Source: a virus (taxonomy: Duplodnaviria > Caudoviricetes). Taken from it: DNA of 49,096 nt. The translations under genes and the position numbers were made by a program. How positions within the stretch are numbered: position 1 is the stretch's first letter; each line of letters opens with the position of its first letter. The notes under the pieces are model-generated. The model was not told the origin of the DNA. It did not search any database and saw only the letters and a program-made list of their open reading frames with translations. Below are positions 1-49,096 of the stretch, in pieces. The stretch is from positions 1-49,096 of IMG/VR virus record IMGVR_UViG_3300005573_000128; one strand, written 5' to 3'.

Positions 1-235
1 AAGTGGTGGATTCCAATTTACTTTTGAAGATGAAAACAGACAAAATTGCTAAAATCGCTCATACCTAAATTTTTAAGATAAAGGTTGTCTCTTTGATATC
101 GGAAATAACGCCGTGAATTCCGCCAGTGGTTACTACCTTAAAATAAAGAGAGAAAAGATAAGGGGGGGCTTTCAGCAATTTGGGGTTTTTATTTAAGAAA
201 GCATTAAAAGTTTTAAAAAATAAAAAGGGAAAAGA

Positions 236-301
236 ATGTTAATTATATTGTTAATTATATTTATATTTTTGCTTTATTTTAAAAATTATTTAATACTTTA
301 A
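236..301 (+). CDS. possible 21-aa hydrophobic micropeptide MLIILLIIFIFLLYFKNYLIL
   Basis: Read by hand. AAGGGA upstream and context similar to 45284-45346; may instead be AT-rich promoter DNA. Confidence 0.3.
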   Translation: MLIILLIIFIFLLYFKNYLIL

Positions 302-321
302 AACTTTAAAAAGGAGGTAAA

Positions 322-480
322 ATGTTTTTATTGATAAAAACACAGACTGGAAAAATAATTTTAGAGTGTTTTGAAACGGATACACAGATTTTAGATTATT
401 TAAATTATGTGGATGAAAGAAAAGTGAAAGCATTTAAAATTCTTCCTGACAATGCTAAAGATAAAGATTTTGAGATTTGA
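322..480 (+). CDS. hypothetical 52-aa protein (not in ORF track)
   Basis: AAGGAGGT RBS at 311-318; MFLLIKTQTGK...DFEI*. Confidence 0.7.
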   Translation: MFLLIKTQTGKIILECFETDTQILDYLNYVDERKVKAFKILPDNAKDKDFEI

Positions 481-506
481 AATTTTAATTAACCTATTAA
501 AATAAG

Positions 507-525
507 TTCCGCGCTTAACGCGGAA
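507..525. promoter_or_regulatory. inverted GCGGAA pair TTCCGCG-CTTAA-CGCGGAA
   Basis: Perfect 7-bp inverted repeat just upstream of the RBS of the gene at 552. Confidence 0.5.
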
Positions 526-551
526 TAAAAAAAATAAAAAGGAGGTAAACT

Positions 552-956
552 ATGCTAAACAATGAATTAAACAATTTAAATAATGATAACTTAAATAATA
601 ATGATTTTATTGACTTATCACCTGATAATGAGACCCAAGACCAACCAAACTTTAGCGGATTACCCATTTATACACTGAAGGACTTTTTCGAAATGAACAA
701 AACAAAAGTAATAAAATTATATGTCTCATCATACAAAAGAAAGAAAGACTACACTTTTAATAGATATATCATATATCTTTTTGCTAGCTTAGAAAAAACG
801 CAGCCTGCGTTTATCATTAAAACATACTCGCAAAATATCGATAATTTCATTAGCAAGTATATTCTAAAAAACAAAATAAATAAACCATTCTCATTTAAAG
901 TGCAAGTTACTAACAACCGCGGTAAAGTTTCATTCAGAGTGTTGTTGAAAAAATAA
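552..956 (+). CDS. hypothetical protein with N/D-rich N-terminus
   Basis: GGAGGT RBS, 134-aa ORF, followed by a terminator. Confidence 0.75.
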   Translation: MLNNELNNLNNDNLNNNDFIDLSPDNETQDQPNFSGLPIYTLKDFFEMNKTKVIKLYVSSYKRKKDYTFNRYIIYLFASLEKTQPAFIIKTYSQNIDNFISKYILKNKINKPFSFKVQVTNNRGKVSFRVLLKK

Positions 957-974
957 TATTATTAAAACTAGGAT

Positions 975-1028
975 AGCCGGACAATACCAATTTTTTCTAA
1001 ATTTTTGGTATTGTCCGGCTTATTTTTA
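975..1028 (+). terminator. intrinsic terminator
   Basis: 16-bp perfect stem AGCCGGACAATACCAA/TTGGTATTGTCCGGCT followed by a T-rich tract. Confidence 0.75.
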
Positions 1029-1072
1029 TATATATAACGCATATATATAACCTAGCAGATATTTTTTTTTTA

Positions 1073-1160
1073 GGGGGAGGGGGGAGGGCTTTATAATCCC
1101 CGGCCAGACCAACCTAACCAAACCTATCCCGGCCAGACCAACTAGACCAACCAATACCCA
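1073..1160. repeat. G-tract (G5-A-G6-A-G3) followed by two copies of CCCGGCCAGACCAAC and short ACCAA repeats
   Basis: Direct repeats at 1098-1112 and 1128-1142. Confidence 0.75.
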
Positions 1161-1188
1161 ACATAGTTAATAATTAACTAATCCTTGT

Positions 1189-1560
1189 TTGTTATTCCGC
1201 GTTTAAGGGTAAAAGGCAGTGATCTCACTTAAAAGTCCATAAAATACCCTTATTTTGCTTTAAAAGGCTTATAGTAAAGAGATTTTTTCAAGGTAAGGTA
1301 GAACATTACCCCTCTAAAGATCGCCTTTTATAAAGCCAAATAAAAGGGAGTAGTATTTGTTATTCCGCGTTTTAGGGATTGTTATTTTATGTTTTGGTGG
1401 AAGTCAGTGATCTTAGCCAAAAGTCCATAAAATGCCTTTATTTTCTTTTAAAAGGCTTATAGAAAGGCGATTTTTGCTGGATAAGGGTAGAACATTACCC
1501 CTTCTGAGAACGCTTTTTATAGGGGAAAATAAGGGCTTGTTATTCCGCGTTTTAGGGATT
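1189..1560. repeat. tandem 168/180-bp units delimited by TTGTTATTCCGCGTTT(T/A)AGGG, each containing a ~100-bp imperfect palindrome
   Basis: Boundary motif at 1189, 1357 and 1537. Shared internal blocks CAGTGATCT, AAAAGTCCATAAAAT, TTTAAAAGGCTTATAG, GGTAGAACATTACCCCT. Confidence 0.9.
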
Positions 1561-1588
1561 TGACAAAAGGGCTTTTTAGGACTATATT
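1560..1588 (+). promoter_or_regulatory. sigma70-like promoter
   Basis: TTGACA-17 bp-TATATT, with GGAC immediately before the -10 box. Confidence 0.75.
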
Positions 1589-1595
1589 ATATAGT

Positions 1596-1817
1596 ATGCG
1601 TAAAATAACAATAACAAATAAAGGTTTAACAATAACTTTTTCATTTTCAAAGGAAGAGATAAAGAGTTTGCTTTCACATACAATTGGTTATTCACCTTCA
1701 AATGAAGAGTTAAACAAAATATTTCAGTTATTAGCCAAGCATTTAGCCAATTGTGGATGTGATAAATGTTTTTCTGCTGGAATGGATATTGTGTTAAGGT
1801 ATTTGAAATTAAAATGA
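1596..1817 (+). CDS. hypothetical protein with CxCxxC motif, probably leaderless
   Basis: ATG 7 nt after the -10 box; the ORF-track TTG start at 1560 is the -35 box. Confidence 0.65.
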   Translation: MRKITITNKGLTITFSFSKEEIKSLLSHTIGYSPSNEELNKIFQLLAKHLANCGCDKCFSAGMDIVLRYLKLK

Positions 1818-1835
1818 TATTCCGCGTTAAGAGTT

Positions 1836-1904
1836 GGTTAGTCAGGGAAGGACGCCCCCGTAGGAAATTCCCTGACGACCCTGGACTGGCTTAGGCTGGT
1901 CCAG
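1836..1904 (+). ncRNA. putative structured RNA or leader with two GC-rich hairpins
   Basis: GTCAGGGAA/TTCCCTGAC stem and CTGGACTGGC-TTAG-GCTGGTCCAG stem in AT-rich context; family not recognised. Confidence 0.45.
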
Positions 1905-1924
1905 TAAATTTAATGGAGGTGAAT

Positions 1925-2089
1925 ATGAAGTGTTTAAATTGTGGAAAAGAAGTAGAAAAAATCATTGTAACTAATGAAGGTATTTTTTGCGAAAACTGTA
2001 TTGAAAATGAACCAGATTATTATGAGATTTACTATGAGACTGATGAATTTCGTGAAATTCCAATTGAAGAAGAGGAGGAAAAAGAATGA
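1925..2089 (+). CDS. small zinc-finger protein with acidic tail (54 aa, not in ORF track)
   Basis: GGAGGTG RBS; CLNC...CENC; ATGA overlap with next gene. Confidence 0.75.
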   Translation: MKCLNCGKEVEKIIVTNEGIFCENCIENEPDYYEIYYETDEFREIPIEEEEEKE

Positions 2090-2352
2090 GGAAATATTTA
2101 TTTAGTTTAATGCTTTTTATTATCTTTTCCGCGTTTTTGGTTTTAGATAATGATTTCTTTTATTTTTTACTTGTATTTAAGAAACTGGCTTTATTAGGAC
2201 TAGCTACACTTATGGCTACTGTTTTACGAAAAACCTTGTTTTGGTATATTGATTTTAGCTGGGAATTACAAAAGAATAATCCATTACCAGTGGCTATCTT
2301 TTTAGGACTTTGGTATTTAGCCTGTTTAATCTCTTTTGCTTTACTATTCTAA
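2086..2352 (+). CDS. putative holin (3 TM segments)
   Basis: 88 aa, three hydrophobic stretches, directly upstream of the lysin candidate. Confidence 0.55.
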   Translation: MRKYLFSLMLFIIFSAFLVLDNDFFYFLLVFKKLALLGLATLMATVLRKTLFWYIDFSWELQKNNPLPVAIFLGLWYLACLISFALLF

Positions 2353-2364
2353 AGGGGGACAGGT

Positions 2365-2910
2365 TTGCCCAGTCCTTATAGGTCTCTCCATTTTATCCTC
2401 CTTTTCCTGTCCCCCTTCCTTTTTGGAAGAGGGATAATACCTGAGGATTTATCTTTTATTTCCCCTTTTAAGCGTATTCTTTACGAAGATGATTTAATTA
2501 AAATGGCTAAGGAATTTAATTACGAGCCTTATTTAAAAGCAGTTGTTTTATCTATCTTTTTTGAAGAACAAGGAAAAGGAAATAAGATAATCTTCTGGAA
2601 TAATAATTCATCTGGTTTCCATCCTTGGAAAAAAAGATTTCCTTGGGGCTGGGCAAAAAGATACTGGATTATTCTACCAGAAGGTTACACTATGCTTAAA
2701 GAAGGAAAAACAAAAAAAAGATGCCCTTATTTTTCTTTCCGCTTTTTAGCTGATTGCTTTCAAATTATGTGTGTTATTGTATACGACAGAGGTATCTTGG
2801 ATTATCGGACTTATCTTCTGAGATGGGCAGGAAAAGAATGGTATAATTCCCAATCAGTTTATAATTTTCAAGAAAGAATCAAAAAATTTTATTATTTATT
2901 AGGACAATGA
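2365..2910 (+). CDS. putative endolysin (glucosaminidase/lysozyme-like) with signal-peptide-like N-terminus
   Basis: E-Q-G-K-G...NNxxG, YFSF...D and YxxRWA pattern reminiscent of GH73-like hydrolases; TTG start uncertain. Confidence 0.45.
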   Translation: MPSPYRSLHFILLFLSPFLFGRGIIPEDLSFISPFKRILYEDDLIKMAKEFNYEPYLKAVVLSIFFEEQGKGNKIIFWNNNSSGFHPWKKRFPWGWAKRYWIILPEGYTMLKEGKTKKRCPYFSFRFLADCFQIMCVIVYDRGILDYRTYLLRWAGKEWYNSQSVYNFQERIKKFYYLLGQ

Positions 2911-3068
2911 TAATAGCAATTTGCCCTATTTGTGGAAAACCTATTTATTACGAAGAAGAAAAAGAATTTATTGAATGCCTTGATTTTAAAGGCTTTATTC
3001 ATAAAAATTGTTCAGAAGAAATTATTATTAAAACTCCTGATTGTAAAGATGGAAAATGTAATTTATAA
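2907..3068 (+). CDS. small Cys-rich zinc-binding protein (53 aa, not in ORF track)
   Basis: MIIAICPICGK...HKNC...CKDGKCNL*; ATGA overlap upstream and TAATG overlap downstream. Confidence 0.7.
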   Translation: MIIAICPICGKPIYYEEEKEFIECLDFKGFIHKNCSEEIIIKTPDCKDGKCNL

Positions 3069-3862
3069 TGGCTCTATCGTCTAATCTGGAAAGGACATCA
3101 GGTTTTCAACCTGAAGGTGAGGGTTCAAATCCCTCTAGAGCCATTTGTAAGCTTTATCTTGGTGATTGTTTAGAAATTATGAAACAATTACCAGATAAAG
3201 CCTTTGATTTAATACTTACTGACCCACCTTATCAGATTAGAGTAAAAAGTAAAATTGAACTTCATGGAAGAAAAGCTTTTTATCACAATTATGAAGAATT
3301 TATTAAATTAAATAGTGTTGATATTAAAGAGCTTTATAAAAAAATTTATCCTGAATTTGATAGACTTTTAAAAGAAACAGGTTCAGTATTAATGTTTGTG
3401 AGAAATGAATATATTACTTATGCGGTAGAAGAAGGGCAGAAAAATAATTTAGATTTAAAATGTGTTATTTATTGGCATAAAACAAATCCTCCTCCACAAG
3501 TAAGAAAGAAAAACTATCTTTCCGCTGTAGAAACTATTATTTGGCAAGCTAGAAGCGGAAAAAGTAAATTCACTTTTAATTTTAAACTCCAAAAAGAAAT
3601 GCTTAATTTTATATCTATGCCTATATGCGGAGGAAAAGAAAGAACTATACACCCTACCCAAAAACCATTAAAACTAATTGAGCATTTATTAGAAATTCAT
3701 AGTAATCCAGGCGATTTTGTATTAGACCCTTTTTTAGGCTCTGGAACAACAGCTGTAGCCTGTATTAAACTCAAAAGAAATATTATCGGAATAGAAATTG
3801 AGCCTAAATATTTCGAAATTGCCCAAAAAAGAATTAAAGAAGTCCAAAAGACTTTATTATAA
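3068..3862 (+). CDS. DNA N6-A/N4-C methyltransferase, beta class
   Basis: GDCLE, TDPPY (motif IV), HPTQKP, DPFLGSGTT (motif I). Confidence 0.92.
   Translation: MALSSNLERTSGFQPEGEGSNPSRAICKLYLGDCLEIMKQLPDKAFDLILTDPPYQIRVKSKIELHGRKAFYHNYEEFIKLNSVDIKELYKKIYPEFDRLLKETGSVLMFVRNEYITYAVEEGQKNNLDLKCVIYWHKTNPPPQVRKKNYLSAVETIIWQARSGKSKFTFNFKLQKEMLNFISMPICGGKERTIHPTQKPLKLIEHLLEIHSNPGDFVLDPFLGSGTTAVACIKLKRNIIGIEIEPKYFEIAQKRIKEVQKTLL
3070..3143 (+). tRNA. tRNA-Glu (anticodon TTC), CCA not encoded
   Basis: Acceptor GGCTCTA/TAGAGCC; anticodon arm TCAGG-TTTTCAA-CCTGA; T arm GAGGG-TTCAAAT-CCCTC. Confidence 0.9.
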
Positions 3863-3863
3863 A

Positions 3864-4303
3864 GCGAGACAGGCGAGACAAAGCGAGACAACACTGTCTC
3901 GCTGTAAGTCTTTAAAAATCAAGCACTTTCAAACAAGCGAGACACTATTATTATTTTTATTTTATTATTATACCGGTAATATATTATTATATAATACCGG
4001 GATAATATTACCCGGGAAAAATTTTTCCCGGGAAATACCCGGGAAAAATATACCCGGGTATTATTTTCTGGGAATAAAAGCAAGGCTTACGCCTTGCTTT
4101 TAAAATACTAAGACTCTAATAAAGAGTAAAATAAAAATAAATATAAAAATAATTTCTTTTTTTCTTTTTTTCTTTATTGACCTTTCTTTTTTTCTTTTTT
4201 TCTTTAAAAGAATATTTTATTTTGTCTCGCCCTGTTCATAAGTGCTTAAAAATCAAAATGTTAGAGCGAGACAGCATTGTCTCGCCTTGTCTCGCCTGTC
4301 TTG
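3864..4303. other. probable replication origin: mirror-symmetric GCGAGACA iteron arrays around CCCGGG repeats and an A/T tract
   Basis: Ten GCGAGACA/TGTCTCGC units (one degenerate); non-coding; upstream of the helicase operon. Confidence 0.7.
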
Positions 4304-4316
4304 TTAATTAAAAAAT

Positions 4317-4345
4317 TTGACAATAAGCCATTTTTGGACTATGTT
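4317..4345 (+). promoter_or_regulatory. sigma70-like promoter
   Basis: TTGACA-17 bp-TATGTT, with TTTTTGGAC before the -10 box. Confidence 0.7.
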
Positions 4346-4354
4346 AATATATAT

Positions 4355-4897
4355 ATGAAACCCAAAAAGGGGGAACTAATGAAAGAAAAAAATAAAGAAA
4401 TAAAAAAATTGAGTGAATTTGTAAATTTAGCTTGGGAAGTATATTCAAGTCTAAAAAATGACAATGAAAAGTATTTTCTAAAGGCAATTGAAAGAGCAGA
4501 TAAACTTTTTGATTTAAAAATTTCTCGGCATTATGACCGCAATTTTATTTTGAAACAAGAATATCTGTTTATAAAATTTTCTTATGATATCCATTGTTGC
4601 TTACTTTACATTTCCCCTTACCGCATTGATATGGAACTCTGTCTATTTTGGGCAAGGTTTATTTGGGTCTTTACTAAAATCGTATCCAATAAAACCTTGA
4701 AAGACCTAATGGAAATGGAATTTGTAAAAGAGATTAGCGAAGATTTTGTAAATGCTTGTAAAAAAGGAGACCTGGATACAATGAAAAAATATTTAGACTA
4801 TGGTTATAATCTTGATTTTGCTATTAAAAAAGCGTTAAAAGCCACTAAAAATAAAAAAATAATTAAATTTTTAAAATCTTATATCTCGGAAGAATAA
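4355..4897 (+). CDS. hypothetical protein with C-terminal ankyrin-like repeat
   Basis: C-terminus EISEDFVNACKKGDLDTMKKYLDYG resembles the N-termini of the ankyrin ORFs at 40861 and 42332; start is 4355 or 4379. Confidence 0.6.
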   Translation: MKPKKGELMKEKNKEIKKLSEFVNLAWEVYSSLKNDNEKYFLKAIERADKLFDLKISRHYDRNFILKQEYLFIKFSYDIHCCLLYISPYRIDMELCLFWARFIWVFTKIVSNKTLKDLMEMEFVKEISEDFVNACKKGDLDTMKKYLDYGYNLDFAIKKALKATKNKKIIKFLKSYISEE

Positions 4898-4899
4898 TC

Positions 4900-5409
4900 A
4901 TGAAAATCCTTTATTTCCCTAAAAATAATGCTTTTTTATTTGTAGACCTTAAAAGTGAAATATCAATTTTAGTGGAAGATTTTACTTTTAAGTTTGAGAA
5001 TATTGTTGCCAAAGTATCTTTTACCTTCCCCAATAATTTTACACTTTTAGAAAGTAAAAAGTTTTTTGTTTATTCGTGTTATTTAGCAGGTAATAATATT
5101 CCGCCTAACTGGCTATTAGAAATCAAGGAAGATTATGGTAGCTTAGAAGCAAAAAAAGAATTTATAAAAATTGAACTTCAAAATCTTATTAAAAAATACT
5201 TTGAACCTTACAAAACATTTTCTTTTATTATTACTTTTTCCCCTAAAAACAAATTTTATAAGATTAGTAGTCTTATAAGCAAACTTTCAAATTTTTATCT
5301 TTCTAAAGATGTTATTAACGAAATTTTAAATTATATTTCAAAAGTTATTTTTAGGAATGAATCAAAAATTAAACTTGGGAGGTTTTATGTTTCAAATAAA
5401 AATTTATAA
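4900..5409 (+). CDS. hypothetical protein
   Basis: 169-aa ORF within the operon. Confidence 0.65.
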   Translation: MKILYFPKNNAFLFVDLKSEISILVEDFTFKFENIVAKVSFTFPNNFTLLESKKFFVYSCYLAGNNIPPNWLLEIKEDYGSLEAKKEFIKIELQNLIKKYFEPYKTFSFIITFSPKNKFYKISSLISKLSNFYLSKDVINEILNYISKVIFRNESKIKLGRFYVSNKNL

Positions 5410-6649
5410 AGAAAATAATAAAATTTTCGTTAATTTAGAAAAAGAACTTGGTCTCTTTTTCACTTTCTCTAATTTCCGCATCTCCCGAATGGAATTGAAT
5501 GCTTTTATTACGATAGAAGCAAGGGAAAATGGTTCTACACTTCAAACACGCTATATGCGTGGCTCTCTTTATTCCCAATCTTTTAAAACAAACTTTATTA
5601 AAGAAATTGCCGATTTATGTATATCTCGTATTGAAATTAAAAAAGAACGCTTAACTACTATTGCGGAAGAAATTTTTTCTAAAGTTATTACAACTTACCG
5701 AGAATTAGATGCTTTAGTCAACGAAGAAGAAGAAGTTGATTTAAATAGAACAATCCAATATCTTTATTATCCATTCATAATAGAAAAAGTCCCTAATCTT
5801 ATCTATGGAAAAGGTGGAGTAGGAAAATCTACTTTTGCTATCTATGTAGGAATTAAATTGACAGAATATGGTAATGGCTTATATTTAGACTATGAAGCGG
5901 AAAAAGATATTTGGCTTCAAAGGGTAAAGAAGATAAGATTTTCCAATAATATCCAAACGCCTTATAAACTTTTTTATCGTCGTGCTTATGCTCCTTTATA
6001 TGAAATTGTTGATTTTCTAAAAGAAGAAATTGAAGAAAAAAATATAAGATTTATAATCATAGATAGTCTTGGAAAAGCATGCCATGGCTTAAATCTTATT
6101 GAAGCGGAAAGTGCCTCTACATTCTTTAATGCTTTGGATGAATTAAAAACAACTTCTCTTTTAATATCCCATATTGCGAAAGATGATACTGGAACTCCTT
6201 ATGGTTCAGTTTTCTTTTACAATTTTGCGAGAAATATTTTTGAAGTAGATAAATTTACCGATATTACAAAAGATATTCTTTATCTAACTTTTTATAACAC
6301 GAAAAATAATTATTCTAAACTTGCTTCACCACAATTTTATTCCGTCAATTTTGCGGATAATAAAATTGAAATATCCCAATTATCTTCATTACCAAATGAA
6401 CTTCGTTATGGATTAGATTTAATAACTCAAATTACAATGCTTTTAAAACAGAATGGAGCGATGAGGACAAAAGATATTGCCAAAGATTTAGATGTTTCAA
6501 TTGATACAATTAGAAAGACTATTAATCGGCATAAAGAACTTTTCGTGAAGATAGAAGATAAATGGGATTTGAGAGAAAATTATCAACCTTATGATGATAT
6601 TGATTTGGAAAAATTTGATGAAAATAATAATGATGAAACAGATATTTAA
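5387..6649 (+). CDS. RecA-fold AAA helicase (RepA/AAA_25-like) with C-terminal winged HTH
   Basis: Walker A GKGGVGKST, LYLDYE, Walker B IIIDSL, LISH, YGSVFFYNFAR; GGGAGG RBS favours ATG at 5387. Confidence 0.85.
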   Translation: MFQIKIYKENNKIFVNLEKELGLFFTFSNFRISRMELNAFITIEARENGSTLQTRYMRGSLYSQSFKTNFIKEIADLCISRIEIKKERLTTIAEEIFSKVITTYRELDALVNEEEEVDLNRTIQYLYYPFIIEKVPNLIYGKGGVGKSTFAIYVGIKLTEYGNGLYLDYEAEKDIWLQRVKKIRFSNNIQTPYKLFYRRAYAPLYEIVDFLKEEIEEKNIRFIIIDSLGKACHGLNLIEAESASTFFNALDELKTTSLLISHIAKDDTGTPYGSVFFYNFARNIFEVDKFTDITKDILYLTFYNTKNNYSKLASPQFYSVNFADNKIEISQLSSLPNELRYGLDLITQITMLLKQNGAMRTKDIAKDLDVSIDTIRKTINRHKELFVKIEDKWDLRENYQPYDDIDLEKFDENNNDETDI

Positions 6650-6653
6650 CCTA

Positions 6654-6681
6654 TTGACTTTTTTTAAAAAAAGATTAGAAT
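6654..6681 (+). promoter_or_regulatory. sigma70-like promoter, probably giving a leaderless mRNA
   Basis: TTGACT-16 bp-TAGAAT, with ATG 6 nt downstream. Confidence 0.55.
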
Positions 6682-6687
6682 ATTAGT

Positions 6688-7530
6688 ATGAGAGTAGAAA
6701 AGACAAAAAAAATCTTTGAGGTTGAAAATACAAAAAAGATAAATTATTTAATTCGTTTTTCCGATTTAAAGGGGATGGATATCTTTAGAAAAGAATTAGA
6801 AAACTTAATCGCGGAATTACAATTAGATAAATTCTTTATTATTAACAAAGAATATACCGAAGATACTGCTCTTTTTGATTTTGATAATTTAGCAAATGAA
6901 GAAAATTGCGAAGATATTATTATGACTTTTATTCAAAAAGCAAAAGAAAAAGCGGAAAAATTTGAGGCTATTGGTATTTTATATGCTGAAATTGAAGAAC
7001 TTAAAGAGAAATTCAATTCTTTGTTAAAAATCCTTTTAGAGAAAAAAATCTTGAAAAAAGAAAATTATTCAGATTTACTTTTTACTTTTCCGTTTGTAAA
7101 GCTTCCTAATTGGATAATTTCTGGAATTGCTTCATTTTTGTTAGGTTTATTTTTTGGTCTTTTTATTTCTCCAAAACCAGAAATTGGCGAAATCTATGTT
7201 TATAAAACAGATACTCTTTATGTTCAGCAATATGTTCGTGACACAATTTATTTAAAACAAACAAGAACCTATTTTGAGACAACTTATGTTTATCAAGAAA
7301 AAATAAAAAGAGATACATTTGTGAATGTGAAAGTGGAAAAAATGAAAGAATTTGTTAAACAACCAGAGAAACTAATAAATTTAGGTGCTTATATCCAAAA
7401 TGATTTTCCGAAAAAAGATTTATCTGGTGGTTTATATGCGAAACTTAATCTAAAATCGTTAAAGTTAGAAGGCGGAATAAAATATCATAAAAATTTTAAA
7501 CCATTTATAACGCTTAGATTTGAAAAATGA
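6688..7530 (+). CDS. membrane protein with central TM segment, DT-repeat stalk and beta-rich C-terminus; possibly spanin-like
   Basis: TM WIISGIASFLLGLFFGLFI; DTLYV, RDTIY and RDTFV repeats. Confidence 0.5.
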   Translation: MRVEKTKKIFEVENTKKINYLIRFSDLKGMDIFRKELENLIAELQLDKFFIINKEYTEDTALFDFDNLANEENCEDIIMTFIQKAKEKAEKFEAIGILYAEIEELKEKFNSLLKILLEKKILKKENYSDLLFTFPFVKLPNWIISGIASFLLGLFFGLFISPKPEIGEIYVYKTDTLYVQQYVRDTIYLKQTRTYFETTYVYQEKIKRDTFVNVKVEKMKEFVKQPEKLINLGAYIQNDFPKKDLSGGLYAKLNLKSLKLEGGIKYHKNFKPFITLRFEK

Positions 7531-7772
7531 GAGAAATTAAATTTGATGAATTATTAGCATATTTACAGGGTAAAACAATAACTTTTGCTTTCTCTTCTGA
7601 TAAACAAGAAGAAGTTATTTCGCTTCCTCATCCTGTAAATATCAGTTCAATTAAAGTATATGTCAATGGTAATTTACACAACAATATTGAAGTTCATCCT
7701 TATACTTTGAAAATAAAAAATATGGCAGAAGGAGAAAAATTAATTATTATTGAATATCAGCCAGTAAGATGA
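7527..7772 (+). CDS. small beta-rich hypothetical protein
   Basis: IKVYVNG...IIIEY pattern; ATGA coupling. Confidence 0.65.
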   Translation: MREIKFDELLAYLQGKTITFAFSSDKQEEVISLPHPVNISSIKVYVNGNLHNNIEVHPYTLKIKNMAEGEKLIIIEYQPVR

Positions 7773-7942
7773 TAGTGTTTGTGATTTTGATTTTTTTGAA
7801 TTTATGTTTATTGAATTATCTTATTTGGCAATTAATAAAAGCCATAAAAAGCGGAAAAGCAATTGAAGTTAGACAATTTCAATATTATTATAATTTAAAA
7901 GAACAAGATAAAAATTTAAGAATTAAATATAAAAAGAAATGA
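7769..7942 (+). CDS. 57-aa membrane-anchored protein (not in ORF track)
   Basis: ATGA overlaps at both ends; hydrophobic N-terminus. Confidence 0.6.
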   Translation: MIVFVILIFLNLCLLNYLIWQLIKAIKSGKAIEVRQFQYYYNLKEQDKNLRIKYKKK

Positions 7943-10011
7943 AAGCAGAAGAAAAAATAAGAGACGAAATAATTAGAAAAAGAAATATTGCTTTACAGAC
8001 AAGAAGAGACCAATTACAGATTTGGTTAGAAACGATAAATGTCTTCTGCGATAGATTTTTTGTTCAATGGAAAGATTTTAATGCGGTTTTTACAAAAGAA
8101 AAAAATATTGAAGATGTTAAATTTGTGGAAGCAATTCCAGCCAATATTGGGATAAATGCTTATCATATTTTTTTATCGTCTTTATTATCAATTCCTCATA
8201 ATTTTTTAGTAATTCCTAAAAAAACAGATACTTTAGTAATTCAAGCATCCTATCGGGCGGAACAAGTATTAAACTCTCTAATTGCTCCTAAATTTGCTAA
8301 AATTAAATTAGATTTAATGACTTCTTTACTTTTAACTTCCAGGACACTTGTGAAGATATATTGGGATAAGAATATTGGAGAATTAGTTGAATTTCCGCTT
8401 TTAACGGATAATCCTTCACCTAATGATATTCCTTATACAATTGTTGTAAATGGACAAGAATATCCAGCCCAAATAGGCGGAAAACAATTATTTCAAAAAG
8501 TTGATTCTTCTGGAAATCCAATTTTAGTAAAAACACGATTAGGAGATATAAATTTTGCGGTAGTCCCACCAACTAATTATCTTATTGACCCATTTGCTTT
8601 AGGAAGTGCTGATGCTTTAAATCCTGATAGTTCTAATCCAGCAAGATGGATAATTCATTTCTTCTTAGTTGACGAAGAATGGTGTGAAGAAAATAATATC
8701 AAATTTGAAGGCGGAGAATTACAAAAATATAATCTTCGTGATTTTTATCCTGAATTGCGGAATATAACTATAAAAGGTGCTGTTTATCAAGAATATTACG
8801 AAAGACCTGAAAAGAAGAATAATTATGAAGGCAGATTTGTTAAAATGTTGAATGATAGAGTTATTTCTGTTGAACCATTACCAAAATTCTGCCAAGAAAA
8901 AGGTGTATTGCCTTTTATTGATTTTGCTGATGACCCTTCACCATTTACTTGGTATAATCGTTCAATTATTTCTCGTATTACACCATTACAAAAGAAATAT
9001 GCGGAATTAGAAGCATTACTGAATGAAGTATGCCGAAAAATCGGAAGAGTAAGAGTATTCTTAAATAGAGGAGCAGGCGATTTAATATTTCATGAAGTTG
9101 AAGATGATATTATTGAAGAAGTTGTAGAATATGGTGGAAATCAACCACCAGTTCAAGTAGTTATGAATGATTTACCTCAATATGCCTTACAATATTTAGA
9201 ATTGATTTTAAGAGATATTCAATTGATTACAATCCATGACCCTCGTTTTCCGCTTTCTAGTTCAAGAACAGCAACTGAATTAAATTTAACATCACTTATG
9301 GATGAGCAAAAATTATCAATCATAAAATATTATATTACCGATAAAATTTCCTTATTAGGTAGATACGCATTACAAATGTTAAGAGAAAATTATCATGTTG
9401 GCAGAATGGTAAGAGTGATGAATGATTTTTATATGTCAGAAACATTATTTTTCCATCCAGACCTTTTCTTGCCAGAAGATTATGATATTCAAGTAGATGT
9501 CGGAACACCATTCTATTTGACACAGACAGCAAAATATCAATTCTTTATCCAAGGAGTTCAGCTTGGATTATTTGACCCATTGGAATTATTAGAGGTTATG
9601 TATGGAAGTCCAATACAAGATGCGGAAACATTTATACATATGAAAGTAGCAGGTGAAGAGAATTTTAGATTATTAATTTCTAACGAAGAATTTATGAAAG
9701 CCTTTAATTTAAAAGCACAACAGCTTGAAGCGGAAAAAAGAAATCTTACTGATATAGAATTACAAGAATTATTATCAATTTTAAAAATGGGTGTAGTAGA
9801 GCCTATACATAATCATTTGATTCATGCTAAAGTTCATCGTAAATTTTTAAATAAATATGCTAATCAATTATCAGAATTTGCTTTAAAGAAAGGTATTCAA
9901 CATTATCTTGAACATTTACAATATTTACAACCACAAATTGAAGAAGCAAAATCCCGCACTAAAGCGGGTGGAGGTGAACATGGCACGCAAGAAGAAAAAG
10001 AGAGGTCGTAA
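7939..10011 (+). CDS. portal protein (P22-like)
   Basis: 690 aa; VKIYWD, YLIDP, LPFIDF, SRTATE motifs; first gene of the head module. Confidence 0.8.
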   Translation: MKAEEKIRDEIIRKRNIALQTRRDQLQIWLETINVFCDRFFVQWKDFNAVFTKEKNIEDVKFVEAIPANIGINAYHIFLSSLLSIPHNFLVIPKKTDTLVIQASYRAEQVLNSLIAPKFAKIKLDLMTSLLLTSRTLVKIYWDKNIGELVEFPLLTDNPSPNDIPYTIVVNGQEYPAQIGGKQLFQKVDSSGNPILVKTRLGDINFAVVPPTNYLIDPFALGSADALNPDSSNPARWIIHFFLVDEEWCEENNIKFEGGELQKYNLRDFYPELRNITIKGAVYQEYYERPEKKNNYEGRFVKMLNDRVISVEPLPKFCQEKGVLPFIDFADDPSPFTWYNRSIISRITPLQKKYAELEALLNEVCRKIGRVRVFLNRGAGDLIFHEVEDDIIEEVVEYGGNQPPVQVVMNDLPQYALQYLELILRDIQLITIHDPRFPLSSSRTATELNLTSLMDEQKLSIIKYYITDKISLLGRYALQMLRENYHVGRMVRVMNDFYMSETLFFHPDLFLPEDYDIQVDVGTPFYLTQTAKYQFFIQGVQLGLFDPLELLEVMYGSPIQDAETFIHMKVAGEENFRLLISNEEFMKAFNLKAQQLEAEKRNLTDIELQELLSILKMGVVEPIHNHLIHAKVHRKFLNKYANQLSEFALKKGIQHYLEHLQYLQPQIEEAKSRTKAGGGEHGTQEEKERS

Positions 10012-10015
10012 ATAA
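9980..10015 (+). CDS. possible 11-aa basic micropeptide MARKKKKRGRK
   Basis: GGAGGTG RBS at 9970-9976; overlaps the portal 3' end in another frame. Confidence 0.4.
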   Translation: MARKKKKRGRK

Positions 10016-10126
10016 AAAGAGAAGGGTGGATGGGGTGGGCTTGATTTTTTTAAAAAAATAATTAAAATAATAAAAGAGGGTGGGATGGGAAGGGAATAAG
10101 ATTGGGGGCGTCAGGAGGGATTAAAA

Positions 10127-10330
10127 ATGGCTTATATTGGATTTGATAAACTAGTAAAAAAATTAGCTGCTAGAGGAGTAAAAAATCCAAGAGCTCTAGC
10201 AGCTTGGATTGGAAGGAAAAAATATGGGAAGAAAGGTTTTGCTAAACTCTCAGCTGCTGGAAGAAAGAAAAAACTTTCAGAAGCGGAAAAAAAAGCTTTA
10301 GCAGAAAAAGTTTTAGGAAGAAAACCATAA
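10127..10330 (+). CDS. small basic protein, putative DNA-binding/condensing head protein
   Basis: AGGAGG RBS; K/R-rich; ALAAWIGRKKYG motif; lies between portal and scaffold. Confidence 0.7.
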   Translation: MAYIGFDKLVKKLAARGVKNPRALAAWIGRKKYGKKGFAKLSAAGRKKKLSEAEKKALAEKVLGRKP

Positions 10331-10343
10331 CAAGGAGGTATTT

Positions 10344-11219
10344 ATGGCAGAAGAAAACAAAATTAAAATTGAAATTGATGGTGAAGTAAGAGAATTTACC
10401 CCAGAAGAATTAAAAAATTACCTCTTAAAAGCGGAAGATTATGAAAAGAAAATGAAAAATTTAAAAAATATTGGTCAAACTTTAGGAATGGATATTACAA
10501 AAGTTGAAGACCCGGAAGAGCTATTTAAAAACATCTTAGTAAAAATTGAAGAAAAAATTTATACTACAGAAGCAGGAAAACAGTTTATTCAAGAGGCTTA
10601 TAAAAAAGTATTTGGAGAGGTGACACAGCAAGCACAGGAAAAAATTGAAATGGGTGAAATACCAGAAGAATTAAAAGAAGTTTTAGGAGAAACGGGTATA
10701 AGAAAATTAAATGATTATTTAGAAGCAAAATTTACTGATTTGAAAAATTTTTATAAAAAAGAATTAGATAAAGTTTTAAATCAAATACAAGAAGAAAAAC
10801 TTGATTCTATTGCCAAAGAAGCGGAAACCGAATATGCGGAAATTCAAAATAAATACGGCGATTTACCTGAAGCTCTTAAAGTAGCGGTAGTTCAAACTTG
10901 GCTCAATGACGAAAAAGGTCGTTCAATGTTGGAGGTGTTCGAGCAGGACATAGCCCCAACATTAAAAAAATTCGCTCCTCAGGAAGGTAGTAAAGCTTCC
11001 CCAGAAGAAATTGCTAAAAGCACTGCCGAAGCAATACAAAAAATACAAGAAAAACAAGGAGGTAAAGGCAGTGCTCATTCTGGGGCAGTTCCTCCTCCTG
11101 AGGAGACTGAAGGCTTTGACCTTCAGAAACTTCTCAACCTGTATAGGGAGTTGGGGCTTAATCTCAAGGAGGGTGATTTACCAGAACATTTTAGAGTATT
11201 AAAAAAGAAACAAACATAA
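10344..11219 (+). CDS. capsid scaffolding protein
   Basis: KIEIDGEVRE...DYEKKM motif; acidic and helical; directly before the capsid gene. Confidence 0.7.
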   Translation: MAEENKIKIEIDGEVREFTPEELKNYLLKAEDYEKKMKNLKNIGQTLGMDITKVEDPEELFKNILVKIEEKIYTTEAGKQFIQEAYKKVFGEVTQQAQEKIEMGEIPEELKEVLGETGIRKLNDYLEAKFTDLKNFYKKELDKVLNQIQEEKLDSIAKEAETEYAEIQNKYGDLPEALKVAVVQTWLNDEKGRSMLEVFEQDIAPTLKKFAPQEGSKASPEEIAKSTAEAIQKIQEKQGGKGSAHSGAVPPPEETEGFDLQKLLNLYRELGLNLKEGDLPEHFRVLKKKQT

Positions 11220-11229
11220 TTAAAAAACC

Positions 11230-12513
11230 ATGTTAGATTTATCAAAAGTTCAAGAAGTATTATTAATGAGAGCTAAGGGACTGGTTCAAGCAGTCCCAAT
11301 TTTTTCTAAAACCTGGAATCTTTTTAAAGAAAGTGCCGATATAATGCGTGATGAGGGCGGAAAAGGAATTCTTGTTCCTTCAATAATGGAGCATTTCTTT
11401 GGTTTTTCTGCTGATGTTCCGACAAAAACGGTATTCCCTGAATGGAAAGGTTTGACCTTTGATTGGAAGACCATTTACGGAAGAATTGAAATCAATAGAA
11501 AAGAGTGGCTAAAAATGTCAAAAGCTCCTAATGCTGACCAACTTCAATTAAAAACTATCAGCGATGTCTTAACGATTTTTGAAAAATCTTTTCTTCATAA
11601 TTGTGGAAGGATAGCAACAAGTGATGGTAGTGCGATTCTAGCAAAAGTAAAAGCAGTTGGTGGAGCGGGGAATACAAAATTATATCTCAAAAATTATATC
11701 AGCGACGATACACTTTATCCTGATGATTGTAAAAGATGGATTTACAAAAATTTAATTATTGATATTCATGCTCCTACAAGTCCTTATACTAAGAAAAAGT
11801 CTGCTGTTCAAATTATTTCTGACCCGAAAAAAGATGAAACAGGTTGGTATGTTGATGTTGATACTGCTCTTACTGGTGTTGTGGAAGATGATTTAATCGT
11901 TATTTATAATTCTTTATTCAATGAACCAATGGGAATTTCAGCAATTGTTGATGATGGAACAATCGCACCTGTTTATGGCGGAAAAAATAGAGCTGATTAT
12001 CCACTTTTGAAATCTACAATTTTTAGAGGAACTGCTGAAAGTCCATTGACTTTATCAAGAGGACTTTTATTGGATTTATGGGGCGAAATGAATAAACGCG
12101 GAGCAACAAAAGTTACTCATATTCTTACTACACCTAAGGTTATCATTAAATATTGTCTTCAAACTATTGATATTTTAAGAAGGGTCTTTGAACAAAGGAT
12201 TCCAAAGGCTGATTTAGGAATTTCTGGTTATGTTTGGACGCATCCAGATGGTTATGAAGTTCCGATTGTTGTTGACCCACAACTTCCCGAAGGAACTTTA
12301 TTCATGATTGACGCGGAAGACCTCAAAATTTCTTATAATACTGAATTTGAATGGATTCCTGCTGATGATAAATCTAAAAATATTTTTGAATTCCTTGTAA
12401 ATTCCAAAAACCAAGATGTTATGGTTGCTACCGGTATGATGATGTTGGCAATTTACAGTCCAGCTCCCAACAAACACGGTGCTTTAATCAATATTGATAT
12501 TAGCTTAACATAA
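11230..12513 (+). CDS. major capsid protein
   Basis: 427 aa; EPMGISAIVDD, PIVVDPQLPEG, PNKHGAL motifs; followed by a terminator. Confidence 0.8.
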   Translation: MLDLSKVQEVLLMRAKGLVQAVPIFSKTWNLFKESADIMRDEGGKGILVPSIMEHFFGFSADVPTKTVFPEWKGLTFDWKTIYGRIEINRKEWLKMSKAPNADQLQLKTISDVLTIFEKSFLHNCGRIATSDGSAILAKVKAVGGAGNTKLYLKNYISDDTLYPDDCKRWIYKNLIIDIHAPTSPYTKKKSAVQIISDPKKDETGWYVDVDTALTGVVEDDLIVIYNSLFNEPMGISAIVDDGTIAPVYGGKNRADYPLLKSTIFRGTAESPLTLSRGLLLDLWGEMNKRGATKVTHILTTPKVIIKYCLQTIDILRRVFEQRIPKADLGISGYVWTHPDGYEVPIVVDPQLPEGTLFMIDAEDLKISYNTEFEWIPADDKSKNIFEFLVNSKNQDVMVATGMMMLAIYSPAPNKHGALINIDISLT

Positions 12514-12519
12514 TAAATG

Positions 12520-12548
12520 AGGGGGGCGGAGTAATCCTCCGCCCCTTT
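12520..12548 (+). terminator. intrinsic terminator after the capsid gene
   Basis: GGGGCGGAG-TAATC-CTCCGCCCC followed by TTT. Confidence 0.7.
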
Positions 12549-12552
12549 AAAA

Positions 12553-13245
12553 ATGAAATGGAATGATTTTTTTAATCTTGTAAGGTTAAAACTGATAGAA
12601 GGCGGAGGACAAGGAGCTTATCAAGATACTCAAATTGTAAAAAACGCTCATTCAGCAGCTAGGTTTATTTTAATTTCCGCCCCATTAGAATTGATGGATA
12701 ATTATAATATTTTCAAATTAACTTATACTTTTGAAGTAAATGATAATTCTACACCTCCTTATTCTGAAATTTCTCTTCCAACACAATTTGTTCGTCTTTT
12801 ATCTTTTGAATATTATACAGGAAGTAATTACAAAATGGCTACTTATTATGATTTAAATGAATTTCTTCATAAAGTAAATTTATTTCCTTCTGATACTACT
12901 CCAATTTTTACAAAATTTGGAAATTCCCTATTAGTTGCTCCTAAATATCGTTATGGTTACTCTTATATTTTAAGATATATTGCTAATAATCTTTCATTAG
13001 AGCCTAGTCCTAATGATGATTTTAATTTTTCAACAAATCTAATTGAACCTTTGATTTTTTATACTTGTGGTTTAATTTCTCTTGACGATGGTAATTATCA
13101 AGGAGCAAGCAGTTTCTTTAATTTAAGTATGTCTACACTTCAACAATATATTGCTTCTTTATCTATTACACCTCCACGAATTGGAATTACACCTGAGGAA
13201 GAAAAAGATATTATGCGTGGTAGTGGAAGGTTAATTCAAAAATGA
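12553..13245 (+). CDS. putative head-tail adaptor / tail tubular protein A-like
   Basis: Size, position, SLPTQFVRL and LLVAP motifs. Confidence 0.55.
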   Translation: MKWNDFFNLVRLKLIEGGGQGAYQDTQIVKNAHSAARFILISAPLELMDNYNIFKLTYTFEVNDNSTPPYSEISLPTQFVRLLSFEYYTGSNYKMATYYDLNEFLHKVNLFPSDTTPIFTKFGNSLLVAPKYRYGYSYILRYIANNLSLEPSPNDDFNFSTNLIEPLIFYTCGLISLDDGNYQGASSFFNLSMSTLQQYIASLSITPPRIGITPEEEKDIMRGSGRLIQK

Positions 13246-13898
13246 TACAGGCAGAGGTTATATATCAAACAATTAAAAGAGAATTTGCGGAATATCTTGA
13301 AAACGCGGATTTCTATAATCTTTTTTATGATACTTTACAAGAAGCGGTAAGAACGGTTATTTATGATATTAAGCTTTTTTTCCAAGTTGCTCAGAAGGAA
13401 ATAAAAAGTGGTGATTGGAAAATTGTTTTAGGGGATGATGTTGTTGAAATTGGAGAAGTTCTTTGGAAGCCCAATGACGAAGAGGAATGGGAAAGATTAC
13501 AACCAGATGATTTCACAACCATCTTACAAGCTTCAAAAGATAAAGGAAATCCAAGATATTATGGAATACTCCTAGAAGGCGGAACAGCATATTTATTACT
13601 TTCTCCTCCTCCAGAAAAAGATTCTTCTTTAATGATTACTTATAAGCAATGGAATATGGATATTATAAGACCCGACCCTAGAAATTATGCTGCTTATTTA
13701 ATAAATCTTCCGCTTTTTTTATTAAAAGCAATTGAATATTATTGTCTTAAAAAGTTTGCTTATTATTTTAATCCTCAGAAAGAAGCGGAATATTTTCAAA
13801 GATATTTATTAGAAATTCAAACACTAAATTCAAGGTATGCCTCACCAGTTAAGTTTGTGGGGCGGAAACAAAAAACAATATTTTGGCAAAGACTATGA
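13242..13898 (+). CDS. second putative head-tail adaptor-like protein
   Basis: GNPRYY...LLSPPP motif; position. Confidence 0.55.
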   Translation: MIQAEVIYQTIKREFAEYLENADFYNLFYDTLQEAVRTVIYDIKLFFQVAQKEIKSGDWKIVLGDDVVEIGEVLWKPNDEEEWERLQPDDFTTILQASKDKGNPRYYGILLEGGTAYLLLSPPPEKDSSLMITYKQWNMDIIRPDPRNYAAYLINLPLFLLKAIEYYCLKKFAYYFNPQKEAEYFQRYLLEIQTLNSRYASPVKFVGRKQKTIFWQRL

Positions 13899-14158
13899 AC
13901 TGGAAATATTTAATTTTAAGATTAGTAGCAATTTGGTGTAACAGTTTTTTTACTGCTATGCTTTCAATCTTTACAATTGACCGAATTCTACAAACCAAAA
14001 TATCTTTTACCTTTATGTTGTTTGCTGGAATATTTGTTGCTTCTTTACATGGTTTCCAAGCTGTTGCTTCTGAGATAAACGAGTATCTGAAAAACAAAAA
14101 CAACCACAATTGTAATAATAATTGTGGTTCAGGAAAAATTAAATTTTTAGTTTTTTAA
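13883..14158 (+). CDS. 2-TM membrane protein, holin-like
   Basis: Two hydrophobic helices; start is 13883 or 13895. Confidence 0.5.
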   Translation: MAKTMNWKYLILRLVAIWCNSFFTAMLSIFTIDRILQTKISFTFMLFAGIFVASLHGFQAVASEINEYLKNKNNHNCNNNCGSGKIKFLVF

Positions 14159-14159
14159 T

Positions 14160-14594
14160 ATGCTGACACAAAAATTTTTAACAAATTTAAGAGATAGTTT
14201 ATTAAATTCTCGTTTAAATGTTCCAACTGCTTATTGTCGTCCCAAAGGTATTGTTTTAGAAGATGCGTCTAGTTCAGAAAATGTTTTTTATATTTTTTCA
14301 ATTTCTTATAGCAATAAAGGAATTAATGAACAAGGAGTTGCTTACATCTATTTTACTGGTTATTTTGAGAATAATACACAAGCAGAAATTCAGGTTCATA
14401 AAGAATATGTTGTTGGAGAAACAGATTCTGGTAATCCATCTTTAGAAGAGATTTTACAAATGTTTGTAAATAATGACCCTCAAAAAACAAATTATATTTT
14501 AGCAGAAAATACATTACAGACGCCTTATACTATTGGTATTGGCGAAATTCAAGGATACAAGGTTCAATTTGAATTTCAAGAAGCAACTACTTAA
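14160..14594 (+). CDS. putative virion structural protein
   Basis: Position in the tail module; beta-rich. Confidence 0.5.
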   Translation: MLTQKFLTNLRDSLLNSRLNVPTAYCRPKGIVLEDASSSENVFYIFSISYSNKGINEQGVAYIYFTGYFENNTQAEIQVHKEYVVGETDSGNPSLEEILQMFVNNDPQKTNYILAENTLQTPYTIGIGEIQGYKVQFEFQEATT

Positions 14595-14595
14595 T

Positions 14596-15765
14596 GTGCG
14601 GTATAATACGATTACTAATCATTTTCTTGAACTTAATACCCGTTATCAAACTTATTCTGAACAAACTAAACCAATATCTTATTTAAAGATAATTTTTAGT
14701 AATCTTTCTGAAGAAATATTACCAATTTCAATAGTAGAAGACAAATATTATGCGGAATATCAAAATAATAGTATAAAACCCAAAATAATTACACGCTTAG
14801 AATTACTTTATAATACTTCTGAAGAAAATTATACTTATGCTGATATAAATTATACAATAAATCCCTTTGAAAATGTTCAAATTTATTGGGATATTAGTTG
14901 GCAAAAAGACCCATCAAGCGGAATAACAGATATCTTCCTTACTAATCTAAAATCTTATTTCCGTCAAACGCAAACTTCATATCCTTTAACAAATATTTTA
15001 GTAAGATTAAATGTGAATGGTAATATTTATGAATTTAATAAACCTGCTATTTTAGAGGAAATAACTTCAAATTATACCTTATGGAAAGCTGTTTTTAAGA
15101 ATGAGCAAGAAAGCGGAATATTAAATTTTGTGAAAGGTTTTAATAATAATTTTAGTTTAGTAGAAAAAAATACAAATGTTCAATGGGGAAAGGATGAAAT
15201 AAAAATAATCAAAATAAAAATTTATTGGAATGCTTTTGAAAATCCTCCTAATATACAACCTCCAAGGATAGATTTAAGTGATTATTTTTTAGGTAATGAT
15301 GAAATAATAATTACTGAACCACCAATTAGAGAGTTAACTTTTAAGATAAATTTACAGCCAGAACCTTCTACAAAACCAAGCCAATCAAGATTTTTAAATT
15401 CTTTAATTAGAATAATTTGGGAAAATTGGTTAGAAAGTTTTACGCGTATAATTTTATCAAAAGTAAAAATCGGAATAAACTTTAATCGTTTTCTAATTAT
15501 ACAGCGTATTAGAAATTATATAACAAAAATAAAAGCAAGTATTTTAAAAAGATTTTCCGCGTTAAGGAATTATCTAATGATGATTGGTTTAAATATTTTC
15601 AAAAGACTTTCTCAAAACAGAAATTATTTGGTATGGTTGAATTACAGCCGAAGATTTTTTTCTTTTGTTCCCCGTCAAAATCAAATATTGGTAAGAATAC
15701 TTTTAGAACGCCAAAAAGCGGAATTTACAGATAATTGGAAAAAATTAGATATTAATAAATTATGA
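14596..15765 (+). CDS. putative tail-associated protein with basic ~18-aa-periodic C-terminus
   Basis: In-frame GTG just after the upstream stop; RNY repeats; start uncertain (track gives 14533). Confidence 0.5.
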   Translation: MRYNTITNHFLELNTRYQTYSEQTKPISYLKIIFSNLSEEILPISIVEDKYYAEYQNNSIKPKIITRLELLYNTSEENYTYADINYTINPFENVQIYWDISWQKDPSSGITDIFLTNLKSYFRQTQTSYPLTNILVRLNVNGNIYEFNKPAILEEITSNYTLWKAVFKNEQESGILNFVKGFNNNFSLVEKNTNVQWGKDEIKIIKIKIYWNAFENPPNIQPPRIDLSDYFLGNDEIIITEPPIRELTFKINLQPEPSTKPSQSRFLNSLIRIIWENWLESFTRIILSKVKIGINFNRFLIIQRIRNYITKIKASILKRFSALRNYLMMIGLNIFKRLSQNRNYLVWLNYSRRFFSFVPRQNQILVRILLERQKAEFTDNWKKLDINKL

Positions 15766-18419
15766 AACCATATCAAAAAGGTATTCAATTAAATTTAAGC
15801 CCTTATATAAATTACACTTTACATCCCAAGACTATTTTTCCTAATTTTTGTGCTGAAAACATAAATAGCCATATAATTCCTTTTGGTTTTTTAGCGAATG
15901 TTCCTTTTTCAAAAGAAATACAAAATATAATCCCTGATATTGAAAATATAATTACATTTTATATTTGGGAATTTCAAAGAAATTGGTATTTTTTATTCAT
16001 TTGGCATAATAAAATTCAAATTTGGAAGGCAAAAGATTTATTTTTTGGAAACGCGGAAAATATATTAACACAAATTGGATTAGCTGATAATTATCCTTGT
16101 ATATTCCGCTTTTTAGACCGTATTGTTATTATTGGCTTTAAAATAAATACTGCTGGAAGGGGAAATATAGTATTTATTCCTTTGGATGCTCATAGAGTAT
16201 TCTGGAATGATGAAATTTCTGCCTTTTGGGGATATCCTTATAGAGATAGAATAGTTTTAGCCAAAATTGAAGATACTAATTGTTTTGTTATATGGGGAAG
16301 ACCATTTAAATATGATGAATTTCATCCTGATGATTATGTGGCAATTGCTTTAAGTGTTGATGAAGTTGTTACAAGAATATTAGAAGTAAGTGGTTATATT
16401 TTTATCTTTACAAATTTTAGAATATTCCGAATAGATGGAATTCCGCCCGCAAGAATTGTAAAAATATCTGATTTTGGTTGTCCAAGTGGTTGTGCTATTG
16501 CTTATGGCGGAACAATAATATTCTTAGACAAGAATGGTGATTTTTATAAATATGATTTACAAGGAGAAAAATTAGAAAATATATCTTTACCAATAATGGG
16601 TATTCGGGAAGAATTAAAATTCTATCCATATTTGAGTTTTAAATATATCCTTGACCCTAATTTTCCGGAATTAATTGAATTTGTTGATGAATCAGGGCAG
16701 ATTTATGATAATAAAATTTATCCTTATTTTTATCTTGGAAATACTACTTATCAAAAAAAGATTGCTGACTATGATAATGAAAACATACAAACTTTTCATT
16801 TTGGAATTTCTAATAGTGATTTAAAAGAAAGACCACAATATATAATTGAAGGAAAAACATATCATCAAATTTATATTTTTGAATTTGCTATAGGTAAAGA
16901 TAATTGGATAAATAATCCAGGAAGCGGAATGACAGAAATACCTTTTGCTTTGTCTCCTACTAATAGTGGGGGAGTTTTAGAAACATTTAAATTAGATGGT
17001 TGGGAAGCATCACTTTCTGGCGATATTGATGAAATTAAAGGTTATTTCAGAATAATTTTTGAAATTTTAGATGAAAATGGGGATACGAAATTATTAATTT
17101 TTTCAAATGAATATGAGGAAACACTTTATTTAAATGAAAATATATCTCTTAAGTTTAATCGCGAAAAAATATATAGATTTTATTGTGATTATTTTAATTT
17201 TCCTCCTGCTAACTCATATGAATTATTACCTTATCCAATTGCTAATTTTTTGACTTCCTTAAAAAGAGTTCGCATAAAACTTTCAATTTTGTATACTAAT
17301 AATTATATAAATTATCCAGCTCCATATGTTGTAACTACTTTTCATTATCAATTAGCACAAAACGAAGTTAATAATGAAATACATTATAAAAATATTTTAA
17401 AACATGAATTTATTGCTACTTCATATCCTGATAAACATCCGCTTTTAAAATTAAAAGGTTATTATTATCCCCAAATTAGAATTAGACCAAATTATACTGG
17501 TAAAGTTTTTTCACTTTTTAAAGGCGAAAAAGTCGGAAAATTATTTATAAATTATGCTTTTACTGACCAATTAGGCTTTGAAACTTTACGAAATCATCCA
17601 GAATATAGATATGGAAATACTATTTTAAATTTTGAATTAAAAGATGATTATGGTAGTTCTTTGATAAGAGGTGATATTCATTCACAAGAAATCCATTCTT
17701 ATTATAAAGAAGTATCAGATGATATAGATTTTTATAAAAATGATATAATGATTAAGATTGACCAGTTATCTTTTCAAGGACTTTATGGCGGAATAACACA
17801 AAGTTTTCCTGTCTTTTTAGCTCCTATTGAATTACTTAAATTTTTTGCTTATTCTTATGATACAGGTGAATTTTTTGCCAATGAATTTGGCTTTTTCTTC
17901 ATAAAAAAAGATAGTGATTGGATTTTATATTATGATGGTAATGGTTTTTTAAAGATTAGACCATCTGAATTTACAGATTTTAAAATTAAAAAAGCCTTTT
18001 ATATAGATAAACATATCATTTTAACCTCTAAAATTAGTGATGTTTATAAAATAAAATATGTTAGTTTTGAGTATAAAACTGATTTTTCCGCCCAAAAAGG
18101 TTATTATCGGACTGGGATTATTTCCCCAAAAAACTTAAAAGAATTAGATATGCCAATTATTTTAAAAGGCTTTGGGATAGAATTACGCCCCTTAAATGTT
18201 TTTGATGATTTTTATTTAGATATTCGTTTTTGGGCTGAAGGCGGAACACAACCTTTATATGAAGAGGTCATTTTAAATAAACAAAGAGTTAAAAGGTCTT
18301 TAAACTTAAAAAATTTTGATAGGGACTTTTATATTGAGTTTTATTTTAAAAATTGTTGTATTTTAAATTTTGAATTATATTATATTCCGAAGATTAAGTT
18401 TGATGTTGATAAAAATTAA
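15762..18419 (+). CDS. putative tail nozzle / tubular protein B-like protein
   Basis: 885 aa; beta-propeller-like N-terminus (YRDRIVLA, IFIFT, FGCPS, IIFLDKNG); directly before ejection-like genes. Confidence 0.6.
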   Translation: MKPYQKGIQLNLSPYINYTLHPKTIFPNFCAENINSHIIPFGFLANVPFSKEIQNIIPDIENIITFYIWEFQRNWYFLFIWHNKIQIWKAKDLFFGNAENILTQIGLADNYPCIFRFLDRIVIIGFKINTAGRGNIVFIPLDAHRVFWNDEISAFWGYPYRDRIVLAKIEDTNCFVIWGRPFKYDEFHPDDYVAIALSVDEVVTRILEVSGYIFIFTNFRIFRIDGIPPARIVKISDFGCPSGCAIAYGGTIIFLDKNGDFYKYDLQGEKLENISLPIMGIREELKFYPYLSFKYILDPNFPELIEFVDESGQIYDNKIYPYFYLGNTTYQKKIADYDNENIQTFHFGISNSDLKERPQYIIEGKTYHQIYIFEFAIGKDNWINNPGSGMTEIPFALSPTNSGGVLETFKLDGWEASLSGDIDEIKGYFRIIFEILDENGDTKLLIFSNEYEETLYLNENISLKFNREKIYRFYCDYFNFPPANSYELLPYPIANFLTSLKRVRIKLSILYTNNYINYPAPYVVTTFHYQLAQNEVNNEIHYKNILKHEFIATSYPDKHPLLKLKGYYYPQIRIRPNYTGKVFSLFKGEKVGKLFINYAFTDQLGFETLRNHPEYRYGNTILNFELKDDYGSSLIRGDIHSQEIHSYYKEVSDDIDFYKNDIMIKIDQLSFQGLYGGITQSFPVFLAPIELLKFFAYSYDTGEFFANEFGFFFIKKDSDWILYYDGNGFLKIRPSEFTDFKIKKAFYIDKHIILTSKISDVYKIKYVSFEYKTDFSAQKGYYRTGIISPKNLKELDMPIILKGFGIELRPLNVFDDFYLDIRFWAEGGTQPLYEEVILNKQRVKRSLNLKNFDRDFYIEFYFKNCCILNFELYYIPKIKFDVDKN

Positions 18420-18464
18420 ATTTTTAGTAAAATATTTAATGATGGGAATTAAACGGAGGGAAAG

Positions 18465-19163
18465 ATGGGATTTTTAGAAGCTTTATTTGGTGGAGATTAT
18501 AATTATTTAAAACAATTATCTTCAATTCAGGAAGAAGAGCAAAAGGTTTTAAAAGAACAGATTGAAAAATTAAAAGAAAGGCAGATTAAAGAATTAGAAG
18601 ATAAATTATCTAATTTAGGACTTCTAAGAAGCGGAATAGCACAAAGGCAATTAGCAGATATTATTGCTCAGGCAGAATTACCATTAAAACAATTAGCAAT
18701 AGAACAATCGGCGGAAAGGGCTCGTTTAAAAGAGCAGATTAAACGCATACAAGCCCAAAAAGGCGGAACAATATTATCTGGCCTTGCTTCTTTAGCAGGA
18801 TTAGGATTAGGTTCAGCTTTTGGAGCACCACAAATCGGAATGACAATTGGCAGTTTATTAGGACAACTTGGTTCTGCTCTATTTGGAACTATGCCAGATA
18901 TGAAAAGTGATATTAGTTCATTGGCTTATATATTGGCTTTAAATAAGATTGTGAAAGAATGGAAAAAAATATTAGAACCCACAGAAACATCGAATTCATT
19001 TGAGTTATCTCAATTAACACCAGAACAAGTAATAACCTCATTATTCTCAATACAACCAAAAACTTGGAAAACTTCGTCTGAATTAGAAGATAAAATAATT
19101 AAAGATGTATTAGAAAGAATTAGAAAAAATTTAGGGGAAGTTACCCAAGGAGAACTTAAATAA
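18465..19163 (+). CDS. putative DNA ejection (internal virion) protein
   Basis: LGLLRSG motif, coiled coil and Gly-rich hydrophobic segment. Confidence 0.55.
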   Translation: MGFLEALFGGDYNYLKQLSSIQEEEQKVLKEQIEKLKERQIKELEDKLSNLGLLRSGIAQRQLADIIAQAELPLKQLAIEQSAERARLKEQIKRIQAQKGGTILSGLASLAGLGLGSAFGAPQIGMTIGSLLGQLGSALFGTMPDMKSDISSLAYILALNKIVKEWKKILEPTETSNSFELSQLTPEQVITSLFSIQPKTWKTSSELEDKIIKDVLERIRKNLGEVTQGELK

Positions 19164-19174
19164 GGGAGGTAAAA

Positions 19175-20023
19175 ATGGCTACCAGACGAAGTGATTTAGA
19201 ATTTTTGATACCCCAAACAAGCGGAATAGGAGATATAGTCACTGCTATTACTGAAAAGGTAAAAGAAAATGAGCTTAATATTCTAAAATTATTATACGAA
19301 AAAGGGAAAGAAGAAAAGCAAATGATAAAAGAAAGGTTAGCAAATTTAGCTTATGTAGATGCTTTAAGTAATATAACGATAAAAGAAGAAACTGTAGATG
19401 AGAAGGGTAATGTTGTTTTTAAAGAAAGACCATTATTAAATGTTGAAACATTAAAAAATTTAGCAGATGTCGCTTATTTTATGCCACAAAAAGATTTTTT
19501 AACTACAGTAGATAACTTAATAGAAAGACTAATAAGACAAGGAACTGCTACAGGAGAGCAACTTACCCAATTAAAGCGGATACAAGAAGATGCTCGTTTA
19601 AGACAACAACAACAACAAATAACCGAAGCTTATTGGACGGCTTTAACGGGGATAGCTAAGGAAAGGTTAGATATTACGGAAATGGGTAATATATTAGATT
19701 TTGTTGCTCGTTGGAAGACAGGGGTCAATATGCGAGACCTTATAAATTTATATTTTGCTCAGTTTGCCGGAATATTACCTCAAACTTCTCAACAATCTCA
19801 AGGTTTGGGTAAACAATCACAGCGATCAAATGTTACGGATACCTTAAGGCAACAATTTTTATTTCCTCAACAGCAATTACAATCATTTTTTTCTTCCCAA
19901 TTACCTTATATTAGTAAACAAGATATGTTGGAATATATAAAATTTTTTTACGAATTAAAGGAAGCTTATAAAGAGGCTAAAAAGCAATATGAAAAAGAAC
20001 AAGCCTTAAAAGGGGAAAGATAA
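19175..20023 (+). CDS. putative DNA ejection protein
   Basis: Q-rich and helical; GGGAGGT RBS; position. Confidence 0.5.
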   Translation: MATRRSDLEFLIPQTSGIGDIVTAITEKVKENELNILKLLYEKGKEEKQMIKERLANLAYVDALSNITIKEETVDEKGNVVFKERPLLNVETLKNLADVAYFMPQKDFLTTVDNLIERLIRQGTATGEQLTQLKRIQEDARLRQQQQQITEAYWTALTGIAKERLDITEMGNILDFVARWKTGVNMRDLINLYFAQFAGILPQTSQQSQGLGKQSQRSNVTDTLRQQFLFPQQQLQSFFSSQLPYISKQDMLEYIKFFYELKEAYKEAKKQYEKEQALKGER

Positions 20024-20033
20024 ATAATAAATA

Positions 20034-23000
20034 ATGAGTTATTGGAAATATTTAAAATTATTAGATTTAAATGAAGAAAAATTAAAGAAAGAAGAAGCAC
20101 TTCCTGTTTCGTCTAATTTAGGTGATGTAGGGGAATATATAGAACAAATACGAAATTACTTAATAAAAGGCATTACTCCTCCTTTTGAAAAATTTTCTGT
20201 TTTTAAAGAAACTAATAATTATCTTTTTGAAAAATTTAGAATACTTGCTTCCTCTAATTACGAATTTTTAAAAACCTTAGAAGCGGAAAATTCATCTTTG
20301 CTTCAGCTTTTTCTTAAAGATACAAAGAAAAAAAAGTTAGACGAAGTTTCACCTCAAGAGATAGAAAATAATCCTAAAGTTCAAGATTTGAAAGCTTTAT
20401 ATCTTTATCAACATATTGGTGACCCAGAAATTGCCAAAATGTTTTATTCTTATTTATTAGATTATTATCTTGATAATAAATTTGATATAAGAAAGGGAGA
20501 AATATTATCACAAAATTTTAAAGATATTAAAAATTTATTAAATTATGCTTCTACAAAACTTCCTGAGATAAAAAAACAAGTAGAAACTTTATCACCAGAA
20601 GGCATAAAAATAGATTTTAAGCAATTAGATTTTAGTGAGGTTGATGATTTATATTGGGCAACAGATGAATTATTAGATACCCTTGCTCCTTATATTCCAG
20701 AAGAAAAAAAGAAAAAATTAAAAGAACTTGTGAAATTTCTTGATGAAAAAGCTACTGAACTTTCATTAAATCACGAAGATTTTTTTACTTCCGATAAAAG
20801 AATAGATAAAAATAGAGTATTAGAAGAACTCCAAGAACTAATTGATAGAAGTGAGAAAGAAGTTTTTCCTGGTTTAGCTGATTATTTTTTACCTCAAATT
20901 AAAACACAACTTTCAAAAAGAATTGCCCAACCACCCCAAAAAACTTTTTTAGAAAAGCTTACTCCTTTAACTCCTTCAGAGGAAGCATGGCGTTCTCTTT
21001 CTAAAATTCAATTAAGCCCAGAGAAAGAAGAAGTTTTAAAATATATAAATGAAAAAAAGATTTCTTTGCTTTCAGAAAATAAAATTAAAGAATTAACAGA
21101 AAGCTTTCCGATAATTACCGGAATTCCCAAAGAAGAATTAAGAAATAATTTAAATAGATTAGCTTTAAGTATTTTACCAGATATAGAGTTTTTTAATGTA
21201 TTTGGAGAAATAGTTTCTCAAGTAGAAGAAACTAAAGCATATCTAAATTCTACAGAGCAAATTGCTTTTGAAACAGCTGTATGGCATAGTTTGCCCGAAA
21301 ATCTTAAAATTGGATACCAATTATGGAGATTTACTGGAAGTCTTGTAGAACCGATAGTTTCTAATTTTTATAAGACAAAATATGCTGATGTAGAAAAGAT
21401 ATTTTATGTTAATTCTCAGAAAACTCTTTACGAAACAGTAAAAAAGATAAAAGAACAAAAAGGAATAGATGCTACAGATATTCTTTTATTAGATGCTTTT
21501 GGCGAATATAAAAAAGCTGTTCAGACAGCTCCTTTTTTGATAAATGAAGAAAAATCTTTAGCTACAATGGCAAAATGGATAATAGAATATATGCCAATTA
21601 CAGCCATAAAAGCTGGGCTTATAACATTGGGAGCACCAGGAGTTATTGCTACAGTTTTATCTACTGTTGCTGGTGCGGAATTAAGATCACAACTTGTTAA
21701 AAATTTAAATGATAAAGCTTATGAAATTGCTTTAGAACCAATTCAAATAGATACCCAAGAAGGCGGAATAATAATAAAAGGTGCTTTAAGAGATTTAAAA
21801 ACTTCTCAATTAATAGCAAGATTAGATGAATATACAGAAATTGGAACTGAGCAAGCAGGTGAATTATTTTTGGATACATTTTTCAAAGCTTTATTTAGCG
21901 GAATATCAAGTAAACTCCCATTCTTAAAATTACTTACTGATACTCCAATCTTAAAAAGATTGTTTGTTTTTCAACCTTTAAACTCTTGGGCTTCCGAAAT
22001 TGGTGAGGAATTATTAGCAATGCCTTTAGAAAAATTATGGCGTGGTGAAAAAATAACTGGAAAAGATTTTATAAATACTGCCTGGGAGGCATTAAAAACA
22101 TTTACTATTTTCTATGGTTATACAAATTTACCTGCTAGTTTAGTTTTAAATAAAGGTTTAACAAATAAGGAAGTGGAAAATATTCTAACTTACATGAAAG
22201 AAAGCTCAAAAGCAGTTGATTATATAAAAGAAATTGATGGTGAACTTTATGTATTTGATGATTTTACAAAAGAAGGGGAAAATACTTATAAAGTGACTTT
22301 GGTAAATGTTAATGATAAAAATAAAACTCATATTGAAATTATTACAAAAGAACAAGCCGAGGATTTTTTCTCAGGTTTTAATCAACATCTTAATTCGGAA
22401 AAAGCAATAAATTTAGTTGGTGATGATATAGAAATCGTAAGAACACTTTTAAATTATGGTGATTGGAAAAAATTTTCTGAAAAATTTGGTCAAAAAATTG
22501 ATAAACCTGAAAGAATAGATGAGATGGATTTAGTTATGCTTCAAATACCAGAAGATTTTAAAAATAATCCTGTTTTTAAACCAATTGCTCAAATATTTGA
22601 AAAAGAAGGCTTTAAAGAATTTAGCTTATTAGTTTTCCATAAAATAGGGCAGGGAAAACAAGTAGAATTTATATCTTTTCCTTTGGATAATAATAAAATT
22701 TTAAGAATATCTCCAAAAATATTAAAAGATTTACAAGGATATGTTCAAATTTTAAATTTTAAAGATAATTTTCCAGAAGCTAATGATATTATAAATATTG
22801 CTAATTTAACCAAATTCGGGGAAAGTCTTGATATTTACTATATTAATTCTAAAGGTGAACAAGCAAAAATTTCCATTCCAAGAGAAGATTTTTCAAAAAT
22901 TAAAAAAGATAATAGGAAAGGAATTGATATTTTTAGAATTGGAAGTAAAACAATTCCTTTGGATAATATTTATGGTGCTATATTAAGAGGCATTGAAAAA

Positions 23001-26000
23001 AATATAGGTTTTCTTAATCCTGAATTTCTTTTAACAAAGAGAGGTGTTGAATTAGTTAGAACCAGAGAAGTTAAACCTCCTTATACTATTTATGGAATCA
23101 ACTGGTCTAAAGCATTGCCATATTTAGTTTCCGATGAATTAAAAATTTATATTTTAAATATACCTTTGTTTCCTTCTCAAAGACAGGCTCTAAAAATATT
23201 AGCAATTTTAAAAAGATTAAATGATATAAAAAAGGAGATTAATGAAATAAACGAATCATTAAAAACTGTTAGCGAAAAAGAAAAAGCAGATTTAAGCCTA
23301 AAATTAGAAAATTTACAAAAAGAACAAGAGAGATTAAATAATGAATTTAATAAAATTGCTAAAAAGTTTACGGGGGAATTAAAGAAAGATTTTATAATTC
23401 ATTATGCGTTTTTAAGAAAAGATGGAGATATTTCTATAAGGGAAGATAATTTTCCTGATTTCTTTAAAAATGTTGAAAAATATATAAAGGATAACTATAA
23501 AATGAGTTTAGAAGAATTTTTAGGAAAACACGATGCTCAATTGCTTGTTAAATTTAAAGATACTGGAAGCATAGTAATATCAAAAAAAGATGAAAAAGGC
23601 AGAAAAAAAGTTAAAAAAATAGCTGAGGATATAGTAGATGTCAGCGAAAATGATTTAAAAGATGCCGAAGTCAGCGTTTACGATTTTAGAATAGGTAAGG
23701 AGATTAATGATAAATTAAACGAAAGAGGTTATGAGGATCCAGATGTTATTTCATTTTTTGTGAGAAATTACGGCGAAAATAGTTTGAAAAGAATAATAAA
23801 ATTAGATTTAAAATATGAAGATTACATAGCTTTATTAAAAAATGGTTATAATATTAGTGATATCAAAAGATATATTTTTAAACCTTCGTTATCTCTAGAA
23901 AAAGCAAAAAATAATTTATCTCAAATGTTAAAATTTAAAAAAGAAGACTTTTTAAGCGGAGAAACTAAAATTGAAAAAGCTACAGAAGAAGAACCAAAGG
24001 AAGAAATGAAAGGAGTTGAAAAAGGAGAAGAAGAGAAAAAAGTTGAGGAAATTAGAAAAGCGGAAGAAGAAGGAGAACCAAAAGAAGAAATTGAAAAAGC
24101 GGAAGAAGAGGAAGATAGAATAGAACTTATAGAGGATAATCTAAAATTATTATTAGATTTAGGTTGGAACAGAGAATTATTGATAAGATATGTTAAAAAC
24201 AAAGAAATCATAGAAGATATTATTAAAAACAAAAAAAGTTTCTTTGATGTTTTTAAAGAAGTGGTTACTAAATATGGTTTTCGCCCAGAAGATTTGAATG
24301 ATATGGATTTAGAAGAGAAATATAGAAAAATTAATGGATTATATAATCCACAAGAAACTGTTTTTTATCCTTACCCTAGATTTATTAAAATCATTTTACA
24401 AAAAGAATTTAGCCACATTTTTTCCCATCATTTAAGTATTTTTTTAAATCCATTTGTATTATTTTGGCAAAAATGGAGACTTGATACACTTAATCATATT
24501 GATTTTATTGATGATTTAGAAGATACTAGTTTATCAGTGTTATTTTCTAAATTACAGCAAGATGGAATAATAAATTTTGAAAAATTTAGTAAAGAAGTAA
24601 CGCCAGATGTTATTCATAGATATATTTCAGGAGTAGAAAATAATAGAAAAGAGTTAAAAGATTTTTTAAAACAATCAAAAGAGTTCCAAGAATATTTTAC
24701 TAAATATTTGAGTTTATTAACAGAATTTTTTGATAAAATAGATAAATTAATAAGAGAATTTCCGTCTGAAAAATATTTTGATGAATTTAGTAGATTTTTA
24801 ATTTGGATTATCAAAAAATATTTAATAATAACAAAACTTGAAGTAGAAATAGAAGACAAGAAAACTGGAAGGAAAATAAAAGATTTCTTTCCTGTTCCGC
24901 TTTTTAAACTTTTTGATGAGGAATCAATAAAATTAGCAGAGAAAGGACTTGGAATGAAGATAGAGCCTTTTGAAGTTAAACCATTTGAGTTTTTGGAATA
25001 TAAAGGCAAAAGGGGAGTTCTAAAAATAGATGGAGCTTATGTAAAACTTAATGAAGAGAAAAAAGAAGTTGAATATTATAAAGAAATAAGACCAGAAAAA
25101 TACGAAAAAGCGTTTCAAGAAGTAATAAAGATATTAAAAAGATACTTTGAAATTGGATATGTTGTTAATAGAGAACAAGAAAAGGATTTCTTTGAATTCT
25201 TTAAAAAGCGGAAAATTGAAAATTATTATATTATTGAATTAAATGAACCAGTTTTATTTGCTTGGGATTTATTATACAATGATAAAAGTATTGATTATCA
25301 GAAATCTTTAAAAGAAATTATTTCTCTTCATATATATCCAAGTTTTGAAAATATACTTACTTATCTTAGAAAATTTATTGGGTTTGGATATTATGAGCAT
25401 GAAAAAGTTTCAAATTTTTATGCCGAATTAGAAAGATTCTTTGAAGATTTTTTTTCGCAAAAAGAAATTAATGTTAAAAATTTAAAAAGATATGCTATAG
25501 AAATGTATATTTTGATGGCAAATTTAAATGACGCTCTTAAGAAGAATACTTTTTATTATTTCATAGAAATAATTGATAATAAACTTTCTTCCAATGACCT
25601 AGCGAGTTTTCTTTATAATTATATTCCGTTTTATTTTGTTTATTATTCTTTAATTCCCACTTATTTAAATTTTGAAAATCTTCAATATCCTTTTAGTCCT
25701 CATTTTAGATTATCAACTTCAAGCGATTACAAGATTTTTCTTTCTGTTTTAAAGAATATGTTGGAAAATTCAGGTTTATATGATAAAAGTTTTTATCTTT
25801 TCTTTGGCAAAATTTTAAAGGGAAAAGAAAAATTAAATAACTTCGTAATTTTAAATTATGTTTTCAATAATATCAGAAGGATGCTTTTTAGATTAAAAAA
25901 TGATGTTATAAAAGGAAGAATAAAAGGAAAAGAGATAAATAATTTAAAATTTTTAGGAAATTTAGGTGAAAAAGAAATAAATGACCTTGCTTTAAAAGAG

Positions 26001-29000
26001 GCAAAAATTTTTCTTGAAAATTTAAAGGCGGAATTAAAAGAAGAAGCACTTCCTAAAAAACCACAAACAATTTTCAAGGTTTCTTCCCAAAATATTGGAA
26101 AAGTATTACAACTTTTAAAAACACTATATAAAAATAAAGATTTAACTAATAAAGCATTATATTTTTATCTTAGAATAGAAAAAGAAAGAAAAACAGTAGA
26201 ACTTTATTGGCGTGTAGAAAAAATTAGTGATGACAAAATTATATTCCATTATCCTATCTTTTGGGATACCGAATTACAACGCCAAGATGCCTTACAAATA
26301 CTTCAAAAATATGGAATTTCATTAGATACTTCAATAGGAAATGCGTTGAAAAAAATTGAAGAAATATTACAAGAACAATATAAAGAATTTATTAAAACTC
26401 AAGAAGTTGTTAAGCCAACACTAACTGAAAAAATTAAAAAGACCCCGGAATTTCTGACAAAGATAGATTCTAGATTAGAAGAACTTAAATTTAAATTAAA
26501 AGAAATTATAGAACAAAAAATAGCATTAGAAGAAACGCCAATTTCTCATATTTTGGGCAAAGAAGTATCTTTTAAAGAATTTGAAGACTTTTTAGTGGAA
26601 AATAAAATAAAAGAAATAGAATTTTCTTTGCCCGATATTTGGATTAATAAAACAAAAGAAGGCTTCATAATTTATCCTTACGATATTGTTAAGACCATTT
26701 TTGACCCTTATGGTCTTTCCGCTTCTGATATTGGTGTATTTCTTGATATTCCTTCTATATTAGATTATCTTTTAAGGCGGAAAGAAAATAAATATATAAA
26801 AAGCCTTCTTAATTTTATTGAAAAATTTAATCAATGGCTTAAAAAACAACCTCATTTACCTGAAATAATATTCCAAACTTTTGGTTTACATTCTCCTGAA
26901 AAAGAAGAGTTTTGGAATTTATTTGAAGGGAATACTAAAATTTATATTACTAAAAATCAAGGACAAATAACAGTTAACGATTTTACTTATTATTATAAAA
27001 GTATTAAAGAAAAGCAAAGAACGATTTTTTATGATGAAAACGAGATTTTAGTTCCTATACTTGTTTTTGAAGATGCGGAAGGTAATTTATTAATAGAAGA
27101 TTTAAAAATCAGATTTGATGAGGATGAAGGGGATTATGTATGTGACCAAAAATTAGAATTAAGAGATTTTTTAAGAATAATTACAAGTCATATAGATAAA
27201 ATTCCATCTTATATTTTTACCTTAAAAGAACAACTAGGTAGTAAGATTAAAAAACTTAAAAGATTCATTTTATTATATAACCCAGAAAGCGGAACTATAT
27301 TAGTTTTTAGAAGTGGCGAAAAAGAACTTTATTACGATGATATTAAATTTGAGGTTCAAAATAAAAAAGGAGAATTATATTCTTATCATGGTATTCCTAA
27401 AATTGATATGATTAAAAATATTGAATATTCTGGATATTTGAGGATACTTCTATCACCAATCCAAGATTTAGAAAAAAATTTTTGGAAAATTTCTCTTTCT
27501 AATTATGGCGAGAAAAAGTATGGTAAAATAAGATTTATTTATAATTTAAATTGGAAGGAAAATTTGCCTTTAAAAGAATTAGATAATTATAATGTTACTT
27601 ATTTTAATGACCCTAATCTTTATTTAATAAACGAACCACAAGAAAAATTTACAAAATTTTTAGAAACTTATCAGAAAAAAATAGTTAATGAAAATTTTGA
27701 TGTTATAAATAAAGAGCTTGATATTGCTTTTGTAAAGATTCCTGTTTTTCTTTTAAGAGAAACAGAAAGAGGCTATGAGGCTCAATCACAAGAAATTTCG
27801 CTGAAAAAATTTCTTGAAGATTTTTCACCAATTGAAAGGACAATAGAGCTTAATGATAATGATATATCATTGATTTTAAATTCTTTAGCTTCTTATAAAG
27901 ATGGTATAAATAAATTATATTCTTCTAGCGATTTTCTTGAACTTTTTTATAATATTTTACAATTTAATGAAATTTTTCAAAAAAAATTTTTAGAGGCACT
28001 TGAAATCAATGAAATACCTACTGATAAAGAATTAGAAATTAAATCAATTGCTAATCTTCTAGACTTTTTAGAAAATTTTTTGCCCAGAATGCCCTCAGAA
28101 ATTTTAGAAACAATTAAAAGATTACGAGAACTTTATGAAAAACTTGAAAAAGCCAAAAAATTACCTGAAACAAAGGAAAAATTAAATCAAAGAATAAAAG
28201 AATTAAATAGACAATTTAAAGAAGCAGAAAAAAATGAAGAAAAAGAAAAATTAATTAAAGAAATTAAAAAGGCGGAAAAAGAACTTATAGAATTAGAGAA
28301 ACTTGAAAAGGAATTATCTGAGAAAGAAAAATTAATTGATAAATTAAAAGAATTAGAAAAACTTGGAGAGAGCCGAGTGATTATAATGAAAAAAGCAAAA
28401 ATAGTTAGAAAAATAGAAGAATTAGAAAAATTTGGTGTAGAGGCAAGATTAGCTGGGGAAATAGAGGAAAATTCAAAATATCTTTTTAGATTATTTAGAA
28501 ATTTCTTAGAAAGAAAGAAATTACAGCAATTATTCTTGGATAAAATTTATGAATATTTTAAAAATGCTATTAATAAATTTCCGCAATTACCTAGTATAGA
28601 TGATTTATCTAAATTTTACGAAAAATATTATATAATTCCCAAAGAGCAATTTGAACAATTCCAAAGTAAAGTTTTATCAAAACTCAATGACGCGGAAAAA
28701 GCAATTATTTATTATCTACATCCATTCATTCTGACATTAAAAGATTTAGATTTATCAAAAATTGAAGACCCAATTGTGAGAAATGTTCTTAGTGGTATTA
28801 TAAATTTAATAAATGATAAAAGAGCGTTAGTTTTGATACTTTTGACAGGTGGCAGATTTCATTTTGATTTATTTCAAGCGTTTTTATATTTTTATATGAA
28901 ATCAACCCACGAATTATTAGAAACAAAGAATGTTGTATTTTTACCAAATATTCTTACCGCTTATTTACCATACTTTTTTGCTCCAGATGTAAAAGATGTA

Positions 29001-32000
29001 GATAATTTATGGCGTGATTTATATTTTTATTATCTTTTTGGTGAGCAACCTTCTGTTTTTGTATCAGGTGGTAAATTTGCTTTATATGAGCCTCGCCAAA
29101 TTATGATAGAAGGTGATATATTTGATATTTTAAAACAAAAATATGAATTATTTAGAGCAAATTCCCCGATTAAAAATTTAAAAGAATTTATAAAATACTA
29201 TTTCTTTGATACTTCTAGAGAAGTATTGGCAATATTTGTGATTAAAAACAATGAAATTAAAGAGATGCGATTATTGGGAATCGGTAATGAAGATAGTGTG
29301 ATACCCAGCGAAAATTATAAAGAAATTTATGAAGATTTAAAAGAAAAGTATCCCAAAGAAGAAGGATATATGCTTTTAGAAGTTCATAATCACCCAGCAA
29401 ATACATTGCCAACCATACATAATTTCAATTATTATTTTAGAATAAGAAGAGAATTAGGTTTTGACGCGGAATATTATAAGAGTGCTGTATTAACAGAAGA
29501 TTATATTTTCTTTATTGATGTTACGCCTGAGGAATATTCTAAAAATAAAGATTTTTATGAAAAGAATTTTCAAGGATATAAACTTTCAAAAATTTTAGAA
29601 AAATTTGAAGAAAAAGAAATACCATTTTTAAAAATCTATCCTTTAGAAGATTTTACTTCTAAATATATAATTCATTTTTATGACGATTATGTAATAAATA
29701 AAGAAAATTTTTGGAATGAAATTAGGCAAAGATTTAGTAATGTGGAAAATCCAGATGTTGTAGTATTTCCCGATACTTATGTTTCGCTTTTTGGTTATGA
29801 AATACCTAAACTTGAAAACGCGGAAACACTAAAAGAATTCTTCAAAAAACTTATGATAAATAATAGTTATAGACCATTTATGTATTTTATGGTTTTTATA
29901 AAAGACAAATTTCCACAAGAATGGGTTAGCACAGCTTTTGAAGAAGCAATAAAAGAAGTTGAAAAAGATTTAAAAACTAAAATAGTTGGTGAGTGTATTA
30001 TTTATGGATTTGATACTGATAGAAAACAAATTACAAAATTAGGCTATGCTAGAGTTTTACCAGTTAATATTTTTCCTCTTAGAGTTACCAAAGCAGATTT
30101 AGAACAATTGGAAAATTTCCCTTATCTTAAAGAAGAAATTAGTGAGGAAAAAGAAAAAAATAAAAGAATAGAACTTTTTATTAATGAATTAAATGATGCC
30201 ATAGAAACAGGAAAAGATGTTGAAGCGATTATTGATGGTTGGATAGAAAGAGGTATAACAGACGACATTAATACTTATATAGAAGCCGTTGCCGAAAGAA
30301 AAAAAATGGAAGCAAAATTATTTGATATGCCACAGGATTTTAGGGAATATATATTAGATTTTATACAAAGAACTGCTGGGGAAAAAATTACAATAACAAA
30401 TCTTATTAATGAAAGGATAGAGCCAAAGGAATTTGCTATAAGACCACCAACAACAGAAAAAGGAGAAGAAATTAAAGGAGAAGAAGCTGTTGGTGAAGCA
30501 GATATAACAGGAAAACGGATAGAAATGGAAGAAATTATGATAGAAGAAAAAAAGATTAAAATTCCAAAAATATATATTACAATTTTACAAAATAATTTTT
30601 ATATTCCTAAAGAGCAGGCGATAGAGGAATTAAAAAAGATGAAAGGCGATCCTATTAAAACATTTATTAATTTAGCTAGAATAACACAATATCCTACGAA
30701 AGAAGATATAAAGCGGAATCCTAATATTTTGTTAAATTCGGAATATATTCTAATTCATGAGATGTATGTTGATGAAAATGAAAAAATAATAAAATTTAAT
30801 ACTGAGAATGACGCAAAGGCTAGAGCTAGAATTTTAAATGAGGAACTACCTGATGAAGAACGATGGCAAGTTGGGAGAGCAAGAGATAAATACTTTTTAT
30901 ATCGTGATAAAATTATTTTGACGGATAGAATTGAAGAATTAAGTGTTAAAGATGAAAATTTAATAATAAAAGCAACTGGAGAAGAATATAGTTTTCCGCT
31001 TGATAATTTTATTCACGAAGAAAATCAGCAAGTATTTAATTTTTCTTTAGTTTTACAAGAGCTTACTGAGGATTCTATAAAAAGAACGCTAAGATATCTA
31101 CCTAATTATTATATAGCTCAAAAAACTGATAATTACGAAGACGCGGAAAAAGCTAAAGAAGAACTTTATAAAAGAGGATTTTCTGAAAAAGATTTAAAAA
31201 TTGAGGAATATAAACTCAAAGAAGGCGGAAGTGTATTTATAATTTGGGCAAGAAGAAGACATTTTGAAATTGCTATCTTAAAAGGATATGGAAAAATATT
31301 TTTTGAAGCAGTCCAAAAAATAAGAACTACTCCCTATTTCCCAGCAATGTTTAAATTAGCTCAACTTTATGTAAGATTACCTACATATCAAAGACAATTG
31401 CTAATGAAATTAATGGTTTTAGCAATGCTTTATAATTTAAATCTTACTAGAAGTATTGAGGAAGTTAATAATTTAATAAAAGAATTAAAATTATTAGAAA
31501 TTATCAAAAAAATCAAAAAAGATAGGCTTTTAAAAGACTTTTTTAAAAAGCTAAGCAATAAAATTGCTAAAAAGATAAGACCTGGGCAAGAAATTGCTAC
31601 AGACTTTATAACAAATAAAGCTAATGAAATTTTAGATGCTTATCCTCAAGAAGAAAAAGAGCAGTTAACAAAAATGTTAGAAACATTATATCTAATCAAA
31701 TGGTTAATTGAATCTTGGGAAAAAATAAGAACTACAGAAGAATTTCAAAAATTACAAGGAACTCCAGAAGGGCAAGCAGAAATTGCTCAGCAAGGCTTAA
31801 TGTCTATTGATAATTTACCAAATATAATAAGTCCTTATACAAATAAGGAAATTAGAATTTATGATTACATAGATAAAAATATATTAACAGAATTTCATTC
31901 GAAAATGAGCGAATTTTATGACAAACAAAGAAGAGAGATTGTTAGGGCTATTTTAATAGCTTCTGGTTTTGAAGAAGTCGATAAAGACCATTTTTGGCGT

Positions 32001-34991
32001 GAAGGAAGTTTTTATCATTTAGATGATATGGTTAAAACTTGGGGAAAAGATTATTATTTCCCACATACTTTTTTTGGGCAATATCTTTTAAAAATTAATG
32101 ACAAAATTGTTGCTTCTTATAATGATACATCAGAGCTTGCCTATATTTTAACAACTGAAACGGTAAAACATTATTTAGGTGAAAAAAGGAATAAAATAGA
32201 TATTGAACATAATTTGATGTATTCTGGTAACGCAAGTAGCATTTTATTATTAAATCTTTCGCCCGGAATGACATTAATAAACTATGCTATTAGAACAAGA
32301 AATTATAGTATGCTTTTATTTGATTTTTTCAAAACTTTATTTTCAAATTTAGGAATGAAAATTGAAGAAATTTCAAAAGAAGAAAAAAAAGAGTATGAAG
32401 AAAAAGATTGGCAAGTTGTATATGAAACAGAAGATAAAGTTATAGTTGCTAAGGATGAAACAGAGAAAACAGATGTAAGAATTATTAGAGGAATTTCAAA
32501 TTTAATGAGACGAGAAACCGAAACTGTTGATGTTTTTATGCCTTTAGTATTAGAAGAAGTTATTGCCAATAATGCGTTCCAGACAAAACGATGGATACAA
32601 AGATTGATTTTCCGTTCGAGTTGGAATTCAGTTATTAGAGGAGTTAATAATCAAGAATTATTATCAGAATTACTAAAAATAGAAAATGACCTTTTTGGAG
32701 TAATTAGAGACCCAATAGCAGAAAGACTAAATGCTATTTTTGAGGGTGTAGTAGCCTTTTTCCAAAGATTAATTTCCAAATCTGCTCTTGTAAAACCTCC
32801 GATAATAAACCAATTAGCGGAAACTATACTTTCTTGGAGTGCTCTATTAGCTAGTGCTGTTGTATTAGTGCCTAATATAGGATATCATTTGGTAAATTCG
32901 CTACAAGTTCCTGTTTTAGGAACTATTCATTATGGACCGGTATTAACTATGAAAGCATTATGGAAAACTTTAAAATATTTCCGTCCCTTAGGAAGGGATG
33001 TTATTGGCAATTTATGGAAGATTACTTTATCTTCAATGCCTGCTACTGCTGGTCAAGCGGATATAGAAAGAAGAGCTGATTGGTCATATAAAATAATTAA
33101 TCCTACAAGACGATTTATATCATCATTAATTTCTGTAGCAGAGTTATTAAACCAAAGATGGGGCTTTATGATAGGAATTGAGATGTTTAATGAACTTTTA
33201 AATTCTAAAATTAAAATGATTGTTAATGGAAAAATTCAGGATGTTACTTTTAAAGAATATCTTAATTTCCTTTGGACAAAAGAATGGAAATATTCTGAAA
33301 AAGAAATAAAAAATTATTTAGAAATGTTAGCAATATTAACTGGAATATTTGTTAATTATCAAATTAATTTCTCTAGGGTAATGCGTGGTTTTTATCCAAG
33401 AGCTTTTGATATGCCATTTTTTAGAACTACAGTCTTATGGTTGAAAGGATATTTTTATGGTTTTATAGTAAATTTCATTGCCAGACTACAAAATCCTTCT
33501 TTAAATATGTGGAATATTTTAATAAATTTAGGGCAAGACCTTTTAAGCCAAAAACCAGATAAAACATTATTACAAGAAGCAGTTAAATTTTTAGATAAAT
33601 ATCCTAATTTGAATGAAAATTTATTAAAACTTCTTGATTTGGTTAATTTTATAAATGAAAAAGGAATAGAAATTCCTAATGAAATGACTTTAGAGGAAAT
33701 TTTAAAACAGCCTGAAGTGAAAGATGTTAAAGTTATTTTTGATAAAAGATTTTTCTCTATAACGCGGAAATTAAAATGGGAAAGATTAAGATTCTTAGCT
33801 TGGTTTATAATTATCTATTTCTTATTACTTGGCTTAAGGGGAATAGAATGGTTAATGAGTTTATTTTATCGTCTTGTTCCGGAACTTGACCAAAAAGTAA
33901 GTATAGCAAAACAAAGTATAAAGAGTAAAATTGGAGAAAATTGGTATTATTTCTTAAATTATGGAGTTCTTTCAACAATGTTGGGTTATGATTGGGTTCA
34001 AAAATTTTTGCCAGCAATATCAATTGCTAATTTTGGTCGCACTCTAGCTGGTTCTGCTGAGGTTATGGTTGGAGCTTTTAGGGAGTGGCGTAGAGTAAGC
34101 GAATTATATCCTTTTAAATCAAAACTAACAACTCTTTTCATAGCCTCTTTAAGACAATCAGGTATTTTCTGGCCAATAACTCAAATAATACCATCTATAG
34201 CTGGCTTAAAAAATGATATAGTTTTTACACAAGAATTAAATCCCTTGGGTAGGCTTATAAATATTAGAGAATATACACCAAAATTTTCTTTAGCTTATTT
34301 TCTTAGCAAATATTTATCTCCTTCGCTTCTTTATATTTTAGGTATTCCACTAGGACATTCTGAAATGGTTCAAACTTATCGTTTTTTAGAAAATGTTACA
34401 AATTATTTTAATGAAAGAGCAAGTTATATTAGAAGCAAGGTTCTTCCTGTTTATATATTAACTTTTGATGAATATCTACTTGGTAAAGTAAAAAAAGAGG
34501 AATATGAAAGAGTTAAGAAAACAACTAAAGAACAACTTAAGCTTTATTTAAAATCAATTGAAAAAGGATATGAAATGTTAGGAATTACAGGTGAAGAAAA
34601 AAGAGAAAAAACATTAAATCATTTTATTACAAGTCTATCTGGATACGCATTTCTTGCTTCTTCTAATTTAATACAACCAAATCTTGTCTCAAGGCAAATA
34701 GGAAGAGCAAATGATATGATTTTTTATAACATTTTATCTTCTCCTACTATTCAAAATAATAGAATTATAAAAGATGCTCTTAAAGAATATCTTCTTTTTA
34801 ATATTTCTGACGATATCGGTATTACTCCTAATACAACAGAACAGCTTTTAATCTTATTGCCTTTAATAAAAGAAGTTTTAGAAGAAGAGCCAACTTTAAA
34901 AAAGCTCCTTGAAGCGGAAAAATTAGAATTTGAGCCCAAAGAAATAAAAATAGGCAAACTATACGAACTATTTAAAAAATCTAAAAAATGA
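20034..34991 (+). CDS. giant 4985-aa putative virion-ejected polyvalent protein with a JAB/RadC-like domain
   Basis: Uninterrupted 15-kb ORF; REVLAIF...LLEVHNHP at ~29.2-29.4 kb; coiled coils; hydrophobic C-terminal region. Confidence 0.7.
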   Translation: MSYWKYLKLLDLNEEKLKKEEALPVSSNLGDVGEYIEQIRNYLIKGITPPFEKFSVFKETNNYLFEKFRILASSNYEFLKTLEAENSSLLQLFLKDTKKKKLDEVSPQEIENNPKVQDLKALYLYQHIGDPEIAKMFYSYLLDYYLDNKFDIRKGEILSQNFKDIKNLLNYASTKLPEIKKQVETLSPEGIKIDFKQLDFSEVDDLYWATDELLDTLAPYIPEEKKKKLKELVKFLDEKATELSLNHEDFFTSDKRIDKNRVLEELQELIDRSEKEVFPGLADYFLPQIKTQLSKRIAQPPQKTFLEKLTPLTPSEEAWRSLSKIQLSPEKEEVLKYINEKKISLLSENKIKELTESFPIITGIPKEELRNNLNRLALSILPDIEFFNVFGEIVSQVEETKAYLNSTEQIAFETAVWHSLPENLKIGYQLWRFTGSLVEPIVSNFYKTKYADVEKIFYVNSQKTLYETVKKIKEQKGIDATDILLLDAFGEYKKAVQTAPFLINEEKSLATMAKWIIEYMPITAIKAGLITLGAPGVIATVLSTVAGAELRSQLVKNLNDKAYEIALEPIQIDTQEGGIIIKGALRDLKTSQLIARLDEYTEIGTEQAGELFLDTFFKALFSGISSKLPFLKLLTDTPILKRLFVFQPLNSWASEIGEELLAMPLEKLWRGEKITGKDFINTAWEALKTFTIFYGYTNLPASLVLNKGLTNKEVENILTYMKESSKAVDYIKEIDGELYVFDDFTKEGENTYKVTLVNVNDKNKTHIEIITKEQAEDFFSGFNQHLNSEKAINLVGDDIEIVRTLLNYGDWKKFSEKFGQKIDKPERIDEMDLVMLQIPEDFKNNPVFKPIAQIFEKEGFKEFSLLVFHKIGQGKQVEFISFPLDNNKILRISPKILKDLQGYVQILNFKDNFPEANDIINIANLTKFGESLDIYYINSKGEQAKISIPREDFSKIKKDNRKGIDIFRIGSKTIPLDNIYGAILRGIEKNIGFLNPEFLLTKRGVELVRTREVKPPYTIYGINWSKALPYLVSDELKIYILNIPLFPSQRQALKILAILKRLNDIKKEINEINESLKTVSEKEKADLSLKLENLQKEQERLNNEFNKIAKKFTGELKKDFIIHYAFLRKDGDISIREDNFPDFFKNVEKYIKDNYKMSLEEFLGKHDAQLLVKFKDTGSIVISKKDEKGRKKVKKIAEDIVDVSENDLKDAEVSVYDFRIGKEINDKLNERGYEDPDVISFFVRNYGENSLKRIIKLDLKYEDYIALLKNGYNISDIKRYIFKPSLSLEKAKNNLSQMLKFKKEDFLSGETKIEKATEEEPKEEMKGVEKGEEEKKVEEIRKAEEEGEPKEEIEKAEEEEDRIELIEDNLKLLLDLGWNRELLIRYVKNKEIIEDIIKNKKSFFDVFKEVVTKYGFRPEDLNDMDLEEKYRKINGLYNPQETVFYPYPRFIKIILQKEFSHIFSHHLSIFLNPFVLFWQKWRLDTLNHIDFIDDLEDTSLSVLFSKLQQDGIINFEKFSKEVTPDVIHRYISGVENNRKELKDFLKQSKEFQEYFTKYLSLLTEFFDKIDKLIREFPSEKYFDEFSRFLIWIIKKYLIITKLEVEIEDKKTGRKIKDFFPVPLFKLFDEESIKLAEKGLGMKIEPFEVKPFEFLEYKGKRGVLKIDGAYVKLNEEKKEVEYYKEIRPEKYEKAFQEVIKILKRYFEIGYVVNREQEKDFFEFFKKRKIENYYIIELNEPVLFAWDLLYNDKSIDYQKSLKEIISLHIYPSFENILTYLRKFIGFGYYEHEKVSNFYAELERFFEDFFSQKEINVKNLKRYAIEMYILMANLNDALKKNTFYYFIEIIDNKLSSNDLASFLYNYIPFYFVYYSLIPTYLNFENLQYPFSPHFRLSTSSDYKIFLSVLKNMLENSGLYDKSFYLFFGKILKGKEKLNNFVILNYVFNNIRRMLFRLKNDVIKGRIKGKEINNLKFLGNLGEKEINDLALKEAKIFLENLKAELKEEALPKKPQTIFKVSSQNIGKVLQLLKTLYKNKDLTNKALYFYLRIEKERKTVELYWRVEKISDDKIIFHYPIFWDTELQRQDALQILQKYGISLDTSIGNALKKIEEILQEQYKEFIKTQEVVKPTLTEKIKKTPEFLTKIDSRLEELKFKLKEIIEQKIALEETPISHILGKEVSFKEFEDFLVENKIKEIEFSLPDIWINKTKEGFIIYPYDIVKTIFDPYGLSASDIGVFLDIPSILDYLLRRKENKYIKSLLNFIEKFNQWLKKQPHLPEIIFQTFGLHSPEKEEFWNLFEGNTKIYITKNQGQITVNDFTYYYKSIKEKQRTIFYDENEILVPILVFEDAEGNLLIEDLKIRFDEDEGDYVCDQKLELRDFLRIITSHIDKIPSYIFTLKEQLGSKIKKLKRFILLYNPESGTILVFRSGEKELYYDDIKFEVQNKKGELYSYHGIPKIDMIKNIEYSGYLRILLSPIQDLEKNFWKISLSNYGEKKYGKIRFIYNLNWKENLPLKELDNYNVTYFNDPNLYLINEPQEKFTKFLETYQKKIVNENFDVINKELDIAFVKIPVFLLRETERGYEAQSQEISLKKFLEDFSPIERTIELNDNDISLILNSLASYKDGINKLYSSSDFLELFYNILQFNEIFQKKFLEALEINEIPTDKELEIKSIANLLDFLENFLPRMPSEILETIKRLRELYEKLEKAKKLPETKEKLNQRIKELNRQFKEAEKNEEKEKLIKEIKKAEKELIELEKLEKELSEKEKLIDKLKELEKLGESRVIIMKKAKIVRKIEELEKFGVEARLAGEIEENSKYLFRLFRNFLERKKLQQLFLDKIYEYFKNAINKFPQLPSIDDLSKFYEKYYIIPKEQFEQFQSKVLSKLNDAEKAIIYYLHPFILTLKDLDLSKIEDPIVRNVLSGIINLINDKRALVLILLTGGRFHFDLFQAFLYFYMKSTHELLETKNVVFLPNILTAYLPYFFAPDVKDVDNLWRDLYFYYLFGEQPSVFVSGGKFALYEPRQIMIEGDIFDILKQKYELFRANSPIKNLKEFIKYYFFDTSREVLAIFVIKNNEIKEMRLLGIGNEDSVIPSENYKEIYEDLKEKYPKEEGYMLLEVHNHPANTLPTIHNFNYYFRIRRELGFDAEYYKSAVLTEDYIFFIDVTPEEYSKNKDFYEKNFQGYKLSKILEKFEEKEIPFLKIYPLEDFTSKYIIHFYDDYVINKENFWNEIRQRFSNVENPDVVVFPDTYVSLFGYEIPKLENAETLKEFFKKLMINNSYRPFMYFMVFIKDKFPQEWVSTAFEEAIKEVEKDLKTKIVGECIIYGFDTDRKQITKLGYARVLPVNIFPLRVTKADLEQLENFPYLKEEISEEKEKNKRIELFINELNDAIETGKDVEAIIDGWIERGITDDINTYIEAVAERKKMEAKLFDMPQDFREYILDFIQRTAGEKITITNLINERIEPKEFAIRPPTTEKGEEIKGEEAVGEADITGKRIEMEEIMIEEKKIKIPKIYITILQNNFYIPKEQAIEELKKMKGDPIKTFINLARITQYPTKEDIKRNPNILLNSEYILIHEMYVDENEKIIKFNTENDAKARARILNEELPDEERWQVGRARDKYFLYRDKIILTDRIEELSVKDENLIIKATGEEYSFPLDNFIHEENQQVFNFSLVLQELTEDSIKRTLRYLPNYYIAQKTDNYEDAEKAKEELYKRGFSEKDLKIEEYKLKEGGSVFIIWARRRHFEIAILKGYGKIFFEAVQKIRTTPYFPAMFKLAQLYVRLPTYQRQLLMKLMVLAMLYNLNLTRSIEEVNNLIKELKLLEIIKKIKKDRLLKDFFKKLSNKIAKKIRPGQEIATDFITNKANEILDAYPQEEKEQLTKMLETLYLIKWLIESWEKIRTTEEFQKLQGTPEGQAEIAQQGLMSIDNLPNIISPYTNKEIRIYDYIDKNILTEFHSKMSEFYDKQRREIVRAILIASGFEEVDKDHFWREGSFYHLDDMVKTWGKDYYFPHTFFGQYLLKINDKIVASYNDTSELAYILTTETVKHYLGEKRNKIDIEHNLMYSGNASSILLLNLSPGMTLINYAIRTRNYSMLLFDFFKTLFSNLGMKIEEISKEEKKEYEEKDWQVVYETEDKVIVAKDETEKTDVRIIRGISNLMRRETETVDVFMPLVLEEVIANNAFQTKRWIQRLIFRSSWNSVIRGVNNQELLSELLKIENDLFGVIRDPIAERLNAIFEGVVAFFQRLISKSALVKPPIINQLAETILSWSALLASAVVLVPNIGYHLVNSLQVPVLGTIHYGPVLTMKALWKTLKYFRPLGRDVIGNLWKITLSSMPATAGQADIERRADWSYKIINPTRRFISSLISVAELLNQRWGFMIGIEMFNELLNSKIKMIVNGKIQDVTFKEYLNFLWTKEWKYSEKEIKNYLEMLAILTGIFVNYQINFSRVMRGFYPRAFDMPFFRTTVLWLKGYFYGFIVNFIARLQNPSLNMWNILINLGQDLLSQKPDKTLLQEAVKFLDKYPNLNENLLKLLDLVNFINEKGIEIPNEMTLEEILKQPEVKDVKVIFDKRFFSITRKLKWERLRFLAWFIIIYFLLLGLRGIEWLMSLFYRLVPELDQKVSIAKQSIKSKIGENWYYFLNYGVLSTMLGYDWVQKFLPAISIANFGRTLAGSAEVMVGAFREWRRVSELYPFKSKLTTLFIASLRQSGIFWPITQIIPSIAGLKNDIVFTQELNPLGRLINIREYTPKFSLAYFLSKYLSPSLLYILGIPLGHSEMVQTYRFLENVTNYFNERASYIRSKVLPVYILTFDEYLLGKVKKEEYERVKKTTKEQLKLYLKSIEKGYEMLGITGEEKREKTLNHFITSLSGYAFLASSNLIQPNLVSRQIGRANDMIFYNILSSPTIQNNRIIKDALKEYLLFNISDDIGITPNTTEQLLILLPLIKEVLEEEPTLKKLLEAEKLEFEPKEIKIGKLYELFKKSKK

Positions 34992-35680
34992 GAAAAATTG
35001 ATATTAGAAAAAAACAAGGTTTAGGAGAATTAACTTATGAAGTTTTTAAATATGACCCTCGTGCTTTTTTACTTACTTGTATATTCACTTATGACCCTGA
35101 TAGTAAAGAAAAGATAAGACCATTTCCTGATTATGATTATATTTGGTTTTGGCTTGATGTTTGGTTAAATGAGCAATATATTTTGATTTTAAAATCAAGG
35201 CAAATAATGGCTACTTGGACTTTTTTGGCTTTTCATTTTTGGAAGGCTTGTTTTTATCCAGGCACTTTTTGTATTTTACAATCTTCAAAAGAAAGCAAAG
35301 CAGGTTGGGGCGGAACAAAATCAGCAACAGACCCATCGGCTTTATTAAGTAGAGTAAAGTTTTTCTATGACCATTTACCTGAATTTATACATGACCATTG
35401 GGAAATTGCTTGTGCTTTTCAAGACCCAATGATAGTATTAAAAAACAAAAAAGAAGGGGGAGAAAGCATTTTAAAGGCTATTTCTTCAAAAGAATATGAT
35501 TTTAGAGGCTTTCCCAAAGGGATATATATATTAGCCGATGAGTTAGCATTTCAACCAGAAGCTCACCAAGCTTTTGTTTCCGCCCAACCGCTAATCGGAA
35601 GTGAAGGAAAATATACCGCAATAACTACAGCTGCTAATAATCAGTTTTTACTTTCTTTAATGTATGGAAAAGAAAGATGA
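34988..35680 (+). CDS. terminase large subunit, ATPase half
   Basis: ILKSRQIMATW (Walker A-like), ILADELAF (Walker B), ITTA coupling motif. Confidence 0.75.
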   Translation: MRKIDIRKKQGLGELTYEVFKYDPRAFLLTCIFTYDPDSKEKIRPFPDYDYIWFWLDVWLNEQYILILKSRQIMATWTFLAFHFWKACFYPGTFCILQSSKESKAGWGGTKSATDPSALLSRVKFFYDHLPEFIHDHWEIACAFQDPMIVLKNKKEGGESILKAISSKEYDFRGFPKGIYILADELAFQPEAHQAFVSAQPLIGSEGKYTAITTAANNQFLLSLMYGKER

Positions 35681-36714
35681 GTGAGGAAAGGTCTTATTTA
35701 GATAAATATCCCAAAGAAGTTAATACAAAAGAAGAAATTCATAAATATTTTCGTTGTAAAATACCTGATAATGCTATAAATCCTACTCCCTATACAATTC
35801 TTTGGAAAAATGAAAAGAATGGTTTTTGTATTTTATTAACATCTTATAAAGTTCTTCCGCAATATAGGGAAAATGAAGCGGAAATGGAAAAAGTAAAAAA
35901 GACTTTATCAAGAATAGAATTTAATAGAGAATATTTAATGGATGTTAATGTAAATTTAGCCCAAGCAAGAATTTATACTACTTTTAATGAACAGGTTCAT
36001 ATTATTAGAGAAGAAGAAATTAGATTAAATCCTGATTTTCCGATTTTAAGGGGATGGGATTTTGGAAGAAGGCATCCAGCTGTTGTTTTTGCTCAAAAAA
36101 TAACCCATGACGCGGAATATCCGCAAGGAACTTTTCTTATCTTAAAAGAAGTAATGGGAGAAAATGTAAGTTTAAATGAATTCATAGACCAAATATTACA
36201 TATATCCCAAATGGATTTTGAAGGTTTTAAATTTAAAGATTTTTGTGACCCTATTTCTATTACCCAAAAATCAGATAAAGCAGATTTTTCCGCAATGGAA
36301 CTTCTATATAATAGGGGTATAATTCCAGCCTACCAAAAATTTACTATCACAACAGGTGTTAATTTGATTGATACAATGCTAACTTATAGAATAGGTGGTA
36401 AATATCCTTTTATTTTAGTTTCTTCTTCTTGTTCTCAATTAATTTCAGGTTTTATGGGTGGTTTCAGATGGGATAAAAGTGGTTCTTTGCCTTTAAAAGA
36501 TGGTTATTATGAACATTTACACGATGCTTTAAGATATATAGTCACTTTAAATTATACTTTTGAAGAAGTTTTTTATCTTTCAAAAAGAGAACCCCACCAT
36601 AAACCAGTAATAACAGAAGATGTCTATACAAGAAGAATTAAAGAATATATTAAAAAGAAATTAGAAATAAAGAATAAAAAGATAAAAATAGTAAAGTTAG
36701 GACAGCCAAAATAA
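35677..36714 (+). CDS. terminase large subunit, nuclease half
   Basis: FNREY, RGWDFGRRHP, CDP, EHLHDALRY. Confidence 0.8.
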   Translation: MSEERSYLDKYPKEVNTKEEIHKYFRCKIPDNAINPTPYTILWKNEKNGFCILLTSYKVLPQYRENEAEMEKVKKTLSRIEFNREYLMDVNVNLAQARIYTTFNEQVHIIREEEIRLNPDFPILRGWDFGRRHPAVVFAQKITHDAEYPQGTFLILKEVMGENVSLNEFIDQILHISQMDFEGFKFKDFCDPISITQKSDKADFSAMELLYNRGIIPAYQKFTITTGVNLIDTMLTYRIGGKYPFILVSSSCSQLISGFMGGFRWDKSGSLPLKDGYYEHLHDALRYIVTLNYTFEEVFYLSKREPHHKPVITEDVYTRRIKEYIKKKLEIKNKKIKIVKLGQPK

Positions 36715-36735
36715 GCATAATCAATAATATCCATC

Positions 36736-36764
36736 TTGACATTTGACTATTTTTGGACTATATT
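36736..36764 (+). promoter_or_regulatory. sigma70-like promoter
   Basis: TTGACA-17 bp-TATATT, with TTTTTGGAC before the -10 box. Confidence 0.75.
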
Positions 36765-36805
36765 TATATATATGTTAGTTTCTTTAACTTTAAAAGGAGG
36801 AAATA

Positions 36806-37348
36806 ATGAAAATAAAACAAACAAAATCTGCCCAACCAGGGCAGAAGGTAGAGCTTTCGGGGACAATTATTCGTGTGTCCCCACCAACCAAATCCAAAAA
36901 AGGAACTTGGCAGACAGCTATCTTAAGGGATGACACTGGTGAAATCTTGCTTTTCTTTCAGAAAAACTTCATAAATGAAAGTTTTCTAAATAAATCCGTA
37001 AAAGCAGTAGGAGAATTCAGTTTATATTTTAGTTCCGACAAAAACACTTATCTTCCAAAGGTAAATGTGGAAAAAGTAGAACTTTCAGAAAAAGAAGAAC
37101 CTAAATTAACTGATACTGATAATTCCGATTTAAAAGATTTCTTAATCAAATTATCGTGTTGTCTTTTATTAATGGAAAAAGTGATTGATGGAAAAGTGAC
37201 AGATAAAGATGATATTAGAGAGACATTAGGAATAATGATAAATACAGTTAAGAAAATCATTAATACGACCAAAAAAGCGGAAGAAGAAGTTGAGGAAGAA
37301 GTAGAAGACCTTACTGAACAAGAGCTTAAAAATGAGGGGGATATCTAA
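36806..37348 (+). CDS. OB-fold ssDNA-binding-like protein with acidic tail
   Basis: VELSGTI...ILRDDTGEI motif; AGGAGG RBS. Confidence 0.65.
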   Translation: MKIKQTKSAQPGQKVELSGTIIRVSPPTKSKKGTWQTAILRDDTGEILLFFQKNFINESFLNKSVKAVGEFSLYFSSDKNTYLPKVNVEKVELSEKEEPKLTDTDNSDLKDFLIKLSCCLLLMEKVIDGKVTDKDDIRETLGIMINTVKKIINTTKKAEEEVEEEVEDLTEQELKNEGDI

Positions 37349-37366
37349 GGGTATCCCCCTTTATTT
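37335..37366 (+). terminator. hairpin / possible terminator
   Basis: AGGGGGATATC-TAAG-GGTATCCCCCT followed by TTATTT. Confidence 0.55.
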
Positions 37367-37380
37367 AATTAGGAGGGAAA

Positions 37381-38502
37381 ATGCTTTATTTTCAATGTCC
37401 TGATGGGATAATAATAGGAAGTAAAGATTGTTTAGAAGCGTGCCGATTAGGTGAGCGTTGTATTCACATTTCAGTATTAAAGATGCTAGCTGATGATAGG
37501 AATTATACCGATACTCAATATACGATTACTGATATTGTAGATGAGCCATTAAGGGTCTTTTTAAAGCGGAAAAACATTGTGGTAATTAATCCTTTTTCTC
37601 AAATGACAGCTTTTATTGGGTTAGTGTTTCATAAGCATTTTGCGGAAACAGAAGAGAAAGGAGTTGAGACAGAGAAATCGTTAATGACAAAAATAAAAGA
37701 TTTTGATTTATTTGGAAGGGTGGATAAAATTCAAGAAGAAAAGATTGTAGACCATAAGGTTGTTTCAACGAATATGATATTTCTTTTAAAGAAAGGCAAG
37801 GTGGAATTAAGACCTGAGTGGATAAAACAACTTCAATATTATTATTATCTTGCCAAAGTAAATGATTTAAAAATCAAGGATTTAGAGCTTAATATATGGG
37901 GGTTGAGAGATGTTGATGCTTCTACGCCTAGTGATTTTATTTTTCATAAGGTTTATGTTCCTATTCCTTCTGATATAAAACACTTAGAAGCGGAAATCTA
38001 TGATAAAATGCTTGTTCTTTATAATTATCTTAAAAATAATGTTGTTCCGCCTATTTGCGAAAATTGGAATACGGAAAGATGTAACCGATATTGTAATTTG
38101 AATTATTTGTGTCCATTCTTTTCCGATTTAAAAGAAAATAAAGGTTTAGAAGAAAGAATAATTGAAATACCCGAAGAAACGGAATTACATCAAAAGGTTA
38201 GTGAATATATAATGTCCCAAGAAATTTTTAAACAATACAAAAAGGATGTTGAAGAAGGCAGAAAACGAATGTTAGATTATGCTTTAAAGAATAGAGCAAA
38301 TGTGGTTAAAATCAAAATGGAAGGGGAAGAAAAGAAATTCCAAGTAATTAGGCGTGAAAGAATGACAATAGATACTCAAAAGTTAAAAGAATTACCTGAT
38401 GAGATTTACCAAGAACTTTTGAAGCGGAATATAATTAGAAAAATTTATTATTACACAATCTTACCAAAAAACAATGAAGAGACCATATCTTCTTTGGACT
38501 GA
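37381..38502 (+). CDS. Cas4-like PD-(D/E)xK exonuclease with Cys clusters
   Basis: GRVD...IVDHK, QLQYY; N-terminal Cys cluster and C-terminal C-x3-C-x5-C. Confidence 0.8.
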   Translation: MLYFQCPDGIIIGSKDCLEACRLGERCIHISVLKMLADDRNYTDTQYTITDIVDEPLRVFLKRKNIVVINPFSQMTAFIGLVFHKHFAETEEKGVETEKSLMTKIKDFDLFGRVDKIQEEKIVDHKVVSTNMIFLLKKGKVELRPEWIKQLQYYYYLAKVNDLKIKDLELNIWGLRDVDASTPSDFIFHKVYVPIPSDIKHLEAEIYDKMLVLYNYLKNNVVPPICENWNTERCNRYCNLNYLCPFFSDLKENKGLEERIIEIPEETELHQKVSEYIMSQEIFKQYKKDVEEGRKRMLDYALKNRANVVKIKMEGEEKKFQVIRRERMTIDTQKLKELPDEIYQELLKRNIIRKIYYYTILPKNNEETISSLD

Positions 38503-38725
38503 AAAAGAGGAAAAGATAGTTAAGAAATTGATTGAGAGATTTAATAATGAAGTTCCGCTTGATGAAATTCAAAAGGTTTTTCCTTATCGGGGCGTTAATT
38601 CTTTAAGGTCAAAAGTAAAAGCTTTGGGCGGAAGAATAATCACAAGACATTTTCATTCTTATGAACCCGATGAGAAAGCCTTACAAGAAATTTTAAAAGT
38701 AGAAAAAATTAAAAAGAAAAAATGA
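38474..38725 (+). CDS. Myb/SANT-like HTH protein
   Basis: WTEKEE...FPYRGVNSLRSK. Confidence 0.6.
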   Translation: MKRPYLLWTEKEEKIVKKLIERFNNEVPLDEIQKVFPYRGVNSLRSKVKALGGRIITRHFHSYEPDEKALQEILKVEKIKKKK

Positions 38726-39510
38726 AAATAGTAGTTATTTCCGACCTTCATGTGGGTTCAATATTTGCTCCTTTTCCGCCTGATTTTAAAACAAAAGAAG
38801 GTAATCGGGTAGGTTTAAATAAGGGGCAAATGAAATTATACAAAGATTTTCTAAAATTCAAAAAAGAAATAAAAGAGTTTAATCCTGATATTATTCTACT
38901 TCTTGGTGATTTAGTTCAGGGATATAATCCAAAAGAATTTGGGCAATTAGTAATGCCTTGTGATTTAGTTGACCAGGCAGAAGCAGTTGTATATTTACTT
39001 CAAGATATTTGCGAAAAGAAAATGGTTTTTGGTGTTCCAGGAACTCTTTATCATAAAGGGGTTGAGTTTCATCCTGAAAAAGTAATTACCGAAAAATTGG
39101 GCGGAAAATATTTTTCTTATGGTGTTAAGACTTTATTAATTGAGAAATTCTATGTGAATATTGGGCATGGAGCTACAGGCAGTAATCTATACAAATTATT
39201 CGTTTTAGAAAGGGAAAGCATGTTTGTGAAATTATCGGAATATATGAAAAAGATTTCTCCAATTGATATCATAATAAGAGGACATTTACATTGGGCTGGA
39301 TTTTTCTATCTTCCGAATTTAAAAATCTTCTATTTACAAAATCCTTGTTGGCAAGCGTGGTTTCCAATAAAAAAGTCTTTGAGATATTTTGGGTTATATC
39401 AACCTGATATTGGCGGAATATTTTTAGAAATTCCCTCTCAAAAGGATTTTAATAAAATAAGGGTTTCATTTAAGTTATATGAAAATCCTAAAATGGAGTT
39501 GTTTGTATGA
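38722..39510 (+). CDS. calcineurin-like metallophosphoesterase
   Basis: SDLHVG, LGDLVQG, GHG, RGHLH. Confidence 0.85.
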   Translation: MKIVVISDLHVGSIFAPFPPDFKTKEGNRVGLNKGQMKLYKDFLKFKKEIKEFNPDIILLLGDLVQGYNPKEFGQLVMPCDLVDQAEAVVYLLQDICEKKMVFGVPGTLYHKGVEFHPEKVITEKLGGKYFSYGVKTLLIEKFYVNIGHGATGSNLYKLFVLERESMFVKLSEYMKKISPIDIIIRGHLHWAGFFYLPNLKIFYLQNPCWQAWFPIKKSLRYFGLYQPDIGGIFLEIPSQKDFNKIRVSFKLYENPKMELFV

Positions 39511-39854
39511 AAAGAAGAACAATAAAAAGAGAATTAGATAAACTATTTTCCCAATACTTACGCAAAATCGTGGGGAAATGTGAAAATTGCGGAAGAAAAG
39601 ATAATCTTCAAATTCATCATTTATTTTCAAGAAAATATATGGCTTTACGATACGACCCTGATAATATCCTAGTATTATGCCCAGGATGCCATTTTCACTT
39701 TCATAATAATCCGCTTCTTTGGGCGGAAAAAGCTAAGGCTAAACTTGGTGAAAAGAAATACAAAGAATTATTAGAAAAGGCTAAAAAGCCTAGAAAAATA
39801 ACAAATGAGGAATTATTTGAATTATTGGAATTTTTAAAAAAGGAGGTTTTATGA
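39507..39854 (+). CDS. HNH endonuclease (NinG-like)
   Basis: LDKLFS.Y.R, CENC, HH, N...LCPGCH. Confidence 0.85.
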   Translation: MKRRTIKRELDKLFSQYLRKIVGKCENCGRKDNLQIHHLFSRKYMALRYDPDNILVLCPGCHFHFHNNPLLWAEKAKAKLGEKKYKELLEKAKKPRKITNEELFELLEFLKKEVL

Positions 39855-40189
39855 GGTTTTTAGTAATACCCAAAAACACATACCCTCAGAACTTTGAATT
39901 AGTTATTGAAGGCAAAGTTTTTGAGGGTATGTATTATCATGGTATTTTAACAATACGCCATCAAGAAAATGAAATCTTCAAAGCAAGACTTGGTGGCGAT
40001 TTTGATAACTTCATTTCTTATCAAGACTTAGTGATGTTCTTATATTTAAATAAAGACAAACTAGGGGTTGAACGAATTACTTTCTGGGGAAGAATTAAAA
40101 ACACAGCGTTATTTATTAAAGAAATCCTTGGAGGTGTTTTATGCCAATTCCAAAAAGGAAAAAAGGAGAAACAAGAAAAGAATACATAA
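39851..40189 (+). CDS. hypothetical protein
   Basis: AGGAGG RBS; ATGA coupling. Confidence 0.65.
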   Translation: MRFLVIPKNTYPQNFELVIEGKVFEGMYYHGILTIRHQENEIFKARLGGDFDNFISYQDLVMFLYLNKDKLGVERITFWGRIKNTALFIKEILGGVLCQFQKGKKEKQEKNT

Positions 40190-40299
40190 GAAGATTAACT
40201 TCATTTTTTATTCACGAAGGCAGAAAACCTGACCAGGCTTATGCGATTGCTAATGATATTGTAAGAAGAATGGCTAATCTAAAAAGAAAAAAGAAATGA
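40141..40299 (+). CDS. small basic protein (52 aa, not in ORF track) with QAYAIA motif
   Basis: GGAGGT RBS; MPIPKRKKGETRKEYIRR...; ATGA coupling to 40296. Confidence 0.7.
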   Translation: MPIPKRKKGETRKEYIRRLTSFFIHEGRKPDQAYAIANDIVRRMANLKRKKK

Positions 40300-40598
40300 T
40301 AGAAGAAGTCCTAAAAGGGTTAGAAAAAAAGATAAAGCAACAATATTTGAAAGTGGGGGAGATTTCCCGTCTTTTGGGGGTCTCCCCCTCTTTAGTAAAG
40401 CGCTGGATTAAAAAGGGGGTGTTAAAAGCGGAAAAACATCCAATACTTTATCCCCAGTTAGGGGGTAGTTGGGTAGTAAAAGTTAGTGATTTTTTAAATT
40501 TTTTAATTGATTATTTAAAAGAAGAAACTTATAAAGAAAAAATAAAAAAGTTACAAAAGATGGCTAATAGCCATCAAGAAGCAAAAAAGGAGGAATAA
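40296..40598 (+). CDS. excisionase/MerR-like HTH DNA-binding protein
   Basis: YLKVGEISRLLGVSPSLVKRWIKKGVLKA. Confidence 0.8.
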   Translation: MIEEVLKGLEKKIKQQYLKVGEISRLLGVSPSLVKRWIKKGVLKAEKHPILYPQLGGSWVVKVSDFLNFLIDYLKEETYKEKIKKLQKMANSHQEAKKEE

Positions 40599-40864
40599 TG
40601 AAAGTCTTTGAATTTAAAAGCAAAACACATATTTGTTATTGCGGAAGCAGTCTTTTTAGGGCATACTGCTTCCAATTGGCAAAGGGCTTTATCGTGAGAA
40701 TTGAGTGTGAAAATGGACATCTTCAAGCAATTACTGAAACTCAAATTGAACCTTATTTAGAACCTTCTAAATTAGATAAATTGATTACAAAGGTAAAAAA
40801 GCAATGGGAAAATAAAGATTTTTCTAAAAAAGATTATTCAGCTCTATTAAGGGAGGACAAATGA
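40598..40864 (+). CDS. zinc-ribbon hypothetical protein
   Basis: CYCG...CENGH. Confidence 0.6.
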   Translation: MKVFEFKSKTHICYCGSSLFRAYCFQLAKGFIVRIECENGHLQAITETQIEPYLEPSKLDKLITKVKKQWENKDFSKKDYSALLREDK

Positions 40865-41121
40865 GAGAAATTGATAAGGAGTTTTTGGAAGATTGTAAAG
40901 CGGGTGAAGCTTTAGAATACATTATGGAACTTGTTAAAAATGGAGCGGATGTGAATGCTGTTGAGAATAAGGATAAAGAATTGGTTAAATATCTTTTAGA
41001 AAACGGGGCGAATGTTGATTACCAAAATTTTTGGGGTGAAACTGCTTTGATACTTGCCTGTAAAGGCGGAATGACTGAAATTGTAGAATTATTAATTCCT
41101 AAATTTGAGGAGAAAAAATAA
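40861..41121 (+). CDS. ankyrin repeat protein
   Basis: NGADVNA, NGANVD, GETALILAC. Confidence 0.85.
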   Translation: MREIDKEFLEDCKAGEALEYIMELVKNGADVNAVENKDKELVKYLLENGANVDYQNFWGETALILACKGGMTEIVELLIPKFEEKK

Positions 41122-41128
41122 AAAAATA

Positions 41129-41215
41129 TGGGATGGAGCAGTTTATTCTTTAACAATCAAACCTTCCTCAGTTTCACCTTTAAAATATAATTTGAAACGC
41201 ATCTGCTCCATCCCA
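41129..41215. ncRNA. 13-bp inverted repeat enclosing a 61-nt loop; possible small RNA or micro-cassette
   Basis: TGGGATGGAGCAG / CTGCTCCATCCCA; the loop is a 19-codon minus-strand ORF. Confidence 0.45.
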
Positions 41216-41243
41216 AAAATATGTAATTAAAAAAGGAGGGAAA

Positions 41244-41612
41244 ATGAAAAACAAAGGTTTTATAATTGAAGATATAAATGGAAAAATCGACATTAAACTT
41301 AAATTTCTTGATGGTTTTATTGATATTACTTCCTGGAATCTTACTTTTAATGGTATTCCGATTAGAAAACTTCAATTTTCTCTTTATGAAAAATTATGCT
41401 TAATGTTATTCGAAAAGGCGGAAAAAATTCTAACAAAAGAAAAACTTGAAGCTTTAAGAGAATGTTTAATTTGGGAAATTTTAGGGCGTGCGACAATAAC
41501 ATCTTATTCTTTTGATAAAGTTATTTTCCGAAGCAAAGATTTTAAAATCGCAATCACTTATCATAAAGAAAAACCAGAATATTGGATGGAGGATGAAGAT
41601 GCCAAGAAATAA
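41244..41612 (+). CDS. hypothetical protein
   Basis: AGGAGG RBS. Confidence 0.7.
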   Translation: MKNKGFIIEDINGKIDIKLKFLDGFIDITSWNLTFNGIPIRKLQFSLYEKLCLMLFEKAEKILTKEKLEALRECLIWEILGRATITSYSFDKVIFRSKDFKIAITYHKEKPEYWMEDEDAKK

Positions 41613-41817
41613 AGAGAATTATAAAATACAATGTGCTTATTGTTATCAAGTTCTTCCGCCTGAATATTGTTTAGTGGTAAAGAAATGGGATATTGAAGAA
41701 GGTAATTATGATTATGATGATTATTCTTTTTGTTCCGAAAAATGCTTAGAAGGGTTTTTAAAGAAAAATTTATTTAAATTATTAGGAAAAGAATTAAGAA
41801 TTGAAAAGGAGGAATAA
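41599..41817 (+). CDS. small zinc-finger (TRASH/MYM-like) protein
   Basis: CAYC...FCSEKC; GGAGG RBS favours start at 41599. Confidence 0.65.
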   Translation: MPRNKENYKIQCAYCYQVLPPEYCLVVKKWDIEEGNYDYDDYSFCSEKCLEGFLKKNLFKLLGKELRIEKEE

Positions 41818-42335
41818 TGAAAAGAAAAATAACAGCAAAAGAAATTATTGTATTATTTTTTATTTTAATTGGTTTCATCTTTTCATTTCGTGTATTGATT
41901 GAAAATTTTCATTTAGAAAAACAGCTTCAAAAATACCAAAACGCGGAAAAACATTCTCTTATTATTCCGCTTCAATATTATTTTAATAATTATTTAGATA
42001 CCATCTATTCTATTACTTCTTATCTTACGGGCTTGGATATAAAATATCTTTACGCAGTATCAGAAGTAGAAAGCAACCATAATCCAATAGTAGTAGGCGA
42101 CAAAGGAAGAAGCGTAGGTTTATTTCAAATCCAAAGCCAAGAATGGAAAGAATGCTTAAAACATCCCCTTATCAATGCTCTTACATTCGCAATCATTCTA
42201 AAAGGATTAGAAAAACGCTATGGACATATTACAATTGCTTTGTCTGTTTATAATGGAGGACCTAGTAATCCTAATCTAAAATATACTCAAAAAGTTTTAA
42301 AAATATTAGAAAAATTTGAAAAGGGGGAAAAATGA
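41817..42335 (+). CDS. membrane-anchored lytic transglycosylase (SLT family)
   Basis: N-terminal TM; EVES, GLFQI, YNGG. Confidence 0.85.
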   Translation: MKRKITAKEIIVLFFILIGFIFSFRVLIENFHLEKQLQKYQNAEKHSLIIPLQYYFNNYLDTIYSITSYLTGLDIKYLYAVSEVESNHNPIVVGDKGRSVGLFQIQSQEWKECLKHPLINALTFAIILKGLEKRYGHITIALSVYNGGPSNPNLKYTQKVLKILEKFEKGEK

Positions 42336-42723
42336 GAGATATTGATAAAGAGTTATTAAATGCTTGTTGGCTTGGTGATTTTAAAAAAGTTAAACAACTA
42401 TTAGAAAAAGGAGCAGATGTGAATGCCAGAGATGAAGACGGTTGGACTGCTCTAATAAAAGCTTCTTACAATGGTTATGAAGGAATTGCTGAATTACTGA
42501 TAGAATATGGAGCTGATGTGAATGCTCAAAATAAATACGGTGATACTGCTTTAATATATGCTTGTTGGAATGGTCATAAAGAAGTGGCTGAATTACTATT
42601 AGAGAAAGAGGTGCTGATGTGAATGCCAGGAATAAAGATGGTAATACTGCTTTAACGATTGCTTGGGAAAGAGATCATAAAGAAATAGTTGAACTCCTAA
42701 AATCCTATGGAGCAAAATTTTAA
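42332..42723 (+). pseudogene. ankyrin repeat gene with a frameshift near 42608
   Basis: ORF stops at 42622, but the ankyrin repeat continues in another frame at 42610-42723 (GADVNARNKDGNTAL...GAKF). Confidence 0.75.
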
Positions 42724-42734
42724 AAGGAGGTAAA

Positions 42735-43049
42735 ATGAGAGATGAAAGAGATTATGCTTTATTTTGGTATGCTATTTGGGCTTATAATTTTCTTAGAGAT
42801 TATACAAAAGAAGAAATAAAAGCATTAGTTTTAGAGATTGGTGACCTTACTCAAGCTTTTCCGCTTCAAGCCCTTCCTTTAAGGAAATGGAAACTGAAAT
42901 TTAAGAAACTGGCTGATAAAGAATTAACCAGTTATCAATTACTTGCTCTTCTAATGGTTGGAATGGATATTTTAGTAGATGGTGATATATCAAAAAATCA
43001 TCCTGATTTTCAATATTTAAAACTTGCTAAAAAAGTAGTTGAGCTGTAA
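42735..43049 (+). CDS. hypothetical protein
   Basis: AGGAGGT RBS. Confidence 0.7.
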   Translation: MRDERDYALFWYAIWAYNFLRDYTKEEIKALVLEIGDLTQAFPLQALPLRKWKLKFKKLADKELTSYQLLALLMVGMDILVDGDISKNHPDFQYLKLAKKVVEL

Positions 43050-43052
43050 AAA

Positions 43053-43976
43053 ATGATTGAGCCTTATTTTGAGATGGATTTAAATTATATTCCGCGTTAT
43101 AAGAAAATAATTTATGAGAATGAGAAGATGATTGTCTACGAGGATGGAAGTATATATCACAAGGATAACAGGCTGAATAATTTGACTAATAAAGAATGGA
43201 TGAAGTTTACGAAAAGTTGGTTTATTTTAGAAACCAGGAAAAAACGAGATATGGATATTTTACAACATCCTGCTACTTTTCCTGATGAATTAGCCTTAGA
43301 ATTTATCAAATTCTTTACAAAAGAAGGACAAATGGTTTTAGACCCAATGGTTGGTGTAGGTTCAACTTTGGTTGCTTGTGTGGAAACGGGAAGAAATGGA
43401 ATAGGAATAGATTTAAATGAAAAATACGCTAAGATTGCTAAAAAGAGACTGCTTAAATATAATACTAATCCCTTATGGCCAGATATTGCTAAAAAAGTTC
43501 ATATTACATATTATGTTGCTGATGCTTTTGATATTGATAAATTAAATCTTCCGCCTATTGATTATTGTATTACTTCTCCGCCTTATTGGGATGTGCTTAG
43601 AGAAAAAGGATTGGAAAAACAAAAAAAGCGGAAAGAAATGGGTTTGGATACCTATTATTCCGATGACCCAAGAGATTTAGGTAATATATCTGACTACAAT
43701 GAGTTTTTAGATAAATTAACTGAGATTTTTAAAAAAGTATATGATGTTCTTAAACCAGGGGTTTATATGACGGTGATTGTTAAAAACATCAAGAAAAAAG
43801 AAAAGAAATATCCTTTAGCTTGGGATTTAGCTTCTAAACTTTCCACTTTTTTTGCTTTAAAAGACGAAAAAATTTGGTGTTTAAACGAAGAAAAGCTAAG
43901 ACCTTATGGCTATAAATATGCCTGGTCCAGCAATACAATACATCATTATTGTTTAAATTTTAGAAAAGAAACCTAA
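43053..43976 (+). CDS. DNA N4-C/N6-A methyltransferase with motif I before motif IV
   Basis: HPATFP, DPMVGVG, TSPPYW. Confidence 0.9.
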   Translation: MIEPYFEMDLNYIPRYKKIIYENEKMIVYEDGSIYHKDNRLNNLTNKEWMKFTKSWFILETRKKRDMDILQHPATFPDELALEFIKFFTKEGQMVLDPMVGVGSTLVACVETGRNGIGIDLNEKYAKIAKKRLLKYNTNPLWPDIAKKVHITYYVADAFDIDKLNLPPIDYCITSPPYWDVLREKGLEKQKKRKEMGLDTYYSDDPRDLGNISDYNEFLDKLTEIFKKVYDVLKPGVYMTVIVKNIKKKEKKYPLAWDLASKLSTFFALKDEKIWCLNEEKLRPYGYKYAWSSNTIHHYCLNFRKET

Positions 43977-43989
43977 AAAGGAGGAAAAC

Positions 43990-44310
43990 ATGGAAGAAAG
44001 AAAAGAAAACTTATCATTTGTAATATCAAAAGAAACGAAACAAGGGAAAATGACAATTGGTTATATTCCTGTTGATGAAATTCCGCCGAAAGCTCCAGTA
44101 GGAAGAAATCCCTTTTATATGGCTCTTTTAAGGAAATTCTTAGAAGATAAAAACACAAAGAAAGCGAAAATCTATTACGAAGGTATTCCACCTCGAAAGG
44201 TTGCTACTTTATTATTTTGCTCCTTAAAACATTTAAAGAAACAAAATCCCAATATAAAAATCAGCATCTACAAAAGAAACGGTGAAGTTTATATTGAAAA
44301 ATCGGAATAA
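43990..44310 (+). CDS. hypothetical basic protein
   Basis: AGGAGG RBS. Confidence 0.65.
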   Translation: MEERKENLSFVISKETKQGKMTIGYIPVDEIPPKAPVGRNPFYMALLRKFLEDKNTKKAKIYYEGIPPRKVATLLFCSLKHLKKQNPNIKISIYKRNGEVYIEKSE

Positions 44311-45065
44311 TGATAAACACAATAATTTGCGGTGATAGTGAAAAAGTCCTAAAAGAATTTCCTGATAACTGGGTTGATGCGGTTATTACTTCTCCACCTT
44401 TTAATCTTCACAGAGCTTACGATGTTTATAACGATGATGTAGAATGGGATAAATACTTTCAAAAATTGTTCGCTATTCTCAAAGAGTGTTTCCGCGTTTT
44501 AAAGGATGATGGAAGACTAATAATTGAAATTCAACCTGCTTTTTCTAAATATATGCCTACCCATCATATCGTTTCTAATTTTCTTTTAAACGAATTGAAA
44601 ATGCTTTTCTATACCGAAATTATATGGGACAGAACCTATTATAACGCAAGAATAACGCAATGGGGCTCTTTTTGTCTTCCTTCAATGCCTTATTTCCAAA
44701 ATACTTGTTCTTTTATTCTTGTTTATTCCAAGAAAGAAAGAAAGCATAAAGGGGAAAAAAAGAATGCCGATATCTCACCTTTAGAATTTAAAGAATGGAT
44801 AACAGGAAAATGGCAAATTACACCAGAAACTGATTTAGAAAAAAGATATAATCATCCTGCTCCTTTTCCAGAAGAACTTGTTTTCCGCCTTATAAAACTT
44901 TTCACTTTCAAAGGAGATATCATCTTAGACCCATTTTGCGGAATAGGAACTACTTGTATAGTCGCAAAAAAACTAGAAAGAAACTTTATCGGTATCGATA
45001 TTTCTCCTAATTACTGCGAAATAGCAAAAAAACGACTGAAACAACTAGACTACAAACTAATTTAA
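44310..45065 (+). CDS. DNA N4-C/N6-A methyltransferase, beta class
   Basis: TSPPF, HPAPFP, DPFCGIGTT. Confidence 0.9.
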   Translation: MINTIICGDSEKVLKEFPDNWVDAVITSPPFNLHRAYDVYNDDVEWDKYFQKLFAILKECFRVLKDDGRLIIEIQPAFSKYMPTHHIVSNFLLNELKMLFYTEIIWDRTYYNARITQWGSFCLPSMPYFQNTCSFILVYSKKERKHKGEKKNADISPLEFKEWITGKWQITPETDLEKRYNHPAPFPEELVFRLIKLFTFKGDIILDPFCGIGTTCIVAKKLERNFIGIDISPNYCEIAKKRLKQLDYKLI

Positions 45066-45074
45066 TTTAAAAGG

Positions 45075-45127
45075 ATAGGGCGTTCTAGGGATTAAATCAC
45101 CCTTTTTCCCTAGGACGCCCTATTTTT
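45075..45127 (+). terminator. intrinsic terminator
   Basis: 17-bp stem ATAGGGCGTTCTAGGGA/TCCCTAGGACGCCCTAT (one G-U pair) followed by a T tract. Confidence 0.7.
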
Positions 45128-45138
45128 ACCCCCTAAAT

Positions 45139-45235
45139 CCCCTTTATTTGGCTTTATAAAAGGCGATCTCCTAAGGGGTAGGGTTCTTACCTTACCCCCT
45201 AAGAGAACGCCTTTTATAAGCCAAAATAAAAGGGG
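45139..45235. repeat. ~97-bp imperfect palindrome; inverted copy of the 1247-1348 element
   Basis: 45143-45169 is the exact reverse complement of 1318-1344 (27 nt). Confidence 0.85.
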
Positions 45236-45283
45236 TTTTTGAGCAATTTTAAAAATATCTTTCAAAAATAAAGAGGAGAAAAA

Positions 45284-45346
45284 ATGGCGTTTATTATTTT
45301 AATAATTTTAATTTTATTATATCTTTATTCCGCTATAAAGTCTTAA
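45284..45346 (+). CDS. possible 20-aa hydrophobic micropeptide MAFIILIILILLYLYSAIKS
   Basis: GAGGAG RBS; similar to 236-301. Confidence 0.35.
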   Translation: MAFIILIILILLYLYSAIKS

Positions 45347-45369
45347 ACTTAAAGGCGGAATAAAGATAT
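45319..45369. promoter_or_regulatory. 15-bp inverted repeat built on TTCCGC/GCGGAA
   Basis: ATATCTTTATTCCGC...GCGGAATAAAGATAT just upstream of the RBS of the gene at 45392. Confidence 0.55.
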
Positions 45370-45391
45370 TTAACTTAAAAAGGAGGAAGCA

Positions 45392-46822
45392 ATGAAGAAA
45401 GGTAATTGGAGGATTTATTCCTCCAATAAAAATATTTTAAAATTCTATGAAGATTTGAAGGATTATTTTTCAATTTTCAGACACTATGTAAATTGGCGAT
45501 ATTTCAGCAGACAAGAGCTGAAAGATACTATTATCTTTTCAACAAGTCGTGTTGAATATAATTCCCAATTGTTTGAAAATTTTGAAATAACTTTAGATAA
45601 ACAATATCTATCATGTGATGCTGTCAGATACTTAAGTTCCTTTAATGGAGTTTATGAATTGGATTTTGGAGTAGATAAAGTAATTCGGATATTTGAAACT
45701 AATACCCAAAAATCCATCGGCTATTATATTCCCGCAATGAATACTTTTCTAGCTGGCAATTGGTTGTATTCCGATTTATGCTATGAAATCTATAAAACAT
45801 TTGCGGATGATTTGAAGAAACTTTTTAAGAAAATAGAGGTTAAGCCGATAGAAATTCTCTTAGGGATGGACCCAGAATTAGAGGTATGGCATCAAAATTC
45901 GTATGTTAAGGCAAACGAACTTTTGCCATTCTCTGGTCATCTAGGAACTGATGGAAGTGGTTGCCAAGTAGAGCTTAGACCGTCTCCCTCACCAAACGAA
46001 GACAAATTGGTTGAGAATATTAAAGATCTTTTAATAAGATTTCACAGGAGCTATCCAAATTACAATCTTCTTGTTTCTGGTGATAAATACCCTTTAGGCG
46101 CTCATATTCATTTTAATCTTCCAATGGATAGAAATTTTATATTGATTTTAGATGACTTCTTAGGACAATGGCTATTACCATTATCTGGAAAAGCGAGATC
46201 GCATTATAAACATTTATCTAATGTTGAAACCAAAATTTATGGTTTTGAATACAGAAGCCTACCCTCCGCAATCTTATTAACACCAGAAATTTTAACTACA
46301 GTTTTAAAGATTGCCAAAAGATTAGCTTTCGAATTTTATTTCGAGAATGGTGTGAGTGATTTTTCCGAATTAGAAATCCAAAGATTGGGATTAGAAAAAG
46401 AATATCAAATATTATTTGACTTTATCAAAAATTATTGGCAAATGAACAAAAATATCTTATACCAATGGGGAATAATTACAGAAGAAGAATTAGAAAGACA
46501 GTTTTCTATTGTTTTTAGAGACGATTGGCATCCTTGTATCTGCGATTATGTTTATAAATATCTTTTAAAAAAATTAAAAGAAATGAAATTCGAGGGGGAA
46601 ATTATAATATTCGGGCTAAAAGAAGACAGGGGAGAAGTAGTTTATGGGTTTGATAGTGCTTATTACAAAAGAATTCCAGACGATACTTTTAGTTTTAATC
46701 ACAATCATATCTATGGTTTACCTTATTCGTTAAGAATGAATTTAAACATTGAAAATGAAGCAGAAGTAAAAAGATTAGAAAAAGTTTTGGAAGAAATTAT
46801 TTTAGAAATTAAAAGGAGGTAA
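45392..46822 (+). CDS. COOH-NH2 ligase type 2 (phiEco32-like amidoligase)
   Basis: GMDPELE, GTDG...VELRPSP, GAHIHF, GFEYRSLPS. Confidence 0.85.
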   Translation: MKKGNWRIYSSNKNILKFYEDLKDYFSIFRHYVNWRYFSRQELKDTIIFSTSRVEYNSQLFENFEITLDKQYLSCDAVRYLSSFNGVYELDFGVDKVIRIFETNTQKSIGYYIPAMNTFLAGNWLYSDLCYEIYKTFADDLKKLFKKIEVKPIEILLGMDPELEVWHQNSYVKANELLPFSGHLGTDGSGCQVELRPSPSPNEDKLVENIKDLLIRFHRSYPNYNLLVSGDKYPLGAHIHFNLPMDRNFILILDDFLGQWLLPLSGKARSHYKHLSNVETKIYGFEYRSLPSAILLTPEILTTVLKIAKRLAFEFYFENGVSDFSELEIQRLGLEKEYQILFDFIKNYWQMNKNILYQWGIITEEELERQFSIVFRDDWHPCICDYVYKYLLKKLKEMKFEGEIIIFGLKEDRGEVVYGFDSAYYKRIPDDTFSFNHNHIYGLPYSLRMNLNIENEAEVKRLEKVLEEIILEIKRR

Positions 46823-46827
46823 AAACA

Positions 46828-47553
46828 ATGTGTGTAATAGCAATAAGTCATTCTGGGGAGAAATTCCCCAGAGAAACCTTGGAAAAAATGTTTGATGCGA
46901 ATCCACATGGGTGTGGGTTCGCATATGTTGAGGATGAAGTTGTAAAAGTCAAAAAAGGCTTTATGGATTTTAATGATTTCTTTCAAGCATATGAATTAAT
47001 TCCAAATGTGGTACATGCCATACATTTCAGATTTAAAACACACGGTGAAATATCTCAATCTTTAACGCATCCTTTTCCGCTTGATAAAATTATTCCTCCT
47101 GACCAAATAGAATTTGAGACTCAGTCAGCTTTTTTCCATAATGGAACGATAGAATACCATAAAACTTTACTGTATTCGATATTTCCAAATTTAACAAATG
47201 AAGAAAAAGAAATTATACTTAAATATCCAGATTTATCTGATACTTTGGTGATGGCGGTATATTTAAAAGTAGTTAAGAATCTTGATTTTCTTAAATTCTT
47301 TTCCTCTAAATTTGCTATTCTAACGCCAGATGGAATTATAAAGTTTGGAAATTTCGTTAAAGAAGGGAATTTCGAATATTCCAATGTTTCATGGCGTTCG
47401 AGAGTGATTTATTCAGATAAACCTTGTCCATATCGGAAACATCGAGATAAATGCCCAACAAAGAATTATCGAAATTGCCCTTATTTCGACACCAAATGCC
47501 CTTACAATAATACTACTTATACCAATTTTCAAAATGGTTGGTATGTTATCTAA
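46828..47553 (+). CDS. class II (Ntn) glutamine amidotransferase
   Basis: N-terminal MC, NPHGCG, HFRFKTHG, HPF, HNG, SDT. Confidence 0.9.
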   Translation: MCVIAISHSGEKFPRETLEKMFDANPHGCGFAYVEDEVVKVKKGFMDFNDFFQAYELIPNVVHAIHFRFKTHGEISQSLTHPFPLDKIIPPDQIEFETQSAFFHNGTIEYHKTLLYSIFPNLTNEEKEIILKYPDLSDTLVMAVYLKVVKNLDFLKFFSSKFAILTPDGIIKFGNFVKEGNFEYSNVSWRSRVIYSDKPCPYRKHRDKCPTKNYRNCPYFDTKCPYNNTTYTNFQNGWYVI

Positions 47554-47582
47554 AAATTTAATTTTTTTAAAGGAGGTAAAAA

Positions 47583-48053
47583 ATGGAGAAAATAATTGAA
47601 ACTATTAGAAAATACGGTCTCCAATTTTTCGATGGAGACCAGAAGAAGAAGGCATTAAAAGGCTTGCTAAATGAGCTGAATAAACTTTTAAAAATAGATG
47701 TAAAACTCATTTTTAACTTAAAGGATAGATTGATGTATCAAATTACTGGCGGAGGAAGATATCATCCGACTAATCGGACAATTTATCTATACAAATTATC
47801 ATTTATGACTTTCTTACACGAATTAGCACATGTTTTTACAGTATCAGAAGCGGAAGCCCGAAAGATATCGCATTTTCTCTTCAAAGCTTCATTGCCTGAA
47901 AAATATGAAAACGCCAGAAGAAAGAAATTATTCTTCCATTTTCTATCTGATGAAGAGATTAAGGAAGGCGAAATTATATTAAAGAGATATTTGAATGAGC
48001 TGTTAAAATTTGAAGATAATTACGAAAAAGAAAAATTCTTTTCCGCCTTTTAG
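47583..48053 (+). CDS. zincin-like metallopeptidase
   Basis: GRYHP...TIYL...FLHELAH. Confidence 0.7.
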   Translation: MEKIIETIRKYGLQFFDGDQKKKALKGLLNELNKLLKIDVKLIFNLKDRLMYQITGGGRYHPTNRTIYLYKLSFMTFLHELAHVFTVSEAEARKISHFLFKASLPEKYENARRKKLFFHFLSDEEIKEGEIILKRYLNELLKFEDNYEKEKFFSAF

Positions 48054-48068
48054 GCGGAAGGAGGAAAG

Positions 48069-48503
48069 ATGGAAAAATTTAATTTCAGTTTTAAAATCAA
48101 TGGTGATGAGATTTATTTTTGTTATAAAAATTTCAAAACCAAAATAAATTCTACAGAATTTGAAAGCTTTCTGAGAAGCAATGGTCTTACAATCATTCAT
48201 TTTCAAAACCTTCACGCGGAAACAATTTTAAACAATACAAAATACCAGTTTATATTTAACGAACAGATTAAAAGTAAAAAGGGGAAATTCTTAATATTTA
48301 AATCTATTCCTGAATTTGAAAGAGGGATGACACCTTGTGTCAAAAGAACTACAGTTGTTTTTTTACCCCACCAAAAAGCAAGAATCACAACTGATTGGAT
48401 AAAATTAAAAATAAATTCAGATACTCTAGAAATTGAGGAATTTTACCATAAAAAACACATATATATATGGAATGGAGAAAATCTAATAATGGAGGAAAAA
48501 TGA
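48069..48503 (+). CDS. hypothetical protein
   Basis: GGAGG RBS, preceded by a TTCCGCCT/AGGCGGAA hairpin. Confidence 0.7.
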   Translation: MEKFNFSFKINGDEIYFCYKNFKTKINSTEFESFLRSNGLTIIHFQNLHAETILNNTKYQFIFNEQIKSKKGKFLIFKSIPEFERGMTPCVKRTTVVFLPHQKARITTDWIKLKINSDTLEIEEFYHKKHIYIWNGENLIMEEK

Positions 48504-48742
48504 AAAATATGGAATGTCCATATTGTGGGACTAGGATTGATAAAATTCTTATTATTGAAGAGGGTTCATATCTTTGGGAGCCGGAATTGAATGAAGAGGG
48601 AAAAATAATATGGGCTACTGGCGAATTTCAAACTTCGGATATTTACCAAGTCTGCCCAGAATGCGGAGCAAAACTATGTGATTATGATGAAGAAAAGATT
48701 ATAAAAATGCTAAAAAGGAGGAAAAATGAAAAAGCTGATTGA
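48500..48742 (+). CDS. zinc-ribbon protein
   Basis: CPYCG...CPECG; GGAGG RBS and ATGA coupling favour start at 48500. Confidence 0.7.
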   Translation: MKNMECPYCGTRIDKILIIEEGSYLWEPELNEEGKIIWATGEFQTSDIYQVCPECGAKLCDYDEEKIIKMLKRRKNEKAD

Positions 48743-49091
48743 TAAAGATTACATTTGTTTTTCAGATTTGAAAAAACTTATTAACAGAATGTGGAAAATC
48801 ATAAAATCGGCAAATTTTAAGAAGATAGATGAATTACCAAAGATTTTGGAGAAGATAAGAACTCAAGAGCATATAAAGATTGATGTATCTAAATCGCAAA
48901 ATAATGTGTATTTTGAAGTAAGACATCTGTTATTCCCATCTTCTTGGACGATTTCGATTAACGACGGAAGAGCAAGTTTGAGATATTTTGTAATCATGAA
49001 TGGGGAAATTGATAAAATGGAAATATTGTATAACGAAAGTATTTTATTAAATGATAAATGGTTTAAAGAACTAATGAAAGTTTTAAAGTAG
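48726..49091 (+). CDS. hypothetical protein
   Basis: AGGAGG RBS; 121 aa. Confidence 0.65.
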   Translation: MKKLIDKDYICFSDLKKLINRMWKIIKSANFKKIDELPKILEKIRTQEHIKIDVSKSQNNVYFEVRHLLFPSSWTISINDGRASLRYFVIMNGEIDKMEILYNESILLNDKWFKELMKVLK

Positions 49092-49096
49092 TTAAA

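Follow-up and report, generated by a model that had tools for sequence, protein, structure and literature searches.

Background

The Chi-rich phages P1, LLS and MD8 each over-represent one short, non-palindromic, G-rich word above all others. P1 carries 50 Chi sites on both strands, Chi being its commonest octamer (bioRxiv 10.1101/2021.07.08.451572, partial text). The lambdoid genomes without a recombination module, namely LLS, MD8 and 71 others, are mostly Chi-rich, with Pseudomonas phage MD8 retaining a NinG homolog (PMC12315714), and Chi is concentrated between the origin and the packaging site (PMC3784561). Flanking bases, namely A or G at 3' positions 4-7, matter to the Chi of E. coli, and the same source cautions that hotspot activity is not demonstrated for every non-enteric "Chi" word (PMC5041463, partial text). 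The Chi-like words of B. subtilis and S. aureus are quoted as AGCGG and GAAGCGG, respectively (PMC8022716 and PMC5041463, partial texts). Other high-copy words serve different systems: the critical bases of the H. influenzae uptake motif are GCGG (PMC3458573, partial text), and HIP1 and the alternate HIPs are palindromic, GC-rich coding words that accompany cognate, orphan methyltransferases (PMC4390886, partial text).

The window analysed here is a 49,096-bp stretch of DNA from a hot-spring sample, representing a near-complete podovirus-like phage genome (about 435 bp are missing from a 49,531-bp unit) with a GC content of 28.6%. As in the Chi-rich phages, one short non-palindromic word, GCGGAA, is the most over-represented; its excess is not explained by codon usage, it occurs on both strands (as in P1) and it shows an orientation bias. 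Like MD8, the phage has a NinG-like gene and no RecT or ERF match. Unlike P1, LLS and MD8, whose words are GCTGGTGG or GCTGGCGC, the word here is a hexamer occurring once per 0.4 kb, compared with once per 1.9 kb (about five times sparser) for Chi in P1 or LLS, with soft flanks on both sides and two orientation arcs rather than terminal clustering, in a podovirus-like hot-spring phage for which a Chi role is proposed from sequence. The GCGG core is common to GCGGAA and the Firmicute AddAB words, and R-A-N precedes the core at 73 of 124 sites; unlike those words, GCGGAA dispenses with the A before GCGG (absent at 77 of 124 sites) and requires AA after it. The Pasteurellaceae uptake signal AAGTGCGGT (PMC3458573, PMC6776037, partial texts) likewise combines a GCGG core with soft AT-rich flanks, occurs on both strands, uses synonymous positions inside genes and forms inverted pairs between genes, but its flanking bases differ from those of GCGGAA, which also switches orientation in a phage with no tyrosine integrase found. 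Orphan methyltransferases accompany a high-copy word here as they do HIP1 (PMC4390886, partial text); unlike HIP1, GCGGAA is non-palindromic, has soft flanks and polarity, and comes with no C5 enzyme and no single mutational route.

Gene content of the phage

All genes lie on one strand, and SU10-type profile matches to the portal, capsid and adaptor genes identify a podovirus-like tailed phage. The genes referred to below are:

3068..3862, +, N6/N4 DNA methyltransferase 1, CcrM/DpnIIB-like
5357..6649, +, AAA_25 ATPase with a C-terminal helix-turn-helix, probably a RepA-like helicase; weak Sak4 and UvsX profile matches
7939..13898, +, portal, capsid and adaptor genes (SU10-type profile hits)
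20034..34991, +, 4985-aa protein of no confident family, likely an ejected virion protein
34988-36714, +, split terminase
36806..38502, +, OB-fold-like protein (Pfam E 0.017) and Cas4-like nuclease (NCBIfam E 0.01), both weak matches
38474..38725, +, small Myb-like helix-turn-helix protein, candidate phage reader of the word
39507..39854, +, NinG/Rap-like junction endonuclease
40296..40598, +, HTH_17 protein with excisionase and small-terminase profile matches, candidate TerS
43053..43976, +, N6/N4 DNA methyltransferase 2
44310..45065, +, N6/N4 DNA methyltransferase 3

The OB-fold-like and Cas4-like genes possibly constitute a partial recombination module, judging from these matches. RecT, ERF and tyrosine integrase gave no match in the phage genome, in which most ORFs have no family; neither a DNA polymerase nor a primase was recognised, no C5 methyltransferase was found and no partition genes were seen in the annotation. 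The promoters are of sigma-70 type and an SLT gene is present, both pointing to a bacterial host. A search for the host genome found none, and the 75 genomes reachable through the fetched loci lack a GCGGAA excess and are unlikely hosts.

Abundance and conservation of GCGGAA

The dispersed word is described by a single feature:

118..48221, both strands (84 +, 40 -), 124 copies of GCGGAA with a soft extended context

Read on the plus strand, the window contains 84 GCGGAA and 40 TTCCGC, one per ~396 bp, from a first copy at 118 to a final copy at 48216-48221, which confirms the earlier hand count of roughly 80 and 40, or one per 400 bp. The excess over base composition that had been claimed also holds (124 copies vs. 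5.2 expected on both strands at order 0), and it persists against Markov expectations of 8.7, 19.0 and 55.1 at orders 1, 2 and 3. GCGGAA is the most over-represented hexamer at orders 0-3 and leaves the top set at order 4 because its own pentamers absorb the excess. Single-mismatch variants are barely above expectation (257 vs. 238).

Codon usage fails to explain this abundance. In 300 shuffles of the 46 called ORFs that preserved both protein and codon usage, about 14 coding copies were obtained where 111 are observed; by strand, 79 copies on the plus strand compare with 11.3 +/- 3.1 (maximum 20) and 32 on the minus strand with 3.0 +/- 1.6 (maximum 9), so the excess survives the control that could have removed it. 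All six strand and frame classes are occupied (43, 27 and 9 on the plus strand; 5, 18 and 9 on the minus strand), bearing out the claim that no peptide motif is involved, and 43 of 70 Ala-Glu pairs are spelled GCG GAA. Of the 308 places where the proteins allow the word synonymously, 111 are filled, compared with 1-10% for 14 comparison hexamers and 17% for AAGCGG, which overlaps GCGGAA. The earlier note further held that GCG, CGG and CCG codons occur mostly within the motif; many do lie wholly inside it (43/87, 9/23 and 18/48, respectively), but at 38-49% these are short of a majority.

The enrichment is conserved in L087, a relative 89.8% identical to the phage. Density is the same there (29 in 12.0 kb), and of 29 aligned sites 22 are kept and 7 lost, with 4 gained. 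Synonymous G/C third positions were altered at 4 of 28 places inside the word and at 194 of 411 elsewhere (Fisher p=0.0006); therefore, the DNA word itself is selected. Gains and losses between the strains fall at several different positions of the word and include both transitions and transversions. Overall, selection acts on GCGGAA as DNA rather than as peptide; the word is non-palindromic, persists in a relative and, in the manner of Chi-type words, exceeds what composition and codon usage predict. Its sequence is not a palindrome, unlike that of the HIP1-type repeat.

Extended context and paired copies

Numbering the first G as 0, the copies share the context C(-7) Y W W R A(-2) N GCGGAA W A(+7) N N A(+10), soft flanks on both sides of the core bringing the whole to ~18 bp. 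At 109 coding sites, with codon and frame controlled, C-7 occurs 42 times (20.8 expected), A-2 78 times (54), A+7 70 times (50) and A+10 66 times (47); comparison of used with unused opportunities gave p<0.001 for every flank base. AGCGG is contained in 47 of the 124 sites and GAAGCGG in 20, and AGCGG outside the word is at chance level (14 vs. 13.9 expected).

Spacing between copies is irregular overall (CV 0.96 vs. 0.99 for random placement, p=0.39), and neighbouring copies show no helical phasing (Rayleigh p 0.2-0.56). At short range, same-direction copies less than 70 bp apart are depleted (3 vs. 8.8 expected, p=0.005) and back-to-back pairs are over-represented (8 vs. 3.1 expected, p=0.008); three of these pairs lie directly upstream of ribosome-binding sites. 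These pairs and the repeat-borne copies are:

507..525, both strands, back-to-back pair TTCCGC-N7-GCGGAA just upstream of the ribosome-binding site of ORF 552-956
1189..1560, -, three copies borne by repeat units, strongest of all in extended context; they lie upstream of a sigma-70-type promoter at 1560 that is near consensus
45319..45369, both strands, back-to-back pair within a 23-nt inverted repeat upstream of ORF 45392
48041..48059, both strands, back-to-back pair TTCCGC-N7-GCGGAA, terminator-like on the minus strand and overlapping the ribosome-binding site of ORF 48069

The copies previously placed at tandem-repeat boundaries (1195, 1363 and 1543) are real, the repeats being ~170-190 bp. 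The copy nearest the 1560 promoter is deleted in L087, and no copy lies close to the promoters at 4317 and 36736.

Orientation arcs and a candidate origin

Although all genes are on one strand, the orientation of the word switches near ~4.1 kb and at ~41.5 kb, dividing the genome into unequal arcs of about 37 kb and 12 kb:

5663..41423, +, arc B, 75 of 93 copies reading GCGGAA on the plus strand
41654..49096, -, arc A, first part, the remainder lying beyond the join at 1-5479
1..5479, -, arc A, second part; in the whole arc 22 of 31 copies read GCGGAA on the minus strand
3853..4315, no strand, candidate replication origin, non-coding, with 83-nt inverted arms and GCGAGAC repeats in both directions

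Copies on the plus strand make up 75 of 93 in arc B and 9 of 31 in arc A, and none of 400 order permutations was as extreme (raw p=0.0025). When protein composition was controlled by stratification, the switch had p=0.047 when both breakpoints were left free and p=0.003 when the left one was set to the candidate origin; a simple origin/antipode split gave p=0.043. Among 620 words GCGGAA shows the sharpest arc-specific strand switch, with breakpoints fitted on GCGGAA itself. Copies in the minority orientation are also in excess, 4-fold (6 vs. 1.5) for arc A and 8-fold (19 vs. 2.3) for arc B. The orientation switch is thus real but modest, and the raw switch is partly due to protein composition. 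No change in G/C or A/T skew between the arcs was seen by eye at four-fold sites, and no genome-end-like feature was seen at 41.1-41.8 kb. The HTH_17 gene lies about 1 kb from the right switch.

The element at 3853-4315 additionally has an AT-rich stretch and a CCCGGG core, is kept in L087 at 3137-3555 and falls inside the support range of the left switch. We infer that it is the replication origin.

Interpretation

We tentatively propose, at somewhat less than an even chance and by analogy with Chi-rich phages, that GCGGAA is a Chi-like signal for a host AddAB/RecBCD-type enzyme; polarity and phage biology make Chi the best single explanation. The host helicase-nuclease would enter phage DNA at a free double-stranded end, meet GCGGAA from the 3' side of the word within a few hundred bases and there change from degrading the DNA to passing it to host RecA. 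Most free ends (virion ends, terminase cuts, broken forks) probably form around 40-43 kb, and the majority copies of each arc would then face an enzyme heading from there toward the origin, while minority copies may serve ends formed elsewhere, as proposed for P1. A phage without DNA polymerase, RecT or ERF would presumably need host recombination for circularisation and concatemers. Close same-direction copies would be scarce, as observed, if little were gained from a second site directly following another. In favour of Chi we count the excess, the 111 of 308 opportunities filled, the retention in L087, the polarity, the GCGG spelling and the phage precedents. Against it stand the modest polarity and the 4- to 8-fold enrichment of the minority orientation, the unequal arcs with no end-like feature seen at 41.1-41.8 kb, a density about five times that of Chi in P1 or LLS, C at -7 and A at -2 as strong 5' flanks, unlike E. 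coli Chi, where reports give weight to the 3' flank, the back-to-back pair excess (8 vs. 3.1), which is outside the Chi prediction, the lack of simple terminal clustering and the recombination genes that the phage may own (OB-fold-like, Cas4-like, weak Sak4/UvsX matches). Identity with a described Chi-like word (GCTGGTGG, AGCGG, GAAGCGG, GCGCGTG) was ruled out by the counts, GCTGGTGG and GCGCGTG being at 0 in the phage and AGCGG outside the word at chance. The earlier note, which named Chi only among its analogues, had called the motif the best candidate for an undescribed system; the selected non-palindromic mark stands, the soft flanks, the orientation switch and the scarcity of close same-direction pairs being additions to that note, and the Chi-like reading would make it a variant of a described system, a new spelling of a known signal type with a GCGG core like that of the Firmicute Chi words.

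It is possible, though doubtful, that a sequence-specific phage protein instead reads GCGGAA on the duplex as a self tag for organising, protecting, replicating, packaging or pulling in the genome, in line with the coating or protective protein that the earlier note suggested. The ~18-bp two-sided context, surviving codon and frame control, resembles a duplex footprint; both orientations are enriched everywhere; the scarce close same-direction copies and common back-to-back pairs are compatible with steric limits, and three such pairs immediately precede ribosome-binding sites. The excess is also absent from 198 other loci of at least 8 kb, from 76 pattern-selected viral loci (7 of which would fall in the former set too if long enough) and from three Aquificae viruses, although such lineage restriction is also expected of a host-specific signal if the panel holds no other phage of this host. 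Candidate readers are the 4985-aa ejected protein, the Myb-like protein (38474), the HTH protein (40296) and ~30 ORFs without assignment. No result connects any candidate to the word (atlas matches for two are leads only), neighbours lack helical phasing, no copy lies near promoters 4317 and 36736, and L087 lacks the one next to the 1560 promoter. The stricter version, a direction-sensitive tag of the phage's own with an ~18-bp site every 400 bp, independent of host Chi or uptake machinery, we consider unlikely; the 4985-aa protein or a small helix-turn-helix protein would then pull in, shield or organise viral DNA, and this would be a phage self-recognition of a sort without description in the literature searched. 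The gene of the 4985-aa protein has the lowest GCGGAA density, 1.6-1.7 per kb.

Improbable, too, is a host uptake sequence that built up in the phage, as it does in Pasteurellaceae prophages, through recombination and uptake bias. Uptake sequences show intergenic inverted pairs and short-range even spacing, and GCGGAA matches these traits; its invariant GCGG core and soft AT-rich flanks resemble the H. influenzae motif. Temperate Pasteurellaceae phages build up host uptake sequences, but the large, likely lytic phages of that study were poor in them (PMC6776037, partial text). Accumulation requires a prophage stage, and no tyrosine integrase was found in a sequence covering all but about 435 bp of the 49,531-bp unit; uptake does not predict the orientation switch, and single-mismatch variants are barely enriched. 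A plasmid-like prophage is conceivable, with no partition genes seen.

Two further explanations concern replication and modification. It is very improbable that GCGGAA marks primase starts, reloads the helicase or guides a translocase as KOPS do, with forks leaving the 3.9-4.3 kb origin in both directions setting its orientation. The left switch is close to the candidate origin, the origin/antipode split alone gives p=0.043, and the per-strand spacing of a few hundred bases is within the range of Okazaki fragments. Against this, the minority orientation is strongly enriched as well, no primase was recognised, known primase sites are mostly trinucleotides and no skew change between the arcs was seen by eye. 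KOPS are far more polar, near one-sided toward the resolution site; majority shares of 75/93 and 22/31 do not fit such a guide. A methylation site enriched by methylation-linked repair, as modelled for HIP1, is hardly more probable. The enzymes would be phage N6/N4 methyltransferases, possibly those at 43053 and 44310 paired for an asymmetric site, or a one-strand host enzyme. Type IIG and BREX-type sites can be non-palindromic 6-mers with A at position 5, which GCGGAA fits, and the phage encodes three N6/N4 methyltransferases. HIP sites are likewise paired with cognate methyltransferases, yet they are palindromic and GCGGAA is not (PMC4390886, partial text). The methylation branch of the earlier note is poorly supported: ~18-bp soft flanks and polarity are unexpected of an enzyme site, the varied mutations indicate no single mutational route and there is no C5 enzyme. 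Loci of at least 8 kb with methyltransferase relatives (drawn from 80 prokaryotic and 58 viral loci for methyltransferase 2 and 80 viral loci for methyltransferase 1) show no comparable excess, including prokaryotic loci with 47-59%-identical relatives of one enzyme; the relatives as a whole are 24-59% identical and may differ in specificity. The genome strongly avoids several tetramers, which is the usual context of phage methyltransferases: TGCA (1 vs. 89 expected), ACGT (0 vs. 29), GTAC (1 vs. 48), GCGC (3 vs. 46), GGCC (5 vs. 40) and GATC (11 vs. 107).

Abundance and conservation of GCGGAA

GCGGAA and its reverse complement TTCCGC occur 84 and 40 times in the window; models of order 0 to 2 predict 5.2 to 19 copies, and this bears out the genome-wide excess described in the earlier note. 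Within coding sequence, 79 GCGGAA and 32 TTCCGC copies were counted vs. means of 11.3 and 3.0 in 300 synonymous shuffles (maxima of 20 and 9, respectively), and some sites that were initially taken as non-coding fall within small ORFs. The excess therefore persists when codons and protein sequence are preserved, and the view that the word is not a peptide motif stands. Additionally, the places where the encoded proteins would permit GCGGAA by synonymous choice are used in 111 of 308 cases, whereas the corresponding figure for 14 comparison hexamers is 1-10%; together with the shuffles, these counts rule out a peptide or codon artefact as the cause. A hexamer that fills 36% of its protein-permitted places represents a very strong DNA-level constraint within coding sequence. 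The accompanying claim that the rare codons lie mostly inside the word was overstated (GCG 43 of 87, CGG 9 of 23, CCG 18 of 48). Single-mismatch neighbors total 257 vs. 238 expected, with TCGGAA (34 vs. 12.8) and GGGGAA (33 vs. 16.5) raised.

The sole relative found, the metagenome contig L087, is 89.8% identical to the window across ~11 kb. The aligned region contains 31 window sites, two of which fall in deletions; of the other 29, 22 are kept and seven lost, while L087 has four gained sites and three more in unaligned DNA, resulting in an equal density (29 in 12.0 kb). The predicted conservation in a related phage was thus found. Gains and losses involve several positions of the word and several base changes. 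Synonymous third-position G/C differed between the two genomes at 4 of 28 positions within GCGGAA vs. 194 of 411 outside it (p=0.0006). On the basis of this single relative, the word is maintained by selection on DNA.

Flanks, orientation and spacing

With the first G of GCGGAA numbered 0, the favored flanking bases on both strands are C at -7, W at -5 and -4, and A at -2, +7 and +10; these preferences hold against a codon- and frame-matched null and distinguish the permitted places that carry the word from those that do not (A at -2 in 79 of 111 vs. 68 of 197). Because the site combines a hard core with soft flanks, a protein that senses context is suggested as the reader, rather than a restriction-type enzyme. 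The 5' flank showed no covariation (34 vs. 35.4, 42 vs. 44.4, 39 vs. 35.2), and the idea that it conceals a hairpin or pseudo-palindrome was rejected.

Copies of the word also differ in orientation between two arcs of the circle: from 5663 to 41418 the + strand holds 75 of 93 copies, and over the remainder the - strand holds 22 of 31. None of 400 permutations was equally extreme; when strand and frame classes were kept constant and neither breakpoint was fixed, the switch gave p=0.047, and it is due in part to protein composition. Fixing the left breakpoint at the element described below, which was singled out only after the switch had been seen, gave p=0.003, the right one falling at ~42 kb. 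The minority orientation is nonetheless enriched 4- and 8-fold in the two arcs.

3853-4315 (3137-3555 in L087): non-coding element with 83-nt inverted arms and GCGAGAC repeats in both directions

This element, conserved in L087, contains an AT-rich segment as well as four CCCGGG palindromes. It is followed by a near-consensus promoter, precedes a helicase-like gene and looks like a candidate replication origin.

Same-direction copies less than 70 bp apart are scarce (3 vs. 8.8 expected) and back-to-back pairs are in excess (8 vs. 3.1), three of them directly preceding ribosome-binding sites. No regular spacing was detected genome-wide, and no helical phasing was found between neighboring copies. 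An association with promoters in the window and L087 was rejected. As a separate observation, ~45-nt elements starting TTACCCC occur in the 170-190 bp repeats at 1208-1560 (two repeat units in the window, one in L087) and in a 50-nt inverted repeat at 45135-45238; every copy has TTCCGC ~40-140 bp downstream.

The phage and its genome

The window comprises 49,096 bp and has a GC content of 28.6%; every called gene lies on the + strand. The CheckV completeness estimate was 53%. The capsid region is present twice on one metagenome contig, identical to the window and with the copies 49,531 bp apart; therefore, the genome unit is probably 49.5 kb, with ~435 bp missing from the window. SU10-type profiles match the portal, capsid and adaptor genes, downstream of which lie a gene for a 4985-aa protein and a terminase split in two; this arrangement indicates a podovirus-like tailed phage.

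Features of the window
552-956: 134-aa protein; its look-alikes in the atlas include phage single-strand-binding proteins (a lead only)
1560, 4317 and 36736: near-consensus sigma-70-type promoters
10127-10330: very basic 67-aa ORF flanked by the portal and scaffold genes, with a weak match to a PHROG virion protein, possibly a DNA-condensing protein
20034-34991: 4985-aa protein, no confident family
34988-36714: large terminase in two adjacent ORFs, ATPase half and nuclease half
40.3-40.6 kb: HTH gene with a small-terminase match
40861-41121 and 42332-42699: two small ankyrin-repeat genes, on either side of the SLT gene
45392-47553: phiEco32-like COOH-NH2 ligase, adjoining a probable class II glutamine amidotransferase (weak Pfam match)

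Searches of PDB, Pfam, PHROGs and NCBIfam gave no useful match for the 4985-aa protein, which is likely an ejected polyvalent virion protein; it carries an HNHP motif near residue 3118, which we take to be reminiscent of a JAB/RadC-like domain. The second ankyrin-repeat array seems to continue beyond its called stop codon, and a back-to-back GCGGAA pair lies directly before the ORF at 552-956. No polymerase, RecT, ERF or integrase was recognised among the phage genes, and weak matches to recombination proteins were present.

The phage is very isolated, with the closest capsid homolog outside its own cluster in the protein sets being 31% identical; none of these capsid homologs has a host assigned to it. 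Searches of viral_contigs with capsid, terminase and methyltransferase queries found no relatives, and the metagenome contigs yielded, besides L087, just two copies of this phage. Among known phages, the portal, helicase, nuclease and ligase had no match, and distant matches were obtained for the capsid (Arthrobacter phages), terminase (including three Aquificae viruses), phosphoesterase and SLT. The sigma-70-type promoters and SLT gene point to a bacterial host. A stretch from the window was matched by two hot-spring metagenome runs, which may represent the source of the phage; two further runs share a small part of it and carry no evidential weight, and no RNA runs were listed among the runs matching this stretch.

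Candidate readers of the word

GCGGAA is a real, selected word, for which several kinds of reader may be proposed. The best fit, held tentatively and at somewhat under even odds, is a Chi-like signal altering a RecBCD/AddAB-type helicase-nuclease, because the word is short, G-rich, directional and independent of coding need and because the phage lacks a recognised polymerase, RecT, ERF or integrase. The host enzyme would encounter GCGGAA from its 3' side, and in this proposed geometry an enzyme moving from ~41-42 kb, near the HTH gene, toward the candidate origin would be faced by both arcs. In P1, which depends on RecBCD for circularisation, Chi is present in 50 copies over the two strands (bioRxiv 2021.07.08.451572); Chi-richness also prevails among LLS, MD8 and 71 other lambdoid genomes lacking a recombination module (PMC12315714), with Chi in such phages clustered between the origin and the packaging site (PMC3784561); and E. 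coli Chi is modulated by its flanks (PMC5041463). The Firmicute words AGCGG and GAAGCGG (PMC8022716) have a core in common with GCGGAA; the B. subtilis word AGCGG is ruled out as a signal here, as it stands at expectation once GCGGAA is masked (14 vs. 13.9; GCGG nearly so, 43 vs. 36). The Chi-like reading is weakened by the modest polarity, a density five-fold above that of Chi in P1 or LLS, strong 5' flanks and excess of back-to-back pairs, as well as by the weak matches to recombination proteins and by the failure to find a host among the genomes screened. On the evidence at hand, the word appears from its sequence properties to behave like Chi but is not classed as Chi, being identical to no described word.

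The flanks on both sides of the core, the back-to-back pairs and the lineage restriction described below would be accounted for if a phage-encoded protein reads GCGGAA on duplex DNA, in which case the virus would be tagging its own genome by a novel means; no protein has been tied to the word, however, and this possibility is judged rather unlikely. A DNA uptake sequence is more doubtful: such sequences have a GCGG core and flank style in common with GCGGAA (PMC3458573) and accumulate in temperate phages (PMC6776037), but this reading requires a prophage stage and predicts no polarity. Slightly more doubtful again is a methylation-driven mark. The phage encodes three N6/N4 enzymes, but the strong avoidance of six 4-bp palindromes offers these enzymes an ordinary job, no C5 enzyme was found in the phage, and HIPs are palindromes (PMC4390886). 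A replication fork or translocase signal is considered the least probable of the readings named, and a small remainder of probability is assigned to none of them.

Returning to the Chi-like reading, such words are known from only a handful of bacteria, almost all mesophilic models (five in PMC8022716 and a Pseudomonas word in PMC12315714). If the reading is correct, the phage supplies a ready candidate Chi word for a hot-spring lineage, which a single purified enzyme would suffice to test; more generally, word-saturated phages could reveal host Chi words and help pair phages with hosts.

Host prediction and distribution of the word

The window and L087 show near-total avoidance of TGCA, ACGT, GTAC, GCGC, GGCC and GATC, with GANTC and CATG partly avoided. 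From this pattern, which could aid host identification, the host likely carries many type II restriction systems. A species-genome scan returned 80 methyltransferase loci, none titled as a low-GC thermophilic bacterium. The window has 10 occurrences of the extended pattern CNWWAANGCGGAAWA, and none of 73 genomes has more than 8; with two more screened using a shorter pattern, the 75 genomes gave no notable match. These genomes represent phyla reachable via one methyltransferase scan and are unlikely hosts; therefore, the result is no evidence of absence in the true host. A literature search, largely at title and abstract level, found no paper that treats GCGGAA as a genome motif of prokaryotes or phages; a methyltransferase or Chi word spelled this way may be on record in supplements or in REBASE.

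Among 198 other loci of at least 8 kb, none combined a comparable GCGGAA count with an order-2 ratio anywhere near 6-7. No saturation was seen in 76 loci chosen by extended patterns, in three Aquificae viruses with distant terminases (15 vs. 10.7, 8 vs. 7.1 and 12 vs. 7.6) or in a Calditerrivibrio hot-spring plasmid stretch (10 vs. 4.5). Saturation was likewise absent from every locus retrieved by pattern scans of viral_contigs (5, 7 and 69 loci). Within the material examined, GCGGAA saturation is limited to this lineage.

Other words were raised in some of the viral loci compared. An Aquificae virus from Joseph's Coat Spring (BK013346.1) has a 3-fold excess of TAGAAG (85 vs. 28.5), along with several other words. 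The strongest excess of the panel, exceeding that of GCGGAA, was the palindrome CAGCTG in an 11.6-kb viral locus of 25% GC, where it occurs 18 times, counting both strands, vs. 0.9 expected (order 2).

Follow-up and report, generated by a model that had tools for sequence, protein, structure and literature searches.

Can a complete tRNA gene also be the translated beginning of a protein-coding gene? The question is raised by a locus in the viral record IMGVR_UViG_3300005573_000128, whose 49,096 bases are both the entire virus record and the window analyzed here. An initial annotation of this DNA had claimed that a complete tRNA-Glu lies in frame at the 5′ end of a DNA methylase gene, and that excision of the tRNA and translation of the enzyme compete. 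The first claim is borne out by Rfam, ARAGORN and a stop-free open reading frame (ORF), and the coordinates given for the tRNA and the methylase all hold.

The three metagenome runs that contain the phage are from hot springs; two of them may be the source of the record, and the third, X3, belongs to a separate study. The genome has a G+C content of 28.6% and encodes a major head protein, a terminase and three DNA methylases; ARAGORN and Rfam detect a single tRNA gene. The terminase large subunit is split over 34988-36714 into two adjacent ORFs (230 and 345 aa) that join through an ATGA overlap, each corresponding to part of phrog_2, and a 4985-aa ORF at 20034-34991 takes up nearly one third of the genome. 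The segment 3861-4075, 5′ of an AAA-domain gene, is non-coding and looks like a replication origin, as it carries the repeat AAGCGAGACA three times along with direct and inverted repeats rich in CCCGGG. Four-base palindromes are strongly avoided genome-wide (seen/expected: ACGT 0/29, TGCA 1/89, GTAC 1/48), with further deficits in GCGC (3/46), GATC (11/107) and GGCC (5/40); this suggests a restriction-enzyme-rich host, consistent with the three phage methylases. Searching for the host through tRNA similarity gave a best match of ~80% across the full length. No relatives of the phage turned up in IMG/VR, whether the query was the methylase, either of two neighbouring proteins, either of two tRNA patterns or the hairpin described below. 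Matches among GenBank phages were short or distant with nothing closer, and a search of metagenomes for diverged strain DNA (43 of 64 parts scanned) recovered an identical copy alone (0 differences in 6792 bases, locus L098).

The tRNA-Glu(UUC) gene occupies 3070..3143 on the + strand, with its anticodon at 3105-3107, discriminator A3143 and no encoded CCA, and the same bases serve as codons 1-26 of the methylase frame. Rfam model RF00005 matches 3070-3143 with 69.7 bits over the full model (1-71), ARAGORN calls tRNA-Glu(ttc) at 3069-3144, and the predicted fold has a 7-bp acceptor stem and all stems intact (z −4.1). Read from the Rfam alignment, the tRNA carries the UUC anticodon with A37, U11-A24, U13.G22 and a four-base variable loop, which we take to be the identity set of tRNA-Glu; such a loop is found in 50 of 54 control tRNAs. 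Position 46 is G in the phage record and A in the X3 strain, as in 47 of 50 controls, and A46 is presumably part of a U13.G22.A46 triple. The D-loop is unusually A-rich. The idea that it evolved this way to dodge a stop codon was rejected, as inspection showed that the frame stays open with U's at those positions. The cognate codon GAA is very heavily used, as had been claimed, and is the second most used codon in the genome (1184 GAA vs 217 GAG), but this is not specific to the locus.

The ORF that passes through the tRNA (3068..3862, + strand, 264 aa) is predicted to encode a beta-class N6/N4 DNA methyltransferase. It matches N6_N4_Mtase (PF01555) with an E-value of 1.3e-39, and its nearest structures are CcrM and M1.HpyAVI. 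DPPY (3221-3232) precedes FLGSG (3731-3745), the beta-class order of DPPY before FxGxG given in a passage of PMC7544214. With M1.HpyAVI/DpnA (PDB 5HFJ, 5HEK) and CcrM (6PBD), the phage enzyme shares this motif order, the fold and an N-terminal cofactor Asp; it differs in that tRNA sequence encodes its first 25 residues. Beyond the phage's own strain cluster, one search found no second protein with such a tail, and neither did another, judged on 20 of its 150 listed matches. According to structure alignment, homologue alignment and AlphaFold, codons 27-34 (3146..3169, + strand) encode the first strand of the core together with the cofactor-contacting Asp33-Cys34. Of 119 homologues, 109 have D at the Asp33 position, 6 have N and one has G, while three short sequences are gapped there (D/N in 115 of 119); Asp33 aligns with D8 of M1.HpyAVI. 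According to a section of PMC5173035, D8 together with A9 bonds the purine of AdoMet, and the D8A substitution raises the AdoMet KD from 41 to 212 µM, an approximately fivefold weaker binding. AlphaFold models a strand at residues 27-31 and gives a pLDDT below 50 over residues 1-21, which in part reflects the empty alignment there; in this model, the 25-residue N-terminal tail is probably unstructured.

These features restrict where translation can begin, as the N-terminal strand and the purine-contact Asp are retained only with a start at or before approximately codon 27. Between the upstream in-frame stop (ending at 3061) and Asp33, the only start candidates are ATA3065, ATG3068, CTG3086 and ATT3143, and ATG3068 is the sole canonical start ahead of the core. 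The listing upholds the earlier observation that no ATG, GTG or TTG lies in frame between the tRNA and the GDCLE motif. Among homologues, a canonical start lies at most 25 codons from the Asp in 92 of 96 usable loci (122 given), and tails of at least 25 residues ahead of the Asp occur in 11 of 116. Comparison of four strain proteins (87-90% identity) revealed changes at 1 of 63 family-conserved versus 41 of 164 other positions (Fisher's exact test, p = 6 × 10⁻⁶), a pattern by which the methylase is maintained by purifying selection among strains. The strain differences concentrate at 3239-3268 (residues 58-67), in the loop after DPPY, where variation may change target specificity between strains.

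Upstream of the methylase lies a 53-aa Cys/His-rich ORF (2907..3068, + strand), which starts through an ATGA overlap with the preceding gene. It had been described as a Zn-finger ORF; the Cys/His pattern is present, but the protein has no Pfam or PHROG match. Four cluster members carry the ORF, each with 53 aa and ending in CNL, and no relatives were found beyond this cluster. Its coding signal is modest, with 5 synonymous and 6 non-synonymous codons in the second strain. At the junction TAATG (3066..3070, + strand), the stop TAA of this ORF (3066-3068) shares its last base with the methylase ATG (3068-3070), and the G of that ATG is the +1 base of the tRNA (G3070). The sequence agrees with the initial annotation on the stop/start overlap, on the G of the ATG as the first tRNA base and on the stop-free read-through; it also agrees that coupling recurs in this genome, as 22 of the 57 junctions between 58 script-tiled ORFs are stop/start overlaps (18 by 4 nt and 4 by 1 nt, including that of the methylase). 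A second methylase, at 44310, likewise starts via TAATG without a Shine-Dalgarno match. Since ATG3068 has no Shine-Dalgarno match and its AUG is predicted to be 82-98% paired in ribosome-free RNA at 37-70 °C, its use appears to depend on translation of the 53-aa ORF. Fold prediction also pairs the leader (3062..3069, + strand) with the trailer 3143-3151, lengthening the acceptor stem across the stop and the AUG; at 60-70 °C, this pairing is predicted to be mostly gone save for the pairs closest to the tRNA. The best sigma70-like match 5′ of the gene chain, at 1560..1588 on the + strand (11/12), is a candidate operon promoter by consensus match only, and matches of this kind are not clearly over chance in the genome (28 vs 20.4 ± 4.3 expected). 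A −1 frameshift joining the 53-aa ORF to the methylase was rejected, as inspection found no canonical slippery heptamer at the end of the ORF.

How often would such a junction arise by chance? For controls, 82 loci retrieved with tRNA-Glu patterns were run through ARAGORN, giving 540 calls; of the 428 distinct ones, 62 were dropped and 366 had a definable +1. ATG spans tRNA positions −2 to +1 in 112 of 366 controls and TAATG is present in 11 of 366; in 19 of 366, the frame of such an ATG also stays open across the tRNA, and one of these frames runs for at least 100 codons, through a tRNA array. The anticodon-arm register used by the methylase is stop-free in 59 of 72 related tRNA-Glu genes, which were chosen by similarity and are not independent. 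Because an ATG at this site is common among control tRNAs and the frame is easily open, these two features alone are not beyond chance and show no intent. The distinctive part, and an unusual one, is a conserved enzyme core that follows the tRNA in frame without a start of its own.

Two diverged strains bear on whether the arrangement is maintained. Strain protein P0124 has the same 25-residue tRNA-derived N-terminus, changed at Leu7 and Gly17 only, and retains GDCLE and Ile26; the simplest base changes behind the two substitutions, inferred from the protein, would hit the unpaired tRNA positions 3087 and 3116. Its altered codon at 3086 means that the CTG3086 start is gone in this strain. Homologues with stops in the tRNA frame had been named as grounds for abandoning the read-through, and in P0124 the frame stays open. 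The X3 contig covers 2545-3227 without gaps and has 50 differences, 39 of which are listed and underlie the comparison: the listed differences fall on 36 of 459 bases upstream versus 1 of 74 tRNA bases (p = 0.046). The single listed tRNA difference turns G46 into A and Gly17 into Asp, and TAATG is untouched by the listed differences. From the changes in these two strains (39 of the 50 in X3), the RNA seems constrained and the peptide not. By these sequence comparisons, the locus is conserved in the strains examined and so far confined to one phage lineage.

We also looked for tRNA-adjacent methylases elsewhere. IMG/VR pattern scans for a T-loop followed by a GDC motif (30 + 45 stretches, overlapping) yielded two distinct methylases directly behind a tRNA, in unrelated phages, and no second read-through case. 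Among loci of homologous methylases, a tRNA adjoins the gene in 0 of 122, with one tRNA-Thr elsewhere in locus L114. In L225 (1150-1226), the methylase ATG lies 2 nt past the discriminator of a tRNA-Ile(UAU) and opens the sequence MNKIIQGD; 3′ processing of that tRNA would yield a nearly leaderless message. In L208 and L226, the stop of an ORF upstream of a tRNA-Thr forms a TAATG that reaches the +1 base of the tRNA. Reading from this ATG meets a stop within the tRNA, and the methylase starts at a separate ATG 16 nt past it, with the start MIKLVHGD in L208. The methylase Met of L225 and L208 occupies the register of the phage Ile26. Identity to the phage enzyme is ~27% for L208/L226, and L225 gives two local matches with 49%. 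In the stretch 1148-2015 of L208, and likewise in L226, the methylase gene is inserted in a phage tRNA array, and at a relaxed threshold ARAGORN calls a second tRNA-Thr in L208 (1940-2015) that overlaps the last methylase codons, where Rfam has no match. In seven further loci (L142, L143, L146, L151, L152, L153 and L173), a tmRNA gene encoded on the other strand lies ~30 nt from the end of the methylase homologue.

The order seen in L225 and L208/L226 is plausibly a precursor-like state, these loci being analogues and not ancestors. The phage arrangement likely arose through compact packing, from an ORF-TAATG-tRNA-ATG-methylase order in which the tRNA frame was open by chance and the ATG of the methylase itself either disappeared or was not brought along. 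By this analogy, the phage arrangement is one step from the L225/L208 state.

The same register supplies an alternative, a methylase start at the non-canonical ATT3143 (Ile26; 3143..3145, + strand), whose A is the tRNA discriminator base. The overlap would then be one base, the open upstream frame incidental, and an internal promoter at 3041-3069 could free the start by giving a transcript without the 5′ strand of the tRNA. ATT3143 stands exactly where the L225 and L208 methylases have their ATG, Ile26 persists in P0124, and 3 of 96 homologue loci (L128, L157 and L035) have no ATG, GTG or TTG and seemingly start at ATT or ATA. These three, however, have a strong Shine-Dalgarno-like motif (GGAG or GAGG) just upstream, whereas the 15 nt ahead of ATT3143 contain neither and are predicted to be ~75-80% paired. 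The promoter match (10/12) does end at 3069, but such matches are not above chance (28 vs 20.4 ± 4.3). Moreover, 3′ trimming at the discriminator deletes the A of this codon, and a ribosome restarting at TAATG produces the enzyme regardless. We consider a start at ATT3143 rather unlikely and retain it as a rival to the start at ATG3068, which is the best supported.

A second alternative concerns the tRNA itself: it could be a non-working relic, either an old attachment site or a decaying gene, that was absorbed into coding sequence, so that no tRNA is made and nothing competes. G46 in place of the usual A (G in 3 of 50 controls), the odd A-rich D-loop and the absence of CCA would fit such a relic, and SSV-type integrase genes carry tRNA sequence according to a passage of PMC8371274. 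Against this, the tRNA is full length with 69.7 bits and intact stems; it is more conserved than the flanking coding DNA in the X3 strain, which has the canonical A at position 46; and the strain changes avoid the stems yet alter the peptide. No integrase was found among the 47 phage proteins scanned (a set excluding the 4985-aa protein and some small ORFs), and the listed tRNA-like contigs of the three runs differ at 6-7 of 43-53 bases. A relic is improbable on this evidence.

Weakest is a start at ATG3179 (Met38, 227 aa), or a non-functional gene: JGI calls four cluster members from Met38 and the ATG is predicted to be unpaired in a hairpin loop, but this start, which had also been named as refuting the read-through, loses strand 27-31 and Asp33 (D/N in 115 of 119 homologues), and is very unlikely to work since the enzyme is under selection and its homologues start upstream; GDCLE is retained in P0124, and the purifying selection argues against decay, leaving the whole alternative highly improbable. 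The short calls, by which 4 of 6 database copies lack 36-37 residues, likely stem from masking of the tRNA.

Behind the tRNA, in the coding region, we identified a feature that the initial annotation does not mention. A 20-bp hairpin (3151..3201, + strand; −23.4 kcal/mol, z −6.8) begins 7 nt past the tRNA discriminator, with one bulge, one G-U pair and a 10-nt loop that holds most of ATG3179. It is followed at once by the U-rich tract TTTGATTT (3203..3210, + strand), with 6 T in 8 nt as in terminators. The loop exceeds the 3-8 nt rule of the scan tool, so the terminator scan does not list the element and we class it as terminator-like only. Ten hairpin-plus-U-tract sites occur on the + strand, including 3151-3210. 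Among 9459 in-frame 51-nt windows in 12 genes, the hairpin is the most stable, its window having been picked post hoc after the fold was seen, and genome-wide 28 of 7007 windows are equally stable. None of 96 tRNA-less homologue loci reaches this stability; the best is −18.4 at 63% G+C, and the best among 49 low-G+C loci is −11.3. Two sets of synonymous recodings matched the hairpin 16 times in 3000 and 6 times in 5000, with the qualifications that the encoded peptide is self-complementary by nature (recoded mean approximately −9.5 kcal/mol) and that other coding windows show similar recoding z-scores. Across codons 28-45, P0124 has three amino-acid changes, at both stem ends and the bulge codon, a pattern compatible with a kept stem. 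Alternatively, the hairpin could serve as a cleavage site for RNase III or as a palindrome bound by a protein.

How might one RNA serve both genes? In our judgment, coupled translation probably passes through the tRNA, and transcripts that are not translated are probably cut by RNase P within the AUG. A ribosome ending the 53-aa ORF at 3066-3068 would occupy the 5′ side of the acceptor stem, restart at the AUG and read through the tRNA without a stop until 3862, producing the methylase with its 25-residue tail; a transcript carrying ribosomes could not hold the cloverleaf and would yield enzyme. On a ribosome-free transcript, the cloverleaf would form, and RNase P, which cuts between −1 and +1 of a tRNA (PMC6582537), would cut AU^G between 3069 and 3070. 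Trimming of the 3′ end at the discriminator would then take the A of ATT3143. The excised RNA would leave the 53-aa ORF with its stop and a methylase fragment with only Met38 and no usable start. The hairpin and U-tract would likely form on untranslated RNA only, ending or marking the pre-tRNA. Since translation and tRNA folding or excision would be mutually exclusive, we infer one product per transcript. The claim of competition thus stands in part: excision would remove the methylase start because the RNase P site lies between the U and the G of the AUG, while the competition itself stays conditional. Tentatively, the locus could further be a ribosome-gated switch, in which the amounts of methylase and tRNA-Glu relative to each other depend on the translation load and the terminator in the next codons frees pre-tRNA without a trailing ribosome. 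The methylase would then be, to the same tentative degree, an anti-restriction gene whose translated 5′ end is a working tRNA. Overall, we favour reading the locus as a segment that serves as both tRNA and mRNA, followed by a terminator-like element.

Several systems have RNA that is both tRNA-shaped and translated, or excision that cuts a message, among them tmRNA, mitochondrial tRNA punctuation and RNase P cutting of polycistronic mRNA. The tRNA-like part of tmRNA is untranslated, whereas the phage tRNA is translated; mitochondrial punctuation frees mRNAs by excision, whereas excision in the phage would destroy a start. Genes of SSV-type ('suicidal') integrases contain a site that matches part of a host tRNA. 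As PMC8371274 indicates, they resemble the phage locus in having tRNA-related sequence within a translated viral gene, but theirs is a recombination site in a recombinase, whereas the phage methylase frame begins with a complete tRNA. The methylase shares the geometry of TAATG/ATGA coupling in phages, but its restart codon doubles as the RNase P cut site. The L225 and L208/L226 loci have the same gene order, and L208 also has TAATG on the tRNA +1 base, but in both a stop interrupts the frame within the tRNA and a separate ATG serves the methylase, whereas the phage has an open frame and no own ATG. In the literature searched, mostly outside subscription journals, no report surfaced of a phage or bacterial gene whose translated start is a complete tRNA. 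Taken singly, the enzyme and the tRNA are each typical of their families.

Genome annotation assumes that a tRNA gene and a protein gene on the same strand do not overlap; an apparently working tRNA that is probably also translated breaks this rule. If similar overlaps exist elsewhere, they get masked. The locus offers a small model of ribosome traffic versus RNase P on one RNA, and of a phage that would ration a methylase while supplying a tRNA for its second most used codon.
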